Notes under the pieces: generated by a model
Databases searched by the model: none
The model's input: only the letters and a program-made list of their open reading frames with translations
Told to the model about the DNA's origin: nothing
Made by a program: the position numbers and the translations under genes
Source of the DNA: an uncultured Planctomycetia bacterium
Lineage (GTDB): Bacteria > Omnitrophota > Gorgyraeia > Tantalellales > Tantalellaceae
Reading direction: 5' to 3'
Length of the DNA: 64,000 nucleotides
Assembly (NCBI GenBank): GCA_964572255.1
Contig: CAZNEE010000001.1
Span: 66,223-130,222 of the forward strand
Shown here: positions 1-64,000 of the stretch, piece after piece
Layout of the letters: the number at the start of each line of letters is the position of its first letter
How positions within the stretch are numbered: position 1 is the stretch's first letter

Positions 1-127
1 AAGAGTTAATGAACTTACACGATATTTACTGGGGGTAAAGGATTCTACGGATGAACTAAAAAAACAGAAAGTTTTTGAAGATACTCTTACAGATCAAGGA
101 CTTGAAGTAGCAGGAAAATTACGCGCT

Positions 128-3100
128 ATGAGCACCAAAACCTCAATAGTCTTGGCAAATTATACTCCGAAGGAAAAAGCCCAGGCTCTGAGGAACGTGC
201 AAGAGATCGATCCGATCCAGGCCATAGAGGCTTTTCAGGTAATGGAGAATCACTTTACAGGTTTTAAGAATAAGGAGGATTTTATTGCTCTGATCAGATT
301 TTACTGCGTATTTTCTGAAGGTATTGGACATGAATATTCTTCATATAGAAGCGAACTGCGCAGTATATTTACATATTTGTTGCGAGACGTTCGTTTTCCC
401 GATCCCGATCATCCGGAGATCAAGCTGGACCTTGATGATCTTGAAGATATAGCTAAAGCGGTGAGCGATGTAGAGACTGCCGAAAAAGAACTCGGCGTGA
501 GTGCGGTAAGTCAGGATCTTAATGTATCCGCGGAAGATATACCGATGTTCAGAGACCTCCTTTTTGAGGTTTTATATGAACGCCTTTCGGAAATTGAAGA
601 TCCCGATACGTTTTTTACCGTATTAAAGGATTTTTTAAACAGATGGCCTCTGGTCGGGTATTCCGAGATGATCAATATGGAGAGCCAGTATTTGCATATT
701 GACCCGAAACCCATTCTGGATCCCGGAGAAGTCAAATCTAGGTATGAAGGGATCGTGAAAAAAGGCATCCGGTTCATAGGGTCATCAGGGCCTGTATCCG
801 GAGATGATCCGGAAGTCCTGGAGCGCCTTATGATGGTGAGCTTCTTTTTGAAGGATATGTTTATAAAGTCCACCGTGCAGGAAGATCTTGCGATGAGGAT
901 AACGGAAAATATGGATTTTGAAGATGCGCTTGATTTTACCGAGAATTCCTACCACCCGCAAAACCCCTCCGGATTCCTTAGCTGCTGGGAGTACTTGATC
1001 GAAGAAAAGGCCCGGACCACGCAGCAATTGGATATATTGGGCGAAAAAATATTTAACATTTTGAGCGTTGACTCTGAAGGCATGGCGAAGACTTTCGGGA
1101 ATATTGCGGGATTTGACTGGCTTTCTGACCGCGTATTCGATGACAAACTGTTTTCTCTTCTGGCCTTGATGGAATCCGGCCAGAGCGACCAGAACTTAAG
1201 GTCATATCTTTTTTCAAAATGGTATGACAAATATAAGAAGTTTATAGATCCCGCAGAGGCGACCGAAATAGATTCCGGCGAACTGGAAGAGTGGGCCTCT
1301 GAAAATCCTGAAACGGTCATGCAAGAGGTTACTCGTGCTGACTATGATATCGGCAAATTATATTTCCCTTTGCAAAAATCAATGGAACAACTTTACAGGA
1401 TGGGCTTTAAAAGCAAATATGTTCTATTGAGGAAGCTGCTGGCAGGCAGAAACGGTGTTCTGCGCTTATATGAAAATAGAAAATTGCTGCTGAATGATTT
1501 CCTCAAGAGCAGCGTATCGTTTGAGGACGGGGGAAAGAAAGCAGAAGAGGTAATAACGGATATTTTAAGTAAGTTCTTTGAAGAGGCAGAGGAAGATCAG
1601 CTTTATTTTATGCTAAATCCGATCCTTATGGACCGCATCGGTGTTCCGCCCAGGGAACCTACACCATGGCATGATATTCCCGAGGTCAAAGATGAATTTC
1701 ATGAGATCGTGGACTACCTTTCCCATTATGATGTATTTCCTAAAGCGGGAATGGACGAAGTGGAAACGGCCGTTACAAAAAGGCTCTTAACATGGATATA
1801 TGGCTACACCCCGAAAGACCTGGATGAATCCGTCTTGGAAGAGAGCGAAGACCCGGACGATAAGTTTTTATCCCTGGCAGGTACAAGCACTTCCGGAGAA
1901 GGGATAGAACAGCTTACCTCAATAGGCCTGATCCTGCAGGTCGCAAAAAGGCTTGGTGCTCCCGGTGTAAGATTCCTTCAGCTTTTAGGGCAATTCATTG
2001 ATCTCCCCGATGAATATTCCGATGAATTCATGGATGTATATGATTCGATGGTAGGACAGTCAAGACTTTCAGCTTACCAGCTCCTGAAAAGGGAATGCCC
2101 CGAATATGTAAAAAGGATAAAAAAATTCAAACCCAGGGTCGGAGGCGGCTCACTCATGACGGTGTATGAAGTCGAGCTGGATGATGGGGCCAGGGAAGTC
2201 GTAAAGGTGCGTAACCCCAACGCCAGGTATTTTGCCGAGAGGTCTATCGAGCTCTTAGAGAAAGTTTTACGGGAGCTGTCGGAGGAAGATGAAAGGTACG
2301 AACAGGCGCTTGCGCTTCTTGATGACCTGCGGGAGTGGATCGAGGGGGACCTTACCGACGATGCATTTGCCGAAAATGATAAGATTTTCAGAAAGACCAA
2401 TGATGGATATAAGCCGAAGAAATTTAATTACAAGATAAGGGTATTCGAAAGCCATGACAGCGGTTCTCCGTACGTGATAAGAGAAAGATTTGTTGAGGGA
2501 ACGGACCTCACGAGAATTAATGACACAGATTTGCACCAGGATGAAAGAAAAGAAATCGCCGGCTTGATCATAAGAAATTATCTTGACCAGATCAAGGGGA
2601 GCTTACTTAAGGGGACTGCACTAGTGCATGCAGATGTTCATCCCGGTAATTTCAGGGTGACCGGGGATAAAGAAGTTGCGATACTCGACCGCAGTTCATA
2701 TATCGAATTGACGCTTGAAGATAGACTGTTGGTCAACAGTTTAGCAAAAGCCGGGAATATAGAGGAAAGATTAAAGATATTCCTTAAATATCTTGCAAAA
2801 CAAGAGGGGAATCAACATCTTAAGGACGCCAAGGAAGAAGAAAAAATTCGTTCTTTTGTATTGTCCAAATTAGATACAAATAAGAAGGACTTGGAAAAAG
2901 CCGTCTTGGATATCATCGTGCATCTCAAGAGGAGGAACGTGAAAATACCTCTTAAGATAACACTGCTTGTTAAAAACTTACATATACTCAGCAAGTGGGC
3001 AAAGGATGCCGGATTTGATTCGCTTCAGGAAGCGGCTGAATTCAATCCTAAGAAGCAAAAAGGCAAAGCCGATAGTACCGGAAAAACCTTACATATGAAA

Positions 3101-6100
3101 GGCATAGCTACGATCCTGGGAGTTATTATAGGTTTTGTAGTGGGAATGCCGGCATTAGGTCTTGGTATAGGAGTTCTGGCGGATATTGTTTTTGCGCTTC
3201 CGGCCGGATGGATAAGCGTTTTCATCAAAGCTGTCCGCAAGGAAGTGAAATATTTTATCGGTGTCGGTACGGGCGCGCTGATCACGCTTCTTATATTGAT
3301 GTGCGTTCCTGCGGACCATGCCAGAGGGAGCAGCGGATTGGTCAGCGAACCCAGCATGGTATTTTTCGGGGATAGTTATAAAACCGGTATTCCCGCGGCA
3401 AGGCTTGAGGACATCGAACCTGAACCGCTATTCGGTCAAGAGCCGGAGGAAAGGCTCGAGGGGCCCGGTGACGGCAAGCCTTATAGTACCGTTAAAATAG
3501 GATTTGAAGAGGTGAGAGATGCATATATTCCTCTCAGGAACAGGAGAAGCGGAAAAAATGCCGATAAAAATACATTGACCGCTGCAGGTAACTTGATCGA
3601 TCTGGTGTTGGAACATACCGATATAGACATGTCTGATGAGTACAGAAAGAACGTGAAGTTCCAGCTGATCATGACGATGATGGTGGAAAGCGACCAGTTT
3701 GCAGCACGTTTTCAGTACGGCGGAGGCCCTAACAGGGGGCTTGCACAGTTAAATCCCCGGGATGCCGGGAGGATCATTGATTATGTAGACAGAAGGTCGG
3801 GAAGGGAACTGTTCAAAAATGTTCTCCTGAAAACCATCGGCGAAGACTGGCAAGAGACCATTCTTGATAAGTCTGTCGATGAAATAACGGCCATGGTACA
3901 GGGGAAAGCCGGTGCGGAAGAAAAAGAAAAAGCAGAATGGACCACCCGGGTCGGCGGATTCAAATCATTTCTCATATATTCCAAGTTCAAGGTCCTTATT
4001 GCAAAGGCTCTGGATGCTGATTGGAGTTCGATCACAGCCATGACAGATCAGGAAATAGCCCAGAAGCTGGCTGATAATGATCTGCTCACGGCCGTAATGA
4101 GCCGCGCATATTATTTCATGAGCCCGGGGCTTGTTCCGGACAGAGGGGATCTGGAAGCCGTATACGAGTATTATCTCGCGACATGGGATCCCGACCCGCC
4201 CGTTTCCATGGACAGGTTTAAAAAGATGGCGGAAGTGGTCAATGAAAGCGGCATCATTGAAGGCCCGAGCGCAGTGATCGTAAAAACGGCAGCTGAAGAT
4301 AAAACCAAGGTTGTCCGGGAAGCCGTCCGTGAAAAAACGCCGGAAGACGCACAAACCGAAAGAAGCATCGAATCTGCTATGGGCAAGGATATCCCATTAA
4401 GGAACAGAACAGCCGAAAGAAGGCCAAGCAAAGAGTCCTTAAGAGCTTTGGCGGAGATTATAGACATTATCCTTGAACATACAGACAGGGAGATGACAAC
4501 GGAGTATAAGGAGAACGTAAAGAACCAGATAATCATGACAATAATGGTCGAGAGCGACCAGCTTGCGGCGCGGCAGCAGTACAAAGGAGGACCTGCCAGG
4601 GGCCTCGCGCAGTTCGAACCTTTGACCGCGGAATATGTCAGGGATTATATAGGAAAGAGATCCGAAGCCGGAGGGTTCACAAATGTAGTAAAAAGGGTGT
4701 TTGGTGAAAATTGGGAAGAGGCAGTATTCACAATGTCCCATGAAGAAATAATCGATAAGTTGGCGCAGCAGTTGGCGAATAAGCCGGATCAGACGCCGAA
4801 AGAAGAGAAAAAGCTCATAGAAAAGATCATTAAAGGCAAAGTCCGGAATTTCAGGTCATTTTTGGTATATTCAAGGTTCAGGTTCCTCATCATAAAGGCA
4901 TTGGGTTCGGATTGGGGATCAGTTACGGCCATGAGCGGCCAAGAATTGGGGGACAGGATGGCGAAAGGTGCGGGAAGGGACGTGTTCGCCATTACCATGA
5001 GCCGTGCGAATTATTTCAGGGATCCGAGGCTTATTCCTGACAGGAGGGACACGGAAGCCGTATATAGATATTATCTCGAGAACTGGCGTCCCGGAAAACC
5101 CGTTCCTTTTTCAAGATTCAGGGATCTTGTCCGGATGGTCAATGAAAGCGGTATTTTCAAGACAGAAGAAGTGGTTACCCCGGAACCGTTCGAAACACAG
5201 GAGATGCAAACGGAACCGCTTGTGCCGGCTGCCGGCAGTTGGTTCAGCGACCCCGAATATGCCCGGAAAAAAGCATGGTGGATCGAGACCCTGATATCTT
5301 TTGGAGTTGGAACGGTTACTGCGCTTACATTGGCGCTGGCGGGGCTTGCGAATGCCATTCCTTTAACGGCTTCTATCGCGGCCGCGGTCACTTTCTGGCT
5401 TCCTCATTTATTATTCGATAACAAAAAAGCGGCTTTTGATCATTCTGTTCTTTCTCTGTCGCTTGTTACATGGCTTTTCTCTATGGCAGCTTTCTTGCCG
5501 GTTTATTTCGGGGCAGCCCTTCCTATATCTATAGGGGCGGTCGTTTTTTCAGGTGTTTCATTGGCATTAATGCACAGGAAGATGAATCTGGGCATAAGAG
5601 CTATACCCAAATTATTTTTATTCATAATATTGTGTCTGTTAAGCCGCGGACAGGCAAAAGCGGATGAGTTTGAGGATGACCTTCAATTCATGCCGACATT
5701 TGAATTAGTGCCGGATGGAGATGGAGATCCGATACCGAAGATCGGTTTTTATTTTAAATGGACGTTCGGGGGCGATTCGGAAGATTATACCTATTACAGA
5801 GAAAAGCGGCCTTCTTTGGATACATGGAGCCGCGTCGGGCTGACAAGCCTTTTGGTGCTGGGCACGCATTACTATGATAAAGATGCCGGCGATACACGGC
5901 CTTATCTATATGCGAACGTGTTAAGTTCGGCTCTATTGGGCACTTTTGGATCATGGCAGCATGACCAGGATATACTGGACAACACGATATACGGGGGTTT
6001 AGCCGGACTTACGATGTATGCGGGCAAACGCTTTACGGGAGATATGCTTGATGAGCCGGGTTACTGGAGTTTTCTCGGAAGGCCCATCCATTCAGTCGGT

Positions 6101-9100
6101 GTTTCGATGAGAAATAATATTTTAATAGGAGAGGCGCCTTTCAGCAGGCTTGAATTTGATTTCGGGCCGGCACTCTTTAGTTTTGTACCGAAAGACGATC
6201 ATATGGATGTGGGTTTTTGCCTGCTTCCGTATCCTTTATGGGGCATGAGCCACGGTCTTGTTTCCGGAGGGAAGATCGATTGGAGGAGCACTTTCAAGGT
6301 AGGTGCTTTGGTTTTTGAAGGCAACAAAAGCGATCCATATTTGGCCGGTGCAGCCGGAGTGGCAATAGGTAATGTTATATTTCGTAGGCCTGACAGTTAT
6401 TTTGAAGGCAGAGAAGAATTCTTCAAGCCTGTTTTATATCACGAATTTATTCATACGACGCAATATAATGATCTTAGTAGCTTGTGGTATTTTTTCATGC
6501 ACCTCTCAGATGTTGACAGAAAAGGAATGATAGACTTTTCCAGAAATTATTGGTTGAGGATCGATAGACTGGCCCCTTGGGGGACAGGTATGTTATGGAA
6601 TTGGCATGAAAAATCACAGGATATTGAACATGATGATATGCTTATTGAGTTGGAAACAACGGCATTCGAGGAATGGTATAAAGACTCCCATGAAATAGAA
6701 TTACCATGGTCTCACCATTTCCGGTTTCCGAAATACATCTGGGATGAGTTCGAGAGACGTCTTATAGAAAACCCCGAAATAAGCTCGGATGTTTACAAAC
6801 AGGTCAAGATCAACGGCCTTGCCTGGAGAGATGCGAGAAGTAAGCTTCACTGGCTTGATGAAATGATCGGGGAAGAGGATTTCGAGAGAGTTTTAACTCA
6901 GGCTAAAGACGCCATAAATGCCGTTAAAAAAGGATCTTCAAGAAAAGTAGCGGATATATCCGAAGTTAGAGATGTAGTCCTGTACCATGAGTTGATACAT
7001 TCTAGTTTTCATGATGTAAAGTATAAGGAGCTGATCAAAGGCTTATGGCAGAAATTGTACGAAAAAACGGGGCCGCTTCATGAAAATCACCCGTTTATCA
7101 CCGCCTTCAGGAAAGTATACGGTGAACCTCACGGGATCGAAACCACATCCCTGGACAGGATCGGCTGGTATCTTGAGGAATTTCTCACCTTATCCATTCA
7201 GGAGAAAAATGTCTTTAATGATGAATATGCCGTTATCAACAGGATGGATTATGATGACCCGGACTTCCTCAAAAAAGCTTTGACAGAGGTCCTTGACACT
7301 AAGATAGCCAGGGATCTTATGAGATTTTTACCGGAGAAAGCCATTAAATATAAAGACGGCACATCTAATGCGGAAACTAAAGTATTGCCCGCGGAAGAAG
7401 ACCCCCGTTTATCCCGGGAAATTCTGGAAATGATAAGGAAAGCGGATACAGTCCGTATCCAGATAGAGCAAAAAAAGAGAAGCAGGACCAAAGCTTTTGA
7501 AGCGGAAGAGGCCAGGACAACAAAAGGAAGGGGCAAGGTAAAAGCGTTCGTGCCTCCCCAAAAAAGAAGCCTTGTCGATACTGCTGTTTTTGAAAATGAA
7601 CTTGCCAGACTGGGCGTTGTAGAGATGAAGAAAGGAAAGTATCACTTCAATATCATTCCAAATCTCAAAATGACCCCTGATGGTGAAGTCAGAATAGATA
7701 TGGAAAAGGCCTTGAGGTATAAAGATTTAATAGCTATACCCGAAAGCTTATCGACAGAAAATGTCAGGATCGTCCAGGAGCTGTATTATCAGGCTGTGAT
7801 ATTGGAACTTAAAGCCAGGAGAACCGAAGGTGAGCAGGCAACTTCTTTATTGATGCAGGCCGAAGTGATGAGAGCAAAAGCCAATAAAATACTTGAAGAT
7901 TGGGAGATAAAGCCCAATGACGCCGTAGTTAAGAAAAATCTGGAGATGATAGAGAAGAAGTTAGCCCCGTATAAAAATGTCAAAGAAACGGCAAAGTTCG
8001 ACAAAGAAAAAGAAAAGAAAAAAGTTATAAAAGTAATGGTGAACCCGAATGGCGAGATCGTAGATAAGCCGGGAACCTTGACCCAGACAATAGAGATCGT
8101 TTTTGATACATGGGATAACCAGCTGGAACTTCCTCTGAAGAAAGTTCATATCAACCTTCGCCAGGCTGTTAAGTATTACAACAGGGCAAATACACCGTCC
8201 GCGAAAATCAAGTTTACAACTACGGTCATTGACAAGATCAAAGAGGAGGAAGCGGAGCAAAATTTTGAAGGAAAAACACAGATAGAACCCTTTGAAGATA
8301 ATTTACCGGGAACTGTGATGAACTCGTCAGACACTATCGGAAAATGGGAAGAAGTCGTGCCTGTTAAATTATCTAAAAAAACAGGCGCACTTGAAGGCAT
8401 TATCATGAACATTGATACGAAAGAGACAATAGACCTTTCCAGGGTAAGCCAGACATGGCTGGATGATCCGAATGAAATGGTATCTTATGTTAACCGCGTT
8501 GAAAATTATATTCAGCAGGCCAGTCCCTCTCCAGAAGAAGGCGAACTCCTTCAGGATATTATAAGACAGTTCAAAGCTCATTTACCCGAACGGATCGTTA
8601 TTGTTAACGAAGGGAAGAAAGGTTTTTTCGGAACGGGAAAAGAGAATTTTATTATTATTGATGAGACGCTTTTGAATGATGATCCTGAAGCCCTCCTTCA
8701 TGAGATCAGTGAATACTTAAAGCACAGTGATCCTGAGATCATAAGCCGCATGGAAAATCTTCTCGATCATTCTAAATCCAATAAATATGCAGGAGGCGTG
8801 TGGCTTGATGAAAAAATGGCAAAATATGAAGCTCAAGGGAGACTGGATTATTTTATTAAGAACAGGGAACATTACGTTATCCGCGCTTTTATACGCCAGG
8901 TATTTAAGGATAAGGACGTGGAGTTGACCCGGGCCATAAAAGAGTCATATTTAACCGATAACGGCACAATGTCTAATCTTAAGGGGATAGACTTAAAGTC
9001 CATGATAGGCGAGAAATTATTAAGTGCATTCACTGAATTAAATAACGGGAAGAGGCCTCAGATCATAAACGTATCCGGGCAATATGAGGATGTTGCAGCC

Positions 9101-10390
9101 GAACAGGAGAAAAAGATGAAGGATATTCCGGATGACGAGTATGTTATCGTGACCTTGTCTGATTCTATTCAAAGTTTCGAGTACTATGTCGATTATTACC
9201 GCATTGCGGTCGACAAAGCGGGCATTTTCAGGGACAGACATTTTAAGAAGCTTTGGGAAGAAAACGGCGATCTCGGGCGGGATTTTGAATTTGTCTTTAG
9301 TTTCCGGATATTTCAGAACTTAAGCGTTGAAATAGGCGATGTTGCCGTAGGCAAACATAAAAGCATGGATCTTGAAGATCTGAAGAGAGTTGATGAATTA
9401 AGAGGCAAGGGAATAGTGTCCGAGGCTTTCAGCATTCTCGCAAAGAGGCTCGAGGAAGATCTGGGAGGGAAAAATATAGTTACCAGGTCTTTAGAGGAAA
9501 CAGAGAAAGAGGAAGAGGAATTTAAGATCATACCGCATCTTATGAGGAAGCATTTTGACGCGCAAAAAGTCGGTTACAATACATACATCGGGAAGATAAG
9601 AACCAGGATCGACCCCGAACTCCCGGCTTTAACGAGCCTGGAAGAGGAAGAAGGCGAGAGGGAACTTAAAGAATATCTTACGGATCTTGTAAGCGAAACG
9701 GCCCAGGGAAGCATGCAGGACCTTATGGACGGTGGAGAGGTAATATTTAACATTCCTCTGAATCCTGAAATGGCAGGTGTAACGGATGAAGTAAGATCAA
9801 AATTCTACAACAGGATATATGAAGCCCGCAGATTATCGAACGATCTGGTCCAGACCTTTAACCTCGGGAATATCATGATAAATTTCTTCGAAGAATCTGC
9901 TGAAGGGAGAAGCGAACTTTTAGCCAGAATGCAGAAGGCTATCGGCAAGTGGGGCGACATTACAATCGAGGATAAAAAAAGAAGGGTCATAACTTTCTCT
10001 TTTGAGAAGAGCGAAGAAATAGAGAGGGAATCATTTGTTGTTTATTTGGAAGGTGCTAAAAAAGGTGAAAAAACCGCAACACCTACGCCGATATCGGCTT
10101 GTGTCGCCGCGGGAATAAGAATAGTGAACCTGTTCGATCTCACCAGATCCGATAGAGAGGCGAAGCCTGATAAGGATCAGATCGAAGATGCCGTCAGAAA
10201 AGCGGCCAGAGGAATAGTTGCGTTATCGGGCTCGATAAATAAGCAATTATTGGATTCCCTGGTCGCCAGGATCCAAAAAGAAGGATTACTTGAACTGTCG
10301 GGAAAATTATTCGTGAAAATCAGACCTATAAATTGGGGCGAGGTAATTTTATATCATGAAGCTGAAGCGGAAGCGCTTAGATCACTGTAA
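128..10390 (+). CDS. Giant multidomain membrane protein, 3,420 aa from the first ATG. The reading frame has no stop between position 2 and 128, so the gene very likely continues upstream of the window (5'-partial). Contains an ABC1/UbiB-type kinase-like domain, two tandem SLT-like repeats, two TM clusters and two LYHExIH motifs.
   Basis: Single uninterrupted ORF in the supplied track. I read codons 2-127 by hand and found no stop. Motif reading: GGGS...VVKV...HADVHPGNF...ILDRSS (ABC1-like); MVESDQ...GGPxRGLAQ twice (SLT-like); hydrophobic stretches at about 3100-3310 and 5280-5640; HEFIH at 6440-6454 and HELIH at 6986-7000. Confidence 0.8.
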   Translation: MSTKTSIVLANYTPKEKAQALRNVQEIDPIQAIEAFQVMENHFTGFKNKEDFIALIRFYCVFSEGIGHEYSSYRSELRSIFTYLLRDVRFPDPDHPEIKLDLDDLEDIAKAVSDVETAEKELGVSAVSQDLNVSAEDIPMFRDLLFEVLYERLSEIEDPDTFFTVLKDFLNRWPLVGYSEMINMESQYLHIDPKPILDPGEVKSRYEGIVKKGIRFIGSSGPVSGDDPEVLERLMMVSFFLKDMFIKSTVQEDLAMRITENMDFEDALDFTENSYHPQNPSGFLSCWEYLIEEKARTTQQLDILGEKIFNILSVDSEGMAKTFGNIAGFDWLSDRVFDDKLFSLLALMESGQSDQNLRSYLFSKWYDKYKKFIDPAEATEIDSGELEEWASENPETVMQEVTRADYDIGKLYFPLQKSMEQLYRMGFKSKYVLLRKLLAGRNGVLRLYENRKLLLNDFLKSSVSFEDGGKKAEEVITDILSKFFEEAEEDQLYFMLNPILMDRIGVPPREPTPWHDIPEVKDEFHEIVDYLSHYDVFPKAGMDEVETAVTKRLLTWIYGYTPKDLDESVLEESEDPDDKFLSLAGTSTSGEGIEQLTSIGLILQVAKRLGAPGVRFLQLLGQFIDLPDEYSDEFMDVYDSMVGQSRLSAYQLLKRECPEYVKRIKKFKPRVGGGSLMTVYEVELDDGAREVVKVRNPNARYFAERSIELLEKVLRELSEEDERYEQALALLDDLREWIEGDLTDDAFAENDKIFRKTNDGYKPKKFNYKIRVFESHDSGSPYVIRERFVEGTDLTRINDTDLHQDERKEIAGLIIRNYLDQIKGSLLKGTALVHADVHPGNFRVTGDKEVAILDRSSYIELTLEDRLLVNSLAKAGNIEERLKIFLKYLAKQEGNQHLKDAKEEEKIRSFVLSKLDTNKKDLEKAVLDIIVHLKRRNVKIPLKITLLVKNLHILSKWAKDAGFDSLQEAAEFNPKKQKGKADSTGKTLHMKGIATILGVIIGFVVGMPALGLGIGVLADIVFALPAGWISVFIKAVRKEVKYFIGVGTGALITLLILMCVPADHARGSSGLVSEPSMVFFGDSYKTGIPAARLEDIEPEPLFGQEPEERLEGPGDGKPYSTVKIGFEEVRDAYIPLRNRRSGKNADKNTLTAAGNLIDLVLEHTDIDMSDEYRKNVKFQLIMTMMVESDQFAARFQYGGGPNRGLAQLNPRDAGRIIDYVDRRSGRELFKNVLLKTIGEDWQETILDKSVDEITAMVQGKAGAEEKEKAEWTTRVGGFKSFLIYSKFKVLIAKALDADWSSITAMTDQEIAQKLADNDLLTAVMSRAYYFMSPGLVPDRGDLEAVYEYYLATWDPDPPVSMDRFKKMAEVVNESGIIEGPSAVIVKTAAEDKTKVVREAVREKTPEDAQTERSIESAMGKDIPLRNRTAERRPSKESLRALAEIIDIILEHTDREMTTEYKENVKNQIIMTIMVESDQLAARQQYKGGPARGLAQFEPLTAEYVRDYIGKRSEAGGFTNVVKRVFGENWEEAVFTMSHEEIIDKLAQQLANKPDQTPKEEKKLIEKIIKGKVRNFRSFLVYSRFRFLIIKALGSDWGSVTAMSGQELGDRMAKGAGRDVFAITMSRANYFRDPRLIPDRRDTEAVYRYYLENWRPGKPVPFSRFRDLVRMVNESGIFKTEEVVTPEPFETQEMQTEPLVPAAGSWFSDPEYARKKAWWIETLISFGVGTVTALTLALAGLANAIPLTASIAAAVTFWLPHLLFDNKKAAFDHSVLSLSLVTWLFSMAAFLPVYFGAALPISIGAVVFSGVSLALMHRKMNLGIRAIPKLFLFIILCLLSRGQAKADEFEDDLQFMPTFELVPDGDGDPIPKIGFYFKWTFGGDSEDYTYYREKRPSLDTWSRVGLTSLLVLGTHYYDKDAGDTRPYLYANVLSSALLGTFGSWQHDQDILDNTIYGGLAGLTMYAGKRFTGDMLDEPGYWSFLGRPIHSVGVSMRNNILIGEAPFSRLEFDFGPALFSFVPKDDHMDVGFCLLPYPLWGMSHGLVSGGKIDWRSTFKVGALVFEGNKSDPYLAGAAGVAIGNVIFRRPDSYFEGREEFFKPVLYHEFIHTTQYNDLSSLWYFFMHLSDVDRKGMIDFSRNYWLRIDRLAPWGTGMLWNWHEKSQDIEHDDMLIELETTAFEEWYKDSHEIELPWSHHFRFPKYIWDEFERRLIENPEISSDVYKQVKINGLAWRDARSKLHWLDEMIGEEDFERVLTQAKDAINAVKKGSSRKVADISEVRDVVLYHELIHSSFHDVKYKELIKGLWQKLYEKTGPLHENHPFITAFRKVYGEPHGIETTSLDRIGWYLEEFLTLSIQEKNVFNDEYAVINRMDYDDPDFLKKALTEVLDTKIARDLMRFLPEKAIKYKDGTSNAETKVLPAEEDPRLSREILEMIRKADTVRIQIEQKKRSRTKAFEAEEARTTKGRGKVKAFVPPQKRSLVDTAVFENELARLGVVEMKKGKYHFNIIPNLKMTPDGEVRIDMEKALRYKDLIAIPESLSTENVRIVQELYYQAVILELKARRTEGEQATSLLMQAEVMRAKANKILEDWEIKPNDAVVKKNLEMIEKKLAPYKNVKETAKFDKEKEKKKVIKVMVNPNGEIVDKPGTLTQTIEIVFDTWDNQLELPLKKVHINLRQAVKYYNRANTPSAKIKFTTTVIDKIKEEEAEQNFEGKTQIEPFEDNLPGTVMNSSDTIGKWEEVVPVKLSKKTGALEGIIMNIDTKETIDLSRVSQTWLDDPNEMVSYVNRVENYIQQASPSPEEGELLQDIIRQFKAHLPERIVIVNEGKKGFFGTGKENFIIIDETLLNDDPEALLHEISEYLKHSDPEIISRMENLLDHSKSNKYAGGVWLDEKMAKYEAQGRLDYFIKNREHYVIRAFIRQVFKDKDVELTRAIKESYLTDNGTMSNLKGIDLKSMIGEKLLSAFTELNNGKRPQIINVSGQYEDVAAEQEKKMKDIPDDEYVIVTLSDSIQSFEYYVDYYRIAVDKAGIFRDRHFKKLWEENGDLGRDFEFVFSFRIFQNLSVEIGDVAVGKHKSMDLEDLKRVDELRGKGIVSEAFSILAKRLEEDLGGKNIVTRSLEETEKEEEEFKIIPHLMRKHFDAQKVGYNTYIGKIRTRIDPELPALTSLEEEEGERELKEYLTDLVSETAQGSMQDLMDGGEVIFNIPLNPEMAGVTDEVRSKFYNRIYEARRLSNDLVQTFNLGNIMINFFEESAEGRSELLARMQKAIGKWGDITIEDKKRRVITFSFEKSEEIERESFVVYLEGAKKGEKTATPTPISACVAAGIRIVNLFDLTRSDREAKPDKDQIEDAVRKAARGIVALSGSINKQLLDSLVARIQKEGLLELSGKLFVKIRPINWGEVILYHEAEAEALRSL
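2100..2760 (+). other. ABC1/UbiB (aarF-domain) atypical kinase-like domain inside the 128-10390 ORF.
   Basis: Gly-rich loop GGGSLMTVYEV, a VVKVRNPN lysine strand, and HADVHPGNFRV followed by AILDRSS. These match the ABC1-family signature HADPHPGN. Confidence 0.5.
3527..4265 (+). other. SLT-like (lysozyme-fold, ES...GLxQ...AYxF) module, copy A of a tandem intragenic duplication.
   Basis: IPLRNRRSG...MTMMVESDQFAARFQYGGGPNRGLAQ...SRAYYFMSPGLVPDRGDLEAVYEYYL...VNESGII. This is a paralogous copy of 4391-5160, about 45% aa identity by eye. Confidence 0.45.
4391..5160 (+). other. SLT-like module, copy B of the tandem duplication.
   Basis: IPLRNRTAERR...MTIMVESDQLAARQQYKGGPARGLAQF...SRANYFRDPRLIPDRRDTEAVYRYYL...VNESGIF. 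The unit spacing is about 864 nt. Confidence 0.45.
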
Positions 10391-12002
10391 TATTGTTATG
10401 AAACTGATATCCATCGTGGTTATCCTATCTCTCAGTGTGCCCGATTCGGCCATGGCACTGGCTCCCGCGAACAGATTTAATCCGATCGAGGATGCGGAAG
10501 AAAGGCAGGCCTGGGATGAAGAAACGGTCAGGAGCGTTAAAGCAGGCGAAGTGCTCGGTAAATCCTTCAGGAACAGGGTCGCTTTCCGTGATATGAGTAT
10601 TTTGATAGGGAAATACCTTCATTCGGGCATATCAAAATACACTCTCGTTCAGGAAATTAAAGAACATATAGACGCGGCAGAACTTGCTTTGAGCAAGACA
10701 CACCGGGATCCGCTCCTGGCGGGGTTTGAGATCGATGAATTGGAATATCGTGAAGATGAGAATGCATTTTATCTGCCTTTATACCGACAAGGAAAAAAAG
10801 CGTTTTATTACAAGTATTATACGGAAAAGGACGAAAAGAACCCACCCCACATCACGATCCCCCTTGGTAACGGAGAGTACGTTTATGTTGATGTGGTAAA
10901 GATCCTTCCGGATGAAGAAAATGAAGTATCGATAAACAATAAGGAAATGTCATCGGAGGAAGAGCAAAACATGTACATAGAATTAATGCTCAGGTTGAGG
11001 AAAGAATACCCCTGGCGTCAGTGCGCGGAACTTTCGAGCATACTGAAAGGCGAGCTTGAAAAAATGGGGGTAAAAGCCACAGTGTACACTACCCCAGTAT
11101 TTCTTGAACATTATAATATTGATCATGTCTGGGTTGTGACCGAGAAGGGATGGACACTGGATGCTTATCCGGAAGGTTCCAGGATGCCTAAGAAATTTGA
11201 TCATTTATGGAAAGAGACCAAAGGAGTTATAGCATTAGGCCCCGACTCCATCGGAAAATACCCGTATAATTCCGAAAGAGTTGAGATGGAGGTTGGTGAA
11301 GAGATAATAGGATATTTTTCAAAACGCGGATCCGAGTCTGAAGGGTTCGGTTCGATGGAAAAACTTGCCGCTGAGAGATCAATAGAACCCACTCCGGGAT
11401 CAGAGAAAAAACATGCTGTTCTTTTTAAAGATGCTGTTAAAATTAGCCAGGTAAGGGAAGAGGAGAAGATTTCATTTATCGCTCTTGGTACAAGCTGGAT
11501 CAAAGGCTATAAGAAGGGCATATTCCTTCAATATGATGCCTTGAATCCCCTGATCAAGTCTGTCAGAAAATTTTGTGAAGATAATGGCATACGTTTTGTA
11601 GAAGGGGACGATGAAACGATAGTAGGGGCCGTAAAAGATATTAAAGAAAAAGACCCCGGCGCCAGGGGCGTGGTATTGGCCGGCGAAGGTGTTGTCAATA
11701 TTCTTGAGGAATGTTTTGAAAATGCAGGCCTTGAGAACGATGACAGTGTTTTATTTGCCGGCGTTGACAATGGAAATCTCACCGTCGATAGTTATATAAG
11801 ATTTTTAGAGATGTTAACGATTGCGTTAAGATTATCAGCACGCGATTCTGTAAATGAAAATATCATAAAAGTTCTCCAAGTAAGATATCCGCAATTGGGA
11901 TTAGAGCTTGTGCATGGCAGACGCATTAAATTCATTCCCAAAGCCGAACCCCTGGACTATGAACTGTTCAAAGAGATCTGCGAAGTTCAAATCTGCGCTT
12001 AA
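10356..12002 (+). CDS. Hypothetical secreted protein (548 aa) with a putative transglutaminase-like cysteine-protease core (Cys in WRQCAEL, His-x-Trp in DHVWVV, Asp in GWTLDAY). The start at 10356 overlaps the stop of the upstream giant ORF by 35 nt; an alternative start is at 10398.
   Basis: ORF track. N-terminal signal-peptide-like KRKR...MKLISIVVILSLSVPDSAMA|LAP. A GAGGT Shine-Dalgarno-like sequence lies 13 nt before 10356. The core motif resembles G.C...H.W.E...GW..D of the Transglut_core family. Confidence 0.7.
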   Translation: MKLKRKRLDHCNIVMKLISIVVILSLSVPDSAMALAPANRFNPIEDAEERQAWDEETVRSVKAGEVLGKSFRNRVAFRDMSILIGKYLHSGISKYTLVQEIKEHIDAAELALSKTHRDPLLAGFEIDELEYREDENAFYLPLYRQGKKAFYYKYYTEKDEKNPPHITIPLGNGEYVYVDVVKILPDEENEVSINNKEMSSEEEQNMYIELMLRLRKEYPWRQCAELSSILKGELEKMGVKATVYTTPVFLEHYNIDHVWVVTEKGWTLDAYPEGSRMPKKFDHLWKETKGVIALGPDSIGKYPYNSERVEMEVGEEIIGYFSKRGSESEGFGSMEKLAAERSIEPTPGSEKKHAVLFKDAVKISQVREEEKISFIALGTSWIKGYKKGIFLQYDALNPLIKSVRKFCEDNGIRFVEGDDETIVGAVKDIKEKDPGARGVVLAGEGVVNILEECFENAGLENDDSVLFAGVDNGNLTVDSYIRFLEMLTIALRLSARDSVNENIIKVLQVRYPQLGLELVHGRRIKFIPKAEPLDYELFKEICEVQICA

Positions 12003-12062
12003 ATACCTATAATTATTAAACTTATATAAAATTAAGGTTTAAAAAAGCTGGAAATTATAGCT

Positions 12063-12091
12063 TTGTGTTTTTGTTATATTTCTGATACAAT
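12063..12091 (+). promoter_or_regulatory. Candidate sigma70-like promoter for the 10-kaa giant gene: TTGTGT, 17-nt spacer, TACAAT.
   Basis: Hexamers read in the AT-rich 216-nt gap between 12002 and 12219. No other strong signal was seen in that gap. Confidence 0.3.
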
Positions 12092-12218
12092 ATAACAGAT
12101 AACATAACAAAAAGCTAGATTTTAGTGGAAGGTAGCCTATCACTCTTCAAATTCATGGGGATTGAACTAAAAGAGGGTAGGCTACAGTTATATATAGGAA
12201 AGTTAAATATTTTAAAAT

Positions 12219-15200
12219 ATGTTTAATATCAATAATAATATAATAACTGAAAATAATACCAGACCTCTTATTATGGACTGGCAAAGCTCCAGAAATAAGA
12301 AGTGGATCAGGACCATAGCGTTAATAGTCATATTCTGCTTTACACATCAATCAATAGGATGGACCGAAAACGGAACCCCCGTATGGACAAGATCAGTTAA
12401 CCTTCCGTCAAATATCGCCGCAAAAGAAGAAGTATTCACCTCAAAAGGAATTAACGGCGACAAGACTATTATCAATATACAGGATGCCCACGCTTCCTTA
12501 AGCGCCCAGGAATCTATTGTATCCGTACTGGATTCATTAGTGTCCAATTACGATCTGAAACTCATAGCTGTTGAAGGATCCGCGGGGCGCATCGACACGT
12601 CACTTTTAAGGACTTTTCCGGATAAAGAAATAAGAGAAAGGTCCGCATACCACCTTATGAAAAAAGGAAAGATGTCGGCTGGAGAATTTTTCTCGATAAC
12701 TTCTGATAAGGAAGTTGCACTTTATGGCGTTGAAGAGAAAGATCTTTATAGGAAAAATGTCGATCAATTTCGCGGCATCTATGAAACGAATCAGGTTATC
12801 CAGAAGGATATACTGAATCTTATCAGCGTTTTAGATGTTTTAAAAGACAACATTTATTCGCAAGAATTAAAAGAGCTTGAGAATAATTCCGTTTTACATG
12901 AGAAGGGAAGCATAACCCTGAAGGAGAGATGGTCTTTTCTCGGCAAGCTGGCCCGTAGATCGGGAGTAAGTCACAAGGAGAAGAAAAACATATCAAAACT
13001 TGTTCAATGTCTTGAGCTGGAGGAAGAGATAGATTTTGAAAAGGCCAATAGCGAAAGATCCGCTCTTATAGATATCTTAAGTAAAGAATTGTCCAAGGAA
13101 GCGCTCGAAGAATTCGTTCTCAAGTCTCTTTCGTATAAGGAAGGCGGGATAACTCAGGGCGAATATCATTTATATCTCCGGAACTTGATGAAAGAGGCAG
13201 GGATCCCTTCCGTGACATATAAAGATCTGAACAAGTTTACAGACTATATTTTTCTCTATGAATCGATAGATATTATCAGTATTTTTGAAGAGATAAAAAC
13301 CTTTGAAAATGAGATAAAAGACAAGTTATTCAAAAACCGCGACCAGAGGGATCTGGACGCATTTTCAAGATACATGGAAACGATCAGGGACCTTTTCGAG
13401 ATAAGACTCGTTAACAGTGATTTCGGGTATATTGTTCAAAACAAAGATAAGTTTACCGCTTCAAATCTTTCAGAATTCATAAGAAATTCTTCCTCAAAGT
13501 ACGGTGTCAGGGTAAAGTGCGATTTTGATCTGGCCAGGATATTCTCCGGCATACCTAAAGCTCTTGAATTTTACAGAACTGTAGAGGAGAGGAACTCCGC
13601 GATACTCGCGAATACCATCAAGGAAATGGACGAAAAAGGACAGAGTATAGCAGCCCTTATCACCGGAGGTTATCATACCAGGGGCTTGAAAGAACTTTTA
13701 AAGAGAGAAGAGACTTCTTATATCGTGATACTTCCTAAATTTGATGATTCGGAAGAGACAAAACGCCCTTACATAGCGATCCTTACCAATAAAAAGGAAC
13801 CCTATCAGGAGCTTTTGGATTCCGGGAGATATTATCTTGCCACAAGCGCTTATTGCGAAGGGATAATAGATCTTTTCAAGAGTTCAGACTCTTTAGAGGG
13901 CGATATCCGGGAAAAATACTTTGAACTGGTGGATAATTACGGGGAAATATTCATTCATAATGTCGTTATGTGGGTTACGGGAGAGTCGGATCCTGATAAG
14001 GCGGCCGGGGTTTTCAGGAGGAAATTCAGGAGCAATCCCGAAAGGATACACAAGGAATGCGCGGATCTTATTGACAGCTGGTCGGGGAGTTACAAAAGTT
14101 TTTACGATGGATGCGAGGACAAGGAACTGTTGATCTCCCCTGAAGAGACTAAAAGGTTCCTGGAGTTTTTGGTCGAAGAGAAGCTCGGAGCTACACGTGA
14201 AAGCAAAGAAGAGCCGGTATTACTGCAGGGAGAGGAAAAAGATCTGCAGGATGAGTCTTATGTTGTCAGAAGCGTTATAGAGAGGATCACTAGTCTTGGC
14301 GGCGATATAAGTGATCTTGACAGGGCTTGCAGGATCTTAGGGGTGACCCCCACACCAGGCATACGGGAAGAGGTTTTAGGGCAGTTAGGAAAGATGGAAG
14401 GTGCAGAAGATGCTGAGGTGTCTCCTAAGGAAGAGATATCTGAACCCGAAGAAAAAACTTTGATTGCAGAAGAGGCCGGAACAGTCGAGGAAGATATAAG
14501 GAAAACTGAACCATCCAAAGAAAAGGGTTATGAGGAGCATGCTTTCACGGTCAGGTCGGCTGAGAAGGCGATCATAGTCAGCATTTTATTGTCTTTATTG
14601 AGCTTTGCCGGTGCGGTCAGTTTATTGATATTTAACTATACTTCTCTTTGTTATGTTGTTTTCTGCGGCCTTCTGTCGTTAGCAGGCGTTTATTTTATTT
14701 TTGCCGCTATAAGATATTTTATCATCAAAGAGGATGTTGAGGAAAGATTAACGAGGCGCCTTGTAACGCTTGGCCTTAGCGAGGAAGAGGCCAGCAAAGT
14801 CGTCAAACATATCGCTATAACACATTCCTCGATAGATTACTATGATCATGTGGGGCCGCAATACGGAAAGTTAAAGGAAGAACAGATCCTCCCCAGTAAA
14901 AAGATAAGGGATGAATTTTTGCCTAAGGATAAGGAAGAGAGAAATAAATACATTGCAATATTTAAAGAAGCGGCACTGATTTCGTTCAAGAATATGCACC
15001 CGGACAGTGTTAAAAATTATAACAGAGTTCTTTTAATCAAGCATGAGTCTTTCAGTCATATCAGAGGCTTATTAGCTATCACGCCTATCAGCCTGCATAA
15101 TGCCGCAATATTCGGAAATGCCCTGACATTTTTATCATTTATCGGAATCTGGATCTATCTTTTCGTAAAGGATAATATCAGCATGCCGCTGGCCGGCGGT

Positions 15201-18200
15201 GTTATTATCGCGGTCTTGACCTTGGACATTTTCACGCAGCTGCTGATTTTTATAAAAACTTTCATAGGCCTGCAAAGTAAATTTGTAGAAGCCAATACGG
15301 GATTGAAGGTGTTTTCCGTATCAACGATCCTATTTCTGATCTCATTTCTGGTATTGATCTCCATCAATCCCGCGCTTTTCTCATGGGGCGTTCTTTTGTG
15401 GGCGGTGATAACCGATCTTCTTTTGGCCGGGTTTTTGGCGTTATATCTGACTAAGAGCGAAGAATGGCACGCAGTAGTTATACCCGTTTTGACATTACTG
15501 ATCGGGGCGGGGTGCATATATCACTTTAAAATAAAAGAGGCCTTTCTCAGCACATCCGAACTTGCGGCAAAAGCTGCTTTCACAAGGGAGCCAGACGTGA
15601 AGGAAGAAACGGTATTCCAGATATTGGCGCACAAGGATAGGGAAGAAGTGATCCCGGAGATGGTAAAGAACCTTAACAGCAATAACAGAAAACTCGACAA
15701 TTTTTCCGTGCAAATGCTTGATGTATTAAAATGGGAACCCGAAAGCCTGAGGGAAGAGGTCGAATATCATGTTGCCAGAAGGGATGAAAAGAGATTCCAG
15801 CCGCTTAAGGATGGGATGATCGGTCTTCTTATAGATATCGTTAAAAGAGAGGACGCCGACAGCGGAGCGCGTTTATTCAGCGCCATGCTGTTGGCAAGAG
15901 AATGTGACAAGAGGGTCATAGAACCCGTTCTTGATATGTGGCATAAGATAGGGATCATCTCTTCTTCCGGGTTAAAGGAGGAATATTCTCTTGAAGCTGA
16001 TCTTAAGATGCTTATTGAGAACCATGGGAGTATAATTTATCCCCATCTCAAAAGATTCATTGTTGATGAAGAATGGAAGAAGCGTGATCCCGAGAAAAGC
16101 GTAATAGATTCCAATTGGCTGAGAAGACAGGTTATTGCAAGAGTTCTTGCGGAGATAAACGATCCCGGAACGGTTGATCTCCTCGCCATCATCCTTGAGG
16201 ATAATATCGATGAGAACCGGAACATTGCGGTAGAGACTTTGATCAGAATAGGAAAGCCCGCCATTTCCGCCCTTAAAAATATTCTGGAAAGTTCAAAATT
16301 TTCAAAAGCCCGCGAATCTGCGGCAATGATCTTGAAAACAATAGGAGGGGAAGAAGCCAAGGCCATTTTACTCCAGGCAAGATCGGATGGATCACCCAGG
16401 GTGAGGAAGGCTGTCGCCGATGCTTTAAATGCTTTAGGATGGGCGCCCGGCGAAGAGCAGGAAAAGATCGACCATTTTATTGACAATGAGTATTGGGATA
16501 AGATAGCCGAGATAGGCGCTCCGGCGATATACCTGCTCGAGAGGAGACTGGATTCCGATGACATCCAGTATCGCCGCAGGATAATTTACGCGCTCGGGAA
16601 TATAAAAGATCCGCGCGCGGCTGAGATCATTCTGCCGCTATTGTATGATGATAAATCGGATATCAGGATATCGGCAGCGGATGCTTTGGGGGCATCAGGC
16701 GATAAACGCGCAGTTGAGCCTTTGATGGAACTATTGGGGCATAGCTATTCGCCCGTACGCGGATCCGCGGCCAGAGCTCTTGGAAAAATACGGGACATTC
16801 GCGCAATAAAAACTCTTATAAAATCTTTGGAGACTGAGGATAAATCGGATGCAAAAATAGAAATGATCTCAGCCTTAAAAAAATTCAAGGATAAAAGTGC
16901 GAAGGATATACTTATCAAAGTATTGTATGATGATGAGGAAGGCGTGAAAGAATCCGCCAAGAAAGCTTTAAGAGCGATCTTGGATATGGAAGGGATGCTG
17001 GATGAATTGGATCAGGCATACGAAGGAAATGACAGAGAAAAGATCTCTACACTTGAGAAACTGCTTACAGAAGTTGATAAACCCGCCCTCATCCAATGGA
17101 AACAGGACCGCATGAAAAAACAGGCGCCCACTTTCAAGAAATACCTCACAATAGGCGGTATAGCTACGCTCGCGCTGGCCGTTCTTAGTGTAATTTTCCT
17201 CGTGGTAAGAAAGCTCTTTAAAGTGAAAAAAGTTTCCGGGGAAAAAGATGACTCCACGCATGCATTTACCGCCTTAAGCGGTTTTATTGGCTCGGGCATA
17301 ACGGCACTCTTGTCCGGCGGAACATTCATGGGCGCTGTTTTTGCGTTCGGCGCGGGAAGCATGGCGCTGAATATTATCGGATCCTTTGCGGTAATTGTCG
17401 GTTTTTATTTAGGTATTGCCGCTATGAGATATTTTTTCCTGGGGAGGGCTACTTATACCGCCATGCGCGATGAAAAGCTGCCCTTCAAAAGATCTCTTAC
17501 CGAACCCATAGCCAGATCTGACGAAACCCAACACAAAGCATTTGATCACCTGAAAGATAAATATAAGGAACTTATCAAGAAACACGAATGGCATGAAAAT
17601 CATTTTATAGGCATGCTGGGGATACTATTATTTCCGAGCATAACTGTTAGCGAAACCGCCTGGACCTGGGACAGACGGATCAACATTGTTAGATTAAAAT
17701 GGGTAAGTATTATTTTAAGTTATATTTCTCTTGCAGCGATCGGTATTTACGCAATACCCATAGCGGACTTGGTCGTATTGCCCGGCGCCGCAGCCGTTAT
17801 TTCCGCGGTTCTTGCTGTTAATCTTTTCATGCAGCTTGTTATTATACTGAAATCTTATGTTGAATATGGTCTTTTTGAACCACCGGTTCTGGTGTTTCCT
17901 GCCTTAGCTGCCGCAAGTATGCTGATCTTGAATTTAGTAAATCCACTTTTTCTTTTTCCGGCTACATTTTGGGCAATTTTCACTGCGAGCATTGGAGCCA
18001 CGGCGTTTGTTAGCGATAGTTTACGTGACCGGTTTACAATCGCATTTGCAGTTTTATTATTTGTATTATCTTTTGCGGTTTTACCTTATAAGGTCTGGTG
18101 CGCGGGCAAAGAAACGGATGCTGTTATTAAGGTAGGCATAGAGCATTTTAGCAGAAAGAAAAAATTAGATCCATTCGCCTACCAGATATCGGCCAACAGG

Positions 18201-21200
18201 AAAAGGGAAGAGATCATACCTAAAATAGTCGAGTTACTTCATAATGATAAATATTCCAGGGAATTCGCTGTCCGCATGCTTGAAGAACTTAAGTGGGAAC
18301 CGCAGAATATAGAAGAAAAAGTTCTGTACCTGGCGACAAAAGAAAGGTTTGATGAAATAAAACTTCTGGGCCGGCCTGCTATAGACATTATCGTCAAGGG
18401 TTTAACGGACAAATCCTCAGTTAGTCGGAAGTTTTCCGCTGATATCCTTAAAAAAATAGAGTGGGAGCCGAAAACGCAGAAAGAAAAACTGTCTTATCAC
18501 ATTGCCGATAAAAATTGGGATGTTTTGGCCGAAAGGGGCGATATCGCCATAGAACAGCTGAGAACATGCCTGGAAGATGAGGATAGAGAGGTGCGCAAGG
18601 GGGCGGCAAAAGTTTTGGATAAGTTAAGCTGGCAGGCTGAAACGCAGGCAGAAAAAATAACTTATTCTATAGCTAAAGAGGATCAGGAAATGCTTATCGA
18701 AATAGGTGCTCCGGCAGCCGATGATCTTATCAAGATGCTCAAAGACAAAGATCCGAATGCACGTATATTTGCGATCAAAGTTTTGGAGCAGATAGATGAT
18801 GAAAGAGTTGAAAGGCTTCTTACCGTCAGGGCATTGGAAGATGAAGACGAGAATGTCAGTACAGCCGCAGGCGATACATTAAAAGATATGATCGATGTTG
18901 CAGAACTATTACAGAGATTGGATTGGGCTTACGAAAAAGATAATAGGGCGAAAATAAAAGAAATAGAAGACGTGCTTTTAAGGACCGATAATAAAGAGGC
19001 TCTCGTCAAGTGGAAGCAGGACCGCATGAAAAAACAGGCGCTCGCTTTCAAGAAATACCTTATCGTAGGCGGTATAGCTACGCTTGCCTTGGTCGTCCTG
19101 AGCGGGCTATTTCTTGCGGTTAAGAAGCTATTTAAGGTGAAAAGATCCGGCAGTACTCCCAAACTTCCGCTTATCATTTTATTTGTACTGCTTTCACTCT
19201 TTTCGGCCAGAGGGATAAAGGCCCAGGAAGTTCCGGCCCCAACACCCCTCCCAACGCCTCAAGAAGAGATCAAAACAGAAAAGATCCCCGATGTCGACGC
19301 TTTAATAGAAAAGTTAAAAGATAATGATATGGATATTCGGGCATCTGCCATAAAGAAGTTGGGAGAGATGAAGGAGGTAAAAGCGGTAGATCCTCTTATA
19401 GAGATCGTAAAGAAAAAATGCTCAAGAAAAATATATATTGAAAAAGGCTTGGTAGAGTCATTAACAGTGGAAATGCCTGACGGCACTAAAATAATATGCC
19501 TGCCTGATGATGTTGCTTGCCGGGTACAGGCGGCTAAAGCTCTGGGAAATATCTGCGATAAAAGAGCGGTAGATGCCCTTATCGAAGCTTTAAAGGATGA
19601 ACTTTCAGGCGAACCGAGAAGTTCCATAATAACGGATTTGACCTTAGCCGAAGCCCATATAGGTGAGGCTTTGGCAAAAATAGGGGAACCGGCGATCGAA
19701 CCCTTGAAGAAAGCTTTATCCGAAGCTGACCACCATACCAAACGGGAGAGAATAGCCAATATTTTGCGCAAGATCGAAAGCGCTAAAGCAGCCGAGGCTT
19801 TATTAGAGAGCTATAAAAAAGAAAAAGAAGACCCCAAATGGGTGTATGTAAACGTTTACAACGGTTTAATAGATATAGGCAGACCCGCGGTAGAAGTCCT
19901 TATAAAAGCATCGAAAGATGAGGATATTTGGATTCGCCGCCTTGCGTTAGACGTATTAGGAGAGATAGAAATAGGAACCAAAGAAGCTAGCGAAGAGGCG
20001 GTAGATGCGCTTATAAATGCTTTAAAAAGCGGAAAGAATCATAGTTTGGATATGGGGCCGGCGTTTATCAACATGAGCAAGAAGAACACTTATGTGGTAG
20101 ATGCTCTCATAGAAGCGCTGAAAGATGAAGATTATTCCGTGCGTATCGATGCGGCATCAGCTCTCAGCAGGATATGCGACCAGAAAGCTGCAAGCCCTCT
20201 TTTAGATGCTTTTCTGAAAGAAAAGGATGAAATAGCGCGTCAGGCGATTGCGTCTGCTCTTACTGAAATAAAAGACCCGAACGCAATAGAAGCATTAAAG
20301 AAGGCGCTGGAAGATGAAAGCAGCCGCGTTCGTGCGGTAGCGGCGTGGGCTCTTGAAAGAGTTGATGTAATGACCCCTGAACTTAAGATAATAAGGTATG
20401 CCAAGGATCTGGAGGATGAAAGCGTTGAAGTCCGCGTAAAAGCGGCAAAAGCTCTCAGCATGATGCATGGTCAAAAATCGAAAACAGCTCTTATAAAAGC
20501 CCTTTGCGACGAGGAAGAAGATGTCCGCAAGCTTGCAGAAAAAGCGGCTGAAATGCTGGAGACAAAGCTTATTCTTGAAGAATTGGAAAAGGCCTATGAC
20601 CGGGATGAAGATAGAGAGAAGATCATTGCGATAGAGAAATTTATCATCAAGACCAATAAGCCTGCCCTAAACGAATGGAAACGAAACCGGATGAAACAAC
20701 GGACTTCGCCCTTTAAAAAATACCTTGTCTGGATCGGGATCGGCACTTTGATCCTGGTATTTCTTGGCGGGATAGCCATCGCCGTTAAAAAGGTCTTTAA
20801 GTTCAAAAGATCAGGTAAAACACCAAAACTGCCGCTTATCATTTTATTCGTATTGCTTTCGGTGTTTTCAGCTAAAGGGGTAAGGGCCCAGGAAGCCCCC
20901 GTTCCGGCGCCTCAGGAGCAGGAGGAGGTAGAAAATGAGAAAGAGGTGGATCGGCTGATAAAAGACCTTGGAGATAAAGATGAATCTATCCGTAATAGAG
21001 CCGCTAAAGCGCTTGGAGAGATAGGGGGCCCTAAGGCGATAGAGGCCCTTATAAAAAATATGGCAGTAACGCATGACTTGCATGGCATTAAAATAGTAGA
21101 TCCCAGAGCCTGCATGGATGCTCTTGTTAAAATAGGCGAACCGGCGGTGAAACCGCTTATAAAAAGCCTTGAAGATAAGGATGGGACCATACGAGCATGT

Positions 21201-24200
21201 GCCGCAGCCGCGCTTGATAGATTGGGCGTTTTGACGCTGGAACACAAGATCACCAAATGGTCTGCCGACCTAAAAGATATTGATAAGAAAATTACTGTTT
21301 CAGAGATAAGAGAGTTTGATGAGATAAAAGATCCGGATGTAAGGGTAGATCTCCTCATAGCGGCTTTAATACGCGGAGATGGTCGCGAACAGGCGGAACA
21401 GTCGCTGAAAGAGATCAATGTAATGACGCCTGATATTTTGATAAAAAAGTTAAGCCATTACCTGGACAGCGGAAATGATATTTTCCGCAGAGGCGCCGCT
21501 AAAGAACTTATCAAGATAGAGGATCCGAAGGTTATTGACATTCTTGTTAAAATGATGGGCTCTAAAGATGAAGTCGTTCACGATCTAGCTGTCGAAAAGC
21601 TGATAGAGATAGAATGGCAGCCTAAGGGCCCGGAAGAAGAGGTCCTTTATATCGATTCTTTAGCTGAAGAATTAAAAGGTTATTGTACTCCTGAAGAACA
21701 GCAGCTTATTTTCACGGCTTTGCTTAAAATAGGCAGTAAAAAGGCGGTAAAGGCGATCATAGAAGCTTGCGGGAATGAAAAACAAGAAAGGTCTTTATAT
21801 GCAATTAGAGTGCTGGTAGCGATAGGCCCTCCCGCAGTCGATCCTCTTATAGAAGCTTTAGAATCGAAGAGCGAACGTATCCGTAAGATGGCTGCCAAGG
21901 CATTGGAGATCATAGGCGATAAACGCGCTGCGCCGGGTCTGATCAAAATGGCAAAGAAGGCGAAGGATGAGGAAGCTTATTGGGAAAGTATAGATGCGAT
22001 CAAAGCTTTGGGCGGGATCGGGGATGCAAGCGCTGTGGATTTTCTCACTTCTGTTGTGGAAAACAAGAAATTAGGACAAATTATGCGCACTGAAGCTGCC
22101 GAGGCATTGGGTAAGATCGGTGATCCTAAGGCTGTAGATGCTTTATTGAAGGCGAAGAACAGTAAGCATTATTCCCTAAGAATTGCAGCGATACTGGCTT
22201 TAGGCGAGATAGGAGATCCGAGGCCGGTAGAGGCGCTGATAAAGGAAGTCGGGAACACAAGCATGCAAAACCATTCATACGAAGCGATAGTAGCCCTTGG
22301 AAATATAGGCGACCCAAGGGCCGTAGAGCCTCTTTCAAAAATTTTAGACCCGGAAGTTTATCGTAGTTCTTATCAAAAAAAGGCTGCGTTCATATCCTTA
22401 ATGCAGATCGGCCGGCCCGCGGCTGAAATACTTGTTCCTGACTGGAAAAAGAGGTACGAATCTTTTCTGTATAACTTGCCCAGAGAGTTCAAAGAAGAAT
22501 TGGAGATGAAAAGGATAAAAGAGCTGGCGCTGAAGTTTTTAACGGGATCATTAAAAAATGAAAAGACAATAATGCGCAAAAACGCGGCAGAAGGTTTGGA
22601 TGATCTGGAATGGAAGCCCGCGACACAGGAAGAAAAAATAATATATTGCATCGCAAAAGAGGACTGGAAAGCTCTATCAGAAACCGGAGAAGCAGCCATC
22701 CCGCTTTTGGAGGAAGCTTTGAGGTATGAAGATCCGAGCATAAGCTCATCCATCGCGGAGATCCTGAAAAAGATGGAGTGGAAGCCGGAAGTACAGGAAG
22801 AGGAAATATATTATTTTATCGCGAAAACCGATGCTGATGCGCTTGCAAAAATAGGCGAACCCGCCGTTGAGGCGCTTGCAGAGCTTTTAGAGAGCGATTA
22901 TGTGAGTGCGCAGAATTTTGCGAAAAGGCTTTTAAAGCAGTTCGGTACAAAAGTATTATTAGAGCAATTAGAACAGGCTTACGCTGAAGGGGACAGGGAA
23001 AAAATCAACATGCTTGAGAGAAGGATCAATTTATATGATGAGGAAGCTCTTATTAAATGGAAGCGGGAGCGATTGGAGAAAGGCGCTCCTCCCTTCTGGA
23101 AATACCTTGCGGTAGCCGCAGGCATGTTCGTTTTTGTTTTATTAGGCGGAATGATCCTTGCCGTCGGAAAGGTTCTAAAGGCCAAAAAAGCCGAAAAAGA
23201 TAATTCTACCCACGCTTTCAGGGCTTTAAGCGGGTTTATTGCAGGCGGCGTAACTGCTTTGTTGGCCGGGGGAGTATTTAGAGCAGCGATCCTTACCTTT
23301 GGCATAGGAGGCCTGACATTTAATATTATCGGGGGGCTTGTTTTATCTATAGGAATTTATTCAGCCATAGCTGCAGTAAGGTATTTTTTCTTAAGTAAAG
23401 CTACTTATAATGCCATGCGCAAAGAAGGACTTTCTTTTAAAGACGCTCTTATTAAGCCCATAGCACAGTCTAACAGTAAGACTGGCGCTCTTATCGTTCA
23501 TAAAAAAGCGCATGATCTTCTCCCTGACAAATATAAAAAAGCAATTATTATGCATGAATCCTATAAAAGCCATTTTATAGGCATGCTCGCGATGCCGTTT
23601 TCACTCATTCATGATCTGTTAAACCAGCGTGTTGTAAGTGCGATCACCATGATCAATTTATATGCGATGGTGATTTATGAATTTATCGTATGGAACACAG
23701 TATCACAGCTCGGTTTGACGATCATTACCGCTGCATTAGCTATGAATATAGGGCTGCAAATTCTTGTCGGTATAAAGATGCTTATCGATAGAAATAAGAG
23801 CGGCCCTGATTTTGTGTCGTTGGTCTGGATAGCGATAAATTGCGGATTTATTCTTTTAAATTGCATAAATCCGGCGCTTTTATCTCCGGCAGTATTATTA
23901 ATATTCGTTATGGTCGCCGCACTTTCAGTTACTGCGGACATAGAGAAAAAGGCGGATCGAATAGATGCGCCGGTAGCTTTTTTTATTATGATGATCGGCT
24001 TTTTTGTAGTTTTTCTACTTGGTTACGGCAAGTTGAATATGGCCTTCATGGATACCCCGGAGATGCTGGACCATGCTGTTCATATTACTGATGATCAGAG
24101 CTCTCAAAATAAGAATTTTTACACTGTAAGAAGATGGGTGAGAAAATACTGGGCTGCTGAGATTCTTGCTAATAGAAAAGAAGAGGAAGTTGTTCCGGAA

Positions 24201-27200
24201 TTATTAAAGGAGATGAAAGGTGCGGATCAGCATGCAAGAGATATAATCTTTAAGGTCATTAAGAAAATAGACTGGGAACCCGGAACTGTTGAGGAAAAAA
24301 TCTCATATTATACCGCTAAGGGAGATATTGAAAAACTGGTCTCTTTAAGAGAACCGGCCATAGGGGCTTTGTTGGATATATTGGAGGATGGAACCATAGA
24401 GAATAAAGCCGCAGCCGAAGAGGCGCTTGGCAGGATCAAAGTTCCTAAAACGGTGAAGGTAAAAGCTGAAAAGGATGAGCCCACTGAAAAGGATCCCGAA
24501 CTTGCCGAAACTACCATCTCTGGAATTTGTCCTCCGGCTAAATCATTCTCGACGTTAATACAGGACTTAAAAAGTTATAAAGCAGGGACACGTTTGGATG
24601 CGGCTAAAGCTTTGGGGGATTTGGGGAATAGAGATGCCGTGCCCTATCTTATTGAGATGTTGCACTGGAAGATACCATATGAAAATGATCATTTAACGCC
24701 GGATTGGTCTCCGACTAAAGCTGACGTAAGAAAGAAAGCTTTAGAGGTCCGCTCAGCTGTAGTGGAAGCTTTGGGGAAACTCAAAGATCCGAGGGCTGTT
24801 GATCATATTTTAAGTATAGCGACAGAACGCAGTTCATCGCACGGCTATATCCTGACAGAAACGGCAGTTATTGCCCTGGGGAAAATAGGCTCGCCGAAAG
24901 CCGCAAAAAGTATTATAGAGACTTTGGCTGATTGGAGTTATAAAGATATATCAATCGAGGCTTTAGTCAATATAGGCAAGCCGGCAGTTCCTGATCTATT
25001 GGAAGGAATTAAGACTAAGGGCGAGCGCAGCAGCTATACTCGTGCTCGTGATTACAGTAAAAATATCCGTGCATTTTGCGCTGAAGCTTTAGGAAGAATA
25101 CAGGATGAAAGGGCCTTAAAGCCTCTTATAAAGGCTTTAAGGGATGGAGACAGACTTGTTCGAGAACATGCCGCTATTGGATTGGGATATTTAAAAGATA
25201 GCAAAGCTTTGCAGCCCCTCCTCAATGCCTTAAAAGACAAGGAAAGTGATGTCCGTTCCGCTGCGGCGATAGCTTTGGGAAGAATAGAGGATGAGCGCGC
25301 TTTCAATGCCTTGATAAAAGCTTATAAAACGGAGAATAAAGGATACGGCGAGGAAGAATCTCTTGTCAGGGCGATAGGACATTTTAATAATTTTCTGGCA
25401 ATAAATATTTTAGCGAGTCATGCGGAAGAAGGGACTTCTGATCTCAATAAGTTCATTTCAGAAAGATTAGTCGAAATAGGCGAGCCGGCTGTTAAGTTCT
25501 TGATAAGACGTATAAATTATGACGAAGCCAGAAATATATTAATCAAGATCGGTGATCCCGCGATAAAGCCCATTCTGGAAATCTTTAGAAATGGCGATCG
25601 CCAACAGCGCATTAGTGCATATACGGCTCTTAAGAGGATGGATAATCTTCCCAAAGGGCCGTTCATCGAAAAGCTCGGACATAAGGATCTTCTAATGCGT
25701 GAACAATCCATTGAGATATTGACCAAATTAGGATGGGAACCCGGCACTCAGGAAGAAAAGATCTATTATTATATTGCCAATAAGGATTATGACGCAGTGT
25801 CAAAAATAGGCGAACCCGCAGTGGATGTCCTTATTGAAGCTTTGGAATATGAAGATGTAGGGTCGAGAGAGAACGCTGCCAGGATTTTAGGAGAACTCGG
25901 CAGTAAAAGGGCCGTTTTACCTCTTGCCAATATTTTGGAAGATAAAGATCTTAGAAATGATGTTTCCGCAGCCTTGAGAAAGATCGTAAAGACATCTGAA
26001 GCTTTAGAGGAGTTGGAGGAAGCTTATAAAGTGGGAGACAGGGAAAGAATAGATGCTCTTGAGAAGATCCTGACGGAGATCGATAAACCTGCTCTAGTTA
26101 CATGGAAGCAGGAGAGGATGAAGAAACAAGTCCCAGCTTTTAAGAAATACCTCACCCTGGGCGGTATCAGCTTGCTTGTCCTGACTCTCTTAGGCGGAGT
26201 TATTGCTGCGATAAGAAAAGTCTCAAAAGTCAAAAAAACCAAAGCCGAAAAAGATGACTCCGGTCACGCTTTTAGGGCTTTAAGCGGAGTGGCAGCTTCG
26301 GGTATAGCTCTGCTGTTTACAGGAGGGGCTTTTGTAGGTGTTTTTTATGCATGGAGCGCCGGGGGATTGGTGCTTAATATCGCAGGAGGGGCTGCTTTAT
26401 CTTTCGGCATTTACCTGGCCGTAGTTTCAGCGAGGTATTTTTTCTTGGGTAGAGCCACTTATATTGCCATGCGCGATGAAAAACTATCCTTTAAAGACGC
26501 TCTCACTATACCCATAGCAACAGCTAACATATCCCGCCATCGCCACAAAGCATATGAAGGTCTTTCATATAAAAATAAAAAATTGATCGACCTGCACGAG
26601 TCTTACAAAAGCCATTTTATAGGCATGCTCGCTTTAATGTTTTCGTTCATTCCGGGCCTGGTAAGCTCCAAGGCAATTAACAGGCTTACAATGATATCCA
26701 TTCTTTCTATGACGGTTTATAAATTGTGCGTTTGGAATGCGGCTTCAGCGTTTGCTTCCGGCATAATAACGAATCTTTTGGTGGTGCATCTGGCTTGGCA
26801 GGTTTTAATTTTCATGAGAGTTATATTTGAGAAGTTTTTCGGGACAAGTTGGGGGTACTTGCACGAAGGCTCCGAGAGCTTTATATCGCTTTCCATGATA
26901 CTTGTAAACGGCGCTTTTCTTTATTTAGGTCTCCTGAACCCCGCGCTTTTATCCCCTGTTGTTCTATTTTTCGCTCTTGCCGTTCTTATGTATGCAAATG
27001 ACGATCATCAGTACAGAAGCAGCGTTATAGAATTTTCCTTTTTGCCGATCGTTCTTTTCTTGGTACTTGGCGTATCTTTATTTACCAAGGTAAAAATGGC
27101 TTCCATGGATACCGTTGAAGTGATGAAAACAGCGGTGCAAGTCAAAGACGTCAGGAATCCGCGCAATATGCGTTACATGATGAGAAGATACTGGGCCGCA

Positions 27201-30200
27201 GAGGTTTTAGCGAACAGAAAAAAGGAAGAAGTGATACCGCAGCTTGTCAGTGAACTGAACAATGAAAATATGGATATAAGAGAGATCGCCGCTGAAGCAC
27301 TTTATAAATTGAACTGGGAGCCCAAAAACGCCGAAGAGGAATTTCTGTATCATGTTGCCGGGAGAGATATTGAAAAATTATCCTCTTTAGGCAAGGCCGC
27401 CACCAAGCCCCTGTTGGACATTTTAAAAGAGGGGAATAGGGATGAAAAGATCGCCGCCGCAAAAGCTATCGGCAGAATTAAAGACCCCGAGACGGGCCCG
27501 GGACTCCTGGATGCTTTAAAAACCGCATCAAGCAAATATTACGGAGATCCGAAACTGGAAATAGTTTTGATCGAGGCTATAGGAAATATAAGATTCGGTA
27601 AAGCCGTACCGCTATTATTAAATGAGCTTAAAGAGGGAAATACTGCGGCAAGGAAGGCTCTTGTTAAAATAGGCGAACCCGCTGTAGAGCCTTTGGTGAA
27701 GATGCTCGAACATGAGAAAACAGTGTTTAAGCGGGAAAAGTATGAGGGAATATTAATAGAAATAGGCAAGCCGTCAGCAGCTGTTGAAAGACTTCTGGAA
27801 GGTGGATCTTTCCATAACCGTGAGTCAGCCGCGAAGATACTTTTCAAGATAGGGCTTTACACTAAAGAGCTCAGGATAAAACGCTGCAAAGCAGACCTTA
27901 AGGATGAAAACTGCAGCGATATCGCCAAGGCTAAAGCGGAGGAAGCGCTTCGTAAGCTTGGTGAAGTTCCGGAAGAAGGAAAGACATATAAAGATATATG
28001 GGATTCGGAAGAAGCTCGAAAAGAAAAGATCGGTAAGTTGATCAAAGATTTTGAAAGCAACGATGAGAAAAAGCAGTCCGCTGCTGTAAGAGAGCTGGTA
28101 AGAATAGGAAAACCCGCCGTTCTTGACCTGATCGAAGCTTTGCAGGAAAATTTTGCTCCTGTGGAACAGTCCGCGGCTAAAGCTCTTGCGGAAATAAAAG
28201 ACCCCAGAGCTATCCAGCCTTTATTTGATAAGATGGAGAATGACGATTTTGACGAGACGAGAATGGTTGCGGCCGAAGCGCTCAAACAGATGGGCTGGGA
28301 ACCTAAGACCGATCATGAAAAAGCCGTTTATTATATCGCGATCCAGGCCTGGGATAAATTAGTTGAAATAGGCCCGGCCGCTGTTCCAAAAATTATTCCG
28401 CGGCTTAAGGATGATTCACCGCGCGTAAGGATCAATATTATTAACACGTTAGGAAGGATCAAAGATCCGAGCGTCATTACGCGTCTTATCCAGTCATTAA
28501 GGGATGAACCTATAAATGAAAATGTTCAGTGGAATAAGGAGCATTACGCAGAGGTGTTGGGAGCGCTAAAAAGAGCATTAAAAGCTTTTGGTGAAGAGAT
28601 AGTTCCTCATCTTAAGAGGGAACTTAAAGAAGGCAATGGGAAAAGCAAAAAATGGTCTATAGATATCCTTGAAGATGCGGGAGCCTTAAGTAAAACCGAT
28701 CTTTTAGAGGCTTTAAAGGATGAACATTATTCCGTTCGGGAGTTTGCGGTACTGGCTTTAGGTCGGAGAAATGACCCCTCAGTTATCGATAGACTGATAG
28801 AGGTTTTTAATGCCGAAAAATTTGAGGTCAAGAAATTTTCAAAAAGCGGAGGTTTTGCTGTCAGGGAAGCGGTTGTCGTTGCTTTAAGCGATATCGGCGG
28901 GGAAAAGGCGGCCGGGTTTCTTATAAAGGCTTTAAAGGATAAAGACTGGGATGTACGCGAAAAGGCCGCAACGGGACTTGGAAAGCTGGAAGAAAAGAGA
29001 GCGGTCAGGCCTCTTATAACAGCTTTAAAGGATAGTAATGTTGATGTAAGGAAACAGGCAGCATGGGCATTGGGTCAAATAGGCGGTAAAGAGGCGATCA
29101 ATGCGCTTCTTGGTGCTTTAGAGGATGATGCTAAAGATGTTCGCGAGGCGGCAAAAGACGCTTTAAGAAAAATAGTGATCGCGGGAGAGAAGCTCAAAGA
29201 GCTCGAAGAAGCTTATAAGAAAGAAGACAGAGAAAAAATAACGGAGATCGAGGACATATTAAGTATCGTCAATAAAGACGCGCTTGAAGAGTGGAAACAA
29301 GATCGGATGAAAAAGGAATTTCCGAAGTTCGGTAAGTATTTAACTGTCGGCGGTATTATAGTTTTTCTTTTTGCCCTGATAAGCGCATTCGGGATCGCTG
29401 TATGGAAGACGATCAAAAAGCGCAAGAACCTTCTTCTAAGCATACTTCTTGCCGTTACATGCGCCGGAGCTTTTTATTATTTGAACGAAGCTTTTCAATT
29501 TGCTGATGAGGGCGGGATCTTTTCTTTGGCCGGTGCTCCTTTCTTTCCTGTCGGCGGGATCATAACGGAAGGCGGAATTGATCCGATCCTTGCTAAAGAA
29601 ATGACAAAGTTCCATAAGCTGATGGTGAAGTCCGCTAAGAAAAAGATAATAGGGCAGGACCTTCGCGCTCCTTACGAGTTTACCAGAAGGGACAGAAGAA
29701 GATGGGCGAATTTCATTAATAAATACAGAAGTGAGATGGGGATAACGAAGGCCTTCATTAAAGGGGCAAGGTATGTTTACGGCGACAGGATGCGCACTCC
29801 CGACGATGAAGAAAAATTCATAAAGATCTTTAAGTCTTTGGATCTTAAGGCTATTGCCGATGCTGACCCGGTGGATGTTGATCTTGAAGACCTTCTTAAG
29901 ACGGGGAATATAGAATATTTTACCGAACTTATAGGAAGCAACCCTGCGGCTTTATATTCTTTCTGCGTGAGGTCAGACGATGATGTCGTTAAAGAAATAA
30001 CGGATATGATTTCAAGCGAGGATATAGATGCCCAGAAAAAAGGCATCTTAAGCTGGGCGTTCCTGCCGGACGATGTTGCGGAATACCTTGTTGCTTATGG
30101 GTTACATTTTGATGACCACAGGCTGATCGAAGCCGCGGTCCGGGTAGCGGGAAGAAAAAAAATCTCTAATTTCAACTCTCAAATACTGAAGTTCTCCAGG

Positions 30201-33200
30201 AACGGAGATATGGAGCTGGCCGCATCATCTTTAGAGACTTTAGCGGAAACAGGTGACGCCGAGATCGCCAGTGAAGTATTTAAGGATCTCATGACATCCG
30301 GTGATCAGCTTTTTAAGATATTCAAAACAAGAGCCAGGGTAGTGGCGCTTCTGGGTCACGACAAGGATGAATACATCGAAAAGTTCCTGAGATCCCTTGA
30401 GAATTCTTTAGGCGCTAATTTCCCTCAGGAAGCAAGGGATGTTCTGGTGGACGCGATCGTGGAATTGGGCGGCAGAAAGATAGCGGAAAATAGCTTAATT
30501 GCCATACAGCATGCTGCAGCCGGCAGTGTCAGGTCTGATGTTAATAAAGTTCTTTTAAGACTAAAGCAGTCACAAGGGATGGGGAAGAACGATCATTTGC
30601 ATTTTGCCGATCAAGAGGTTGTTGAGCTGGGGAAAAAGCTAAAAGGGATCTCCAGAAGCATTTCATCAGGTTTCAGAAGAGCTTTAATTGAGAACTCAGC
30701 GCGTTATCAGGATTTTTCCGAGAATCCCGAGATCTTCTACAGGAACGGAAGATCATTACAGTTCATCGATACCAAACTGCCCATAAACGGGAGAGATGAA
30801 GATAAAGGCTTTGTCCCGGATGAATCCACGACCCGTATCGTACCTATATTAAGAACGGTGCAGGACCTTGAGAAGATAGCCCAGGCGGCAGAGATGGAAG
30901 ATCCTCTGCTTCTTGTGGGCGAAACGGGTGTAGGGAAAACAACACTTATAAGATACCTGGCAAGGCTCAGCAACAATAACGTCCGAAGGTTCAACCTGAA
31001 CGGCCAGACCGATAAATTCGAATTTATCGGCGGCTATAAACCCGAACAATATACCTTATCCAGGGATCAGGCTTACAACGTTGTTGAGGGCCTGTTGAAA
31101 AAGGAAACGGGTCACTCAAAAGAAGAGATCGTAAGAGCTGTCAGGATCATAAGCGGTCAGGATAAAACTTGCGAACAGGCCAAAGATATCCTGCGCCAGG
31201 CTTTTGAGAACAAAAATAGCGAAACGATTTCAGCTATCGCCGAAGCTGTGATGAACAAGTCATTTGAATTTAAGTGGCATTACGGCGTGTTGATAGAGGC
31301 CATGAGGAGAGGTCATTGGCTGATATTGGATGAGATAAACCTGGCCGAACCCGAGATCGTTGAAAGGATCAGGTATCTTTTGGACGCGCATTCCCATCTG
31401 AAACTAAGTGAATACAACAATGAGAACTGGATCGATTCACGTGATTATGATGAGATGGTCGCAAAATACATCAAAAAGCATGAAAGGTCCGGGAAAGACA
31501 AAGAAACGCTTACGAAAGAAATTGTTGAAGATCTCACCAGGCAAGGCATCCACAGGATCCATCCCAATTTCAGGCTTTTTGCCACTATGAACCCCTTCGG
31601 GTATGAAGGAAGAAAAGAGCTTTCTGCGGCGCTCATGAACAAGTTCAATGTTAAATACATAAAACAGTTCGAGCCGGATGATATTAAAGGTATCTTAAAG
31701 ACCAAGTATAATTTCAGTGAAGATCTTTTGGATAAGATCATAAGCATTCATTTTGGATTGACCGATGTATCGGGCGTAGGCGGAATGCTCGGCAGGAATG
31801 AGGGCATTACTTATTACTATACGATAAGACACGTCTTCAGATTGGCTGAGAGGTTGAAAAGGGATTCTGAGAATACAGGAGATACTGTTATAAAGGATTA
31901 TCTGCTTCAAAAAGAAATTATTGAAATTTACGGAGACGGACTAAGGACTGAGGATGATGAAAAGATATTCAGCAGCATTTTATATAAAGTTATACCTTCA
32001 TCCAGGTTCATGAAGAACGATACATCTAAGAAAGTAACGGATAACACCGAAGAAGGGACCGTTAGAATAGGCGATGTGGTTTTACCCGTAAATCCGGATG
32101 GAGGCAGTTTAGTCCCCGGTGAAGATTCAAAGCTTCTTCTTGTAAAGACGACAAGAGAATGGCTTGAGAAAATAGCAAAATGTATCCTGATGGATGAAAA
32201 ATCTCTTTTTATCGGACCTACAGGCGCCGCAAAGACCTCAATGCTTCGTTATATAGCTCACCTCACTAACAATGAGTTTATAAGGGTCAACCTTGATTCT
32301 TATGCCGACACGTCGGATCTGATAGGTAAGTACATACCCAAGGAAGACACGAAGGGCGAACTTAGATGGGAGGATGGCGTTCTTATCAAGGCCATGGAGA
32401 AAGGACAATGGATGCTTCTTGATGAATTCAATCTGGCCGATCCGGATATTCTGGAGAGGATAAATTCCCTTCTTGACGATGACGGGGCGCTTGTTGTTAC
32501 TGAACATAATCACGAAAGATGGGTGCCGCACGAAAAGTTCGACAGACTTAAAGCCGCGGGACACGATATGAGCGGCCTGAGAAGGATCCATCCCAATTTC
32601 AGGATATTCGCCGCGATGAACCCCGAAAGATATGCGGGAAGGAACAGGCTTTCAAGGGCGATGATGAACAAGTTCAATGAAAAATGGATCAGCGGTTACA
32701 TGAGTGAAGATGAAATAAAGCATATAGCATATTTTTACGCTACTGACGGATCTATCATGGAGGAAGAACCCCTGGAGGGAGAGATCGCGGATCAAGCATC
32801 AGCAATATTAAGCGCAGTTTATCTGCGGGTAAGAGAGATGCTTGAGAAGAACGAGCTGGGTAGAGGCAAGATAAGCGGGATAAACGCCGAAGAATATAAT
32901 TTCAGTCTCAGGGACCTTAAAGATTGGAGCAAATTTGTCAGAAAATTGCATGGTGAGATGGGGATAAACAGGGCGATAATCGAAGGAGCGCTGTACGTGT
33001 TCAGGGACAGGCTGGAAGGGATAGATGATAAAGGTATTTTCAGGGACGAAATTTTAAAGCGAATAATACAGATAGGCAACGGGCATGAAAGTGTGGATAT
33101 AGACAGATTAGATGTTCTCGAGGAAGAAGGAAAAAGCGCTGAAGAACTTATAACCGATGTCAAGGTCACGGACGATGATATGAATGTGCTCCAGAGGACC

Positions 33201-36200
33201 GAGATCGCGGAGATCGTTGATATGTTCGATAACTTGTGCATGAATTTCCCTAAATATTTACATGATGATCAGGGATTGAACGAGATCCGCAGAAGACTGT
33301 TGACCCCGGGCAGCGAAGCTGCCGGCATCAGGGGTTTTGCTCTTCTTCCGGAGGATGTTGCGGAACTGCTGCTGGATATCGTCCTGGACAGCGTAAATCC
33401 CGAACTGTTGATGGCGGGATGTGAAGTTGCCGGCCATTTAAAGATTGATTCCTGTAATGATAAGCTTCTTTTCCTCCTGAAACACGATGATTTTAATGTC
33501 AGGGCAGCCGCGGCATTTGCGATCGAGAATGTGGGTTTAAGATTTAGGGATAAAGATCTGGGAAGGCCGGAAAAACTGGAAAAGAAAGTGTTAGGAAAAA
33601 TATTATTGACGGAGAAGGAAGGGGGTCAGTCGGTCGGGGATTATCTCGGACTTAAGTGGATCTTTAGGCGTTTGTGGATACCGTGCCTCGGGACAATGAT
33701 CCCGTTTCTTGGTCTTCTTTTCTGGATGCCCCTGCCGTATTGGCAGGCTGCGGGCGGACTCCTTTTCTCGCTTTCAGCAGTATATATTTTCTCTTATATA
33801 GTTCTTATAAAATTCGCGTATCCCTTTATATACGGCGAACAATCGGAAGCAATTAAAAAGCGTTACGAAACTTTACCCTTAACATTAGATGATTATTATA
33901 AGTTATATGAGCCCGGCAACAGATATAAGATCAAACTTCCTTATCATTTGAAATCAAAGCCTGTTTTCGGCGAAGACAGTAAACTCAGAGCTTATGCGCT
34001 TCCTATCTTTTCCATGGCAGGCATGGTTTTTGCCGCTTTTACAGGTTACGGCGGTTATATCGGAGGGTTTACAACCGTCTCAGGCATGATAACACTTGTT
34101 ATATTTGAAATTTTGATGGCAGTGATGGGATTATTTTTCAGCATAGGATTTTTTGTATTGCTGACCAGCTGGATCGCAACCATGGGGGAAGTTTTCTCCA
34201 AGCCTTTAATGAAACGGTTTTTAAAAGGGCCGGAACCGGAAGATGACGGATTTAAAATAACGCTTCCTTATTCTGAAGGAACGATCGAATTGTTCGAGCG
34301 ATACAAGCAGGATCAGGAAGCGAAAAGAAAAGCTTTATTGAGCAAAGGTTTGGCCGGTGAGGCGAAAAGTCCGGAAGATATTATAGGGGTCATGAAGGAC
34401 GAAAAAATAGTTATAAAAGACGGAAAGATAATAATAGACAATATAGAACTTGATATGAAAAATTCCCCGGAAGCTCTTGTACCTGACAAAGAAGCGGCAA
34501 AGCTTATAAATACCATCTCGGCCGTTAGAAATATGAAAAAGGTCGCTATATCACTTTTACTTAATGAACCGGCTCTTCTGGTCGGAGAAAGCGGTGTAGG
34601 TAAGACTTCGGTCGTCAGGTACCTGGCATCTCTTGTGAACTGGGGGTTCAGGAGGTTCAATCTTAACGGCCAGACAGAGAAAACCGAACTTATAGGAGGT
34701 TTTAGGCCGGACGAGAACGGTCAGTTCAAATGGGTTGACGGCATATTGATCAACGCTATGAGGGAGGGGAGCATTCTGGTCCTTGATGAGATCAACCTGG
34801 CAGAATCACAGGTGCTTGAAAGGATAAATTCCCTTCTTGATGATGACAGGCATATAAGCATTCCGGAGAAAGACAACATGCAGTGGATAGATTCGAGAAA
34901 ATACGATCTCAAGGTAAAGGAAGTAACAGAAAAAAATAAAGTGACCGAAGAAGAAGCCCGAGAGATCCTCACTGAAAAGAAAATTTTCAGGATCCATCCC
35001 GATTTTCGTCTTATTGCCACGATGAACCCCGTGGAATACGCCGGCAGAAATATTCTTTCACCGGCTTTGATGAACCGTTTCAAGGTCAAATGGATCGATG
35101 AGATGTATTCGCTGGAAAGGGTGGCCATATTCAACAATATGTTCAAAAATTCCGCGGGAGGGCCTCTTTTGGATCTTAATATAGTTGATAGGCTGGACTG
35201 GCTGCATACAAGGATCAAGGATACCGCTCAGGCCCGGAGTATCGGGGAGCAGGAGGTCGACCCTTATTATTATTCAATAAGAGATTTTATCAAACTCGGG
35301 TTTAGGATAAAAGAAGCGATCGGTAAAAAAGAGAGGGACGAGGACCGTAAACTTAATAGAGAAGAAAGAACGGATATAGCGATAAGAGAATCCGTATTAG
35401 TTTATGTGGACAGGATAAGGGATGCTGAGGAAAGAAACAGGCTTATCAGCGTGGTTGAGGATTTTCTGGGGGGTTTTGACACATCCGGGATTGAAGCCGC
35501 GGGAATAAGTGATACACCGGATAAAGTAAGGATCGGCGATATTGTTCTTGATAAGAACGACGGCAGGGGCCCTTATGTTCCGGGCAAAAAGTCGGTTCTT
35601 TTTGATACTCCTACAACGAATCGTTATCTTGCCAAACTCGCCGAGATGGTGCATTTAAATGAAACACCGCTTATGGTAGGGCCGACCGGATCCGCCAAGA
35701 CCTCTATAGTAAGATATCTTTCCTATTTAACAAAAAACAATTTTGTGAGAGTGAATCTTGACGCGCAGACGGACACTTCCGAGATAATCGGATCATATAT
35801 TCCGGTCGAGGATCGGGAAGGGGAATTCGAATGGAGGGACGGTCTTTTGGTGACGGCTCTTAGAAAGGGTTACTGGGTCCTTTTGGATGAGCTTAACCTG
35901 GCCGATCCTGAGATATTGGAAAGGATCAATTCGCTGATAGATGACGAGGGTTGTCTTATAATTACCGAGCATGAAGGCGAGAAGATAATGTCGGCCAAAG
36001 AGTACGACAGAAAGGTTGCCGAATATGTAAGAGGGAGAAAAATAGTGTCCGATCCAAGGAGTGAAGAGGAACTCACCCTGGAGGCGAAGGAGCATTTAGA
36101 GAAGGAAAAGATATACAGGGTACATCCCAACTTCAGGCTGTTCACAGCCATGAACCCGGCAAGGTATTCGGGCAGGAACAGGCTTTCGCTTGCCATGAGA

Positions 36201-39200
36201 AACAAGCTCAGCGAGATATGGATCTCCGGAGAGATGGATGAACATGAATACAAGAGAATAATTTCGGGATATCTTACGGACAATCCCAGCAAAAGAAAGA
36301 TGGTCATATCCATGACAGAGATCCATCTTGGCATGCTTGAGGTCGTTAATATGCTGGATGAAGGCACCATAGATAAATACCAGTTCAGCATGAGAGATAT
36401 TAAGGCATGGGCCAATTATGTGAACATGTACGGTCCCAAAATAGGATGGGATGAAGCTTTTGCAAAAGGGGCTGTTTATATTTATTATGACCGGCTGACA
36501 AAAGCGGAACATAGAAAAGAGTTCATGAGCTTTTTCAGCGAGCTGCTTAAAGAAGCCTCCTATTCTAAGGCCTATAAGCATGCCGTTAATTTTACGGCGC
36601 GCAGCATAAGCACAAAAGATAAAGAAAAAGTTACCACGAGGAATAACGGCTTCATTGATGTGTTAGAGACGACTTTAGAGGTGAATCGATCTCCGATATC
36701 AAAGGAATTGGTCCCGAAAGAAGATGTTGCCAAACTTATTCATACGGATTCGGCGATGAAGGATCTTGAAAAAGTGGCCCAGGCCGCTTACCTGAACGAA
36801 CCTTCGCTCCTTATCGGGGAAACGGGAGCCGGCAAGACATCCCTCGTAAGATATCTTGCGCACCTTACCAATAACGCCTTCCAGAGGTTTAATATAAGCG
36901 GACAGACCGAAAAGAGGGATTTTATCGGAGGATATCATCCTGATGAAGATGGTAAGTTTGTATGGAAAGACGGTATTTTGATCGAAGCCATAAAGAAGGG
37001 CGAATGGCTTGTTGTTGATGAGATCAACTTAGCCCCGTCACAGGTCATTGAAAGGATGAATTCCCTTCTCGATGATGACGGTTTTATAGTAGTTACCGAA
37101 CACAAGGGCGAAAAATATATAAGGCAGTCTGAATACGATAAGAAAGTGGATGAATACGCTTATATAATAATGCAAAAAGAAAAGTGTTCGATGGAAGAAG
37201 CTGTCAGAAAAGCAAAAGAAGAGCTAACAAAAGAGCTAGTCTTCCCGATACATCCCAATTTCAGGTTCTTCGCGACCATGAATCCTTCCGAATATGCCGG
37301 AAGACAGGTTTTCTCAAAGGCCCTCATTAACAGGTTCAGGGTCAAATGGATAGATATTCCCGATAAAGAAGATGTCCGGGAGATACTGAAGGAGAAGTAT
37401 AAAGGCAAACTCCCGCAAAAAATAATAAATAAGGCGATCGAAGTCCATTACGAGATGATAGAAGGAAGCAGCGGGATAGATGAAGATAAAGTTCATTATA
37501 CCATCAGGCATCTTATCAGGTGGATGGAACGGTTAGTTCTTGGTTTAGAGAAAGAATGGGATACTGATGTTAATAGGCTTGCGTTTACCGAAGGTGCGGC
37601 CATATATGGCGATGGCCTGCCGATCGAAGAGGACCAGGAAGATAGTTTAAGTAATGAATACGGGGGGATAGATAATATCCAGTTATTATATAATATGCTG
37701 GAAGAGGCGCTTGAGGCCAGGTTCGGAAAACCCCAGGGCGAGGAAAATATAGAGATCACTGAAGATGAGGATCTTGTCAGTTTCGGAGAGGTCAGTTTAC
37801 CTGAAAATAAAGAAGAGAGGAAGTTCTATGTATCCGGTCCCGAGCTGAAAAATACCGGATCCATGAAAAGATTCCTTAAAAGGATAGCAAGATCCGTTTT
37901 GGCGGTTGAGAATATCCTGCTTCTGGGTCTTACCGGCGGAGGGAAATCGGAACTTGTACGGCACCTGTCGGATTTGACGAATAATAATTTTATCGCGATG
38001 GATCTTGACGGGCAGACTGACGTATCACAGCTTATCGGCCAGTATGTGCCGCTTGAGGGCGAAGACCGTTTCCAGTGGGTGCAGGGAAGTCTTCTTGAGG
38101 CCATGGAACACGGTGCCTGGATACTGATAGATGAGTTGAATCTGGCGGAACCCGAGATCATAGAAAGGCTGAATTCTTTGCTTGACGACGACGCTTCGCT
38201 TACTGTTAACGAGCATAAAGGAGAAAAATGGATCCCCGCTAAGCTGTACGATGAATTAGAGGCCAATGGACATGATATGACCTATTTGAAGAAGATCCAC
38301 GAGAATTTCAAGCTTTTCTGCGCGATGAATCCCGCGCATTATGCGGGAAGGACAAAGATGTCAAAGGCAATGCTTAATAAGTTTTATCAGCTCTGGATAC
38401 CCCAGGAAGGTACGTTCGAAGAGGAGGCAGAGATCACGGTGCATTATCTCGATGCAGAAGCTTCCTTTTCCGATGTCTCGGAAGAAAAACTCCGGATGGA
38501 AGGGGTGATAGAAAAAAATACCGAGCTGGCGGAAGCTGCAAGATATGTAAATTCTTCGAGTTTATACCTCGGGATGAACGGTTTCGGCGCTTTGGCTTAT
38601 ATTTTTGATCAGATAAAGAGCTGGAGGAAAAAGCGAAAAGATGACCAGAATAAAAAGCTGGAGCTCAAGAGTTTAAATCCGCAGTATTTGTTGGAGAAGT
38701 CCGGCGAAGAAGAAGATGAAGACATGGGGTGGCTCAAGAAAATAAGGATGAAAAGGGGCGATAAGAAGGTAAATAAAATACTTAAAAATGTTTCTTTCAT
38801 GAAAGAATTTTATTCCGGAGAATTCAACACGGATATCAGGCCGGGCGCCGGATGGGCGATAGACTTGTCGACAACGCCTCCCACGCTTATATATCCTAAA
38901 AAAGATCTGGAGGAAAGAAGCGCTGATTATATATGCGGCGTTACAATGCATGAAACCGGTCACAGGGATATAAGCTTTTTGGTCGAAAAGTTCTTTAAGA
39001 AAGAAAGCACGAGGTTTTTACTTAATGCCGTGGAAGATCCCAGAGTGAATAATTGGGGCATGGTCAAGGTCCCCGGAACTAAAAGGTACTTTAAGACTAT
39101 GTATGATGAAGATTCTCCCGCCAGCGGCAGAATATCCATGGCTGATTTCTCAAAAGTGCTGCCTCACATACAGTTTGGCCTGGGGATAATACACCACTGG

Positions 39201-42200
39201 TATAGCGGCAAGGAGCATCCTTATATTAAGAATCCGCGTGTTCTAGAGGCTCTTCAGGAAACAAGACCAGCAGTTACTGAGGCATATAGCCTGCTTCCCG
39301 GGACCATACGCGTAAAAAGGTATGATAAAGAACGGATAGTGGTCGATTCTTCGACGGGAAGGAAAAGGTTTATTCCTTTACCTCCTGTCGGACATACTGT
39401 GAGTGTGGGAAAAACCGATGTTCAAAGTGTAGAAAGAGTGGATGAAGATACTATTATTGTGACTACACGAAAAGAATCAAGAGAGATATCCGTTCCCGAG
39501 GAAGGCGGATGGGAAACATTATTGAATAACATAAAACCCAGTAACGATGAGAAGAAAGCAATAGCCGTAAAATCAGCTAAGATAATAGAGGAAAAGGTTC
39601 TGCCGGCTTATGAAAAGCTGGTGCAGGAGTCCATAGACCAGATGAAAAAGCAGATGTCGGGCCAGGGATCAGGTCAAAGCGGGCAGGAGCAGGATCAGCC
39701 GGGACAGGGAGGCGTGGAAGCGCAAGCTGAAGAAGAAGTAGAGAAGCAGTCAAAAGAATTTGCCGATGACCTGGAAGGAAAACTGCCCCGGGGTGAAGAG
39801 GAAAAGAAAGAAGAGATGAAGAAAAAGAGAGAAGAAAGGTGGAAGAAGCCGCAGGATGAGGGGAAATCCAAAGCAGGCGATAAAGATGAGGAGAAAGGTG
39901 AAGGCGGCGGCGGAGATGAAAAAACGGAAGAAGATAAAGAAGGAGGAGATGAAAAGGGAGAAGGCGCCGGAGAAAAGGATGAAGAAAAAGACCAAAAGGG
40001 CGTAAGTTCAGGTGGAGAGGACAGCGCGGAAGATAAAAATGAAGTAAGTTCTGAATCCAGCGAAAGAAGCAGCGGGGGAGAAGATAAAAGCAGATCGGAT
40101 TCAGCAGAAGAAAAACGCCAGAAGAGAGAGCCCTCAGAAGACGGTACTAAAAAAGAAAGCGCTGCTGATGCGGAAGGCGAGAAGCAGGAAACCGCCCAGG
40201 AAGAAGATCGCTCAAAAGGCAAGCCGTCCCCGGTCGATTTTGGCAGAAGACTTACAATGAAAGACAGGCTTAAGCTGGACATAAAATTAAGAGAGAAGAT
40301 AAAAGTAGAACATAAAGACAAGTATGATAAATATTATTCGCAGGCAATCCGTTTGATCGAACGCCTGTTCGGTACTCTTGACAACGAGCTTGTGAAGGAT
40401 AAAAAACCGAGGTATAAAGGCTGGTTTGAGGCGGGCAAGCTTCGCAGGATGAATAAAGCCATGACAATGAAGAAGACGGGGGATATGCGGATATGGGAAA
40501 GAAGAAGCAATCCTACAAAGAGAAGTTTTAAATTCAGCATCGTTCTTGATGAAAGCGGATCCATGGGCATGGGACATTCTGAATCTGAGACTTCCCAGGA
40601 TGCCCTGAAAGCCCTTGTACTTTTCATGGAAGTCTTATCCAGGCTTGATATTGATTTTTCAGTTATCGGTTTCAGTGACGCTCCTTCTGTTCATAAGAGT
40701 CTGCAGGAAAGTTTTAAGTACAAGAACAAGGACGAGCTGATCAATGAGATCATTGAGTATATGGGGAGAGGATTGGGGACATATGATGCCGCGGCCGTAA
40801 ATCTGGCCGTGAATCAGCTTGAGCAGGAATCCAGCGATTCAAAAGTCATTATTGTCATTACTGATGGTTATGGAAACGGTCCCGTTGAAGTGGAAAAAAT
40901 GATAAGAGAGGCAAGGAAAAAAGGTATTGAAGTCATAGGCGTTGGTGTAGGCAACGGCATGCAGTATGTTAAGAGCGTTTATCATCCGAATGCCACTGTC
41001 CGGACAATGGAAGAGCTGCCCGGTGTGATCGCGAAACTTTTGATCGATATCATTGTATATAGAAAATACACGCCAATTGATCATGAAGAAAAAAATCAGC
41101 CTATTAATGCAATAAAACTTTCTATCGCTTCACTTGTGAACATTTTTGCCGGGATCGGATCCATGTTTCTAACGGATCTTGCCCCGGGTTCCGTTCTTCC
41201 TTGGATGTTGGGGATATTTTCAGGAGCTTGTATCGCAAGTGCGCTTATATATCTTGTTACAACAATGTTTATAGAAATGGTCTTCCAGATCGGCAGGGAA
41301 ACGGCCTTTCGTTCCGAGGAAAGAAAGATAGCCAGAACTGTAACTTATCCGGACGGGACAAAACGGATAGAGACAGAACCTGAGTTTGATAAACTTCCCT
41401 GGATAATAAGGAAATTTATCATCATGCATGAAAAGGTCCACGTTGCCGGTTTCGGCGAATTTATGGCATACGCGTTCCCATGGATCGGTCTTTTTGTTAA
41501 GACATCAGGGAAAAATAAAAAGTCCATGATCGGCGGCGATCCGGAAATTGCCATAGGCATTCATAAGAACGTTTCTGATGAAGTATTTACTGAAATTATT
41601 AATATTCTGGATGAAAAAGTAAATATTATAGTAACTGAGAGTGAAGAAGAATTTGCGGAGGCGATCGAAGATGCAAATTTTACAGGTATTTTTATCGACG
41701 AGAGCATAACACTGGATTCAATAATGACCGAGAAGGTAAGAAAAGATATCTATTCAATAAAGTTAATGAAGACGTATAAAGGGATTTTAAAGGTAAACGA
41801 AATAAGCCCTGAAACTAGGGACAAAATAGCTGAGACTATAAAGAAAATCATACCGGAGATAGACAAAGTGGATATTGACAGCGTGCTGGGCACAGCACGT
41901 GAGATCATGGCAAAGGATGCTGATCTTTACAAGAATATCATGAGTTTACAGGGCCTGGTCGCAAAACGAAAAAATGAGATAGCTTCTGTCTATAATAATA
42001 TGAAGATGGACGAGGCGGTAAACTACGGCGGTAATCTGGTGGTTGCTACAACTGAAAGAATAGCGGAATTCGACCCGTTTGCGTTCGATAACATGCAAAA
42101 AACAGAAGGCCGGAGCATCGTAAATTACTTCATTTACGGTGATAACATCAAGGACATCGATGAGGCAAAGAAGTTCGCCAGAGCGAGCGGGTATAAGGGG

Positions 42201-42617
42201 GATCTAAATAACATCAAGTTTATTGATAAACGCGGCCTTTCATATAAAGAATTAATATTGAAGATATCGTCAGAGGAAGGTATCACGCCTGACAATATAG
42301 GTATTAGAGCTTGTGAGGGAGAATTTGAAAAAGAAAGATCAGAATTCCGGTACGGAAAACTCCTGGAAGTCAAAGCAATAGACGCGGGCGGAGAGAAGGT
42401 ATATGTAGGTATTAATACATATCAAATACTGTTAAAGATACTGGTGAGCACGCAAAATACAGATGATATTTTCTATGACACAATTGATCTTCCGGGCGTT
42501 TCTTATGACGCTGGGAAGGGAATATTCACGTATTTACCGCGGTCTATTCCTATCGATTATCATAAAGAAATAAGGATCTACAGGAACGCGATGAGGATCA
42601 TAAATTCTGCCGCGTAA
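12219..42617 (+). CDS. Giant (10,132 aa) membrane-embedded modular protein. Order of parts: N-terminal TM anchor plus soluble region; four copies of a multi-TM domain (X0-X3); six HEAT/PBS-lyase-type repeat arrays, each closed by a conserved LEELEEAY...WKQDRMKKQ junction plus TM helix; a midasin-like cassette of six tandem AAA+ domains split by a membrane hairpin; an HETGH motif; a D/E/K-rich linker; a VWA/MIDAS domain; C-terminal TM helices and a tail.
   Basis: Single ORF in the track with no internal stops. Six Walker-A loops (GETGVGKTT, GPTGAAKTS, GESGVGKTS, GPTGSAKTS, GETGAGKTS, GLTGGGKSE), each followed by DGxL..A...G.W..LDE.NLA...(I/V)LER.NSLLDD and (I/V)HPNFR.FA.MNP...GR. A DESGSMG...VIVITDG MIDAS-type VWA signature. 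Dozens of D..VR..AA.ALG.IGD.RAVEPLI..L.D repeats. Confidence 0.85.
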   Translation: MFNINNNIITENNTRPLIMDWQSSRNKKWIRTIALIVIFCFTHQSIGWTENGTPVWTRSVNLPSNIAAKEEVFTSKGINGDKTIINIQDAHASLSAQESIVSVLDSLVSNYDLKLIAVEGSAGRIDTSLLRTFPDKEIRERSAYHLMKKGKMSAGEFFSITSDKEVALYGVEEKDLYRKNVDQFRGIYETNQVIQKDILNLISVLDVLKDNIYSQELKELENNSVLHEKGSITLKERWSFLGKLARRSGVSHKEKKNISKLVQCLELEEEIDFEKANSERSALIDILSKELSKEALEEFVLKSLSYKEGGITQGEYHLYLRNLMKEAGIPSVTYKDLNKFTDYIFLYESIDIISIFEEIKTFENEIKDKLFKNRDQRDLDAFSRYMETIRDLFEIRLVNSDFGYIVQNKDKFTASNLSEFIRNSSSKYGVRVKCDFDLARIFSGIPKALEFYRTVEERNSAILANTIKEMDEKGQSIAALITGGYHTRGLKELLKREETSYIVILPKFDDSEETKRPYIAILTNKKEPYQELLDSGRYYLATSAYCEGIIDLFKSSDSLEGDIREKYFELVDNYGEIFIHNVVMWVTGESDPDKAAGVFRRKFRSNPERIHKECADLIDSWSGSYKSFYDGCEDKELLISPEETKRFLEFLVEEKLGATRESKEEPVLLQGEEKDLQDESYVVRSVIERITSLGGDISDLDRACRILGVTPTPGIREEVLGQLGKMEGAEDAEVSPKEEISEPEEKTLIAEEAGTVEEDIRKTEPSKEKGYEEHAFTVRSAEKAIIVSILLSLLSFAGAVSLLIFNYTSLCYVVFCGLLSLAGVYFIFAAIRYFIIKEDVEERLTRRLVTLGLSEEEASKVVKHIAITHSSIDYYDHVGPQYGKLKEEQILPSKKIRDEFLPKDKEERNKYIAIFKEAALISFKNMHPDSVKNYNRVLLIKHESFSHIRGLLAITPISLHNAAIFGNALTFLSFIGIWIYLFVKDNISMPLAGGVIIAVLTLDIFTQLLIFIKTFIGLQSKFVEANTGLKVFSVSTILFLISFLVLISINPALFSWGVLLWAVITDLLLAGFLALYLTKSEEWHAVVIPVLTLLIGAGCIYHFKIKEAFLSTSELAAKAAFTREPDVKEETVFQILAHKDREEVIPEMVKNLNSNNRKLDNFSVQMLDVLKWEPESLREEVEYHVARRDEKRFQPLKDGMIGLLIDIVKREDADSGARLFSAMLLARECDKRVIEPVLDMWHKIGIISSSGLKEEYSLEADLKMLIENHGSIIYPHLKRFIVDEEWKKRDPEKSVIDSNWLRRQVIARVLAEINDPGTVDLLAIILEDNIDENRNIAVETLIRIGKPAISALKNILESSKFSKARESAAMILKTIGGEEAKAILLQARSDGSPRVRKAVADALNALGWAPGEEQEKIDHFIDNEYWDKIAEIGAPAIYLLERRLDSDDIQYRRRIIYALGNIKDPRAAEIILPLLYDDKSDIRISAADALGASGDKRAVEPLMELLGHSYSPVRGSAARALGKIRDIRAIKTLIKSLETEDKSDAKIEMISALKKFKDKSAKDILIKVLYDDEEGVKESAKKALRAILDMEGMLDELDQAYEGNDREKISTLEKLLTEVDKPALIQWKQDRMKKQAPTFKKYLTIGGIATLALAVLSVIFLVVRKLFKVKKVSGEKDDSTHAFTALSGFIGSGITALLSGGTFMGAVFAFGAGSMALNIIGSFAVIVGFYLGIAAMRYFFLGRATYTAMRDEKLPFKRSLTEPIARSDETQHKAFDHLKDKYKELIKKHEWHENHFIGMLGILLFPSITVSETAWTWDRRINIVRLKWVSIILSYISLAAIGIYAIPIADLVVLPGAAAVISAVLAVNLFMQLVIILKSYVEYGLFEPPVLVFPALAAASMLILNLVNPLFLFPATFWAIFTASIGATAFVSDSLRDRFTIAFAVLLFVLSFAVLPYKVWCAGKETDAVIKVGIEHFSRKKKLDPFAYQISANRKREEIIPKIVELLHNDKYSREFAVRMLEELKWEPQNIEEKVLYLATKERFDEIKLLGRPAIDIIVKGLTDKSSVSRKFSADILKKIEWEPKTQKEKLSYHIADKNWDVLAERGDIAIEQLRTCLEDEDREVRKGAAKVLDKLSWQAETQAEKITYSIAKEDQEMLIEIGAPAADDLIKMLKDKDPNARIFAIKVLEQIDDERVERLLTVRALEDEDENVSTAAGDTLKDMIDVAELLQRLDWAYEKDNRAKIKEIEDVLLRTDNKEALVKWKQDRMKKQALAFKKYLIVGGIATLALVVLSGLFLAVKKLFKVKRSGSTPKLPLIILFVLLSLFSARGIKAQEVPAPTPLPTPQEEIKTEKIPDVDALIEKLKDNDMDIRASAIKKLGEMKEVKAVDPLIEIVKKKCSRKIYIEKGLVESLTVEMPDGTKIICLPDDVACRVQAAKALGNICDKRAVDALIEALKDELSGEPRSSIITDLTLAEAHIGEALAKIGEPAIEPLKKALSEADHHTKRERIANILRKIESAKAAEALLESYKKEKEDPKWVYVNVYNGLIDIGRPAVEVLIKASKDEDIWIRRLALDVLGEIEIGTKEASEEAVDALINALKSGKNHSLDMGPAFINMSKKNTYVVDALIEALKDEDYSVRIDAASALSRICDQKAASPLLDAFLKEKDEIARQAIASALTEIKDPNAIEALKKALEDESSRVRAVAAWALERVDVMTPELKIIRYAKDLEDESVEVRVKAAKALSMMHGQKSKTALIKALCDEEEDVRKLAEKAAEMLETKLILEELEKAYDRDEDREKIIAIEKFIIKTNKPALNEWKRNRMKQRTSPFKKYLVWIGIGTLILVFLGGIAIAVKKVFKFKRSGKTPKLPLIILFVLLSVFSAKGVRAQEAPVPAPQEQEEVENEKEVDRLIKDLGDKDESIRNRAAKALGEIGGPKAIEALIKNMAVTHDLHGIKIVDPRACMDALVKIGEPAVKPLIKSLEDKDGTIRACAAAALDRLGVLTLEHKITKWSADLKDIDKKITVSEIREFDEIKDPDVRVDLLIAALIRGDGREQAEQSLKEINVMTPDILIKKLSHYLDSGNDIFRRGAAKELIKIEDPKVIDILVKMMGSKDEVVHDLAVEKLIEIEWQPKGPEEEVLYIDSLAEELKGYCTPEEQQLIFTALLKIGSKKAVKAIIEACGNEKQERSLYAIRVLVAIGPPAVDPLIEALESKSERIRKMAAKALEIIGDKRAAPGLIKMAKKAKDEEAYWESIDAIKALGGIGDASAVDFLTSVVENKKLGQIMRTEAAEALGKIGDPKAVDALLKAKNSKHYSLRIAAILALGEIGDPRPVEALIKEVGNTSMQNHSYEAIVALGNIGDPRAVEPLSKILDPEVYRSSYQKKAAFISLMQIGRPAAEILVPDWKKRYESFLYNLPREFKEELEMKRIKELALKFLTGSLKNEKTIMRKNAAEGLDDLEWKPATQEEKIIYCIAKEDWKALSETGEAAIPLLEEALRYEDPSISSSIAEILKKMEWKPEVQEEEIYYFIAKTDADALAKIGEPAVEALAELLESDYVSAQNFAKRLLKQFGTKVLLEQLEQAYAEGDREKINMLERRINLYDEEALIKWKRERLEKGAPPFWKYLAVAAGMFVFVLLGGMILAVGKVLKAKKAEKDNSTHAFRALSGFIAGGVTALLAGGVFRAAILTFGIGGLTFNIIGGLVLSIGIYSAIAAVRYFFLSKATYNAMRKEGLSFKDALIKPIAQSNSKTGALIVHKKAHDLLPDKYKKAIIMHESYKSHFIGMLAMPFSLIHDLLNQRVVSAITMINLYAMVIYEFIVWNTVSQLGLTIITAALAMNIGLQILVGIKMLIDRNKSGPDFVSLVWIAINCGFILLNCINPALLSPAVLLIFVMVAALSVTADIEKKADRIDAPVAFFIMMIGFFVVFLLGYGKLNMAFMDTPEMLDHAVHITDDQSSQNKNFYTVRRWVRKYWAAEILANRKEEEVVPELLKEMKGADQHARDIIFKVIKKIDWEPGTVEEKISYYTAKGDIEKLVSLREPAIGALLDILEDGTIENKAAAEEALGRIKVPKTVKVKAEKDEPTEKDPELAETTISGICPPAKSFSTLIQDLKSYKAGTRLDAAKALGDLGNRDAVPYLIEMLHWKIPYENDHLTPDWSPTKADVRKKALEVRSAVVEALGKLKDPRAVDHILSIATERSSSHGYILTETAVIALGKIGSPKAAKSIIETLADWSYKDISIEALVNIGKPAVPDLLEGIKTKGERSSYTRARDYSKNIRAFCAEALGRIQDERALKPLIKALRDGDRLVREHAAIGLGYLKDSKALQPLLNALKDKESDVRSAAAIALGRIEDERAFNALIKAYKTENKGYGEEESLVRAIGHFNNFLAINILASHAEEGTSDLNKFISERLVEIGEPAVKFLIRRINYDEARNILIKIGDPAIKPILEIFRNGDRQQRISAYTALKRMDNLPKGPFIEKLGHKDLLMREQSIEILTKLGWEPGTQEEKIYYYIANKDYDAVSKIGEPAVDVLIEALEYEDVGSRENAARILGELGSKRAVLPLANILEDKDLRNDVSAALRKIVKTSEALEELEEAYKVGDRERIDALEKILTEIDKPALVTWKQERMKKQVPAFKKYLTLGGISLLVLTLLGGVIAAIRKVSKVKKTKAEKDDSGHAFRALSGVAASGIALLFTGGAFVGVFYAWSAGGLVLNIAGGAALSFGIYLAVVSARYFFLGRATYIAMRDEKLSFKDALTIPIATANISRHRHKAYEGLSYKNKKLIDLHESYKSHFIGMLALMFSFIPGLVSSKAINRLTMISILSMTVYKLCVWNAASAFASGIITNLLVVHLAWQVLIFMRVIFEKFFGTSWGYLHEGSESFISLSMILVNGAFLYLGLLNPALLSPVVLFFALAVLMYANDDHQYRSSVIEFSFLPIVLFLVLGVSLFTKVKMASMDTVEVMKTAVQVKDVRNPRNMRYMMRRYWAAEVLANRKKEEVIPQLVSELNNENMDIREIAAEALYKLNWEPKNAEEEFLYHVAGRDIEKLSSLGKAATKPLLDILKEGNRDEKIAAAKAIGRIKDPETGPGLLDALKTASSKYYGDPKLEIVLIEAIGNIRFGKAVPLLLNELKEGNTAARKALVKIGEPAVEPLVKMLEHEKTVFKREKYEGILIEIGKPSAAVERLLEGGSFHNRESAAKILFKIGLYTKELRIKRCKADLKDENCSDIAKAKAEEALRKLGEVPEEGKTYKDIWDSEEARKEKIGKLIKDFESNDEKKQSAAVRELVRIGKPAVLDLIEALQENFAPVEQSAAKALAEIKDPRAIQPLFDKMENDDFDETRMVAAEALKQMGWEPKTDHEKAVYYIAIQAWDKLVEIGPAAVPKIIPRLKDDSPRVRINIINTLGRIKDPSVITRLIQSLRDEPINENVQWNKEHYAEVLGALKRALKAFGEEIVPHLKRELKEGNGKSKKWSIDILEDAGALSKTDLLEALKDEHYSVREFAVLALGRRNDPSVIDRLIEVFNAEKFEVKKFSKSGGFAVREAVVVALSDIGGEKAAGFLIKALKDKDWDVREKAATGLGKLEEKRAVRPLITALKDSNVDVRKQAAWALGQIGGKEAINALLGALEDDAKDVREAAKDALRKIVIAGEKLKELEEAYKKEDREKITEIEDILSIVNKDALEEWKQDRMKKEFPKFGKYLTVGGIIVFLFALISAFGIAVWKTIKKRKNLLLSILLAVTCAGAFYYLNEAFQFADEGGIFSLAGAPFFPVGGIITEGGIDPILAKEMTKFHKLMVKSAKKKIIGQDLRAPYEFTRRDRRRWANFINKYRSEMGITKAFIKGARYVYGDRMRTPDDEEKFIKIFKSLDLKAIADADPVDVDLEDLLKTGNIEYFTELIGSNPAALYSFCVRSDDDVVKEITDMISSEDIDAQKKGILSWAFLPDDVAEYLVAYGLHFDDHRLIEAAVRVAGRKKISNFNSQILKFSRNGDMELAASSLETLAETGDAEIASEVFKDLMTSGDQLFKIFKTRARVVALLGHDKDEYIEKFLRSLENSLGANFPQEARDVLVDAIVELGGRKIAENSLIAIQHAAAGSVRSDVNKVLLRLKQSQGMGKNDHLHFADQEVVELGKKLKGISRSISSGFRRALIENSARYQDFSENPEIFYRNGRSLQFIDTKLPINGRDEDKGFVPDESTTRIVPILRTVQDLEKIAQAAEMEDPLLLVGETGVGKTTLIRYLARLSNNNVRRFNLNGQTDKFEFIGGYKPEQYTLSRDQAYNVVEGLLKKETGHSKEEIVRAVRIISGQDKTCEQAKDILRQAFENKNSETISAIAEAVMNKSFEFKWHYGVLIEAMRRGHWLILDEINLAEPEIVERIRYLLDAHSHLKLSEYNNENWIDSRDYDEMVAKYIKKHERSGKDKETLTKEIVEDLTRQGIHRIHPNFRLFATMNPFGYEGRKELSAALMNKFNVKYIKQFEPDDIKGILKTKYNFSEDLLDKIISIHFGLTDVSGVGGMLGRNEGITYYYTIRHVFRLAERLKRDSENTGDTVIKDYLLQKEIIEIYGDGLRTEDDEKIFSSILYKVIPSSRFMKNDTSKKVTDNTEEGTVRIGDVVLPVNPDGGSLVPGEDSKLLLVKTTREWLEKIAKCILMDEKSLFIGPTGAAKTSMLRYIAHLTNNEFIRVNLDSYADTSDLIGKYIPKEDTKGELRWEDGVLIKAMEKGQWMLLDEFNLADPDILERINSLLDDDGALVVTEHNHERWVPHEKFDRLKAAGHDMSGLRRIHPNFRIFAAMNPERYAGRNRLSRAMMNKFNEKWISGYMSEDEIKHIAYFYATDGSIMEEEPLEGEIADQASAILSAVYLRVREMLEKNELGRGKISGINAEEYNFSLRDLKDWSKFVRKLHGEMGINRAIIEGALYVFRDRLEGIDDKGIFRDEILKRIIQIGNGHESVDIDRLDVLEEEGKSAEELITDVKVTDDDMNVLQRTEIAEIVDMFDNLCMNFPKYLHDDQGLNEIRRRLLTPGSEAAGIRGFALLPEDVAELLLDIVLDSVNPELLMAGCEVAGHLKIDSCNDKLLFLLKHDDFNVRAAAAFAIENVGLRFRDKDLGRPEKLEKKVLGKILLTEKEGGQSVGDYLGLKWIFRRLWIPCLGTMIPFLGLLFWMPLPYWQAAGGLLFSLSAVYIFSYIVLIKFAYPFIYGEQSEAIKKRYETLPLTLDDYYKLYEPGNRYKIKLPYHLKSKPVFGEDSKLRAYALPIFSMAGMVFAAFTGYGGYIGGFTTVSGMITLVIFEILMAVMGLFFSIGFFVLLTSWIATMGEVFSKPLMKRFLKGPEPEDDGFKITLPYSEGTIELFERYKQDQEAKRKALLSKGLAGEAKSPEDIIGVMKDEKIVIKDGKIIIDNIELDMKNSPEALVPDKEAAKLINTISAVRNMKKVAISLLLNEPALLVGESGVGKTSVVRYLASLVNWGFRRFNLNGQTEKTELIGGFRPDENGQFKWVDGILINAMREGSILVLDEINLAESQVLERINSLLDDDRHISIPEKDNMQWIDSRKYDLKVKEVTEKNKVTEEEAREILTEKKIFRIHPDFRLIATMNPVEYAGRNILSPALMNRFKVKWIDEMYSLERVAIFNNMFKNSAGGPLLDLNIVDRLDWLHTRIKDTAQARSIGEQEVDPYYYSIRDFIKLGFRIKEAIGKKERDEDRKLNREERTDIAIRESVLVYVDRIRDAEERNRLISVVEDFLGGFDTSGIEAAGISDTPDKVRIGDIVLDKNDGRGPYVPGKKSVLFDTPTTNRYLAKLAEMVHLNETPLMVGPTGSAKTSIVRYLSYLTKNNFVRVNLDAQTDTSEIIGSYIPVEDREGEFEWRDGLLVTALRKGYWVLLDELNLADPEILERINSLIDDEGCLIITEHEGEKIMSAKEYDRKVAEYVRGRKIVSDPRSEEELTLEAKEHLEKEKIYRVHPNFRLFTAMNPARYSGRNRLSLAMRNKLSEIWISGEMDEHEYKRIISGYLTDNPSKRKMVISMTEIHLGMLEVVNMLDEGTIDKYQFSMRDIKAWANYVNMYGPKIGWDEAFAKGAVYIYYDRLTKAEHRKEFMSFFSELLKEASYSKAYKHAVNFTARSISTKDKEKVTTRNNGFIDVLETTLEVNRSPISKELVPKEDVAKLIHTDSAMKDLEKVAQAAYLNEPSLLIGETGAGKTSLVRYLAHLTNNAFQRFNISGQTEKRDFIGGYHPDEDGKFVWKDGILIEAIKKGEWLVVDEINLAPSQVIERMNSLLDDDGFIVVTEHKGEKYIRQSEYDKKVDEYAYIIMQKEKCSMEEAVRKAKEELTKELVFPIHPNFRFFATMNPSEYAGRQVFSKALINRFRVKWIDIPDKEDVREILKEKYKGKLPQKIINKAIEVHYEMIEGSSGIDEDKVHYTIRHLIRWMERLVLGLEKEWDTDVNRLAFTEGAAIYGDGLPIEEDQEDSLSNEYGGIDNIQLLYNMLEEALEARFGKPQGEENIEITEDEDLVSFGEVSLPENKEERKFYVSGPELKNTGSMKRFLKRIARSVLAVENILLLGLTGGGKSELVRHLSDLTNNNFIAMDLDGQTDVSQLIGQYVPLEGEDRFQWVQGSLLEAMEHGAWILIDELNLAEPEIIERLNSLLDDDASLTVNEHKGEKWIPAKLYDELEANGHDMTYLKKIHENFKLFCAMNPAHYAGRTKMSKAMLNKFYQLWIPQEGTFEEEAEITVHYLDAEASFSDVSEEKLRMEGVIEKNTELAEAARYVNSSSLYLGMNGFGALAYIFDQIKSWRKKRKDDQNKKLELKSLNPQYLLEKSGEEEDEDMGWLKKIRMKRGDKKVNKILKNVSFMKEFYSGEFNTDIRPGAGWAIDLSTTPPTLIYPKKDLEERSADYICGVTMHETGHRDISFLVEKFFKKESTRFLLNAVEDPRVNNWGMVKVPGTKRYFKTMYDEDSPASGRISMADFSKVLPHIQFGLGIIHHWYSGKEHPYIKNPRVLEALQETRPAVTEAYSLLPGTIRVKRYDKERIVVDSSTGRKRFIPLPPVGHTVSVGKTDVQSVERVDEDTIIVTTRKESREISVPEEGGWETLLNNIKPSNDEKKAIAVKSAKIIEEKVLPAYEKLVQESIDQMKKQMSGQGSGQSGQEQDQPGQGGVEAQAEEEVEKQSKEFADDLEGKLPRGEEEKKEEMKKKREERWKKPQDEGKSKAGDKDEEKGEGGGGDEKTEEDKEGGDEKGEGAGEKDEEKDQKGVSSGGEDSAEDKNEVSSESSERSSGGEDKSRSDSAEEKRQKREPSEDGTKKESAADAEGEKQETAQEEDRSKGKPSPVDFGRRLTMKDRLKLDIKLREKIKVEHKDKYDKYYSQAIRLIERLFGTLDNELVKDKKPRYKGWFEAGKLRRMNKAMTMKKTGDMRIWERRSNPTKRSFKFSIVLDESGSMGMGHSESETSQDALKALVLFMEVLSRLDIDFSVIGFSDAPSVHKSLQESFKYKNKDELINEIIEYMGRGLGTYDAAAVNLAVNQLEQESSDSKVIIVITDGYGNGPVEVEKMIREARKKGIEVIGVGVGNGMQYVKSVYHPNATVRTMEELPGVIAKLLIDIIVYRKYTPIDHEEKNQPINAIKLSIASLVNIFAGIGSMFLTDLAPGSVLPWMLGIFSGACIASALIYLVTTMFIEMVFQIGRETAFRSEERKIARTVTYPDGTKRIETEPEFDKLPWIIRKFIIMHEKVHVAGFGEFMAYAFPWIGLFVKTSGKNKKSMIGGDPEIAIGIHKNVSDEVFTEIINILDEKVNIIVTESEEEFAEAIEDANFTGIFIDESITLDSIMTEKVRKDIYSIKLMKTYKGILKVNEISPETRDKIAETIKKIIPEIDKVDIDSVLGTAREIMAKDADLYKNIMSLQGLVAKRKNEIASVYNNMKMDEAVNYGGNLVVATTERIAEFDPFAFDNMQKTEGRSIVNYFIYGDNIKDIDEAKKFARASGYKGDLNNIKFIDKRGLSYKELILKISSEEGITPDNIGIRACEGEFEKERSEFRYGKLLEVKAIDAGGEKVYVGINTYQILLKILVSTQNTDDIFYDTIDLPGVSYDAGKGIFTYLPRSIPIDYHKEIRIYRNAMRIINSAA
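14520..15540 (+). other. Multi-TM domain X0, the first of four paralogous membrane domains (HAF...RYF...).
   Basis: Runs of hydrophobic helices beginning HAFTVRSAEKAIIVSILLSLLSFAGAV. Confidence 0.45.
17098..17190 (+). repeat. Intragenic nucleotide repeat: the WKQDRMKKQ-junction/TM segment, about 88% identical at nucleotide level to 19011-19103. Related copies lie near 20676, 23058, 26103 and 29291.
   Basis: Aligned by eye: tggaaacaggaccgcatgaaaaaacaggcgc...ggcggtatagctacgct versus tggaagcaggaccgcatgaaaaaacaggcgc...ggcggtatagctacgct. Confidence 0.7.
17240..18110 (+). other. Multi-TM domain X1 (KDDSTHAFTALSGF...HEWHENHFIGML...).
   Basis: Paralogous to 23200-24060 and 26250-27120. The nucleotide 17-mer cattttataggcatgct is shared by all three copies. 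Confidence 0.5.
19160..19240 (+). repeat. Intragenic nucleotide repeat encoding an internal signal-peptide-like segment (KLPLIILFVLLSLFSARGIKAQEVP), highly similar to 20822-20905 (KLPLIILFVLLSVFSAKGVRAQEAP).
   Basis: aaacttccgcttatcattttatttgtactgctttc...gcccaggaag versus aaactgccgcttatcattttattcgtattgctttc...gcccaggaag. Confidence 0.7.
23200..24060 (+). other. Multi-TM domain X2 (KDNSTHAFRALSGF...HESYKSHFIGML...).
   Basis: A 26-nt stretch (23565-23590) is identical to 26607-26632. Confidence 0.5.
26250..27120 (+). other. Multi-TM domain X3 (KDDSGHAFRALSGV...HESYKSHFIGML...).
   Basis: Paralogous to X1 and X2, with the same flanking junction before it and the same MASMDT...ANRKKEEVIP entry into the HEAT array after it. 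Confidence 0.5.
30850..31990 (+). other. AAA+ domain 1 of the midasin/MoxR-like (AAA_5-type) cassette.
   Basis: P-loop GETGVGKTT at 30918-30944; GVLIEAMRRGHWLILDEINLAEPEIVERIRYLLD; IHPNFRLFATMNPFGYEGRKELSAALMNKF. Confidence 0.65.
32150..33060 (+). other. AAA+ domain 2.
   Basis: P-loop GPTGAAKTS at 32214-32240; GVLIKAMEKGQWMLLDEFNLADPDILERINSLLDDDG; IHPNFRIFAAMNPERYAGRNRLSRAMMNKF. Confidence 0.65.
34520..35470 (+). other. AAA+ domain 3.
   Basis: P-loop GESGVGKTS at 34584-34610; GILINAMREGSILVLDEINLAESQVLERINSLLDDD; IHPDFRLIATMNPVEYAGRNILSPALMNRF. Confidence 0.65.
35620..36540 (+). other. AAA+ domain 4.
   Basis: P-loop GPTGSAKTS at 35679-35705; GLLVTALRKGYWVLLDELNLADPEILERINSLIDDEG; VHPNFRLFTAMNPARYSGRNRLSLAMRNKL. 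Confidence 0.65.
36760..37640 (+). other. AAA+ domain 5.
   Basis: P-loop GETGAGKTS at 36816-36842; GILIEAIKKGEWLVVDEINLAPSQVIERMNSLLDDDG; IHPNFRFFATMNPSEYAGRQVFSKALINRF. Confidence 0.65.
37870..38420 (+). other. AAA+ domain 6.
   Basis: P-loop GLTGGGKSE at 37926-37952; GSLLEAMEHGAWILIDELNLAEPEIIERLNSLLDDD; IHENFKLFCAMNPAHYAGRTKMSKAMLNKF. Confidence 0.6.
39660..40240 (+). other. D/E/K/G-rich low-complexity acidic linker between the AAA cassette and the VWA domain. It is analogous in position to the D/E-rich region of eukaryotic midasin.
   Basis: QGSGQSGQEQDQPGQGG...EEKKEEMKKKREERWKK...GDKDEEKGEGGGGDEKTEEDKEGGDEKGEG...SSERSSGGEDKSRSD read from the translation. Confidence 0.7.
40527..41050 (+). 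other. von Willebrand factor A (MIDAS) domain.
   Basis: FKFSIVLDESGSMG (DxSxS at 40548-40562)...DFSVIGFSD...KVIIVITDGYGNG...IEVIGVGVGNG. Confidence 0.65.
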
Positions 42618-43308
42618 TTACTTGCCTTTGCGTCAGTGTCGGAATCCCCGTTGATTTAATGTAGCTGATGTGTTTTTTGAATTCGTCTATATGCGTGAAG
42701 AAGCGGTAGGGAGCGTCCCTGTGAGCGCTTTTTGTGTTCTTGTCCGAGACAAGATGAAAAACTTCAATAAGCCACAGGTCTTTTTTACTTACTATTTCGA
42801 TGAGTTTCTCATATTCAGCCATAGGGATATCGGTCGTTATGCAGGTGCCCGTTATCGAATACGGGTCTTTCACGGGGAGTTCATTAAAAGCGAAACTTTC
42901 CGTCGATATTCTTGATGAGGTGTAATATTCAGACGCAAGGGTACGCAGAGATGAAGTCTGGTTATTCTTTATAAAAGGAAACACGAAGGATTCTATGCGG
43001 CCTCCGAACTTCTCTTTCAGGATATCTTTTGACCTCTTCATTTCGCTTTTTACCGCTTTCTCGCCTTCGGAGTTAAATACATCCAGCATGTTGCGGTGTG
43101 TTAAGCTATGAGCGGCTATCTCATGGCCGTTATTTACGAGATATTTTACGTCTTCTTCGCTTATTACATCTCTGTTCTCAAGTGTCTTACCTATATAGGA
43201 GGAGGGAATGGCAAAAGTGGCGGGGATACCATTTTCTGTCAGAAGTTCAGCACAGTGCTTAAAAGTGTCCTTATACCCGTCATCAAAAGCTATGGTTATG
43301 ATTCCCAT
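42598..43308 (-). CDS. Polysaccharide deacetylase (NodB homology domain / CE4 family), 236 aa. Its 3' end overlaps the stop of the giant ORF by 20 nt (convergent).
   Basis: ITIAFDDGYKD (TFDDG-type motif 1) and NGHEIAAHSLTH (HxxxH motif 2). An AAGGGGA Shine-Dalgarno-like sequence precedes the ATG on the minus strand. Confidence 0.85.
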   Translation of the reverse strand: MGIITIAFDDGYKDTFKHCAELLTENGIPATFAIPSSYIGKTLENRDVISEEDVKYLVNNGHEIAAHSLTHRNMLDVFNSEGEKAVKSEMKRSKDILKEKFGGRIESFVFPFIKNNQTSSLRTLASEYYTSSRISTESFAFNELPVKDPYSITGTCITTDIPMAEYEKLIEIVSKKDLWLIEVFHLVSDKNTKSAHRDAPYRFFTHIDEFKKHISYIKSTGIPTLTQRQVITRQNL

Positions 43309-43367
43309 AAATTCCCCTTGTAGCTATTTCCTTTTTTTAGTATATTAGCTTATACAATTGTAACTTG

Positions 43368-43520
43368 CAACAGTTTTAGAGTATTCTTACCGGGGGAGTC
43401 CAATTTACTCCAGCGGTAAATTGGACTCCAAAAAAGTTGTTCTAATCCGTGCACTTCGTGCTTGGATACCAAGCTAGAACAACTTTTTGAGGTCCCGTAC
43501 AGAATACTCTAAAACTGTTG
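43368..43520. repeat. Nested inverted-repeat (cloverleaf-like) element filling the divergent intergenic region. An outer 23-bp stem (43368-43390 / 43497-43520, one bulge) encloses two perfect 14-bp hairpins: 43395-43408/43416-43429, and 43431-43444/43475-43488 with an internal cttgg-ata-ccaag mini-hairpin.
   Basis: The reverse complement of cagttttagagtattct (43371-43387) equals agaatactctaaaactg (43501-43517). The pairs ggagtccaatttac/gtaaattggactcc and aaaaagttgttcta/tagaacaacttttt were verified by hand. Confidence 0.6.
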
Positions 43521-43548
43521 AAAAATAATAATAATTTCGGAAAAACAC

Positions 43549-45282
43549 ATGGATAACAAAGAAATCGCCGACATATTTTCAAAAATAGCGGATATCCTGG
43601 AGATAAAGGATGAAAACGTCTTCAAGGTCCGCGCATACCGCACCGCCGCGCTTAATATCACCGGCCTTTCGCGCCAGCTCAAAGATCTCTACAAAGAGGA
43701 CCCCGAGTCCATCGGGAATATTCCCGGTATAGGTAAAGATCTTAAAGAAAAGATCATCGAGATGCTTGAAACAGGCAAGCTTAAGCAATTCGATAAGCTT
43801 ATGAAAGAATTCTCGCCGGGGTTTTTAGATCTGCTTAATCTGGAGGGGTTGGGGCCTAAAAAACTGAAGAAACTCAGAGATGAGCTGAAGATAAAAGATG
43901 TCGACGATCTGGTAAAAGCCTGCGAAAAGGGAAAACTGGAAAAGATGGAAGGCATGGGCGCGAAAACCCAGGAGAAACTGCTCGGCGCGATAAAGCATTT
44001 CAAGAAACGCGCGGGAAGGATGCTGCTTCCTGAAGCCGATGAATATGCGGACCAGATCATAGAGTATCTGAGTAAGTCTAAAAATTTCAAAAGATTGGAA
44101 AAAGCCGGCTCCTTGCGTAGAGGCAAAGAAACCGTGGGCGACCTGGATATACTTTCCGTTGCGAAAGACGCAGATAAAGCGATGGAGCACTTCACTTCTT
44201 TTCCGAGAACAGAGAACATTATCGCTAAGGGCAAAACAAAATCGAGTATAGCGATAAAGAACGGTCCTCAGGTAGACTTGCGCGTTATAGATGAATCATG
44301 TTTCGGCGCGGCTTTTATGTATTTTACCGGATCAAAACAGCATAACGTAAAACTCAGGACGATCGCTAAAAGCAGCGGCTATAAGGTGAGTGAGTACGGC
44401 ATTTTTTCGGTCAGCAGGTCGGGAAAAGAAAAGTTCATAGCCGGCAAGACCGAGAAAGACGTTTACGCTAAACTCGGCATGGAATGGGTGCCCCCGGAAC
44501 TCAGGGAAGACCAGGGAGAGATAGAAGCGGCTTTAAAGAAAAAACTTCCCAAAAACCTTATCGAGGAAAAAGACATAAAAGGGGATCTGCATATTCACAC
44601 GACCGAGAGTGACGGACGAGCTACCATAGAAGAGATCGCCAAGGCAGCTAAGAAAAAAGGGTATGAGTATATAGGAATAACGGAACACTCTAAACTTGTG
44701 CGTGTCGCGCACGGGCTTGATGAGAAGAGAATGATGAGGCATATCGAGCGGATACGCAAGGCCGATAAAAAGATAAAAGGCTTGAAAATATTGGCCGGCA
44801 TAGAGGTAGATGTCCTGACGGACGGAAAACTTGACCTAAAAGATTCGGTATTAAAAGAACTTGATATAGTAATAGCCGCCATACATTCAAAATTCTCGCT
44901 GGATAAGGAAAAACAGACAGAACGTCTGCTCAAGGCTATCGATAATAAATACGTCAATGCCGTTGCGCATCCTTCAGGAAGGCTTATTACAACGAGAAGC
45001 CCGCTTCAATTGGACTTTCCCCGTATTTTTAAAGCCGCGCGGGACGCTAAGGTATATCTTGAGGTCAATACTCACGGTGAAAGGATAGATCTTAATGATG
45101 TCAATTGCAGGGCCGCAAAAGATATCGGCGCTAAAATTATCATTAACAGCGACGCGCATGATACTGAGCAGCTTGATAAGCTTATCTACGGCATTATCAC
45201 TGCAAGAAGAGGATGGATAGAGAAAAAAGATGTTATAAACACATTGCCGCTCGATAAACTTATGAAGGCGCTGAAAAGGTAA
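43549..45282 (+). CDS. polX: DNA polymerase X family protein with C-terminal PHP (polymerase/histidinol phosphatase) domain, 577 aa.
   Basis: N-terminal ...KVRAYRTAALNI..., palm motif GSLRRGKETVGDLDIL, PHP motif GDLHIHTTESDG, and later HP...NTHGE. Confidence 0.9.
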   Translation: MDNKEIADIFSKIADILEIKDENVFKVRAYRTAALNITGLSRQLKDLYKEDPESIGNIPGIGKDLKEKIIEMLETGKLKQFDKLMKEFSPGFLDLLNLEGLGPKKLKKLRDELKIKDVDDLVKACEKGKLEKMEGMGAKTQEKLLGAIKHFKKRAGRMLLPEADEYADQIIEYLSKSKNFKRLEKAGSLRRGKETVGDLDILSVAKDADKAMEHFTSFPRTENIIAKGKTKSSIAIKNGPQVDLRVIDESCFGAAFMYFTGSKQHNVKLRTIAKSSGYKVSEYGIFSVSRSGKEKFIAGKTEKDVYAKLGMEWVPPELREDQGEIEAALKKKLPKNLIEEKDIKGDLHIHTTESDGRATIEEIAKAAKKKGYEYIGITEHSKLVRVAHGLDEKRMMRHIERIRKADKKIKGLKILAGIEVDVLTDGKLDLKDSVLKELDIVIAAIHSKFSLDKEKQTERLLKAIDNKYVNAVAHPSGRLITTRSPLQLDFPRIFKAARDAKVYLEVNTHGERIDLNDVNCRAAKDIGAKIIINSDAHDTEQLDKLIYGIITARRGWIEKKDVINTLPLDKLMKALKR

Positions 45283-45289
45283 GCGTAGA

Positions 45290-47275
45290 ATGTCGAAAGA
45301 TATCAAAAAAAGAATAGAAGAGCTCAGAAAAGAGATAATAAAACATAATAAGCTTTATTATGAAAAGGGCGCGCCTGTAATTTCAGATTCCGGGTATGAT
45401 AAACTCATGAAGGAACTGAAAGAGCTTGAAAACAGACATCCGGAATATATTACATCAGATTCCCCGACTTTGACGGTAGGCGCTCCGCCCGCGGAGAAAT
45501 TAAAAAAAGTCAAGCATACCTCACCCATGCTCAGCCTTGAAAGCGTGAACGAGGAGAGTGAAGCGGAACATTTTGACGAAACCTGCAGGAAAGATCTCGG
45601 CAAGAAGGATGTCGATTACATGTGCGAGCCAAAACTTGACGGGCTCAGCATAGAGCTGTTTTATGAGAACGGCGTTTTTACAAGGGGGTCAACGCGCGGT
45701 GACGGCATGGTGGGCGAGGAAGTCACGAATAATTTAAGGACCATCTCAAGCGTTCCGCGCAAACTTCAAGGGAAAGATCTTCCTAAACGCTTCGCCGTGC
45801 GCGGCGAGGTCATGATGCATATAAAGGATTTCCAGGCGCTTAATAAAGAACAGACAGAACAGGGAAAAGATACATTTGCGAATCCGCGCAATGCCGCAGC
45901 CGGCTCCATGAGACAACTCGATCCTTCCATAACCGCGCAGAGAACATTAAACGTTTATTGCTACAGGATACTCGATACATCAGATAAATTGCCGGACACT
46001 CAAGAGAAGTGTCTGGATCTGATCAAAAGTCTTGGATTTAAAATATCTCCTGGCGCGAAACATTGCAAAACCATGGATGATGTGATCAAGTATCATCACG
46101 ATCTTGAGAAGAAAAGGGATGAATTAAATTACGAAATAGACGGCGTGGTCGTAAAGGTCAACCGCCTGGATCATCAGGAAAAATTGGGCAGAAGAACAAC
46201 AAACCCTAAGTGGGCGGTTGCATACAAGTTTGAACCCCGCAAGGAGGTCACGAAAATAGAGGATATAGCCGTTCAGGTGGGGAGAACGGGACTCATAACT
46301 CCGGTCGCTCTTATGCATCCGGTTGAGGTCGGAGGCGTTACGGTATCAAGAGCGACTCTCCACAACATGGATGAAATTGAAAGGCTCGGCGTAAAGATAG
46401 GAGATTATGTTAAAGTGCAAAGAGCGGGGGATGTCATCCCAAAAGTTACGGAAGTCATAAAAGAGAAAAGGACAGGCAGGGAAAAAGCCTTTCACATGCC
46501 GGTTAAATGTCCGAGCTGCGGAACGAAACTGGAGAAAGAGGATGTTTTTTACCGCTGTCCGGCGGGTTTGGCTTGTCCTGCACAATTAAAAGAAGCTATA
46601 ACACATTATGCCAGTAAAGGCGCGGTGGATATAGAAGGTTTTTCGGATAAAACGGTGGAGCTATTTCATGATAAAGGTCTTATTAACAGTATTTCCGATA
46701 TATATACTTTGAAAAGAGAAGATATCCTGGGGCTTGAAGGATGGAAAGAGAGAAAGATAAATAATCTTTTGAGGGCCATAGAGAACGCGAAAGATGTTTC
46801 CCTGGACAGGTTTATCTTCGGCCTGGGGATAAAAAATGTAGGGAAACATATAGCGACGCTTTTAGCCGAAAAATACGGTTCACTGGAGAAGCTGGAGAAG
46901 ACAAAAGAAGAAGAATTGCTCCGGATAAATGAGATCGGCCCTGAGATAGCCGTAAGTATAACAGCTTTCTTCAGCGAAAAGAAGAATGTTGGAGAAATAG
47001 AGAAGCTTAAGAAATGCGGCGTAAAGATCCGTGAAAAAAAGATTAAAGGGAAGCTTGCCGGCAAGAAAATAGTCTTTACGGGGTCGCTCCAGACCATGTC
47101 GCGTTCAGAAGCTAAAAAACAGGTGGAAGCCGAAGGCGGGGAAGCATTATCAAGCGTTTCGGATAACGTGGATTTCGTTGTTGTAGGCGACAAACCAGGT
47201 TCAAAGCTCGATCAAGCCAAGAAAAAAGGCATAACTATTATTTCAGAAAAAGAATTTAAAAAAATCCTGGGATAA
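45290..47275 (+). CDS. ligA: NAD+-dependent DNA ligase, 661 aa.
   Basis: Adenylation motif CEPKLDGLSIEL (KxDG), Zn-finger CPSCGTKL...RCP..ACPAQ, HhH region, and C-terminal BRCT (KIVFTGSL...VVVGDKPGSKLDQAKKKGI). Confidence 0.95.
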   Translation: MSKDIKKRIEELRKEIIKHNKLYYEKGAPVISDSGYDKLMKELKELENRHPEYITSDSPTLTVGAPPAEKLKKVKHTSPMLSLESVNEESEAEHFDETCRKDLGKKDVDYMCEPKLDGLSIELFYENGVFTRGSTRGDGMVGEEVTNNLRTISSVPRKLQGKDLPKRFAVRGEVMMHIKDFQALNKEQTEQGKDTFANPRNAAAGSMRQLDPSITAQRTLNVYCYRILDTSDKLPDTQEKCLDLIKSLGFKISPGAKHCKTMDDVIKYHHDLEKKRDELNYEIDGVVVKVNRLDHQEKLGRRTTNPKWAVAYKFEPRKEVTKIEDIAVQVGRTGLITPVALMHPVEVGGVTVSRATLHNMDEIERLGVKIGDYVKVQRAGDVIPKVTEVIKEKRTGREKAFHMPVKCPSCGTKLEKEDVFYRCPAGLACPAQLKEAITHYASKGAVDIEGFSDKTVELFHDKGLINSISDIYTLKREDILGLEGWKERKINNLLRAIENAKDVSLDRFIFGLGIKNVGKHIATLLAEKYGSLEKLEKTKEEELLRINEIGPEIAVSITAFFSEKKNVGEIEKLKKCGVKIREKKIKGKLAGKKIVFTGSLQTMSRSEAKKQVEAEGGEALSSVSDNVDFVVVGDKPGSKLDQAKKKGITIISEKEFKKILG

Positions 47276-47296
47276 TTTGACTGCCTTTTCATTTCA

Positions 47297-47326
47297 TTGA
47301 CGCATCTCGCGAATATTTGGTAAAAT
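47297..47326 (+). promoter_or_regulatory. Sigma70-like promoter: TTGACG, 18-nt spacer, TAAAAT. Downstream there is a ggaaaacattttcc palindrome at about 47388-47401 and the RBS AAGGAGGTG.
   Basis: Hexamers read in the 152-nt gap before the 47428 ORF. Confidence 0.45.
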
Positions 47327-47427
47327 AATAGTTAATACACTTTTAAATTATCTCCACGATGTAAAATATCTTTAGGGTAGTACATAACAGGAAAACATTT
47401 TCCTTCCAAAAATAAGGAGGTGGCAGG

Positions 47428-50400
47428 ATGTCTACATCAAAAAAGCCTCTCTACAAGTTCATTTCAGTTCTGGTTACGATCACTTTTTTTATAAGTAATA
47501 TAAGTTGGGCAGTTCCGCCGGAGGGCGGAAGTTACACGCCTTTTGACGATAATCAGCAGCAAAGCGATTATCTCTCATCCGAACAGCTTCAGGAATACGC
47601 CGATGTAAAAACTTCCTTAATAGAGAAACACAATAGTGAAGCGCCTCAACCGCTATCCAACGAAGAAGAGGTAATACAATATCTTTACAGTCTGCTTGCG
47701 GCGGATGTGACGGCGAATCTCTCTCAGCTTGAGAATAATTATGATGCAAGTGTTTCCGGCAGACAATCCGTGCAGGCCGAGTATATAGAACTCCAGAACC
47801 TGCTTACAAGTTATTATCAGGAGGAGCAGAACGCAAGAGCCAATATCCAGAATGTAGACAATCAGATCGCGATCTACAACAGCAGAATAAGCGCTATCGA
47901 AGAGGAAAAAGAAAGGGTGCAGGGACTTATCAGCGACATTGACTCAGAGATCGGGACGAAAGAAGCCAGCATGCCGTCTTTGATCGATACCGTTGGAATA
48001 CTCCAGAGCGATCTTACGGATCTTCTTGTTTCTCTCAACGGGAAAGAAACAGAACTGGGAACGGCACAAAATCTTCTTGTTGCCGCTCAAAGTGAATATG
48101 ATGACGCGTTAGCGGTGGTGCATGCGGAGCTTGGCGACAATTTTGATGTTCATTCTCCTGACGTTGAAAAAGTTTATGATGGCGAAGGAAATCTTACAGA
48201 AGTCATTCTTCCCGCGGAGTACCAGATATTGCCGGATATTGACCAGATCGAATTACATGTCCTGGACGCTCTATTAAGATACGACGATCTTGAGGCGGCG
48301 CAGAATGTAGTTGATCAAAAAGAGGCTGAACGGGACCAGGCGAGTACCCTTTATTATGATAAACAGTCAGAACTTCTCTCAACGTGCGAAAGAGCAAAGT
48401 TGATAGAGTTTGATATTTCAGTTCTAAATGAGATAAAAGATACGAGAACGGCCCAGTATGATGACTTGGTGAGTGCATCTGTTGGAATAAATAATAGCAT
48501 TACGGGCCTTCAAGATCTGAGAAATGATCTTGAAGCCCAGCTTCTTTTAAGTCAGGAACAAATAGAGACAGAAGTTCCCGGGATCATCGACGCGATAAAC
48601 GAAACAGGAGAGATCCTGCAATCGGCGATCGGAAGAGAAGAGGAAGCGAAGTCGCTTTACGAGGAAGCTTTGGAAGCTATTAAAAGCAGCGTGGATGAAC
48701 TAATAGTTTCCGATGAAGAAGTGCGGTCAGGGATACTTTCAGCTTTGATCGGTCGCGAAGAGGGCGAAACAGAACAAGAGTATCTTCAAAGAATAGAGAA
48801 CATGACGGATCAGGAAATTGATGAGTACATGTTCTACGCGCAGGATCGGCTGGTTCTTATCAACGGGAAAATAGTCGATTCGGAAGAAGTAAACAGAGTC
48901 ATCATCAGGGATATTTTAAGGGAGAATTTCAAGAAAATATTCGGGAAAGAGCCGGGCGATAATTTATTGAATGTAATGCGTGATATCATTTTCAGGGTCA
49001 AGATCCCCGCGATAAGAGTGTTTGAGGTTATCAGCAGGATCGAGAACAGTAAAATCGAAGCCACTGAAAAAGATGAAAAACTTGAGGATGAAAAGGATGA
49101 AAAAGATGCGGCCCGAAGCGAAATTGATCAACTGCTGGAAGCCGCGATCATAGAAGATATGATCAGCGATATTCTCGGAGAAGAGAATGAGGATCTCCTT
49201 AACAGGATAGTGGATAGATTGACCGCGCAGGGATTAGGTCCAACATTATTAAATGACACCATAGGTTATTTAAGTTCGATCCCGACGGGTCTTGTTTCCT
49301 GCGGGGCTATTGCGCTTTCCGGGTTATTTAACAGTATCGGAATGGATCTTTCTGTCGCAGGAATAACAGAGGAAGCCGTTCTTACCGATGTCATTGAGGG
49401 ATCCATGAAAGCAGGCGAAAGCGGGCTTAATCTTTCTCTCTTTGCGCTCAAGGAAACCGCCGCAGATCATGGATTAGAGCTTTACGGCCAAAAAATTGAT
49501 CCCGAAAATATTGTAAATATAGAGGGGCCTTTTGTAGCCCATGTTAACGATAATCATTATGTTCTTGTGAAAAATATTGAAGAGGATAGGGTTGCATTTT
49601 TTGATCCGGATCCTTACAGGGATAACACTTCAAGTTTACAGGAATTCAGCGAAAGTTTTACAGGCTATGCTCTAACCCTCGCCGATACAGAGGGGGCAAC
49701 ATCGCTTGAGGATAGCCAGATGAAAGAAGTTCTCGGTGCCGGATGGTTCTCAAGAGCGGTAAGTAAGGTAAAAAGCGCGGTGAAGAGCGCTGTCAAGAAA
49801 GTTTCGAGCGCGGCAAAAAGCGTAGCCAAAAAGGTATCAAGCGCAGCAAAGAGCGTCGCCAGCAAGGTATCAAGTGCTGCGAAAAGCGTGGCAAGCAAAG
49901 CGAAAAGCGCGGTAAAGAGCGTTGCCAGCAAAGTTTCAAGCGCCGCAAAGAGCGTTTCTAATAAAGCAAAGAGCACTTACAATAAAGCCAAGAGCAAAGT
50001 TTCAGAAACATATAACGCCGCAAAAGATAAAGTTACAGAAAAATGTAGTGAAGTAAAAGCAGAAGTTACAAATTGGATAAGCGAAACGAAAGAAGAGGTT
50101 TCTAATTGGATAAGCGAGAAGAAGGGGACTGTTAATTCTATGATAGAAAGCGGCAAAGAAAAAGTATCAGCCATGTGGACTACCGTGAAGGAAAAATATG
50201 CTAAGGCGAAAGAAACTTACGAAAATTACAAAAAGGAACAAGCTGAAAAGGCCAAAGAGAAGTCCAATCAGGAAGGCGAAAAATCCTTTATTAATTCTCT
50301 TGTGGATTTCTTAACGATCATCCCCAGGGTTAGCGCAACCGCAGATATTGAAACTACTGTAGCCGAAGATCCCTCTCTTTCAGGTGATAATGTATTTGGA

Positions 50401-52926
50401 GTCCAGACCTACGGGGTTCAAGATCCCCAAGTTTGCTCTATTGATAATCCTGAATACATGGCTTACCTGGAGGCATTTAATAACAGCCTGGAAAGCAGCA
50501 ATCTAAGTTCGAATAATGTTAAAACGGTTGTAATTATAAATGAGGATAATACAGCTACGATATACACAATTCAGTTACCGCCTGAAGCGGTTCAGAATAA
50601 TTCAGAACGTGAAGTTGCGTATACTGCTCAAGGTAATGCCGATTCTATTGAAAAAGATCAAGTAACAATTTTAGACCTGAGAGATCAAACTGTTTCTGTA
50701 GTTTCTTTTGAAACTCAAAAAGATTCATCATTTTCACCGTTTATTCCCGTTGAAGGAACCTCTAAAGGGCTCTCAATGGCTCAACTTAATCTTCCAAGCT
50801 ATATTACAGAACAGGATCTTCTTAACGCGCTTCCTGAGTCTATCGATCAGGTCCATCTTCCCGGAGGACAAATACCCACGGAAGGAGTGACTATCGATAT
50901 AGGCGGCGGGATCATCAGCAGGAACAAAGATGCCATAAATGTAGATGCCCGTGCGATAGCCAGCGGGGATAATGCGTTTATCAGAACTACGGGAGCGACC
51001 GGTTCACATCTTGAGATACCTGAAGTTCTGGAATACTTAAATAGCAGGGGAGTCAAGGCTGATAAAATATTTCTTGAAAATGTGCCTTGGGATGATGTTC
51101 AAACTCCCCGTATCTTGGATGCGAGCGGAGAACTTTTGAAATCGGGCAGCGGGACCATGCAAATTGTTCTTCCTCCGACTGTAGATGCTGATAGGTTTGT
51201 TGCTCAGTTCGCTGATTCAATAGACGGAACTTTTTCAGGGCCTGTAATAGGCGATCTTGTTCCGGTAAAAACAGACCTTCCCTCGGGAGTAAAAGTCAGT
51301 TATCCGGATGCTAAAATTTACACGGTAACGAAGACACAAAGCAACTTCCTGCTCGATGCGATCGATGATTTTAGGGGCATGTCCCGCTTGGGGAAAGGGC
51401 TAGTCATTGCTGATATTGCGATTTCAACCTATGATATTGGAAGCGGTATACATAAAGATGCGACAGAAGGGTTTGATTGTCATTCGACCGAAGCGGTCGG
51501 TCGTGTAGCCGCCGGCTCATATGGCGCCTTTAAGTGCGCTGCTTTGGCCAGTCCATTAAGCCCATTGGCTTCGTTCATAGCAGGCGCTGCCTGCGGTATA
51601 GTTGGCGGCTGGCTAGGAGGTGAAATTGGAAGGAGCCCCTGCGATACTCCTGAAATTTATATTCCAAATCAAGGGACCATGATAATCAACGATCCTATGG
51701 ACCTGTCGTCATATTTCAGTGCAAATCAGATAAAAAACAACCATCTGGACATACCGCTGGATCCTGATGTTATAGGGGAAAGAAAATCTATACCCGGTGA
51801 AACTGTTACTTATACAGACATGGGTCCGGATTTTCTGCCGGGTTTTACTTCTTATACGTATTCCACATGGTCAGGTGCCGAAGGCAGCAAAGAACCGCAA
51901 GTAACCGCGGCCGATGTTCTTAAAGCTATAGATGCAGCTAATAACAGTTCTGGCAGCACAGCTATTCCCGAAACGATATTTTATCAGCCTCCCCAGATAC
52001 CGTTCCCATCAGTTTCAAATATTTCACTAAACGATAATATATCAGAAGTAACTTCGGAAAATGCGACAGTTGATATCGGCGCTGATTCTGATGGGGTAAA
52101 ATCTTCAAAAGTTGTAAATTTTATGAAAAAAATGGCGGTCACCACATTAGGGCCGGTTTATACTGCCGCCAAAATCGTTCAAAGTGTTTGTAATTGGGCG
52201 ACAGGGTATCCGGAGAGATACTCAAAAAGGTATCTGGAATCGCGTGAATTAGGCTCATCAGAAGGCATAGCTAATCTTGAAGCTTTTGCGTATGCAGCAG
52301 GCGGCCATATAATCGAAGAGGCATCACGAAATGCACAGGAAAGGTATAAGACAAGAAGGGACGTGCAAATTGATGCCGGTCGTCCGCCGCTCGGTGCTAA
52401 AATTTTTGCCGGCTTTCAAACTGTAGGTGATTTTACAGGATGGACAAAAGCTGCCAGCGCGATAAACGGGAGAGATTCAGTCACTTATCAGCCGATAAGC
52501 AGTGAGGAAAGAATACAGCTTGGCATTGAAGGGGCTGTGGAATCCGCTTTTTCCGTTTTTGCTTTGGCAAAAGCGGGGCAAGTCGCAAAAGGGGCATGGC
52601 AGAACAAGGGAAATCTTTTTAAGATGGGCAAGAAGGGTCAGTTTTATGGAGGAAAACCCAAAGCATCTCCGAAAGTGACCCGGAAAGTTGATGTTAATAT
52701 TGGCGGAAAAAAGACTAAAGCGATCATTGTTTCAAAAGATGTAAATCATCCCTTTCAGCCCCACGTGCATTTTACGAATAAGGGACAAAGTGTTAAGATC
52801 AATTTTAAGAGCATGCCGGAACTTAAGGTAAAACTGAAAGATGCCGGATTTGGCAAATTGCTTAAGGACGGGAATTTTCTTTCACAGGCTGAAGAAGTTC
52901 TTCTTAAGGCCGGATATATTTCCTAA
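47428..52926 (+). CDS. Large (1,832 aa) secreted or membrane-anchored protein: N-terminal signal/TM, long coiled-coil region, putative C39-like papain-fold peptidase domain, Lys/Ser/Ala-rich 11-aa tandem repeats, and a C-terminal ~880-aa domain of unknown function.
   Basis: KKPLYKFISVLVTITFFISNISWAVPPEG (signal/TM); heptad-like Q/E/L-rich stretches from 47700 to 48650; VSCGAIALSGLF and GPFVAHVNDNHYVLVKNIEEDRVAFFDPD (C39-like Cys and His/Asp elements); (KKVSSAAKSVA)n. Confidence 0.85.
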   Translation: MSTSKKPLYKFISVLVTITFFISNISWAVPPEGGSYTPFDDNQQQSDYLSSEQLQEYADVKTSLIEKHNSEAPQPLSNEEEVIQYLYSLLAADVTANLSQLENNYDASVSGRQSVQAEYIELQNLLTSYYQEEQNARANIQNVDNQIAIYNSRISAIEEEKERVQGLISDIDSEIGTKEASMPSLIDTVGILQSDLTDLLVSLNGKETELGTAQNLLVAAQSEYDDALAVVHAELGDNFDVHSPDVEKVYDGEGNLTEVILPAEYQILPDIDQIELHVLDALLRYDDLEAAQNVVDQKEAERDQASTLYYDKQSELLSTCERAKLIEFDISVLNEIKDTRTAQYDDLVSASVGINNSITGLQDLRNDLEAQLLLSQEQIETEVPGIIDAINETGEILQSAIGREEEAKSLYEEALEAIKSSVDELIVSDEEVRSGILSALIGREEGETEQEYLQRIENMTDQEIDEYMFYAQDRLVLINGKIVDSEEVNRVIIRDILRENFKKIFGKEPGDNLLNVMRDIIFRVKIPAIRVFEVISRIENSKIEATEKDEKLEDEKDEKDAARSEIDQLLEAAIIEDMISDILGEENEDLLNRIVDRLTAQGLGPTLLNDTIGYLSSIPTGLVSCGAIALSGLFNSIGMDLSVAGITEEAVLTDVIEGSMKAGESGLNLSLFALKETAADHGLELYGQKIDPENIVNIEGPFVAHVNDNHYVLVKNIEEDRVAFFDPDPYRDNTSSLQEFSESFTGYALTLADTEGATSLEDSQMKEVLGAGWFSRAVSKVKSAVKSAVKKVSSAAKSVAKKVSSAAKSVASKVSSAAKSVASKAKSAVKSVASKVSSAAKSVSNKAKSTYNKAKSKVSETYNAAKDKVTEKCSEVKAEVTNWISETKEEVSNWISEKKGTVNSMIESGKEKVSAMWTTVKEKYAKAKETYENYKKEQAEKAKEKSNQEGEKSFINSLVDFLTIIPRVSATADIETTVAEDPSLSGDNVFGVQTYGVQDPQVCSIDNPEYMAYLEAFNNSLESSNLSSNNVKTVVIINEDNTATIYTIQLPPEAVQNNSEREVAYTAQGNADSIEKDQVTILDLRDQTVSVVSFETQKDSSFSPFIPVEGTSKGLSMAQLNLPSYITEQDLLNALPESIDQVHLPGGQIPTEGVTIDIGGGIISRNKDAINVDARAIASGDNAFIRTTGATGSHLEIPEVLEYLNSRGVKADKIFLENVPWDDVQTPRILDASGELLKSGSGTMQIVLPPTVDADRFVAQFADSIDGTFSGPVIGDLVPVKTDLPSGVKVSYPDAKIYTVTKTQSNFLLDAIDDFRGMSRLGKGLVIADIAISTYDIGSGIHKDATEGFDCHSTEAVGRVAAGSYGAFKCAALASPLSPLASFIAGAACGIVGGWLGGEIGRSPCDTPEIYIPNQGTMIINDPMDLSSYFSANQIKNNHLDIPLDPDVIGERKSIPGETVTYTDMGPDFLPGFTSYTYSTWSGAEGSKEPQVTAADVLKAIDAANNSSGSTAIPETIFYQPPQIPFPSVSNISLNDNISEVTSENATVDIGADSDGVKSSKVVNFMKKMAVTTLGPVYTAAKIVQSVCNWATGYPERYSKRYLESRELGSSEGIANLEAFAYAAGGHIIEEASRNAQERYKTRRDVQIDAGRPPLGAKIFAGFQTVGDFTGWTKAASAINGRDSVTYQPISSEERIQLGIEGAVESAFSVFALAKAGQVAKGAWQNKGNLFKMGKKGQFYGGKPKASPKVTRKVDVNIGGKKTKAIIVSKDVNHPFQPHVHFTNKGQSVKINFKSMPELKVKLKDAGFGKLLKDGNFLSQAEEVLLKAGYIS
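49250..49640 (+). other. Putative peptidase C39-like (bacteriocin-processing, papain-fold) domain.
   Basis: The Cys in a CG.A context at about 49301 and the HYVLV...DPD strand at about 49552-49610 fit the C39 pattern CGxA...HyVVl..i..d.v.i.DP. Confidence 0.45.
49765..49965 (+). repeat. Tandem 33-nt (11-aa) repeats, about 5-6 units, encoding K-(K/S)-V-S-S-A-A-K-S-V-A.
   Basis: Units start at about 49798, 49831, 49864, 49897 and 49930. The spurious minus-strand ORF 49665-49976 (LFALLETLFAALETLL...) is the mirror image of this repeat. Confidence 0.7.
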
Positions 52927-52947
52927 ATGAGAGGAATGCCATTCCAT

Positions 52948-52985
52948 AAGGGGGCAGATAATATTATCTGCCCCCTTATTATACC
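52948..52985 (+). terminator. Rho-independent terminator candidate downstream of the 1,832-aa gene.
   Basis: Perfect hairpin aagggggcagataat / attatctgccccctt (52948-52978) followed by an A/T-rich tail (attatacctt). Confidence 0.55.
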
Positions 52986-53009
52986 TTATATCCAGAATGC
53001 GAATTTATC

Positions 53010-53039
53010 TTGCAAAATTTCCACTTCCATTGCTATAAT
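53010..53039 (+). promoter_or_regulatory. Sigma70-like promoter: TTGCAA, 18-nt spacer, TATAAT, upstream of the LbH-glmM pair.
   Basis: Hexamers read in the 168-nt gap. Confidence 0.45.
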
Positions 53040-53094
53040 ATAGCTTCTTTAATAATATTACTAATTATTTAACCTGTTTTAATAAGGTGTTTAT

Positions 53095-53916
53095 ATGCTA
53101 AGACCCGAAGATTTTTTTGATCTCAGCCGGACCGGATATGCCGATCTCTTTGACGGGGTTGAATACGTCTGGGAAGCTTTGAGCAAATTAAAGGGTTACA
53201 TAAAAGAGAAGATCTCGCCTAATATGCCCAAAGTGGTTTCAAAAGGGAGTCTTATAGATTCCACTATTGTCATATATAACGGTAAGGTGATCGAGGGTGA
53301 ATTTTGCGTGGAAATGGGAAATGCCTCGAAAGGTGAGCTGGTCGTTAAAAAGAACGGTGAAGTTCTGTCCGGTGCGTCGATAATTTGCGCCGGTGCCGTT
53401 CTTATGGATGATATAGAGATAGGAAAAGGTTCCATCATCGAACCGGGGGCATTGATAAAAGGGCCTACTATAATAGGAGATAATACGGAAGTACGTCAGG
53501 GTGCTTATATCAGAGGGAACGTGCTTGTTGGTTCCGGATGTGTTGTCGGGCATACAACAGAGATGAAATCCGCTGTCATGCTCGGTGAAAGCAAAGCAGG
53601 GCATTTCGCGTATATCGGTGACAGTATTTTAGGCAAGGTTAATCTTGGCGCGGGAACGAAGCTTGCTAATTTAAAGATCACTGATACGGAAGTCATTCTT
53701 AGGATAAAGGGCAAGAAATATGAAACCGGCCTTAGGAAATTCGGTGCGATTTTGGGGGATGGGGTGGAAACGGGTTGCAACACTGTAACGTCACCCGGGA
53801 CAATTCTTTCCAAGGGCGTACTTGTTTATCCGAATTCCATGGCCAGCGGGTATCATGAGGAGAATACGATAATTAAATTAAGACAAAAACAGGAAATCAA
53901 AAAGAAGGGCGAGTAA
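53095..53916 (+). CDS. Hexapeptide-repeat (left-handed beta-helix) transferase family protein, 273 aa. It is translationally coupled to glmM (TAA immediately followed by ATG), so a GlmU-like acetyltransferase role is possible.
   Basis: Imperfect [LIV]-G-x-x-x-x hexapeptide periodicity through GSIIEPGALIKGPTIIGDNTEVRQGAYIRGNVLVGSGCVVGHTTEMKSAVMLGESKAGHFAYIGDSILGKVNLGAG. Confidence 0.75.
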   Translation: MLRPEDFFDLSRTGYADLFDGVEYVWEALSKLKGYIKEKISPNMPKVVSKGSLIDSTIVIYNGKVIEGEFCVEMGNASKGELVVKKNGEVLSGASIICAGAVLMDDIEIGKGSIIEPGALIKGPTIIGDNTEVRQGAYIRGNVLVGSGCVVGHTTEMKSAVMLGESKAGHFAYIGDSILGKVNLGAGTKLANLKITDTEVILRIKGKKYETGLRKFGAILGDGVETGCNTVTSPGTILSKGVLVYPNSMASGYHEENTIIKLRQKQEIKKKGE

Positions 53917-55266
53917 ATGGGAAAATTATTCGGAACGGACGGAATAAGGGGTATAGCGAACAGCGCACCGATGACTGTCGATATGGCGCTGAAAGTCGGA
54001 CAGGCGGTCGGTTATCTTTTCAGGAGAAGAGGCAATCACTCCAGGATCCTGATCGGCAAAGATACCAGGCTTTCAGGATATATGCTGGAAAACGCTATAG
54101 CCTCGGGAATAAACTCCATGGGAACAGATGTTATTTTTGTCGGTCCCATGCCTACGCCGGGGATAGCTTTTATTACCGAAAATATGGACGCGGATTGCGG
54201 TATTGTCATTTCTGCTTCTCACAATCCTTTTGCAGATAACGGAATAAAGATATTTACTCCCGAAGGCCTAAAACTTACAGATGATCAGGAGCAGGAGATG
54301 GAAGAGTTGATCTCATCAAGTCGGCTCTCAACGCTCTTGTCCCCTCCGGAAGAGATCGGAAGGGCCTGGAGGGAAGAAGACGCTTTAGGCAGATATATAG
54401 TGTTTTTGAAGCATACTTTCCCCAGATACATGAATTTGAAAGGATTTAAGATCGTTATGGATTGCGCTAACGGCGCCACTTATAAGGTTGCTCCCACGCT
54501 TTTCAGGGAGATGAGGGCCGAGACCGTTAATATGAACGTGAACCCCAATGGTGAAAATATTAATCTTAACTGCGGTACGCTTCATCCCGAAAATCTTGTT
54601 AAAAAAGTTATACAGGAAAATGCTGACATCGGGCTTGCTTTTGACGGAGACGGGGATAGAGTGATCGCGATAGATGAAAAAGGCGGGATACTTACGGGAG
54701 ATCAGATGCTCGCTATTTGCGCGAAAAGGATGAAAGACGAGGGAACTCTCGCAAATGATCTTGTTGTATCGACAGTTATGAGTAACATAGGCTTTATACG
54801 CGCGCTTGAGGAGATAGGCATCAGAAATGTCCAGTCACAGGTCGGGGACAGGTATGTACTTGAAGAGATGCGCAAGAACGGAGCGGTTCTGGGCGGAGAA
54901 GATTCAGGGCATATTATTTTCGCCCAGCATCATACGACCGGTGACGGCATTCTTACGGCGCTTCAGCTTTTAGCTGTTATAAAGAAGGAAGATAAACCGC
55001 TTTCCGAGCTTAAAAAGATCATGAAAGTATATCCCCAGATCCTTATTAACATAGATGTTTCGGAAAAACCGCCGCTTGATACCGTGCCGGAGATACAAAA
55101 TATAATAAAAGAAGTCGAGAGCGAACTGGGAGACAACGGACGGGTACTTGTCAGATATTCAGGCACACAAAATATGTGCAGAGTGATGGTCGAAGGTCCA
55201 ACAGAAGATACCACTAAAGTATTGGCGCAGAAAATAGCCGATGTTGTCAGCACAAGGTTAAGATAA
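53917..55266 (+). CDS. glmM: Phosphoglucosamine mutase, 449 aa.
   Basis: N-terminal MGKLFGTDGIRG, the active-site Ser loop SASHNPFADNGIKIF, and the overall alpha-D-phosphohexomutase layout. Confidence 0.95.
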   Translation: MGKLFGTDGIRGIANSAPMTVDMALKVGQAVGYLFRRRGNHSRILIGKDTRLSGYMLENAIASGINSMGTDVIFVGPMPTPGIAFITENMDADCGIVISASHNPFADNGIKIFTPEGLKLTDDQEQEMEELISSSRLSTLLSPPEEIGRAWREEDALGRYIVFLKHTFPRYMNLKGFKIVMDCANGATYKVAPTLFREMRAETVNMNVNPNGENINLNCGTLHPENLVKKVIQENADIGLAFDGDGDRVIAIDEKGGILTGDQMLAICAKRMKDEGTLANDLVVSTVMSNIGFIRALEEIGIRNVQSQVGDRYVLEEMRKNGAVLGGEDSGHIIFAQHHTTGDGILTALQLLAVIKKEDKPLSELKKIMKVYPQILINIDVSEKPPLDTVPEIQNIIKEVESELGDNGRVLVRYSGTQNMCRVMVEGPTEDTTKVLAQKIADVVSTRLR

Positions 55267-55302
55267 GAGACGGTTTAGCGTATATTAATATAGTATTTTT
55301 AC

Positions 55303-55331
55303 TTGCATCATTATATATCTATTGTTATAAT
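55303..55331 (+). promoter_or_regulatory. Sigma70-like promoter for the tRNA pair: TTGCAT, 17-nt spacer, TATAAT. It ends 15 nt before the tRNA-Lys 5' end.
   Basis: Hexamers read directly. Confidence 0.5.
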
Positions 55332-55346
55332 ACGCACCGATAAGGT

Positions 55347-55422
55347 GCCCGCATAGCTCAGCTGGCAGAGCAACTGACTCTTAATCAGTGGGTCCAAGGT
55401 TCGAATCCTTGTGCGGGTACCA
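55347..55422 (+). tRNA. tRNA-Lys (anticodon CTT), with encoded CCA.
   Basis: Cloverleaf folded by hand: acceptor gcccgca/tgcgggt (G1-U72 wobble), D-stem gctc/gagc, anticodon stem actga/tcagt with loop ctCTTaa, T-stem caagg/ccttg with loop ttcgaat, discriminator A. Confidence 0.85.
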
Positions 55423-55458
55423 AAGTTAGCCTAAAACACAGTTTATTAATGATTGCGA

Positions 55459-55534
55459 GCGGGTGTAGCTCAGTTGGTAGAGCATCACGTTGCCAACGTG
55501 ATTGTCGTCGGTTCGAGCCCGATCACCCGCTCCA
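55459..55534 (+). tRNA. tRNA-Gly (anticodon GCC), with encoded CCA.
   Basis: Acceptor gcgggtg/cacccgc, D-stem gctc/gagc, anticodon stem tcacg/cgtga with loop ttGCCaa, T-loop ttcgagc, discriminator U. Confidence 0.85.
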
Positions 55535-55584
55535 TTTTCATCTATCCCTGGAATTTTGATCAAACGATACAAGGAGCGAGAGGC

Positions 55585-56058
55585 ATGAAAATCAGTGAGA
55601 TGTTAAGCGGCAATGCTATTAACGTTGATTTAAAAGCTACCGATAAAGAAGGTATTATCGAAGAACTTGTCGATCTTTTGGTGTCTTCCGGCAGCATAAA
55701 AAAAGCTCAGAAAGAAGAAATATTATCCAAGCTCAAAGAAAGAGAAGTACTTGGGTCCACCGGTATCGGTAAAGGAGTGGGGATTCCTCACGCAAAGAGT
55801 AAAAGCGTCAAAAAAATGATCGCGGCTTTCGGCGTATCTAAAAAAGGCGTTGATTTTAAATCGCTGGACGGCTCTCCGGCAAATATATTTTTCCTTTTGA
55901 TCGCCCCCGGAGAGACTCCCGGACCTCATCTTAAGGCATTGGCGAAGATATCGCGTTTACTTGATGATAAATTTATCCGTGAAAGGTTGCGTTCAGCTGC
56001 TTCAACTAAAGAGGCCATTAAGATCATGATAGATGAAGAGCAAAAAGCCGCCCAATAA
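55585..56058 (+). CDS. ptsN: PTS EIIA (fructose/nitrogen-type, PtsN-like) regulatory protein, 158 aa. The track ORF 55453-56058 starts inside tRNA-Gly; the real start is the ATG at 55585, preceded by AAGGAG.
   Basis: NAINVDLKATDKEGIIEELV...GIGKGVGIPHAKS (phosphorylatable His loop)...IFFLLIAP. Confidence 0.75.
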   Translation: MKISEMLSGNAINVDLKATDKEGIIEELVDLLVSSGSIKKAQKEEILSKLKEREVLGSTGIGKGVGIPHAKSKSVKKMIAAFGVSKKGVDFKSLDGSPANIFFLLIAPGETPGPHLKALAKISRLLDDKFIRERLRSAASTKEAIKIMIDEEQKAAQ

Positions 56059-56082
56059 AAAAATGATATTTAGGAAAAATTA

Positions 56083-57330
56083 ATGAAGAACTTGAAATGG
56101 CTTTATCCAGGAATGCTTATCAAACGATGGATAGCTCTCGCTGTATTCGGCATGCTGATGGTATCGATGGGTTTTGTCATAGTTATTTTTGAACGCAGCC
56201 CGGAGAACAAGTCAGTTGCCGGCCTTATTATAATCCTTGGAATAATCTGCGTAATAATATCCGTCAAAAGGATATTAAAAACTTTCATGACGGCTTTGGC
56301 TTTGGAACCGGTAATTGACAGCAATATCGTGGATAAGATCTATGCTAAGCGTATTCTGGAAAAAGGCGCTAAGATCGTTGTAATAGGGGGAGGCACGGGC
56401 CTGTTCACGCTTCTTACGGGCCTCAAACAAAGGACAAGCAATCTTACCGCTATTGTCACGGTCGCGGATGAAGGCGGGTCGTCCGGCCGTCTTAGAGAAG
56501 AGTTGGATGTTCTGCCTCCGGGAGATATCCGTAACTGTTTGGTGGCTTTGGCCGATTCTGAAGATCTCTTAAGATCGCTTTTCCAGTTTCGCTTCCAGGA
56601 AGGAAAAAGTCTGTCCGGACATAATTTCGGCAATCTTTTCATAAGCGCATTATCCAAAGTTACGGGGGATTTCAACCGGGCGATCAAGGAATCAAGCAAG
56701 GTTCTTGCTATCAGAGGCAACGTATATCCCGCTACATTGCAAAAGGTAAGACTTGTAGCAAAAAGGATCGACGGCAGAGAAACGGTGGGAGAGAGCCATA
56801 TAAGGGAAGAAAGAGAAAGTCCTATCGATCGGCTGGTTATTTCACCGGCTAATTGTGCTGCGACGCGCGAATCCGTCGAGGCAATACGCCGAGCTGATGC
56901 GATCATTCTCGGCCCGGGCAGTTTATATACAAGCGTTATGCCGAACATAATCATCAGCGGCATCAAGAATGAGATCATTAAGTCAAGAGCGGCAAAAATT
57001 TATGTATGCAATGTCATGACCGAACCGGGTGAGACGGATGATTATTCGGTAAGCGATCATGTAAGAGCCATAATTAAACATACGGATTCCGGTATGGTGG
57101 ATTATTGTATCGCCAATGTTTCGTCTATTCCCCAGCACTTGTATGATAAATATAAGCTTGAGGACAAGCATCCCGTTCAATTGGATGAAAAGGATGAAAA
57201 ATGGTTCAAACAGAACAAGATAAAATTGGTAAAGGCACGCATAGCAAGTATGGAAGAGTTTGTCAGGCATAACTCCGATAAACTTTCCGATGTGATCATA
57301 GAGATAATAAGCAACCGGCAAAAGAGGTAA
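56083..57330 (+). CDS. yvcK: YvcK/CofD-family (UPF0052, gluconeogenesis-factor-like) protein with an N-terminal two-helix membrane anchor, 415 aa.
   Basis: VVIGGGTGLFTLLTGLK...NLTAIVTVADEGGSSGRLREELDVLPPGDIRNCLVALA. Two hydrophobic helices in the first 70 aa. Confidence 0.85.
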   Translation: MKNLKWLYPGMLIKRWIALAVFGMLMVSMGFVIVIFERSPENKSVAGLIIILGIICVIISVKRILKTFMTALALEPVIDSNIVDKIYAKRILEKGAKIVVIGGGTGLFTLLTGLKQRTSNLTAIVTVADEGGSSGRLREELDVLPPGDIRNCLVALADSEDLLRSLFQFRFQEGKSLSGHNFGNLFISALSKVTGDFNRAIKESSKVLAIRGNVYPATLQKVRLVAKRIDGRETVGESHIREERESPIDRLVISPANCAATRESVEAIRRADAIILGPGSLYTSVMPNIIISGIKNEIIKSRAAKIYVCNVMTEPGETDDYSVSDHVRAIIKHTDSGMVDYCIANVSSIPQHLYDKYKLEDKHPVQLDEKDEKWFKQNKIKLVKARIASMEEFVRHNSDKLSDVIIEIISNRQKR

Positions 57331-57336
57331 TTTAAA

Positions 57337-59367
57337 GTGAAAAAAGCTAAATTGGCAATGGCGTTTCATTGTTATCAGCCTGTCGATAATTTCGACTGGA
57401 CGATCGAAGAGGCTTATCAAAAAGCATATAAGCCTCTTGTGGAGACGCTGGAAGGGTTCCCGGCCATCAAAGCGTCATTCCATTTTTCAGGCAACTTGCT
57501 TGAATGGCTGGAGAAAAAACATCCCCGTTACATTGATAAACTTTCACTGCTTCTCAGAAAAGGGCAGATAGAACTGATCGGCGGCGGGTTTTGCGAGCCT
57601 ATAATGGCTTTGATCCCTGAAAGGGACAGGAGGGGTCAGATAGAAAAAAACGAGGGAATTCTTAGAAGAATATTCAAGGCGGAACCAAGGGGGGCATGGA
57701 TCACTGAAAGGGTATGGGTCCCGGAGCTTGCGGATACTTTATTATCCTCAAATTTTGAATATACGATACTTGATGATTATCATCTTTTTCAAGCCGGGAT
57801 AGAAGCCGATGAGGTGTTTAATCCATACCTTGTTCACGGCAAAAACGGTTCTTTGACATTTTTTCCGTCATCGACAAGATTAAGGTATTACATACCGTTT
57901 AGGACGCCAAAGGCGGTCATTAATTATCTGAAGGACGTGACTCAAAACAGCCTTAACGATATTTCCTGTTTCTTTTTTGCAGATGATGGGGAAAAGTTCG
58001 GATTCTGGCCGCATACACACTGGTGGGTTTATAAGAAAAAATGGCTCAGCAATTTTTTCTCCGCTTTGGAAAATAATTCAGATTGGCTCCAGACCCTTAA
58101 ATATTCCGATGTGAAAGATAAAGTATCGCCAAAAAAAGCAATAGACATCCCGGAATCAAGTTATGCGGAAATGACGGAATGGAGCGGGGGGAATTTTAAA
58201 AATTTCCTCAAGAAGTATCCGGGGTCTCACCGCATGCACAGAAGAATGATGTCTGTCAGCGACAGGATCGACAAGATGAAAAGCCTCGCGACCCGTCAGG
58301 TCGAGGAAGAAAAAATAGACAAGGCGCAGACCGAACTTTATAAAGCACAATCCGGTTGTGCTTACTGGCACGGTACTTTCGGAGGTTTTTATTTTCCGCA
58401 CTTAAGGTCCGGCATTTACGGGCATTTAATCAAGGCGCAGAGTATCATAGACCTGATGAACCGGGAAGGGACCAAACACGTGAAGTCCATTGAACACGAT
58501 ATGGGCGGTTCAAAACAAGAGACGATCATACGTAATAAATTCATAGATCTCTTTGTAAAATCCCATAATGGCGGGGCGATAAGTGAATTGGACTTTAAAC
58601 CTTTCAATGTCAATTTGATGAATACCATATCACGGATCAGGGAAGAGTATCATAAAAAGCTGAAAAAAGGGTACAAAAGACGTATCAAGCATGCGCGAAA
58701 AAGCATCTTTAAAGGCGAATTTACCGATATTCATGATCTTTTAGGCATTAGCGAAAAAGGGCTTAAGAAAATGATGTTTTACGATGATTACCAGCGGGCA
58801 TCTTTTCTTACCCATGTTTTGAAGAACGGAAGATCATGGAAAAGCATGAACAGGGGAATAACGAGCGAGGTGAAATTCCTTGAAGGCGCGTATTCTTCGG
58901 AGATCAGTGACAGCGGAGATAACATAATACAGACTCTGCGAAAAAGAGCAAAAGTGTTTATGGATAACAGCAGGTCCTTTGATCTGGAAGTCGTAAAGGA
59001 TATAAATGTCGGTACGGACGCGGGGGCGGAATTTTCTCATAAGATCATAAAACATTTCGGCAGCGACCTCCCTTTAAAATATGCCGTGGAATTCAATTTT
59101 TCCATTAAAGATAAAGATACTGCTTCGAAGCCGCGTCTTGAAAGGACTGATAACCTCAAGTTCCATGATGAGTATTCAGGACTTGATCTGAAGTTTTTCC
59201 TTAACAGAGAGTTTACGGTGTTCACCTATCCGATATATACAGTCAATGAATCGGAAGCGGGGCTTGAGAAGATTTATCAGGGGATATCGATATTGATCGG
59301 AGAAGATTGCGTTTTGGCTCGTGACGGAGATGAACGCAGCATGCAGATTAAGCTTGAAATAGCATAA
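57337..59367 (+). CDS. Glycoside hydrolase family 57 protein (alpha-glucan-active; 4-alpha-glucanotransferase / branching-enzyme-like), 676 aa.
   Basis: All four GH57 signature regions in order: FHCYQP (HQP), GQIELIGGG, WITERVW (nucleophile Glu), FADDGEKFG (acid/base Asp). Confidence 0.9.
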   Translation: MKKAKLAMAFHCYQPVDNFDWTIEEAYQKAYKPLVETLEGFPAIKASFHFSGNLLEWLEKKHPRYIDKLSLLLRKGQIELIGGGFCEPIMALIPERDRRGQIEKNEGILRRIFKAEPRGAWITERVWVPELADTLLSSNFEYTILDDYHLFQAGIEADEVFNPYLVHGKNGSLTFFPSSTRLRYYIPFRTPKAVINYLKDVTQNSLNDISCFFFADDGEKFGFWPHTHWWVYKKKWLSNFFSALENNSDWLQTLKYSDVKDKVSPKKAIDIPESSYAEMTEWSGGNFKNFLKKYPGSHRMHRRMMSVSDRIDKMKSLATRQVEEEKIDKAQTELYKAQSGCAYWHGTFGGFYFPHLRSGIYGHLIKAQSIIDLMNREGTKHVKSIEHDMGGSKQETIIRNKFIDLFVKSHNGGAISELDFKPFNVNLMNTISRIREEYHKKLKKGYKRRIKHARKSIFKGEFTDIHDLLGISEKGLKKMMFYDDYQRASFLTHVLKNGRSWKSMNRGITSEVKFLEGAYSSEISDSGDNIIQTLRKRAKVFMDNSRSFDLEVVKDINVGTDAGAEFSHKIIKHFGSDLPLKYAVEFNFSIKDKDTASKPRLERTDNLKFHDEYSGLDLKFFLNREFTVFTYPIYTVNESEAGLEKIYQGISILIGEDCVLARDGDERSMQIKLEIA

Positions 59368-59648
59368 TGAAAGTACAAAAAGACATAATAGTAAAGAATA
59401 AAACAGGCCTACATGCCAGGCCTGCCGCTATGTTCGTGCAGATCGCTAACAAGTATGACAGCGATATTACCATAATAAAAGAGGATCAGGAAGTTGACGG
59501 CAAATCAATAATGGGGATATTGATGCTGGCGGCAGAGAAAGGTTCGGCTATAACTATAGTTGCGGACGGTGATGACGCTGAAAAAGCGGTAGAAGAGTTA
59601 TCCAAAATGCTGCTCAGTGATGAGATCGATGTGAATAAAGTAGGGTGA
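59367..59648 (+). CDS. ptsH: Phosphocarrier protein HPr, 93 aa. It overlaps the GH57 stop by 1 nt (TAATG).
   Basis: KNKTGLHARPAAMFV (His15 loop), with a Ser46-region GKS present. Confidence 0.95.
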   Translation: MKVQKDIIVKNKTGLHARPAAMFVQIANKYDSDITIIKEDQEVDGKSIMGILMLAAEKGSAITIVADGDDAEKAVEELSKMLLSDEIDVNKVG

Positions 59649-59661
59649 AAAGGACAGATTT

Positions 59662-62215
<2,554 letters not shown>

Positions 62216-62227
62216 AAGGAGAAAGAA

Positions 62228-64000
<1,773 letters not shown>

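Follow-up and report, generated by a model that had tools for sequence, protein, structure and literature searches.

A 5,798-aa modular membrane protein of an Omnitrophota bacterium with predicted cell-wall- and protein-degrading modules

The first 10,390 nucleotides of the DNA analysed here (the window, a stretch of 64,000 nt) carry the part of one real Omnitrophota gene that encodes the C-terminal 60% of its product, P0001, which has 5,798 aa at full length. Analysis of the sequence indicates that P0001 is a polytopic membrane protein of independently conserved modules, and that it is a new, smaller member of the multi-TM, multi-enzyme giant class already known from this phylum. What is new is an N-terminal head of about 550 aa, common to at least 395 loci, with downstream modules that are shuffled between head-bearing proteins. 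Omnitrophota are uncultured bacteria of ultra-small size that probably live as predators or episymbionts, and their giant proteins are largely unannotated. At 5.8 kaa, P0001 provides a small, fully assembled and tractable case, with more than half of its window modules now delimited.

Extent and layout of the gene

Translation gives 3,462 stop-free codons between nucleotides 2 and 10387, followed by a stop codon at 10388-10390, of which the ORF program had listed 128..10390 (+), 3,420 aa. The original prediction that the gene starts upstream of the window and is much longer proved correct. On JGI contig L003, which overlaps the window over 14,634 bases with 6 differences, the gene occupies 6088-23484, and 2,336 codons lie upstream of the window, placing P0001 residue 2337 at window codon 1. 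There is neither an in-frame stop nor another gene at the window edge, and the start on L003 is preceded by an in-frame TAA at 6070, 18 nt before the ATG; beyond it lie a 283-nt AT-rich gap and a divergent ECF-type sigma factor gene. P0001 was found at 100% identity over 100% of the query and is present in NCBI, JGI, ENA and Logan assemblies. A search with the whole protein gave just three matches, an extreme isolation that might suggest a chimera from mis-assembly or sequencing error, or a stop codon read differently, but this is very improbable, given that the same 5,798-aa product occurs on contigs of independent assemblies (one variant differing by 2 residues), that 17.4 kb run without a stop, that in 39 of 42 head-bearing loci from many genomes the ORF also runs on without a stop for 1,240 codons or more, and that table 11 translates the adjacent genes normally.

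Upstream of the window, P0001 consists of an N-terminal signal anchor, the head, multi-TM blocks, a weak GNAT-like region and a Peptidase M48 domain that passes the Pfam cut-off (PF01435, 37.3 bits against 20.3; P0001 1843-1915, with HEIVH at 1905). Within the window there follow an ABC1 domain, three TM helices, two endolysin-type repeats, and a four-helix TM block with a signal-peptide-like segment. The C-terminal part comprises module C (HExxHxxQ…E), module D (an unrelated HExxH…EE) and about 1,000 unassigned residues. Hydropathy analysis gave 17 candidate transmembrane helices. About half of the window protein's residues gave no match in Pfam, NCBIfam or the PDB. The features of the window are as follows.

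2..10390 (+), giant gene, C-terminal 3,462 codons plus stop (P0001 residues 2337-5798)
2..1942 (+), unassigned region, about 650 aa, ahead of the ABC1 domain; without a sequence match in Pfam, NCBIfam or the PDB
1943..2980 (+), ABC1/UbiB-type atypical kinase-like domain (PF03109; Pfam core 2120-2743)
2198-2209, 2627-2650 and 2681-2689 (+), its key elements: Lys in VVKV, HADVHPGN loop and Asp of ILD
3086..3319 (+), hydrophobic cluster of three candidate transmembrane helices (P0001 3374-3438; from hydropathy and flanking K/R counts)
3527..4276 (+), lysozyme-fold (endolysin-type) repeat, copy 1 (phrog_3108); candidate catalytic Glu in VES 3683-3691, GLAQ 3737-3748
4391..5176 (+), lysozyme-fold (endolysin-type) repeat, copy 2, the modelled copy; VES 4547-4555, GLAQ 4601-4612
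5192..5584 (+), module B, about four hydrophobic helices
5609..5662 (+), putative signal-peptide-like hydrophobic segment KLFLFIILCLLSRGQAKA, ending AKA/DE (the slash marks the predicted cleavage site)
5630..6673 (+), module C, Gly-rich four-helix bundle, then a zincin-like domain; HEFIHTTQ from 6440, near-invariant Glu (window residue 2216) at 6647-6649
6704..7273 (+), module D, orphan domain of about 190 aa; invariant FRFP..IW, HELIH 6986-7000, W..EE 7166-7180
7274..10387 (+), C-terminal part of about 1,040 aa; no family assignment except module E
8354..8947 (+), module E, conserved stretch common to the large proteins P0048 and P0052, by sequence comparison
10356..12002 (+), downstream 548-aa ORF, overlapping the end of the giant gene by 35 nt; no Pfam or NCBIfam match

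Modules of the window part

The claim of an ABC1-type kinase core is supported by a PF03109 match of 51.9 bits (cut-off 22.9; window residues 707-914) and by the presence of the active-site residues. The domain matches the Mycobacterium tuberculosis ABC1 ATPase 5yjz at E 1e-4, with VVKV, HADVHPGN and ILD aligning with vaVKiq, HgDaHPGN and iiDfg, such that the beta3 Lys, the HxDxHPGN catalytic loop and the DFG-equivalent Asp are all intact. Thus, it shares the Pfam domain, catalytic Lys, HxDxHPGN and metal-binding Asp with the ABC1/UbiB kinases (E. coli UbiB, COQ8, MABP-1 5yjz). Those kinases are standalone proteins of about 450-550 aa, whereas the window domain sits inside a giant protein. KxGQ is a motif of ABC1/UbiB kinases; in the window protein it reads LLGQ. 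UbiB proper was considered and rejected: the TIGR01982 equivalog gives 40.8 bits (profile 56-398 of 436), and because this is far under the cut-off of 487.55 we regard the domain as a divergent ABC1 domain rather than a UbiB orthologue.

The two repeats were originally described as SLT-like. The duplication itself is clear, with 118 of 262 positions identical (45%) and E 8e-80, and a model of copy 2 shows a lysozyme-like fold with a Glu of catalytic type at a helix end; the lysozyme/lytic-transglycosylase fold therefore stands, but the family does not, as PF01464 (SLT) gave no match to the window protein up to E = 1, and it scored 11.5-13.3 bits against small relatives of the repeats, under its cut-off of 21.3. 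From profile comparison, the repeats are better described as members of the phage endolysin family phrog_3108, and their relation to SLT is one of distant, fold-level similarity rather than membership. The phrog_3108 profile matches copy 1 at E 3.4e-15 and copy 2 at E 3.5e-19, in each case as two stretches on either side of about 60 inserted aa that the phage relatives lack. Likeness to the phage proteins extends to (Q/V)ES…R.Q…GPARGLAQFE and W(R/D)PGKP, in addition to the significant profile match and the lysozyme fold. Family 1 lytic transglycosylases (PF01464; Slt70, MltE, phiKZ gp144) likewise have a Glu-Ser catalytic-type motif followed by GLxQ, and the E-S and GLAQ motifs are conserved in the repeat alignment. 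However, the third motif of SLT-type lytic transglycosylases, of AYNxG type, was not seen in that alignment. Small phrog_3108 members sit in phage holin-lysozyme-Rz-Rz1 and lysozyme-spanin cassettes, examples being the 'lysozyme' gp42 of Burkholderia phage AH2 and a Litunavirus 'lysozyme' beside a spanin. In the phages, the protein is a single domain of about 165 aa encoded in a lysis cassette, whereas here two tandem copies lie between TM blocks of a giant protein. We found no experimental literature on muralytic activity of phrog_3108; as predicted muralytic enzymes carrying a novel insertion, the endolysin-type domains may be of biotechnological interest.

Two TM clusters had been predicted, the second (nt 5273-5662) ending in a signal-peptide-like segment, and both were recovered. 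The four-helix block, module B, is conserved in other large Omnitrophota-type proteins, sometimes twice per protein. The AKA/DE segment resembles the N-terminal signal peptide (…TAKA/DF) of P0056, a standalone relative of module C, the domain that follows the segment; standalone module C relatives in general carry signal peptides. By flanking-charge counts, both TM clusters are predicted to run in-to-out, which cannot hold for both, and the counts therefore do not fix the side of the membrane on which the lysozyme-fold repeats would lie.

Each of modules C and D contains an HExxH, in the motifs at 6440-6454 (HEFIH) and 6986-7000 (HELIH), the first reading HEFIHTTQ over 6440-6463. HADVHPGN, the two LYHExIH motifs and the signal-peptide-like segment were all found as originally described. 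The window part contains 2 HExxH motifs where shuffles gave 0.07 (P about 0.0015), and the full protein contains 4 where 0.18 were expected. The reading of the two as a duplicated pair failed: only the 19-column HExxH helix of modules C and D aligns, at an hhalign probability of 2.3%, and they are two unrelated modules. Module D gave no match in Pfam or the PDB, and it occurs almost only in other large proteins. In module C, the HExxH and downstream Glu are nearly invariant among 83 relatives (consensus HExxHxLQY). A DUF4157-type zincin had been proposed at this first HExxH; in favour are the HExxHxxQ itself and the fact that PF13699 (formerly DUF4157) is the best Pfam resemblance among relatives, weakly matching 21 of the 83 (best E 2e-5; those looked at scored 14-15 bits against a gathering cut-off of 22), with other relatives matching assorted zincins. 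The window copy, however, was not matched: Pfam searches with module C returned no family at E of 1 or below. We conclude from these comparisons that module C bears a distant resemblance to PF13699, confined to the first HExxH, and is not a member. Its best PDB profile match is BepA, aligned on the metal helix, and Foldseek against the PDB gave no significant match. Thus, module C resembles DUF4157/eCIS_core and M48/minigluzincins (BepA, 3c37, proabylysin, projannalysin, selecase) in the HExxHxxQ helix and downstream Glu but, unlike them, begins with a Gly-rich four-helix bundle of its own.

The head and the known Omnitrophota giants

The head is Pfam-dark and is marked by the motifs hIHIQDAHCN…NLEGG and ITGGFH(S/T)ENL. 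Among the best 80 of the at least 395 confirmed loci that carry it, nearly all are labelled Omnitrophota, with several per genome. Nine other proteins of 2-7.7 kaa combine the head with differing subsets of the modules, which on sequence comparison shows the downstream modules to be shuffled among head-bearing proteins and suggests a route by which such proteins are built. The arrangement can be likened to polymorphic toxin systems, in which a conserved head carries interchangeable payloads. By this analogy, we tentatively suggest, as a possibility we consider rather unlikely at present, that the head marks a large superfamily, specific to Omnitrophota, of polymorphic effector arrays anchored in the membrane, in which an N-terminal export, anchoring or processing domain would be joined to interchangeable payloads (endolysin-type, zincin-type, orphan HExxH and TM blocks). 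Were this so, the gene would offer a small and tractable model for the construction and diversification of the far larger Omnitrophota giants. The head itself may be a TraB/GumN/TIKI-like protease, and its profile provides a handle for finding the whole family whatever the length of the protein.

The module combination was originally thought to be one not usually found together. That does not hold for this lineage, in which multi-TM, multi-enzyme giants implicated in cell-wall degradation, sometimes with SLT-type domains, have already been described (West-Roberts et al. 2023, bioRxiv 10.1101/2023.11.21.568195; Nielsen & Lui 2026, bioRxiv 10.64898/2026.06.07.730766). P0001 belongs to the same phylum as these giants, which form class 1, 'multi-enzyme clusters', in Nielsen & Lui 2026, and likewise combines numerous TM helices with many unrelated enzyme domains in a single chain. 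Further shared features are large Pfam-dark stretches, an N-terminus in which no domain can be identified, peptidase domains and the occasional domain of SLT type, and a C39-peptidase protein and another giant gene nearby. At 5,798 aa it falls under the length thresholds of both catalogues (at least 30 kaa in West-Roberts 2023, at least 10 kaa in Nielsen & Lui 2026). A divergent SecA-DEAD domain is reported in most catalogued giants ('Archaeovorin' type); no SecA-DEAD, glycosyltransferase or dockerin domain is among the Pfam matches of either half of P0001. Conversely, the ABC1, M48 and putative zincin domains of P0001 go unmentioned in the main text of either paper.

Proposed role at the envelope and genomic setting

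The likeliest role of P0001, which we consider reasonably probable, is that of a polytopic modular enzyme degrading cell wall and proteins at the envelope, its activity, topology and target all being predicted. The hydrophobic blocks would pass the chain repeatedly through the cytoplasmic membrane, leaving ATP-dependent modules such as ABC1 inside and exposing the muralytic and peptidase modules outside. The targets would be peptidoglycan and proteins, either in a host or prey cell to which the bacterium is attached or in its own envelope, and the peptidase modules, or signal peptidase acting at AKA/DE, may split the chain into separate enzymes. Three catalytic predictions are testable: a muralytic Glu in each repeat, the HExxH…E zincin and the ABC1 ATPase.

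Another way to view the giant chain is as a mere delivery form, cut by its own peptidases or by signal peptidase at AKA/DE-like segments into independent soluble and membrane enzymes, which would fit either target. The excess of HExxH motifs (4 against 0.18) together with the M48 domain, the internal signal-like segment directly before a domain whose standalone relatives use a very similar signal peptide, and the self-cleavage proposed for other Omnitrophota giants all point this way. However, the cleavage sites are predicted ones, the zincin assignments are distant, and access for signal peptidase needs a topology that charge counts do not settle, and we regard a polyprotein precursor as possible though doubtful.

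Somewhat less probable again is a housekeeping machine, in which enzymes for the cell's own envelope (for quality control an HtpX/BepA-like M48 protease, for wall remodelling a lytic-transglycosylase-like enzyme, and for lipid or quinone homeostasis an ABC1/UbiB-like ATPase) are fused and are not directed against other cells. M48 and ABC1 families are typically housekeeping membrane proteins, and both domains pass Pfam here; peptidoglycan synthesis is also reported to be complete in Omnitrophota. The genes around the giant gene are themselves housekeeping (LigA, PolX and GlmM-like), and so a housekeeping envelope role fits the neighbourhood as well as a predatory one. On the other hand, several head paralogues per genome with shuffled payloads would be unusual for a core housekeeping function, the nearest relatives of the repeats are phage endolysins and not cellular lytic transglycosylases, and the ABC1 domain reaches just 40.8 bits against the UbiB equivalog cut-off of 487.

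Consistent with the assignment to Omnitrophota, the named proteins closest to the window's LigA all belong to Ca. Omnitrophota (62-72% identity), as do most of the giant protein's named relatives to Omnitrophota. No terminator-like sites were seen on the + strand between the giant gene and the next two genes, and the pairing of the giant gene with the 548-aa ORF recurs on independent contigs. The originally suggested co-expression with the downstream genes remains a conjecture on which the 35-nt overlap and the missing terminator-like sites have a bearing. A gene for a C39-peptidase protein and another giant gene also lie near the P0001 gene.

Extent and motifs of the giant gene

The giant gene is real and was correctly observed, and its original interpretation was right in part. 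The open reading frame listed at 128..10390 (+) encodes 3,420 aa, and translation gives 3,462 sense codons from nt 2 to the stop codon at 10388-10390. That the gene starts upstream of the window was borne out by a homology search with the window's translation, which recovered P0001, a 5,798-aa protein identical over the entire query and whose residue 2337 is window codon 1. A variant differing at 2 residues (P0004) is encoded on JGI contig Ga0180437_10002687 (L003), which shows 6 mismatches to the window in 14,634 overlapping bases. On L003 the gene occupies 6088-23484, with an in-frame TAA at 6070, a 283-nt AT-rich spacer upstream and then a divergently transcribed ECF-type sigma factor gene. 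The outcome that would have spoken against an upstream start, a stop in frame or a different gene directly before the window, was not observed. P0001 was found in NCBI, JGI, ENA and Logan data, on contigs of up to 527 kb; that separate assemblies yield one and the same ORF speaks against a chimera. The whole-protein search returned only 3 matches owing to its word prefilter; relatives came from domain-wise queries and a full HMMER scan. Matching the window's first 50 bases exactly against genome contigs gave no hit.

On translation, all of the originally predicted motif positions proved correct, and both hydrophobic clusters are present:

nt 2627-2650 (+), HADVHPGN
nt 3086-3319 (+), first hydrophobic cluster
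nt 5273-5662 (+), second hydrophobic cluster
nt 5609-5662 (+), hydrophobic segment KLFLFIILCLLSRGQAKA
nt 6440-6454 (+), HEFIH
nt 6986-7000 (+), HELIH

HExxH is in excess over composition-preserving shuffles, both in the part of the protein within the window (2 against 0.07 expected, P about 0.0015) and in the full protein (4 against 0.18). A third LYHE, not of the HExxH type, lies at the extreme C-terminus, which reads ILYHEAEAEALRSL followed by the stop codon (window 10349-10390).

ABC1 domain and tandem endolysin-type repeats

The ABC1 call was confirmed by PF03109, at 51.9 bits against a cut-off of 22.9. NCBIfam contributed one further match, a weak one to the UbiB model TIGR01982 over profile positions 56-398 of 436; its score of 40.8 bits, where the equivalog cut-off is 487.55, marks the domain as a divergent ABC1 member rather than a true UbiB. 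In the alignment with the Mycobacterium tuberculosis structure 5yjz, an ABC1 ATPase (E 1e-4), counterparts exist for the VVKV lysine, the HADVHPGN loop and the ILD aspartate, and judged by sequence the active site looks intact. Our literature search found no paper connecting ABC1 domains with Omnitrophota.

Downstream of the ABC1 domain lie two tandem repeats:

nt 3527-4276 (+), repeat copy 1, P0001 3512-3761, candidate catalytic Glu at window residue 1229
nt 4391-5176 (+), repeat copy 2, P0001 3800-4061, candidate catalytic Glu at window residue 1517

Over 262 residues the copies share 45% identity (E 8e-80). Their description as SLT-like holds at the level of the fold and not as the Pfam family SLT, which has no match in the protein. 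Searching with a profile built from both copies recovered 34 small proteins (about 165 aa) that lack Pfam domains, and these, like the copies themselves (E 3.4e-15 and 3.5e-19), match phrog_3108, a family of "unknown function". Against SLT and Phage_lysozyme2 the small proteins gave sub-threshold matches only, around the segment of the catalytic Glu. Aligning the repeats with the small proteins shows conservation of (Q/V)ES…R.Q…GPARGLAQFE and W(R/D)PGKP, and an insertion of about 60 residues in each of the giant protein's copies. For copy 2, AlphaFold2 gave a confident model (pLDDT 85.8, pTM 0.83), whose structural comparison listed values of 7.9 for the fungal muramidase 8b2e, 7.5 for FlgJ, 7.4 for the phiKZ lytic transglycosylase gp144, 7.3 for MltE, 7.1 for the T6SS effector Tse3 and 6.5 for Slt70; sequence and profile searches of the PDB with the repeat gave nothing useful.

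Small relatives occur in 106 records of deposited phage genomes. The gene stands between holin and Rz/Rz1 in Burkholderia phage AH2 and directly precedes an Rz-like spanin in a Litunavirus, in both cases the position of an endolysin. Taken together, the phrog_3108 match, the fold and the place in phage lysis cassettes mean that the repeat is best described as a duplicated endolysin-type domain of lysozyme fold. Among the results listed by our literature search, none gave an experimental characterisation of a phrog_3108-type endolysin. Several Litunavirus records (e.g. MZ955867.1 43564-44040 and OR237807.1 29654-30130) label the phrog_3108-type gene "major capsid protein", which is probably a misannotation, since related records name the same gene, there preceding the spanin, "lysozyme".

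HExxH modules and proposed membrane topology

A full HMMER scan of 1.84 billion representatives showed that P0001 3505-4700 consists of four modules, each conserved independently of the others. The first HExxH lies in module C (P0001 about 4213-4560), which is common to many standalone proteins of about 280 aa that have signal peptides at their start and HExxHxxQ at their end; in an 83-sequence alignment, H4483, E4484, H4487 and E4552 are kept in at least 90% of sequences. The prediction of a DUF4157-type zincin at this motif survives as a distant resemblance: PF13699 (eCIS_core, formerly DUF4157) is matched by 21 of the 83 members (best E 2e-5) and a few match other zincin families, whereas the window's own copy matched neither PF13699 nor any other family in this Pfam comparison. 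The best PDB profile match is the M48 protease BepA (E 0.058), with the alignment falling on the HExxH helix. The structural model of module C is confident (pLDDT 86.1) and its Gly-rich four-helix N-terminal bundle matches helices of membrane proteins; a Foldseek comparison with the PDB gave no significant match. Weighing the conserved HExxH and Glu, the family and PDB matches, the model and the Foldseek result, we consider module C probably, though not provenly, zincin-like.

Module D (P0001 4571-4760) holds the second motif. FRFP..IW, HExxH and W..EE are invariant in its 14 sequences, which come nearly all from other large proteins and include two copies in the related protein P0039; it matched neither a Pfam family nor a PDB sequence, and a PDB sequence search with C and D as one stretch gave nothing useful. 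The original prediction had paired the two LYHExIH motifs as copies. In a profile-profile comparison of C with D, however, only the 19-column HExxH helix aligns, with a probability of 2.3%, which rules out an internal duplication as the source of the two motifs.

The module inventory, two modelled folds, the intact catalytic motifs and the modular character of the family are established. In the arrangement we propose, the hydrophobic blocks would thread the chain through the cytoplasmic membrane, leaving the presumably ATP-dependent ABC1 domain on the cytoplasmic side and the endolysin-type and zincin-type modules outside, where they would cut wall polymers and proteins. By counts of flanking K/R, the first anchor fits N-in/C-out, placing the head (the N-terminal part of P0001) outside; the three-helix cluster that separates ABC1 from the repeats fits in-to-out, as does the five-helix cluster before module C. 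Both clusters running in-to-out is topologically incompatible unless a span has been missed, so the model is weakest in where it would place the repeats. An even number of helices in one of the clusters, or a missed span, may account for the conflict. The last helix of the five-helix cluster ends AKA|DE, resembling the signal peptide …TAKA|DF of P0056, a standalone relative of module C. This likeness suggests that module C was acquired as a unit with its export signal, and on the same sequence grounds signal peptidase might release it.

The head family and genomic setting

Three features merit further study: the head family, the insertion-bearing duplicated endolysin-type domain, and both HExxH modules, D being an orphan. 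Upstream of the window, P0001 begins with a signal anchor, followed by the head and a multi-TM block; among the further modules, an M48 peptidase domain passes Pfam (37.3 bits against 20.3) and a GNAT-like QGKGIG region is weak (18.8 bits, below the cut-off of 20.7). Within P0001 650-1640 lie further candidate catalytic motifs that no HMM confirmed: the multi-TM block, with ILEESARF and HFWHN, appears CPBP-like by eye; a candidate JAMM-like HSHPPAAFGWGPSQAD at P0001 1423 has the pattern HSHx9SQAD, and a further candidate HExxH, HEIGH, lies at 1630. Window residues 1-647 and about 2425-3462 matched no family or solved structure, except for module E, which recurs in two other large proteins.

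P0001 45-612 (L003 about 6220-7920), head with motifs hIHIQDAHCN…AQKKI…NLEGG and ITGGFH(S/T)ENL

Nine proteins of 2,051-7,718 aa have P0001 residues about 12-612 in common (up to 494 bits, local phmmer against the retrieved proteins), each with a different subset of lysozyme-type, TM-block, C, D and E modules. A scan of head members gave no Pfam match, and the PDB sequence search returned only noise-level troponin C and centrin; by its motif pattern the head may resemble TraB/GumN/TIKI-type enzymes. Scanning species-representative genomes with the head's most conserved part, using a search built on 5 closer sequences (the first head alignment was too divergent), confirmed at least 395 loci. 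The best 80 of these are nearly all labelled Omnitrophota. Genomes often carry several; JBARQV010000033.1, for instance, has three in 24 kb. Of the 42 loci with sufficient flanking sequence, 39 have an ORF that begins 55-115 codons ahead of the match and extends without a stop for 1,240 codons or more. Many head-bearing contigs (L006, L010, L017, L020, L025 and others) come from "uncultured Planctomycetia bacterium" MAGs (binchicken co-assemblies). Their heads are as close to the query as Omnitrophota ones, so the Planctomycetia label may be a misassignment. For the window's LigA, every one of the closest named relatives (62-72% identity) belongs to Candidatus Omnitrophota or Omnitrophica. Named relatives of the modules in the giant protein come mostly from Omnitrophota MAGs; single entries are assigned to Elusimicrobiota and Nanoarchaeota.

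Giant proteins of Omnitrophota have numerous TM regions, many enzyme domains and N-terminal regions without identifiable domains, sometimes bear peptidases of the C39 or S8 type and, more rarely, SLT-type domains, and have been implicated in degradation of prey cell walls (10.1101/2023.11.21.568195); "multi-enzyme metabolic clusters" form one of three architectural classes in a 2026 catalogue (10.64898/2026.06.07.730766). The main text of neither paper mentions ABC1, M48 or zincin. The present protein is the same in kind, but it is shorter than the thresholds of the catalogued giants, lacks SecA-DEAD and has a different domain set.

Three ORFs lie further along on the same strand:

10356-12002 (+), 548-aa ORF, starting inside the giant gene's end with a 35-nt overlap
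12219-42617 (+), 10,132-aa ORF of midasin/Rea1-like layout
47428-52926 (+), 1,832-aa protein

The giant gene and the 548-aa ORF stand in this order on two or more independent contigs; the ORF's label as transglutaminase-like found no support, with no Pfam or NCBIfam match at E <= 0.01. In the 10,132-aa ORF, HEAT/ARM repeats (HEAT_2, 585 bits) make up roughly the first 5,000 aa, followed by seven AAA_5 (dynein/MoxR-type) stretches (473 bits), a Midasin AAA-lid (92 bits) and, at the C-terminus, a VWA domain (64 bits). A C39 peptidase domain (48.8 bits) is present in the 1,832-aa protein; in giant proteins of Omnitrophota, such domains are reported close to the N-terminus (10.1101/2023.11.21.568195). 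GC skew is positive in all 2-kb bins, with cumulative skew rising over the 64 kb, and the long ORFs are nearly all on the plus strand, consistent with one replichore with a strong gene-strand bias.

What the first reader, a model, noticed from the sequence alone, without database searches (positions are those of the whole stretch)
12219..42617. 30.4-kb single ORF encoding a 10,132-aa modular membrane protein
One uninterrupted reading frame occupies almost half the window. Its parts run in this order:
- an N-terminal TM anchor plus a ~700-aa soluble region;
- four paralogous multi-TM domains (X0-X3);
- six HEAT/PBS-lyase repeat arrays, each closed by a conserved junction and a TM helix;
- two repeats of a helical pre-AAA linker (SWAFLPDDVAEYLVAYGL / GFALLPEDVAELLLDIVL);
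- six AAA+ domains;
- a D/E-rich linker and a VWA/MIDAS domain;
- C-terminal TM helices.
Proteins of this size are rare in bacteria and are mostly reported from candidate phyla such as Omnitrophota. I could not match this combination (HEAT scaffold plus midasin-like motor plus MIDAS, all membrane-threaded) to a described family. A plausible role is a giant membrane-anchored mechanochemical scaffold or adhesin, for example for cell-cell attachment or envelope remodelling.
Basis: partly seen in the sequence, partly recalled or inferred. Interest (0 to 1): 0.9.

Follow-up and report, generated by a model that had tools for sequence, protein, structure and literature searches.

The report
Bacterial giant protein with midasin-like motor
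This is a real 10,132-residue bacterial membrane protein, probably from Omnitrophota, that carries in one chain a six-module ATP-driven ring plus metal-dependent "grabbing" domain of the kind known from the eukaryotic ribosome-assembly motor midasin, which makes it a rare prokaryotic counterpart of such single-chain ring motors.

Summary
It is not an assembly artefact. Internal DNA repeats are at most 156 nt at 60-85% identity, GC is uniform, and every major junction recurs in independent assemblies of other organisms.

New findings:
- The N-terminal "soluble region" is a TIKI/TraB/Ere/ChaN-fold domain that heads many Candidatus Omnitrophota large proteins.
- The multi-TM X module is a rare family (62 of 1.84 billion representatives).
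- All six AAA_5 modules keep Walker A and B. They match Rea1/midasin far better than any other solved protein.
- A transmembrane cluster sits inside the ring, between AAA2 and AAA3.
- A conserved HExxH zincin-like domain precedes the acidic linker and a midasin/CobT-type MIDAS domain.
- The same AAA + HExxH-VWA pair occurs as split two-gene systems in many phyla.

Most likely this is an Omnitrophota-type giant membrane protein whose cargo is a fused, membrane-anchored MoxR/midasin-class remodelling machine. Sidedness of the HEAT arrays, the client and the biological role are unknown. I rate it a new variant of known kinds, with interest 0.72.

The parts
12219..42617 (+). Whole gene: 10,132-aa giant modular membrane protein
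   Evidence: Single ORF with no stops or Ns. GC is uniform at 0.38-0.46. Internal DNA repeats are at most 156 nt at 60-85% identity.
12297..12365 (+). N-terminal K/R-flanked hydrophobic segment (aa 27-49); signal anchor or signal peptide
   Evidence: Sequence and hydropathy. Modelled as a helix, aa 24-47.
12396..13748 (+). TIKI/TraB/Ere/ChaN-fold head domain (aa 60-510), followed by a helical region to aa ~730
14499..15578 (+). X0 multi-TM module (aa 761-1120); lacks the junction/TM1 part
   Evidence: Self-BLAST and X-profile match, E 2e-125.
15579..17099 (+). HEAT array 1
   Evidence: Pfam HEAT_2/HEAT_PBS. Repeat count.
17100..18143 (+). Junction 1 + X1 multi-TM module (aa 1628-1975), HEx4HxxG at aa 1789
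18144..19013 (+). HEAT array 2
19014..19226 (+). Junction 2 + two-helix TM hairpin (aa 2266-2336)
   Evidence: Matches X-profile positions 1-43. Sequence and charge data.
19227..20678 (+). HEAT array 3
20679..20888 (+). Junction 3 + two-helix TM hairpin (aa 2821-2890)
20889..23060 (+). HEAT array 4
23061..24083 (+). Junction 4 + X2 multi-TM module (aa 3615-3955), HESYKSHFIG at aa 3779
   Evidence: The family has only 62 representatives among 1.84e9 proteins.
24084..26105 (+). HEAT array 5
26106..27140 (+). Junction 5 + X3 multi-TM module (aa 4630-4974), HESYKSHFIG at aa 4793
27141..29294 (+). HEAT array 6
29295..29486 (+). Junction 6 + TM hairpin (aa 5693-5756); a weak third hydrophobic segment at aa 5765-5783
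29550..30728 (+). Pre-AAA linker (aa 5778-6170). It begins with an orphan AAA lid-like element homologous to the lids of AAA2 and AAA4.
   Evidence: Pfam AAA_lid_7, E 1e-5. Self-BLAST: 5778-5874 matches 8015-8109 and 5819-6012 matches 6893-7106. Sequences.
30729..32894 (+). AAA1 (aa 6171-6560, with a 68-aa insertion after GGYKPEQ) and AAA2 (aa 6600-6892)
   Evidence: Pfam AAA_5. Walker A GETGVGKT / GPTGAAKT and Walker B DE are intact.
32895..34370 (+). Linker repeat (aa 6893-7106) and intra-ring TM cluster (aa 7152-7323, about 4 helices)
   Evidence: Conserved in orthologues L004-L007, L009, L010, L012, P0008 and P0017.
34371..38648 (+). AAA3, AAA4, AAA5 and AAA6 (aa 7385-8810), all with intact Walker A/B
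   Evidence: Rea1 match E 1e-141. Position-specific orthology across genomes.
38766..39635 (+). Zincin-like HExxH domain (aa 8850-9139; HETGH at aa 8911) with a beta-rich subdomain
39636..40223 (+). Acidic low-complexity linker (aa 9140-9335; 32% D+E, 15% G, 10% S)
40224..41063 (+). MIDAS/VWA domain with a midasin/CobT-type N-terminal extension (aa 9336-9615); D9444-x-S-x-S, T9522, D9549
   Evidence: Pfam VWA, E 8e-18. Profile vs PDB: midasin 1e-28, CobT 1e-17, NorD 2e-9. Motif.
41118..41273 (+). C-terminal TM pair (aa 9634-9685)
   Evidence: Hydropathy.
41274..42614 (+). C-terminal domain with a conserved HExxH (HEKVH, aa 9737) and the family's C-terminal tail motif ending ...SAA
   Evidence: Conserved in P0005. 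Tail shared with other giant proteins and with the 548-aa neighbour.

Best explanation
The ORF is one genuine gene of a bacterium that is most likely a member of Candidatus Omnitrophota. It belongs to a lineage-specific family of very large membrane proteins with constant ends and variable cargo between them. The constant ends are a TIKI/TraB-fold head domain and a conserved C-terminal tail. The chain is punctuated by a rare multi-TM X module.

Here the cargo has two parts: six HEAT solenoids, and a complete MoxR/midasin-class remodelling machine fused into the same chain.

Shown directly:
- Six AAA_5 modules of two alternating subtypes, all with intact ATP-binding and hydrolysis motifs.
- Membrane anchors before the ring, inside the ring (between AAA2 and AAA3) and after the VWA domain.
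- After the ring, the same three-part partner that is a separate gene in many other prokaryotes: a zincin-like HExxH domain, an acidic flexible linker, and a VWA domain with a complete MIDAS site.

Inferred by analogy with Rea1/Mdn1, NorQ-NorD and CbbQ-CbbO:
- The six modules fold into a single-chain pseudo-hexameric ring on the cytoplasmic face of the membrane.
- The tethered MIDAS domain docks on the ring and holds an acidic residue of a client protein through its metal ion.
- ATP hydrolysis pulls or twists the linker, so the client is remodelled or extracted at the membrane.

More speculative:
- The HEAT arrays serve as binding platforms for clients or partners.
- The hydrolase-like domains (TIKI-like head, zincin-like domain, HEx4H loops of the X modules) process the client or the giant protein itself.
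- Because the VWA domain is followed within 20 residues by TM helices, ring activity could also be transmitted across the membrane.
For: - ORF integrity. No near-identical repeats. Uniform composition.
- Every major junction recurs in independent assemblies: N-domain to X (P0078 and others); X-HEAT-linker-AAA1-2-insert (P0017); insert-AAA3-6-HExxH (P0008/L005); ring-HExxH-VWA (L003-L010); HExxH-VWA-TM-C-terminus (P0005).
- Lineage.
- Head-domain fold.
- X-module rarity and its co-occurrence with the head domain in other giant proteins.
- AAA motifs. They are conserved in five orthologues.
- Position-specific orthology of ring positions: bootstrap 86-88% for the odd clade, position 1 and position 6.
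- Midasin similarity of the ring (E 1e-141; one 116-aa core gives E 5e-116 against all six Rea1 modules, versus dynein 5e-8 and NorQ 1e-6) and of the MIDAS region.
- Split two-gene homologues, AAA or two-AAA gene adjacent to an HExxH-VWA gene, in UBP9, Vulcanimicrobiota, Bacillota, anammox Planctomycetota, CPR, Gammaproteobacteria and DPANN.
- Zincin-like domain.
- Mechanistic precedents: NorQD finger-in-pore and linker twisting, and the Rea1 MIDAS loop in the pore (PMC13036017); the vWA-recruits / MoxR-unwinds / peptidase-cleaves proposal (PMC3495828).
Against: - No client, ligand or partner gene is identifiable. The flanking genes are housekeeping genes or further large proteins.
- Ring formation, MIDAS docking and ATPase activity are not shown. 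The ring was too large to model here.
- An intra-ring TM cluster has no precedent among solved relatives and might constrain ring closure.
- Topology is unresolved. Two self-consistent models exist, HEAT arrays outside or inside, and each violates one rule of thumb.
- The source organism is not directly identified.
- Expression is unknown.
Confidence: 0.6

Rival explanations
1. It is a surface or extracellular adhesin or 'coat' protein. The HEAT arrays and head domain are displayed outside the cell and mediate attachment to host or prey cells. This is what has been proposed for Omnitrophota giant proteins and what the first reader suggested. The cytoplasmic motor would be only an accessory.
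For: - The K/R-flanked N-terminal hydrophobic segment looks like a signal anchor.
- A homologue of the head domain is annotated 'secreted' (P0117).
- K/R-rich loops between the hairpin helices, and Pro-rich acidic segments after them, favour HEAT arrays outside.
- West-Roberts 2023 report HEAT repeats only in predicted extracellular regions.
- Seymour 2023 propose adhesion roles.
- The 548-aa neighbour combines a signal peptide with the family's C-terminal tail.
Against: - No adhesin-type domain (discoidin, dockerin, Ig, laminin G, TSP3) is found in 10,132 aa.
- HEAT_PBS-type repeats, AAA and MIDAS partners are typically cytoplasmic (established knowledge).
- An equally self-consistent topology puts the HEAT arrays inside.
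- The published localisations are stated by their authors to be unreliable.
- This reading does not explain why 44% of the chain is a six-site ATPase with a MIDAS partner.
Confidence: 0.2
2. It is a polyprotein. The giant chain is a precursor that its own hydrolase-like domains (TIKI-like head, zincin-like domain, HEx4H loops) or the neighbouring C39-peptidase protein cut into separate membrane-anchored HEAT modules and a free-standing AAA-VWA machine.
For: - There are several protease-like elements with conserved putative catalytic residues.
- The conserved 'junction' sequences recur before each TM unit.
- The AAA and HExxH-VWA parts exist as separate proteins in other phyla.
- West-Roberts raise self-cleavage by C39/S8 domains.
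- A 1,832-aa C39-containing protein is encoded 4.8 kb downstream.
Against: - No cleavage site or processed product is known.
- The junctions are part of the X module fold rather than linkers.
- The fusion order is conserved in at least 8 genomes, which suggests selection for the covalent arrangement.
Confidence: 0.12
3. It is a MoxR-vWA 'ternary' conflict or defence system of the kind described by Kaur et al. 2020, fused into one chain.
For: The AAA_5/MoxR-class ATPase plus vWA theme is shared, and there are weak Pfam bpMoxR hits. That paper describes membrane-proximal and peptidase-linked variants.
Against: - No VMAP, iSTAND or effector domains are present.
- PADLOC gives only generic P-loop hits.
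- The bpMoxR scores are far below those for AAA_5.
- The gene sits in a housekeeping context rather than a mobile island.
Confidence: 0.04
4. It is an assembly artefact (chimera, repeat concatenation) or a eukaryotic midasin fragment acquired or mis-binned.
For: The size is extreme and the architecture repetitive. Two short-read contigs carrying the downstream genes end about 100 nt inside the 3' end of the ORF. Midasin is the best solved match.
Against: - Paralogous modules are old. DNA identity is 60-85% over at most 156 nt, and protein identity is 25-59%.
- GC and skew are uniform.
- Neighbouring proteins occur on a 527-kb contig and in four data sources.
- All junctions recur in other genomes.
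- Ring cores are only 36-41% identical to Rea1, the same distance as to prokaryotic single-AAA relatives.
- The mapping to Rea1 is not colinear.
- The zincin domain and TM insert are absent from midasin.
Confidence: 0.03

Closest known systems
Midasin (Rea1 in yeast, MDN1 in humans), the eukaryotic pre-60S ribosome remodelling AAA+ protein
   Same: - Six AAA_5 modules in one polypeptide with midasin-type lids.
- An acidic low-complexity region followed by a MIDAS domain that has the same N-terminal extension.
- It is the best solved match for both the ring (E 1e-141) and the MIDAS region (profile E 1e-28).
- Both proteins show insertions at the helix-2 position and two alternating module subtypes.
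   Different: - No ~1,700-aa helical linker. A 290-aa zincin-like HExxH domain sits there instead.
- TM helices lie before, inside and after the motor.
- About 5,700 aa of head domain, X modules and HEAT arrays lie upstream.
- All six Walker B motifs are intact.
- The modules do not map colinearly, and a core tree leaves the relationship unresolved.
- The host is bacterial, so the known UBL-domain clients are absent.
MoxR-class AAA+/VWA partner pairs: CobS-CobT, NorQ-NorD, CbbQ-CbbO, GvpN
   Same: - The AAA_5 family (NCBIfam GvpN 5e-55, CobS 4e-26).
- A partner built as N-domain, flexible linker, then VWA with MIDAS (CobT 1e-17, NorD 2e-9).
- Free-standing ~780-aa HExxH-VWA homologues carry the Pfam CobT_C domain and sit next to AAA_5 genes.
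   Different: - Those are homo-hexamers of single-AAA subunits with a separate partner. Here six modules and the partner are one chain.
- No CobN, cNOR or Rubisco client is encoded nearby.
- The partner's N-domain here has an invariant HExxH...E motif. I found no PDB sequence match for it.
Giant proteins of Candidatus Omnitrophota ('Archaeovorins', West-Roberts et al. 2023; giant ORFs of Seymour et al. 2023; Velamenicoccus archaeovorus 39,678-aa protein)
   Same: - Lineage.
- Many TM segments, with HEAT_2 as the dominant domain and AAA_5 among the frequent domains.
- The same N-terminal head domain as SecA-domain-bearing Omnitrophota proteins (P0085).
- Function unknown.
   Different: - A third of their size.
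- No SecA_DEAD, glycosyltransferase or sugar-metabolism domains.
- The cargo is one coherent machine rather than a string of enzymes.
- The midasin-like unit, the TIKI-fold head, the X module and the C-terminal tail are not described in those papers as held here.
FtsH (membrane-anchored AAA+ ring with zinc metalloprotease); functional analogue only
   Same: A membrane-anchored ATP-driven ring next to an HExxH metalloprotease-like domain.
   Different: FtsH has a classical-clade AAA (PF00004) and an M41 protease in a homo-hexamer. Here the modules are AAA_5 (clade 7), the fold is minigluzincin/M48-like, there is a VWA partner, and all of it is a single chain.

Membership tests
Midasin (Rea1/MDN1) | Six tandem AAA_5 modules in one polypeptide | tested here: met
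   Pfam AAA_5 hits plus AAA_lid_7/AAA_lid_5. Six aligned modules with Walker A/B.
Midasin (Rea1/MDN1) | One-to-one (colinear) correspondence of AAA1-AAA6 with midasin's modules | tested here: not met
   The HMMER stretch table is non-colinear. The 108-column core tree does not pair modules; Rea1 monophyly has 33% support and a bacteria-only clade 14%.
Midasin (Rea1/MDN1) | Long (~1,700 aa) helical linker between AAA6 and the D/E-rich region | tested here: not met
   Only aa 8811-9139 lie there. They form a zincin-like alpha/beta domain.
Midasin (Rea1/MDN1) | D/E-rich low-complexity region preceding the MIDAS domain | tested here: met
   aa 9140-9335: 32% D+E and 5.6% hydrophobic.
Midasin (Rea1/MDN1) | C-terminal MIDAS domain (DxSxS...T...D) with a midasin-type N-terminal extension | tested here: met
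   Motif residues 9444/9446/9448, 9522 and 9549. The profile aligns to Rea1 4342-4783 at E 1e-28, including the extension.
Midasin (Rea1/MDN1) | Soluble nuclear factor acting on pre-60S particles through UBL-domain ligands | not testable with these tools
   The host is bacterial and the protein has many TM segments. No client is identified.
MoxR-class AAA+/VWA pairs (CobS-CobT, NorQ-NorD, CbbQ-CbbO) | AAA_5-type ATPase working with a partner of N-domain, linker and VWA(MIDAS) | tested here: met
   Fused in cis here. Split adjacent-gene homologues occur in many phyla. CobT and NorD match the profile.
MoxR-class AAA+/VWA pairs (CobS-CobT, NorQ-NorD, CbbQ-CbbO) | Homo-hexamer of single-AAA subunits encoded separately from the partner | tested here: not met
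   Six modules and the partner are in one ORF.
MoxR-class AAA+/VWA pairs (CobS-CobT, NorQ-NorD, CbbQ-CbbO) | Known client (CobN, cNOR, Rubisco, gas-vesicle genes) encoded nearby | tested here: not met
   Window neighbours are PolX, LigA, a deacetylase, GlmM-like, PTS, MetK and large unknown proteins.
Omnitrophota giant proteins ('Archaeovorin' type) | Encoded in Candidatus Omnitrophota | tested here: inconclusive
   Nearly all named homologues are Omnitrophota. The window's own genome is present in NCBI but not named by any tool.
Omnitrophota giant proteins ('Archaeovorin' type) | Numerous TM segments with HEAT_2 as the most frequent domain | tested here: met
   About 35 hydrophobic segments. 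HEAT_2 reaches E 1e-85 in tiles.
Omnitrophota giant proteins ('Archaeovorin' type) | Divergent SecA_DEAD / SecA preprotein-binding domains (present in most) | tested here: not met
   No SecA family appears in two offset Pfam tilings. The head domain is shared with a SecA-bearing fragment, P0085.
Omnitrophota giant proteins ('Archaeovorin' type) | Size above 30,000 aa | tested here: not met
   10,132 aa.
TIKI/TraB/Ere/ChaN superfamily (head domain) | Central parallel beta-sheet flanked by helices (TIKI fold) | tested here: met
TIKI/TraB/Ere/ChaN superfamily (head domain) | 2His/2Glu catalytic constellation of active members | tested here: inconclusive
   H91, E156 and H486 are nearly invariant, and E119 lies in IAVEG. 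Their spatial arrangement was not checked.
Gluzincin metallopeptidases (M48 / minigluzincin-like) (post-AAA domain) | HExxH on the active-site helix plus an acidic third ligand on the next helix, in a zincin fold | tested here: met
Gluzincin metallopeptidases (M48 / minigluzincin-like) (post-AAA domain) | Zinc binding and peptidase activity | not testable with these tools
   Needs biochemistry.

The most novel reading that the evidence does not exclude
This Omnitrophota/PVC family, together with its split AAA + HExxH-acidic linker-MIDAS relatives in other prokaryotes, represents the prokaryotic stock from which eukaryotic midasin arose. That would mean a single-chain six-AAA ring with a tethered MIDAS domain existed in bacteria, contrary to the published view that the six-module chain was a eukaryotic invention. 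In its bacterial form it would work as a membrane-embedded force transducer linking cytoplasmic ATP hydrolysis to a giant HEAT scaffold.
Probability: 0.18. Interest if true: 0.9.

Novelty: new variant of a known kind. Interest (0 to 1): 0.72.

Why it matters
- **Function of Omnitrophota giant proteins.** Giant genes of Omnitrophota are known but functionally opaque. This one contains a coherent, recognisable machine, which gives a concrete and testable handle on what at least one class of them does.
- **Origin of single-chain AAA+ rings.** Single-polypeptide six-module rings are textbook eukaryotic inventions (dynein, midasin), said to derive from MoxR 'early in eukaryotic evolution' (PMC3495828). 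Here a bacterial lineage has such a chain, with position-specific orthology across genomes, all six sites intact and a cis MIDAS partner. A graded series of split precursors exists in other phyla. Whether homologous or convergent, it offers a prokaryotic comparator for how these rings evolve and work.
- **New building blocks.** Four elements are newly delineated: a TIKI-fold head, the rare X membrane module, a zincin-like partner domain and a C-terminal tail. These can be used to classify other giant proteins.

Tried and rejected
- Whole-protein and 4,373-aa homologue searches failed on the length limit and a time-out. I used shorter pieces instead.
- The word-indexed search with the X-module alignment found nothing. 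The exhaustive profile search was needed.
- Relaxed Pfam, NCBIfam and PADLOC scans gave no family for the head domain, X module, post-AAA domain, C-terminal domain or the 548-aa neighbour. A PDB sequence-profile search of the head domain gave only low-complexity noise.
- The AlphaFold database fold library was unavailable.
- The X0 module was modelled with low confidence (pLDDT 35-55), so its fold and helix count remain unknown.
- I tested whether the odd and even ring modules descend from modules 1 and 2 of the two-AAA proteins. Bit scores were ambiguous, and the tree groups m1 and m2 apart from both subtypes without support, so I dropped the claim.
- I tested a one-module circular shift between the bacterial and Rea1 rings, suggested by P-loop signatures and insertion positions. 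Neither the stretch table nor the tree supports it.
- I considered the C-terminal TM + HEKVH region as a fifth X module. The match is in register but weak (iE 0.05), so I left it open.
- Hand analysis of topology by the positive-inside rule gave two self-consistent but conflicting models. I did not commit to either.
- The source organism could not be named. The species-representative scan did not return the window's own genome.


Full report
**Observation.** The window holds a single open reading frame at 12219-42617 on the + strand. It has an ATG start, 10,132 codons, no internal stop and no ambiguous bases. GC content (0.38-0.46) and GC skew are uniform across it and its surroundings. The longest direct DNA repeats inside it are 47-156 nt at only 60-85% identity. 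The internal paralogy is therefore old, and not the kind that assemblers collapse or concatenate. A 217-nt AT-rich gap with promoter-like hexamers precedes the start.

**Anatomy, N-terminal half.**
- Two offset tilings against Pfam found nothing in the first ~1,300 residues. From there to aa ~5,700 they found strong HEAT_2/HEAT_PBS/HEAT matches, with tile E-values down to 1e-85.
- Self-comparison shows four paralogous multi-TM blocks: X0 761-1120, X1 1628-1975, X2 3615-3955 and X3 4630-4974, at 29-44% identity.
- It also shows six conserved junction-plus-TM units that close six HEAT arrays.
- Three junction units continue into full X modules. The other three stop after a two-helix hairpin and equal the first 45-65 positions of the X profile.
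- A self-trained repeat model finds at least 37 HEAT-like units spread over all six arrays.
- The X modules share invariant residues (H-A-F..S, R-Y-F, H-E-x4-H-x2-G, N-P), which suggests more than a passive anchor.
- An exhaustive profile search of 1.84 billion representative proteins found only 62 with this module (34 below 1e-10). Nearly all are large, up to 7,326 aa.

**Head domain.**
- Residues ~50-600 have 46 homologues at E 1e-201 to 1e-21. Almost every named one is from Candidatus Omnitrophota/Omnitrophica.
- They head proteins with quite different downstream content, including SecA domains, a cellulase, a metallophosphatase and a GNAT.
- An AlphaFold2 model built on that alignment is confident for aa 60-510 (pLDDT 85-97). 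It shows an alpha/beta core with a large helical insertion.
- PMC6254334 lists those proteins as one superfamily whose active members use two His and two Glu. In the head domain H91, E156 and H486 are nearly invariant, and E119 sits in a conserved IAVEG.
- Activity is plausible but untested.

**Motor.**
- From aa ~5,778 the chain changes character.
- Six AAA_5 modules are present (Pfam E to 1e-68 per tile) with midasin-type lids.
- All six keep Walker A (GETGVGKT, GPTGAAKT, GESGVGKT, GPTGSAKT, GETGAGKT, GLTGGGKS), Walker B (hhhDE) and the sensor-1 Asn.
- Odd and even modules form two subtypes. Core identity is 56% odd-odd, 52% even-even and 47% odd-even.
- AAA1 has a 68-aa insertion after GGYKPEQ.
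- Each odd-even pair is preceded by a related element. The pre-AAA1 linker starts with an orphan lid-like segment homologous to the lids of AAA2 and AAA4, whereas AAA6 lacks the corresponding continuation. I infer, without proof, that the orphan lid may complete AAA6 when the ring closes.
- Between AAA2 and AAA3 lies a cluster of hydrophobic segments (aa 7152-7323, probably four helices).
- Against PDB sequences the 2,900-aa motor region matches Rea1/midasin at E 1e-141. The next best are CobS, NorQ and CbbQ at 1e-8 to 1e-6.
- One 116-aa core matches all six Rea1 modules (E 5e-116), versus dynein at 5e-8 and NorQ at 1e-6.

**Partner.**
- After AAA6 comes a 290-aa domain with an invariant H-E-x-x-H and, 21-29 residues later, N..E-D-P..N, in all 12 aligned sequences.
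- Its model is confident (pLDDT 83). A three-stranded sheet is followed by the HExxH helix, then a helix carrying the E-D, then a beta-rich subdomain.
- Then follows a 196-aa low-complexity linker with 32% D+E.
- Then comes a VWA domain with a complete MIDAS motif.
- A profile of this region hits the Rea1 MIDAS region best (E 1e-28, including its characteristic N-terminal extension), then CobT (1e-17) and NorD (2e-9).
- Two hydrophobic segments (aa 9634-9685) and a 450-aa domain with another conserved HExxH end the chain.

**Relatives and integrity.**
- A truncated 6,021-aa representative (P0017) has X, 20 HEAT hits, 7 junctions, 2 linkers, AAA1-2 and the insert.
- NCBI Omnitrophota fragments carry insert-AAA3-6-HExxH, and AAA5-6-HExxH-VWA. 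A JGI fragment carries HExxH-VWA-TM-C-terminus with the same last residues.
- A scan of GTDB species genomes found 48 loci.
- In eight of them the linker-AAA1-2-TM insert-AAA3-6-HExxH-VWA order is fused in ORFs that run off the held DNA. These are Omnitrophota MAGs plus MAGs labelled Planctomycetia.
- Among the near-complete fused ORFs (L004, L006, L007, L009, L010), all six Walker A/B pairs, the HExxH and DESGSM are conserved.
- Every major junction of the giant is thus reproduced in independent assemblies, which rules out a chimera.
- A bootstrapped tree of Walker A-to-B cores shows position-specific orthology across these genomes: odd clade 86%, position 1 88%, position 6 87%. The six-module ring is therefore old and maintained.

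**Split precursors.** In other phyla the same parts are separate, adjacent genes:
- A ~750-aa protein with two AAA modules next to a ~760-890-aa HExxH-acidic linker-VWA protein (UBP9, Vulcanimicrobiota, Bacillota and others).
- A 1,350-aa AAA protein plus partner in Anammoxibacter.
- Single-AAA proteins plus partner in CPR/Patescibacteria, Gammaproteobacteria MAGs and DPANN archaea.

The free-standing partners carry Pfam CobT_C. The giant's C-terminal 4,400 aa is therefore a fusion of an AAA_5 ATPase with its cognate VWA partner.

**Relation to midasin.**
- The HMMER stretch table maps bacterial to Rea1 modules non-colinearly.
- Rea1 cores are 36-41% identical to the giant's. That is the same distance as the prokaryotic single-AAA relatives (36-38%), while the two-AAA proteins are at 50-53%.
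- The tree supports neither Rea1 monophyly (33%) nor a bacteria-only clade (14%).
- Both rings show two alternating subtypes, and both have insertions at the same helix-2 point.
- The evidence therefore shows a specific affinity of this prokaryotic family to midasin for ring, acidic linker and MIDAS. It cannot decide between common descent of the six-module chain and independent concatenation.
- Recent transfer from eukaryotes is unlikely, given the distances, the zincin domain shared only with prokaryotic partners, and the breadth of the split systems.
- The held literature states that the six-module chain arose early in eukaryotic evolution from MoxR (PMC3495828). I found no paper describing a bacterial midasin-like chain.

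**Mechanism.**
- Shown: the parts list and its conservation.
- Inferred from Rea1, NorQ-NorD and CbbQ-CbbO (PMC13036017): the six modules form a ring on the cytoplasmic face; the tethered MIDAS domain docks on it and binds an acidic residue of a client through its metal; ATP hydrolysis pulls or twists the linker to remodel or extract the client.
- The zincin-like domain occupies the position of the partner's ring-binding N-domain. It could also cleave the client, in line with an earlier proposal for MoxR-vWA-peptidase systems.
- The motor is anchored before, within and after the ring, so it must act at the membrane.
- Because TM helices follow the VWA domain closely, force might be passed across the membrane.
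- The HEAT arrays are best read as scaffolds.

**Topology.** Sidedness is open.
- K/R-rich hairpin loops and Pro-rich acidic segments after the hairpins favour HEAT arrays outside. That matches published predictions for related proteins.
- But that model needs a weak third helix before the linker, and it conflicts with an N-terminal signal anchor for X0.
- The alternative, with HEAT inside and the head domain and X loops outside, violates the positive-inside rule at six loops.

**Context.**
- The flanking genes are ordinary bacterial ones: a polysaccharide deacetylase, PolX, NAD-dependent LigA, a GlmM-like mutase, PTS EIIA and EI, CofD-like, GH57, a nucleotidyl transferase and MetK, plus two tRNAs.
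- There are also more large proteins.
- No client or operon partner is evident.
- Neighbouring proteins are found identically in NCBI, JGI, ENA and Logan data on contigs up to 527 kb.

**Verdict.**
The domain reading and the midasin analogy are right. The claim of no described family must be tempered, because HEAT- and TM-rich giant proteins of Omnitrophota are known. The adhesin role is unsupported.
- The complete, conserved, membrane-embedded six-AAA + zincin + acidic linker + MIDAS unit, the TIKI-fold head, the X module and the shared C-terminal tail appear to be new descriptions within known kinds.

Noticed in passing
window 2-10390 (+): The '3,420-aa' ORF upstream is open in frame right to the window's left edge, so it is a second very large gene cut by the window. 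Its only Pfam hit is an ABC1 atypical kinase-like domain (aa 665-872), and it has four TM-like segments.
   Followed up: partly
window 10356-12002 (+): This 548-aa ORF overlaps the previous ORF by 35 nt. It has its own signal peptide (MKLISIVVILSLSVPDSAMA) and no Pfam or NCBIfam hit. Its C-terminal ~200 aa match the C-termini of several X-module giant proteins (E 1e-16 to 1e-12).
   Followed up: partly
window ~42516-42614 (giant aa ~10100-10132); also window ~11920-11999: A conserved C-terminal tail ends the giant, its orthologue fragment, at least nine other head-domain/X-module giant proteins and the 548-aa neighbour. The motif is [FY]-x-[FILM]-P-x3-P-[IVLM]-[DN]-[YIL]-[DE]...Y...[AS]-A-COOH. 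It may be a sorting or assembly signal.
   Followed up: partly
window 47428-52926 (+): A 1,832-aa protein with a Peptidase_C39 domain (aa 665-754) and three TM-like segments, but no ABC transporter part. C39 domains were reported on Omnitrophota giant proteins as possible processing proteases.
   Followed up: no
window 29550-29834 (giant aa ~5778-5872): An orphan AAA lid-like element sits before AAA1 and is homologous to the lids of AAA2 and AAA4, while AAA6 lacks the equivalent continuation. It may complete AAA6 on ring closure, which would be a circularly permuted ring.
   Followed up: partly
L008, L013, L016, L017, L019, L021; L026-L047: There is a widespread two-gene system: an AAA_5 protein (one or two modules) next to a ~650-890-aa protein with an invariant HExxH...EDP domain, an acidic linker and a VWA domain. 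It occurs in UBP9, Vulcanimicrobiota, Bacillota, CPR/Patescibacteria, Gammaproteobacteria MAGs and DPANN archaea. The HExxH domain is not covered by Pfam.
   Followed up: partly
L007 (JBDRJN010000006.1), ORF 2-19834: In this Omnitrophota orthologue the ORF continues ~2,600 aa beyond the VWA domain, with another HExxH (HELGH) and a TM segment. The C-terminal cargo therefore varies between species.
   Followed up: no
L018 (Elusimicrobia MAG), ORF 3455-19048: A 5,198-aa ORF in an Elusimicrobia MAG also fuses AAA modules, the HExxH domain and VWA with much additional sequence. This may be an independent giant fusion outside Omnitrophota.
   Followed up: no
L001, L002 versus window ~42512: Two independent short-read contigs (JGI 3300018080, ENA ERZ27256796) that carry the downstream genes both end about 100 nt inside the 3' end of the giant ORF. 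This suggests short-read assemblies tend to break there.
   Followed up: no
window 55453-56058 and 55459-55534: The listed TTG-start ORF for the PTS EIIA-like protein overlaps tRNA-Gly(GCC), and the Pfam match begins at residue 50. The true start is probably downstream of the tRNA.
   Followed up: no

What the first reader, a model, noticed from the sequence alone, without database searches (positions are those of the whole stretch)
14500..29500. Six-fold iterated module (multi-TM domain or internal signal-peptide-like segment, then HEAT array, then LEELEEAY...WKQDRMKKQ junction, then TM helix), with near-identical nucleotide junctions
The N-terminal ~6,000 aa are built from a reiterated cassette. 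Every HEAT array:
- begins with ANRK(E/R)EE(V/I)IP(E/Q)(L/I)V;
- ends with a junction that runs about 50 aa, L(E/D)ELE(E/Q)AY..(D/N)RE(K/R)I..(L/I)E..L.....KPAL..WKQ(D/E)RMKKQ.P.FKKYL..GGI;
- is followed by a TM helix.
Two of the modules are followed not by a multi-TM domain but by a segment that looks exactly like a cleavable signal peptide plus proline-rich linker: KLPLIILFVLLS(L/V)FSA(R/K)G(I/V)(K/R)AQE(V/A)P...P. This sits in the middle of a 10-kaa polypeptide. Junction copies 1 and 2 (17098-17190 vs 19011-19103) and the two signal-peptide-like copies (19160-19240 vs 20822-20905) are about 85-90% identical at the DNA level. That points to recent intragenic duplication or gene conversion, and it makes these spots assembly risks. 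Internal signal-peptide-like segments raise the possibility of post-translational processing into smaller membrane-anchored HEAT subunits.
Basis: seen in the sequence. Interest (0 to 1): 0.7.

Follow-up and report, generated by a model that had tools for sequence, protein, structure and literature searches.

The report
Membrane-stitched HEAT arrays, giant Omnitrophota protein
The first 5,700 residues of a 10,132-residue Omnitrophota protein hold six HEAT-repeat arrays sewn through the cell membrane by repeated connectors, two of which look like cleavable signal peptides and keep that look in relatives, giving testable cut sites for a class of giant proteins whose processing is an open question.

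Summary
The repeat architecture is real. ORF 12219-42617 (10,132 aa) has six HEAT arrays. Each ends in a conserved ~50-aa helical junction plus a TM helix. After that helix the chain continues through one of three connectors:
- a ~320-aa 7-TM domain (four paralogous copies);
- a short signal-peptide-like helix (two copies);
- a 2-3-helix connector leading into six midasin-like AAA+ modules, an acidic linker and a vWA/MIDAS domain.

Two reader details are overstated. The ANRK..EEVIP start occurs in 4 of 6 arrays. Only junctions 1 and 2 reach 85% DNA identity over 93 nt. The longest exact repeat in the gene is 26 nt, so recent conversion and repeat-driven mis-assembly are not supported.

The signal-peptide reading gains support. 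In Omnitrophota homologues this element recurs with a basic n-region, a short h-region and small-x-A|Q. In one orthologue two positions carry lipobox-like G|C instead. No other hydrophobic segment scanned has the motif. Charge bias, TM parity and a fifth core-domain copy beside the vWA domain all place the HEAT arrays outside the membrane and the motor inside. Cleavage itself is untested.

The 7-TM domain's core (2 TM + H..HE....H) matches no Pfam family or solved fold. Only 66 hits appear among 1.84 billion cluster representatives.

The parts
12219..42617 (+). Giant ORF, 10,132 aa, single uninterrupted frame
12219..14537 (+). N-terminal domain (aa 1-773). It has no Pfam or PDB match and is 40.7% identical to the N-terminus of Omnitrophota protein P0068. 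A short hydrophobic stretch at aa 32-43 has unresolved status.
14538..15608 (+). Multi-TM domain copy 1 (aa 774-1130). Order: H-A-F, TM a, TM b, long HE....H loop, then five further TM helices.
15627..16994 (+). HEAT array 1 (starts AHKDREEVIPEMV)
16995..17234 (+). Junction 1 plus stop-transfer TM helix (aa 1593-1672)
17235..18191 (+). Multi-TM domain copy 2 (aa 1673-1991)
18192..18905 (+). HEAT array 2 (starts ANRKREEIIPKIV)
18906..19145 (+). Junction 2 plus TM helix (aa 2230-2309)
19146..19223 (+). Signal-peptide-like element 1: basic loop, h-region LPLIILFVLLSLF, c-region SARGIKA. Predicted SPase I site is A2335|Q2336.
19224..20570 (+). Pro-rich linker plus HEAT array 3
20571..20810 (+). 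Junction 3 plus TM helix (aa 2785-2864)
20811..20888 (+). Signal-peptide-like element 2: h-region LPLIILFVLLSVF, c-region SAKGVRA. Predicted site is A2890|Q2891.
20889..22955 (+). Pro-rich linker plus HEAT array 4
22956..23189 (+). Junction 4 plus TM helix (aa 3580-3657)
23190..24167 (+). Multi-TM domain copy 3 (aa 3658-3983). Its core (aa 3645-3830) was modelled at pLDDT 89.3.
24168..26000 (+). HEAT array 5 (starts ANRKEEEVVPELL)
26001..26240 (+). Junction 5 plus TM helix (aa 4595-4674)
26241..27209 (+). Multi-TM domain copy 4 (aa 4675-4997)
27210..29192 (+). HEAT array 6 (starts ANRKKEEVIPQLV)
29193..29426 (+). Junction 6 plus TM helix (aa 5659-5736)
29427..29573 (+). Terminal connector: a second TM helix (aa 5738-5756, no A-x-A|Q) and a weak G/P-rich third hydrophobic segment (GGIFSLAGAPFFPVGGII). 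The third segment is conserved in P0001 and P0023.
29574..38588 (+). Midasin-like motor: six AAA_5 modules with midasin AAA lids. All six have intact Walker A and Walker B motifs.
33672..34166 (+). Four-TM insert between AAA2 and AAA3 (aa 7152-7316). Also present in P0023 (aligned 46% through this insert) and apparently in P0018.
40539..40958 (+). vWA/MIDAS domain (D-E-S-G-S motif at about aa 9446), preceded by an E/K/G-rich acidic linker (aa ~9150-9340)
41106..41510 (+). Fifth, divergent copy of the 2-TM + HE..H core domain (aa 9630-9764, here MHEKVH), directly after the vWA domain

Best explanation
Region 14500-29500 encodes the membrane-threaded display part of a giant Omnitrophota protein. 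The chain passes in and out of the cytoplasmic membrane in a fixed grammar.

1. A HEAT solenoid sits outside the membrane.
2. A conserved helical junction runs straight into a stop-transfer TM helix that brings the chain back in.
3. A short, very basic cytoplasmic segment follows.
4. A re-export connector sends the next HEAT array out again.

The re-export connector comes in two interchangeable forms with the same parity:
- a 7-TM domain, whose cytoplasmic face carries a new 2-TM + H..HE....H core domain;
- a minimal signal-peptide-like helix with basic n-region, 13-15-residue h-region and I/V-x-A|Q-E-x-P.

After the sixth array, a connector inferred to have three helices delivers the chain to the cytoplasm. 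There lie a midasin-like ring of six AAA+ modules, an acidic linker and a MIDAS/vWA domain. These are tethered to the membrane by a 4-TM insert and by a fifth copy of the core domain.

Shown:
- the module grammar and its six-fold iteration;
- the paralogy of the connectors;
- conservation of the signal-peptide-like class in homologues;
- the midasin-like C-terminal half.

Inferred with moderate confidence: HEAT arrays outside and motor inside.

Inferred with lower confidence (about 0.4): signal peptidase I cuts at A2335|Q2336 and A2890|Q2891. That would yield three products:
- an N-terminal 2,335-aa piece;
- a 555-aa hairpin-anchored HEAT3 unit;
- a 7,242-aa piece carrying HEAT4-6 and the motor.

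This is the logic of enveloped-virus polyproteins, which host signal peptidase cuts at internal signal sequences.
For: Architecture:
- Six junction HMM hits, four multi-TM domain copies and a fifth core copy.
- HEAT Pfam hits in all six arrays.

Interchangeable connectors:
- The orthologue fragments P0001 and P0002 (49.5% identical in HEAT6-AAA2) have 7 junctions, 2 multi-TM domains and 5 SP-type connectors. The window gene has 6, 4 and 2.

Signal-peptide class:
- Of 98 hydrophobic segments in 8 family proteins, 9 carry small-x-small-Q, and all 9 belong to this class. The chance rate is about 0.065 per window.
- By eye there are 12 A|Q-type examples across 7 proteins.
- P0001 has two lipobox-like variants, LLTSASG|C and LLAPVG|C.
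- In P0068 the element sits about 250 aa after the stop-transfer helix, behind a HEAT array on the inside. It is therefore an independent start-transfer unit and not just the second half of a hairpin.
- Its uncharged run is 15 residues here, against 22-23 for the junction TM helices.

Topology:
- Under 'HEAT outside', K+R counts are 68 inside against 41 outside. Of the 41, 27 are the basic junction tails. Every short outside loop has 0-1 K/R.
- The fifth core copy directly follows the vWA domain with no TM helix between it and the ATP-dependent AAA+ modules. That fixes the core's N-flank and HE-loop to the cytoplasm.
- In P0003 a core copy is followed, with no clear spanning helix between (only the c' segment), by DHDPS and NAD-epimerase domains.
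- The pLDDT-89 model shows the HFIGML segment as two short helices rather than a spanning helix. That gives 7 TM helices per domain, so junction TM + domain (8) and junction TM + SP helix (2) are both even.
- A third hydrophobic segment after junction 6 is conserved in three proteins and is followed by a K-rich stretch.

Literature:
- HEAT repeats in Omnitrophota giants are predicted exclusively extracellular. Cleavage points are explicitly unknown (10.1101/2023.11.21.568195).

Motor:
- phmmer against the PDB gives midasin at E = 7e-142.
Against: - No experimental or proteomic evidence for topology or cleavage exists for this protein.
- The junction's juxtamembrane tail (WKQDRMKKQ.P.FKKYL, +5 to +7) would lie outside, against the positive-inside rule. 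Over 24 family examples the junction TM helix has no charge bias of its own (mean net +3.6 on the N side, +4.0 on the C side).
- The third helix after junction 6 is weakly hydrophobic (15-residue Kyte-Doolittle maximum 1.3-1.6). If it does not span, the AAA+ ring would be placed outside, which is implausible.
- The N-terminal hydrophobic stretch (aa 32-43, preceded by RNKKWIR) looks like a signal anchor. If so, the N-domain would be outside, in conflict with the orientation of multi-TM domain 1.
- The two ordinary N-terminal signal peptides visible in the window end AMA|L and SWA|V, not A|Q. The +1 Gln is therefore family-specific rather than a genome-wide rule.
- SignalP and DeepTMHMM could not be run.
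- The second lipobox-like motif (A-P-V-G-C) is non-canonical.
Confidence: 0.6

Rival explanations
1. The SP-like segments are uncleaved second helices of TM hairpins. They act only as start-transfer sequences, and the whole 10,132-aa chain stays in one piece as a single polytopic protein with external HEAT arrays.
For: - They always lie downstream of a TM helix and a basic cytoplasmic segment, like ordinary hairpins in polytopic proteins.
- The multi-TM domain does the same topological job without any cleavage motif.
- The conserved motor, junctions and arrays stay in one ORF in all relatives seen.
Against: - An uncleaved helix needs neither small residues at -1 and -3 nor a +1 Gln. These are kept while the h-region sequence diverges.
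- A lipobox-like Cys at the homologous position in P0001 has no role in an uncleaved helix.
- The h-region is short for a spanning helix.
Confidence: 0.35
2. The HEAT arrays are cytoplasmic. The junction TM plus SP-like helix form hairpins whose short basic loop faces outward, and the signal-peptide resemblance is coincidental.
For: - HEAT repeats and AAA+ modules are classically cytoplasmic.
- With a strict 2-helix connector after junction 6, the arrays and the ATPase ring would be on the same side.
- The basic junction tail would then obey the positive-inside rule.
Against: - It requires translocating 15-residue loops with 6-7 K/R.
- It inverts the multi-TM domain against its loop charge bias (68 vs 41 overall; 68 vs 14 without the junction tails).
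- It puts the HE-loop of the fifth core copy on the opposite side from the adjoining vWA domain.
- It leaves the conserved A-x-A|Q and lipobox-like motifs unexplained.
- The published TMHMM survey places HEAT repeats of Omnitrophota giants outside.
Confidence: 0.12
3. The iterated junctions reflect recent intragenic duplication or gene conversion, or repeat-induced mis-assembly, so the copy number in the window is unreliable.
For: - Junctions 1 and 2 are 85% identical over 93 nt, with somewhat more identical codons than other pairs.
- A relative (P0018) has near-identical tandem modules.
- Short-read assemblies of near-identical strains break inside this gene.
- All named relatives are listed as partial.
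Against: - The longest exact repeat is 26 nt, and no tandem repeats are detected.
- Identity collapses within 30-60 nt of the patch.
- The codon test is not significant (p = 0.06).
- The paralogous domains are 25-40% identical.
- The ORF is intact over 30.4 kb.
- The contig breaks lie at nt 14634 and about 42512, not at the flagged junctions.
- A 74-kb Logan contig, 100% identical where it could be read, is long enough to span the gene.
Confidence: 0.05

Closest known systems
Giant membrane-anchored proteins of Candidatus Omnitrophota ('Archaeovorin'-type; West-Roberts et al. 2023 preprint, 10.1101/2023.11.21.568195; 2026 preprint 10.64898/2026.06.07.730766)
   Same: - Same phylum: all named relatives are Omnitrophota MAG proteins.
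- Many TM helices.
- HEAT_2 is the commonest domain and is predicted extracellular. AAA_5 is among the frequent domains.
- A neighbouring 1,832-aa gene carries a C39 peptidase domain.
- Repeat architecture shows at protein level while the nucleotide repeats have decayed.
   Different: - The protein is 10,132 aa, far below the 30-147 kaa giants.
- No SecA_DEAD, dockerin or enzyme-cluster domains were found.
- The following were not found in term searches of those two papers: the defined junction/stop-transfer/re-export grammar, the 2-TM + HE....H domain, the internal A-x-A|Q elements and the complete midasin-like C-terminal half.
- The 2026 preprint suppresses internal signal-peptide calls on later chunks as chunking artefacts.
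Midasin / Rea1 / Mdn1 (eukaryotic ribosome-biogenesis AAA+ mechanoenzyme)
   Same: - Six AAA_5 modules in one chain, with midasin-type AAA lids (PF17867, PF17865).
- An acidic linker and a C-terminal vWA domain with a DxSxS MIDAS motif.
- Best PDB matches are midasins at E = 1e-107 to 7e-142.
   Different: - Bacterial, membrane-tethered by a 4-TM insert and by flanking TM domains, and fused to ~5,700 aa of HEAT/TM modules.
- The modules alternate between two Walker A types (GETGxGKT and GPTGxAKT). This suggests triplication of a pair.
- The alignment to yeast midasin is not simply colinear, so one-to-one orthology of the six modules is not shown.
Polyproteins cut by signal peptidase at internal signal sequences. 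Examples: bunyavirus glycoprotein precursors (PMC7926653, abstract level); flavivirus/pestivirus structural regions and the Bradyrhizobium FbcH cytochrome b-c1 precursor (both from my own knowledge, not checked here).
   Same: The order is the same: ectodomain, stop-transfer TM anchor, short cytoplasmic loop, internal signal sequence with a small-x-small site, next ectodomain.
   Different: Cleavage is not demonstrated here. The units are repeated HEAT solenoids in a cellular, chromosomal gene of an uncultivated bacterium. Most connectors in this protein are uncleavable 7-TM domains.
BlaR1/MecR1-type (peptidase M56) sensor-transducers, including HEAT-repeat fusions
   Same: - Many bacterial HEAT-repeat proteins retrieved by HEAT array 3 carry PF05569 (BlaR1 peptidase M56). 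Some are named 'HEAT repeat protein/beta-lactamase regulating signal transducer with metallopeptidase domain'.
- The general logic of a TM bundle with a cytoplasm-facing His/Glu motif followed by an external domain resembles each multi-TM-domain + HEAT module.
   Different: - No Pfam, PDB-sequence or fold match links the core domain to M56 or any other peptidase.
- The motif is HE-x4-H, not HEXXH, in four of the five copies.

Membership tests
HEAT / PBS-lyase HEAT-like repeat arrays (PF13646, PF03130) | Significant matches to the curated repeat profiles above the gathering score | tested here: met
   HEAT_2 E = 1.7e-16 to 7e-67 and HEAT_PBS up to 8e-45 across the six arrays
Sec-type signal peptide (signal peptidase I substrate) | Basic n-region, 7-15-residue hydrophobic h-region, c-region with small or neutral residues at -3 and -1 | tested here: met
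   KRSGSTPK / LPLIILFVLLSLF / SARG-I-K-A|Q and KRSGKTPK / LPLIILFVLLSVF / SAKG-V-R-A|Q. Checked by hand-written rules only, not by SignalP.
Sec-type signal peptide (signal peptidase I substrate) | Located at the N-terminus of the precursor | tested here: not met
   The elements start at aa 2310 and 2865 of a continuous ORF. No Met or start codon is nearby.
Sec-type signal peptide (signal peptidase I substrate) | Actually cleaved by LepB-type peptidase | not testable with these tools
   Needs N-terminomics or reporter assays
Bacterial lipoprotein signal peptide (lipobox) | [LVI][ASTVI][GAS]C at the end of the h-region | tested here: not met
   Absent from the window's two elements. The orthologue P0001 has LLTSASG|C (fits the permissive pattern as I recall it) and LLAPVG|C (non-canonical) at homologous connector positions.
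Midasin / Rea1 | Six tandem AAA+ (AAA_5) modules with midasin-type lids in one polypeptide | tested here: met
   Six Walker B DE(I/F/L)N motifs and six P-loops. AAA_5 E = 1.7e-42 to 1.8e-54; AAA_lid_7 and AAA_lid_5 hits. Midasin is the best PDB match.
Midasin / Rea1 | D/E-rich region followed by a C-terminal MIDAS (vWA, DxSxS) domain | tested here: met
   E/K/G-rich stretch at aa ~9150-9340 and LDESGSM in a PF00092 vWA domain, E = 3.6e-19
Midasin / Rea1 | One-to-one correspondence of AAA1-6 with eukaryotic midasin (orthology) | tested here: inconclusive
   The 13 aligned stretches cross-match different modules and are not simply colinear
Omnitrophota 'Archaeovorin'-type giant proteins | Numerous TM helices with HEAT repeats in predicted external regions | tested here: met
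   42 hydropathy peaks. The topology model places HEAT arrays outside.
Omnitrophota 'Archaeovorin'-type giant proteins | Divergent SecA DEAD-like helicase domain (present in most); length above 30,000 aa | tested here: not met
   No SecA_DEAD in the Pfam scans of all 20 segments. Length is 10,132 aa.
Zincin-type metallopeptidase (HEXXH) | HEXXH motif within a recognisable peptidase fold or profile | tested here: not met
   - The core domain has invariant H..HE and near-invariant H, spaced HE-x4-H, in copies 1-4. Only the fifth copy reads HEKVH.

The most novel reading that the evidence does not exclude
This is a cellular polyprotein. A giant bacterial precursor is threaded through the membrane co-translationally. 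The cell's own signal peptidase I cuts it at conserved internal signal peptides, and signal peptidase II does so in some orthologues. The products are several membrane-anchored external HEAT subunits that stay associated with a cytoplasmic, membrane-tethered, midasin-like six-AAA+/MIDAS motor. The new 2-TM + H..HE....H domain would be a membrane-face metalloenzyme acting in the same assembly. This would give the first defined cleavage points for Omnitrophota giant proteins. It would also give a prokaryotic protein with the full midasin domain plan, an arrangement that one published view places early in eukaryotic evolution (PMC3495828).
Probability: 0.3. Interest if true: 0.8.

Novelty: new variant of a known kind. 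Interest (0 to 1): 0.6.

Why it matters
- Omnitrophota giant proteins are a recognised puzzle. The main preprint on them says that whether they act as one chain or are cut is an open question, and that missing cleavage points blocked analysis. This locus offers concrete, conserved candidate sites (A|Q after an internal signal-peptide-like helix, and G|C in an orthologue). These can be tested by N-terminomics or simple reporter fusions.
- It offers a simple, checkable grammar for how very long chains are sewn through a membrane.
- It defines a rare, unannotated membrane domain: 66 hits among 1.84 billion cluster representatives, with no Pfam family or solved-fold match.
- The same protein carries a complete midasin-like domain plan in a bacterium. 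That bears on where the six-AAA+ midasin/dynein architecture arose.

Tried and rejected
- A word-indexed homologue search with junction 5 + multi-TM domain 4 found nothing at E<=1e-3. The exhaustive HMMER profile search was needed instead.
- A homologue search with SP + HEAT3 + junction 3, meant to find stand-alone modules, was swamped by generic HEAT proteins.
- AlphaFold on the whole junction + 7-TM module with 4 sequences gave pLDDT 50.8 and was not used for fold search.
It was rebuilt as A3.
- The afdb50 fold library was unavailable.
- PDB sequence searches of the N-terminal domain and of the module profile gave nothing.
- Exact 25-mer scans for the shared junction 1/2 word found no contig in the metagenome or GTDB genome collections. 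Independent assemblies of the flagged junctions therefore could not be compared.
- Alignment A3 was too divergent for locus finding. A1 gave only 3 loci: two Omnitrophota and one labelled Planctomycetia.
- Flank charges of the junction TM helix do not fix its orientation.
- The idea that the SP-like elements mark internal translation starts was rejected: no Met or start codon is nearby and the frame is continuous.
- I suspected a Tiki/TraB-like N-terminal domain from the motifs VEGSAG and GGYHTRG. No tool result supports this, so it is left as an untested lead.

Full report
**What is there**

The window holds one uninterrupted ORF, 12219-42617 on the + strand, encoding 10,132 aa. The finding's interval, 14500-29500, is the part of it between the N-terminal domain and the ATPase region.

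The junction motif occurs six times. The W of WKQDRMKK lies at aa 1627, 2265, 2820, 3614, 4629 and 5692. An HMM built from three copies hits exactly six places, aa 1593-1672, 2230-2309, 2785-2864, 3580-3657, 4595-4674 and 5659-5736, with iE 1e-26 to 1e-45. Each junction runs into an uncharged helix of 22-23 residues.

Pfam finds HEAT_2 and HEAT_PBS in all six intervening arrays. It finds nothing in the N-terminal 780 aa or in any of the four multi-TM domains.

The four multi-TM domains (aa 767-1139, 1673-1994, 3657-3986, 4675-5000) are clear paralogues. They are 25-40% identical, with E from 1e-11 to 1e-69.

- The ANRK..EEVIP start is present in only the four arrays that follow a multi-TM domain.
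- The first junction coordinate is one base out. In register, junctions 1 and 2 are 85% identical over 93 nt. All other junction pairs are 47-69% identical, and identity falls to 20-50% within 30-60 nt on either side.
- The two signal-peptide-like copies are 82% identical over 60 nt.
- At residues conserved between junctions 1 and 2, 20 of 33 codons are identical. The pooled figure for the other pairs is 103 of 247 (Fisher p = 0.06).
- The longest exact repeat in the gene is 26 nt, and Tandem Repeats Finder finds nothing.

Recent conversion and repeat-driven mis-assembly are therefore not supported for this gene.

The gene does fragment short-read assemblies, but at other places. Two independent contigs (JGI 3300017963 and ENA ERZ27256783), 99.94-99.96% identical to the window, both end at nt 14634. 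Two others end about 100 nt inside the 3' end. A 74-kb Logan contig, identical where I could read it, is long enough to span the gene. I could not retrieve independent assemblies of the flagged junctions.

**Relatives**

A profile of the junction + multi-TM module, searched against 1.84 billion cluster representatives, found only 66 proteins at E<=1e-3. Of the nine relatives looked up by exact sequence, the five that carry a source name are all Candidatus Omnitrophota MAG proteins, nearly all listed as partial. A locus scan added two Omnitrophota genomes and one labelled Planctomycetia.

- P0001 is 49.5% identical and colinear over HEAT6-AAA2.
- P0023 and P0018 are 43-46% identical over the same part.
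- P0068 shares the N-terminal domain at 40.7%.
- The HEAT/TM string itself is only about 25% identical and is not colinear.

Module content differs between orthologues. P0001 and P0002 together show 7 junctions, 2 multi-TM domains and 5 short connectors. The window has 6, 4 and 2. P0018 has at least three near-identical [short connector-HEAT-junction-TM] units with a period of about 313 aa. The module string evolves by duplication and by swapping connector types, while the motor is conserved.

**The signal-peptide-like connector**

In the window both copies read as follows:
- a basic loop (KKLFKVKRSGSTPK);
- a 13-15-residue hydrophobic run (LPLIILFVLLS(L/V)F);
- SA(R/K)G(I/V)(K/R)A|QE(V/A)P;
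- a proline-rich linker.

The same class of element is found after the junction TM helix in six other family proteins, although the h-region sequences differ. Examples are QPTLA|QAPP, ASITQA|QVTP, QPTFA|QAPQ, PRTAMS|QEGPP, PRISRA|QEAP, GSPIMA|QDKE, NKIMA|QENAPP, APGFA|QNH and PAAVA|QAS.

In a scripted scan of 98 hydrophobic segments in eight proteins, 9 carried small-x-small-Q, and all 9 were of this class. The chance expectation is about 0.065 per window.

In P0001 two homologous connector positions end instead in LLTSASG|C and LLAPVG|C, which are lipobox-like.

In P0068 the element lies about 250 aa downstream of the stop-transfer helix, behind a HEAT array. It is therefore an autonomous start-transfer unit and not merely the second leg of a hairpin.

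A helix that is never cleaved needs neither -3/-1 small residues, nor a +1 Gln, nor a lipobox Cys. This is the main argument that these are functional signal peptides.

A +1 Gln after SPase I cleavage has a documented precedent in the Bacteroidetes Q-rule (PMC5837995). The two ordinary N-terminal signal peptides I could see in this window end AMA|L and SWA|V. The Gln is therefore a family feature rather than a demonstrated genome rule.

**Topology**

Several independent arguments agree.

1. Assume the HEAT arrays are outside. The loops of the multi-TM domains and hairpins then carry 68 K+R inside and 41 outside. Of the 41 outside charges, 27 belong to the basic junction tails. Every short outside loop has 0-1 K/R.
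2. A fifth, divergent copy of the core domain (aa 9630-9764) follows the vWA domain directly. No TM helix separates it from the AAA+ modules, which need cytoplasmic ATP. The core's N-flank and HE-loop are therefore cytoplasmic. In modules 2-4 that N-flank is the C-flank of the junction TM helix.
3. In another carrier, P0003, a core copy is followed by DHDPS and NAD-epimerase domains, with no clear spanning helix between them, only the c' segment.
4. A model of the core built on 40 sequences (pLDDT 89.3, pTM 0.73) shows the HFIGML segment as two short helices, not a spanning helix. That gives 7 TM helices per domain. Junction TM + domain makes 8 spans and junction TM + signal-like helix makes 2. 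Both are even, as interchangeable connectors require.
5. After junction 6 there is a second helix without the A|Q motif. It is followed by a weak, G/P-rich third hydrophobic segment that is conserved in P0001 and P0023, and then by a K-rich stretch. Three spans would put the motor inside.
6. The published TMHMM survey of Omnitrophota giants also places HEAT repeats exclusively outside.

Weak points remain:
- The junction tail is strongly basic yet would be outside.
- The junction helix has no charge bias of its own.
- The third helix is only moderately hydrophobic.
- The short hydrophobic stretch at aa 32-43 is unresolved.

**The multi-TM domain**

Its N-terminal ~150 aa is a distinct unit. 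It comprises H-x-F, two TM helices, R-Y-F, IAxSDGYRHxAF and HE-x-F-x-S-H-F-x-G-M..LP. This unit occurs one to four times in many large HEAT-containing proteins. I aligned 77 copies. H21, H135 and E136 are invariant, and H141, G144 and M145 are nearly so. The C-terminal five-helix part is confined to the closest relatives.

**The rest of the protein (outside the finding, but needed to read it)**

Residues ~5786-8790 hold six AAA_5 modules with midasin AAA lids. All six have intact Walker A and B motifs, of two alternating Walker A types. The best PDB matches are midasins, at E = 1e-107 to 7e-142. The aligned stretches are not simply colinear, so module-by-module orthology is open.

A 4-TM insert sits between AAA2 and AAA3. 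An E/K/G-rich acidic linker and a vWA domain with LDESGS follow.

One published view holds that the six-in-one AAA+ arrangement arose from MoxR early in eukaryotic evolution (PMC3495828). My literature searches found no description of a bacterial midasin-like protein. Those searches cover open-access text only.

**Mechanism proposed**

During translation, each signal-like helix or 7-TM domain starts export of the next HEAT solenoid, and each junction helix stops it. The result is six external HEAT arrays stitched to the membrane, coupled in cis to a cytoplasmic, membrane-tethered AAA+/MIDAS motor.

If SPase I cuts at A2335|Q2336 and A2890|Q2891, three products result: a 2,335-aa N-terminal piece, a 555-aa HEAT3 unit held by a C-terminal hairpin, and a 7,242-aa motor-bearing piece.

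I put the architecture and topology at about 0.6-0.7 and cleavage at about 0.4. What the arrays bind, and what the motor pulls on, is unknown.

**Novelty and score**

Giant, TM-rich, HEAT-bearing Omnitrophota proteins are known as a class. So this is a new variant of a known kind, not a new kind. Four things were absent from the papers I read:
- the explicit stop/start-transfer grammar;
- the conserved internal SPase-type sites, which one preprint filters out as chunking artefacts;
- the unannotated core domain;
- the full midasin-like plan in the same chain.

The candidate cleavage sites make an openly stated question directly testable. Interest: 0.6.

Noticed in passing
window 29574-41078 (aa ~5786-9620): The C-terminal half has the full midasin domain plan in a bacterium: six AAA_5 modules with midasin lids, an acidic linker and a vWA domain with DxSxS. 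The best PDB hits are midasins (E down to 7e-142). The alignment is not colinear, and the Walker A types alternate (GETGxGKT / GPTGxAKT), suggesting a triplicated pair.
   Followed up: partly
window 33672-34166 (aa 7152-7316): A four-TM insert splits the AAA+ array between modules 2 and 3. It is also present in P0023 (aligned 46% through it) and apparently in P0018, so the motor ring appears to be membrane-tethered.
   Followed up: partly
window 41106-41510 (aa 9630-9764): A fifth, divergent copy of the 2-TM + HE..H core domain sits directly after the vWA domain. Here it carries a classical HExxH (MHEKVH). The ~370-aa C-terminal tail after it has no Pfam match.
   Followed up: partly
window ~38970-38990 (aa ~8918-8924): A second HExxH motif (TMHETGHRD) lies in a 350-aa segment between AAA6 and the acidic linker. 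The segment has no Pfam match and could be a peptidase-like domain.
   Followed up: no
window 14634 and ~42512: Two independent short-read contigs (JGI 3300017963, ENA ERZ27256783) of a 99.95%-identical strain both end exactly at nt 14634, inside multi-TM domain 1. Two others end about 100 nt inside the gene's 3' end. No repeat explains this. Strain-level structural variation within the gene is a possible cause.
   Followed up: partly
window 128-10390 (3,420-aa ORF), around aa 1835-1870: The upstream large ORF has only an ABC1 kinase-like Pfam hit. It contains its own internal signal-peptide-like segment (RKMNLGIRAIPKLFLFIILCLLSRGQA|KADEFEDD). Its 3' end overlaps the next ORF (10356-12002) by 35 nt. 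In another assembly the homologous gene is called as 5,798 aa, with a faint Peptidase_M48 hit.
   Followed up: no
window 47428-52926: A 1,832-aa protein with an N-terminal signal peptide and a Peptidase_C39 domain. This is the domain that the Omnitrophota giant-gene preprint proposes as a processing protease. It lies 5 kb downstream of the giant gene.
   Followed up: no
window 12219-14537 (aa 1-773): The N-terminal domain has no Pfam or PDB match but is 40.7% identical to P0068. The motifs IAVEGSAG and ITGGYHTRGL reminded me of Tiki/TraB-type enzymes. This is from memory only and was not tested.
   Followed up: no
P0018 aa 380-835 (Omnitrophota MAG protein MFH1878822.1): There are at least three near-identical tandem [signal-like helix - HEAT - junction - TM] units with a period of about 313 aa. 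Recent module amplification therefore happens in this family, although not in the window's gene.
   Followed up: partly
window 55347-55534: tRNA-Lys(CTT) and tRNA-Gly(GCC) lie here. The mechanical ORF 55453-56058 begins by reading through tRNA-Gly, so the real PTS EIIA gene probably starts at the internal Met, at about nt 55585.
   Followed up: partly
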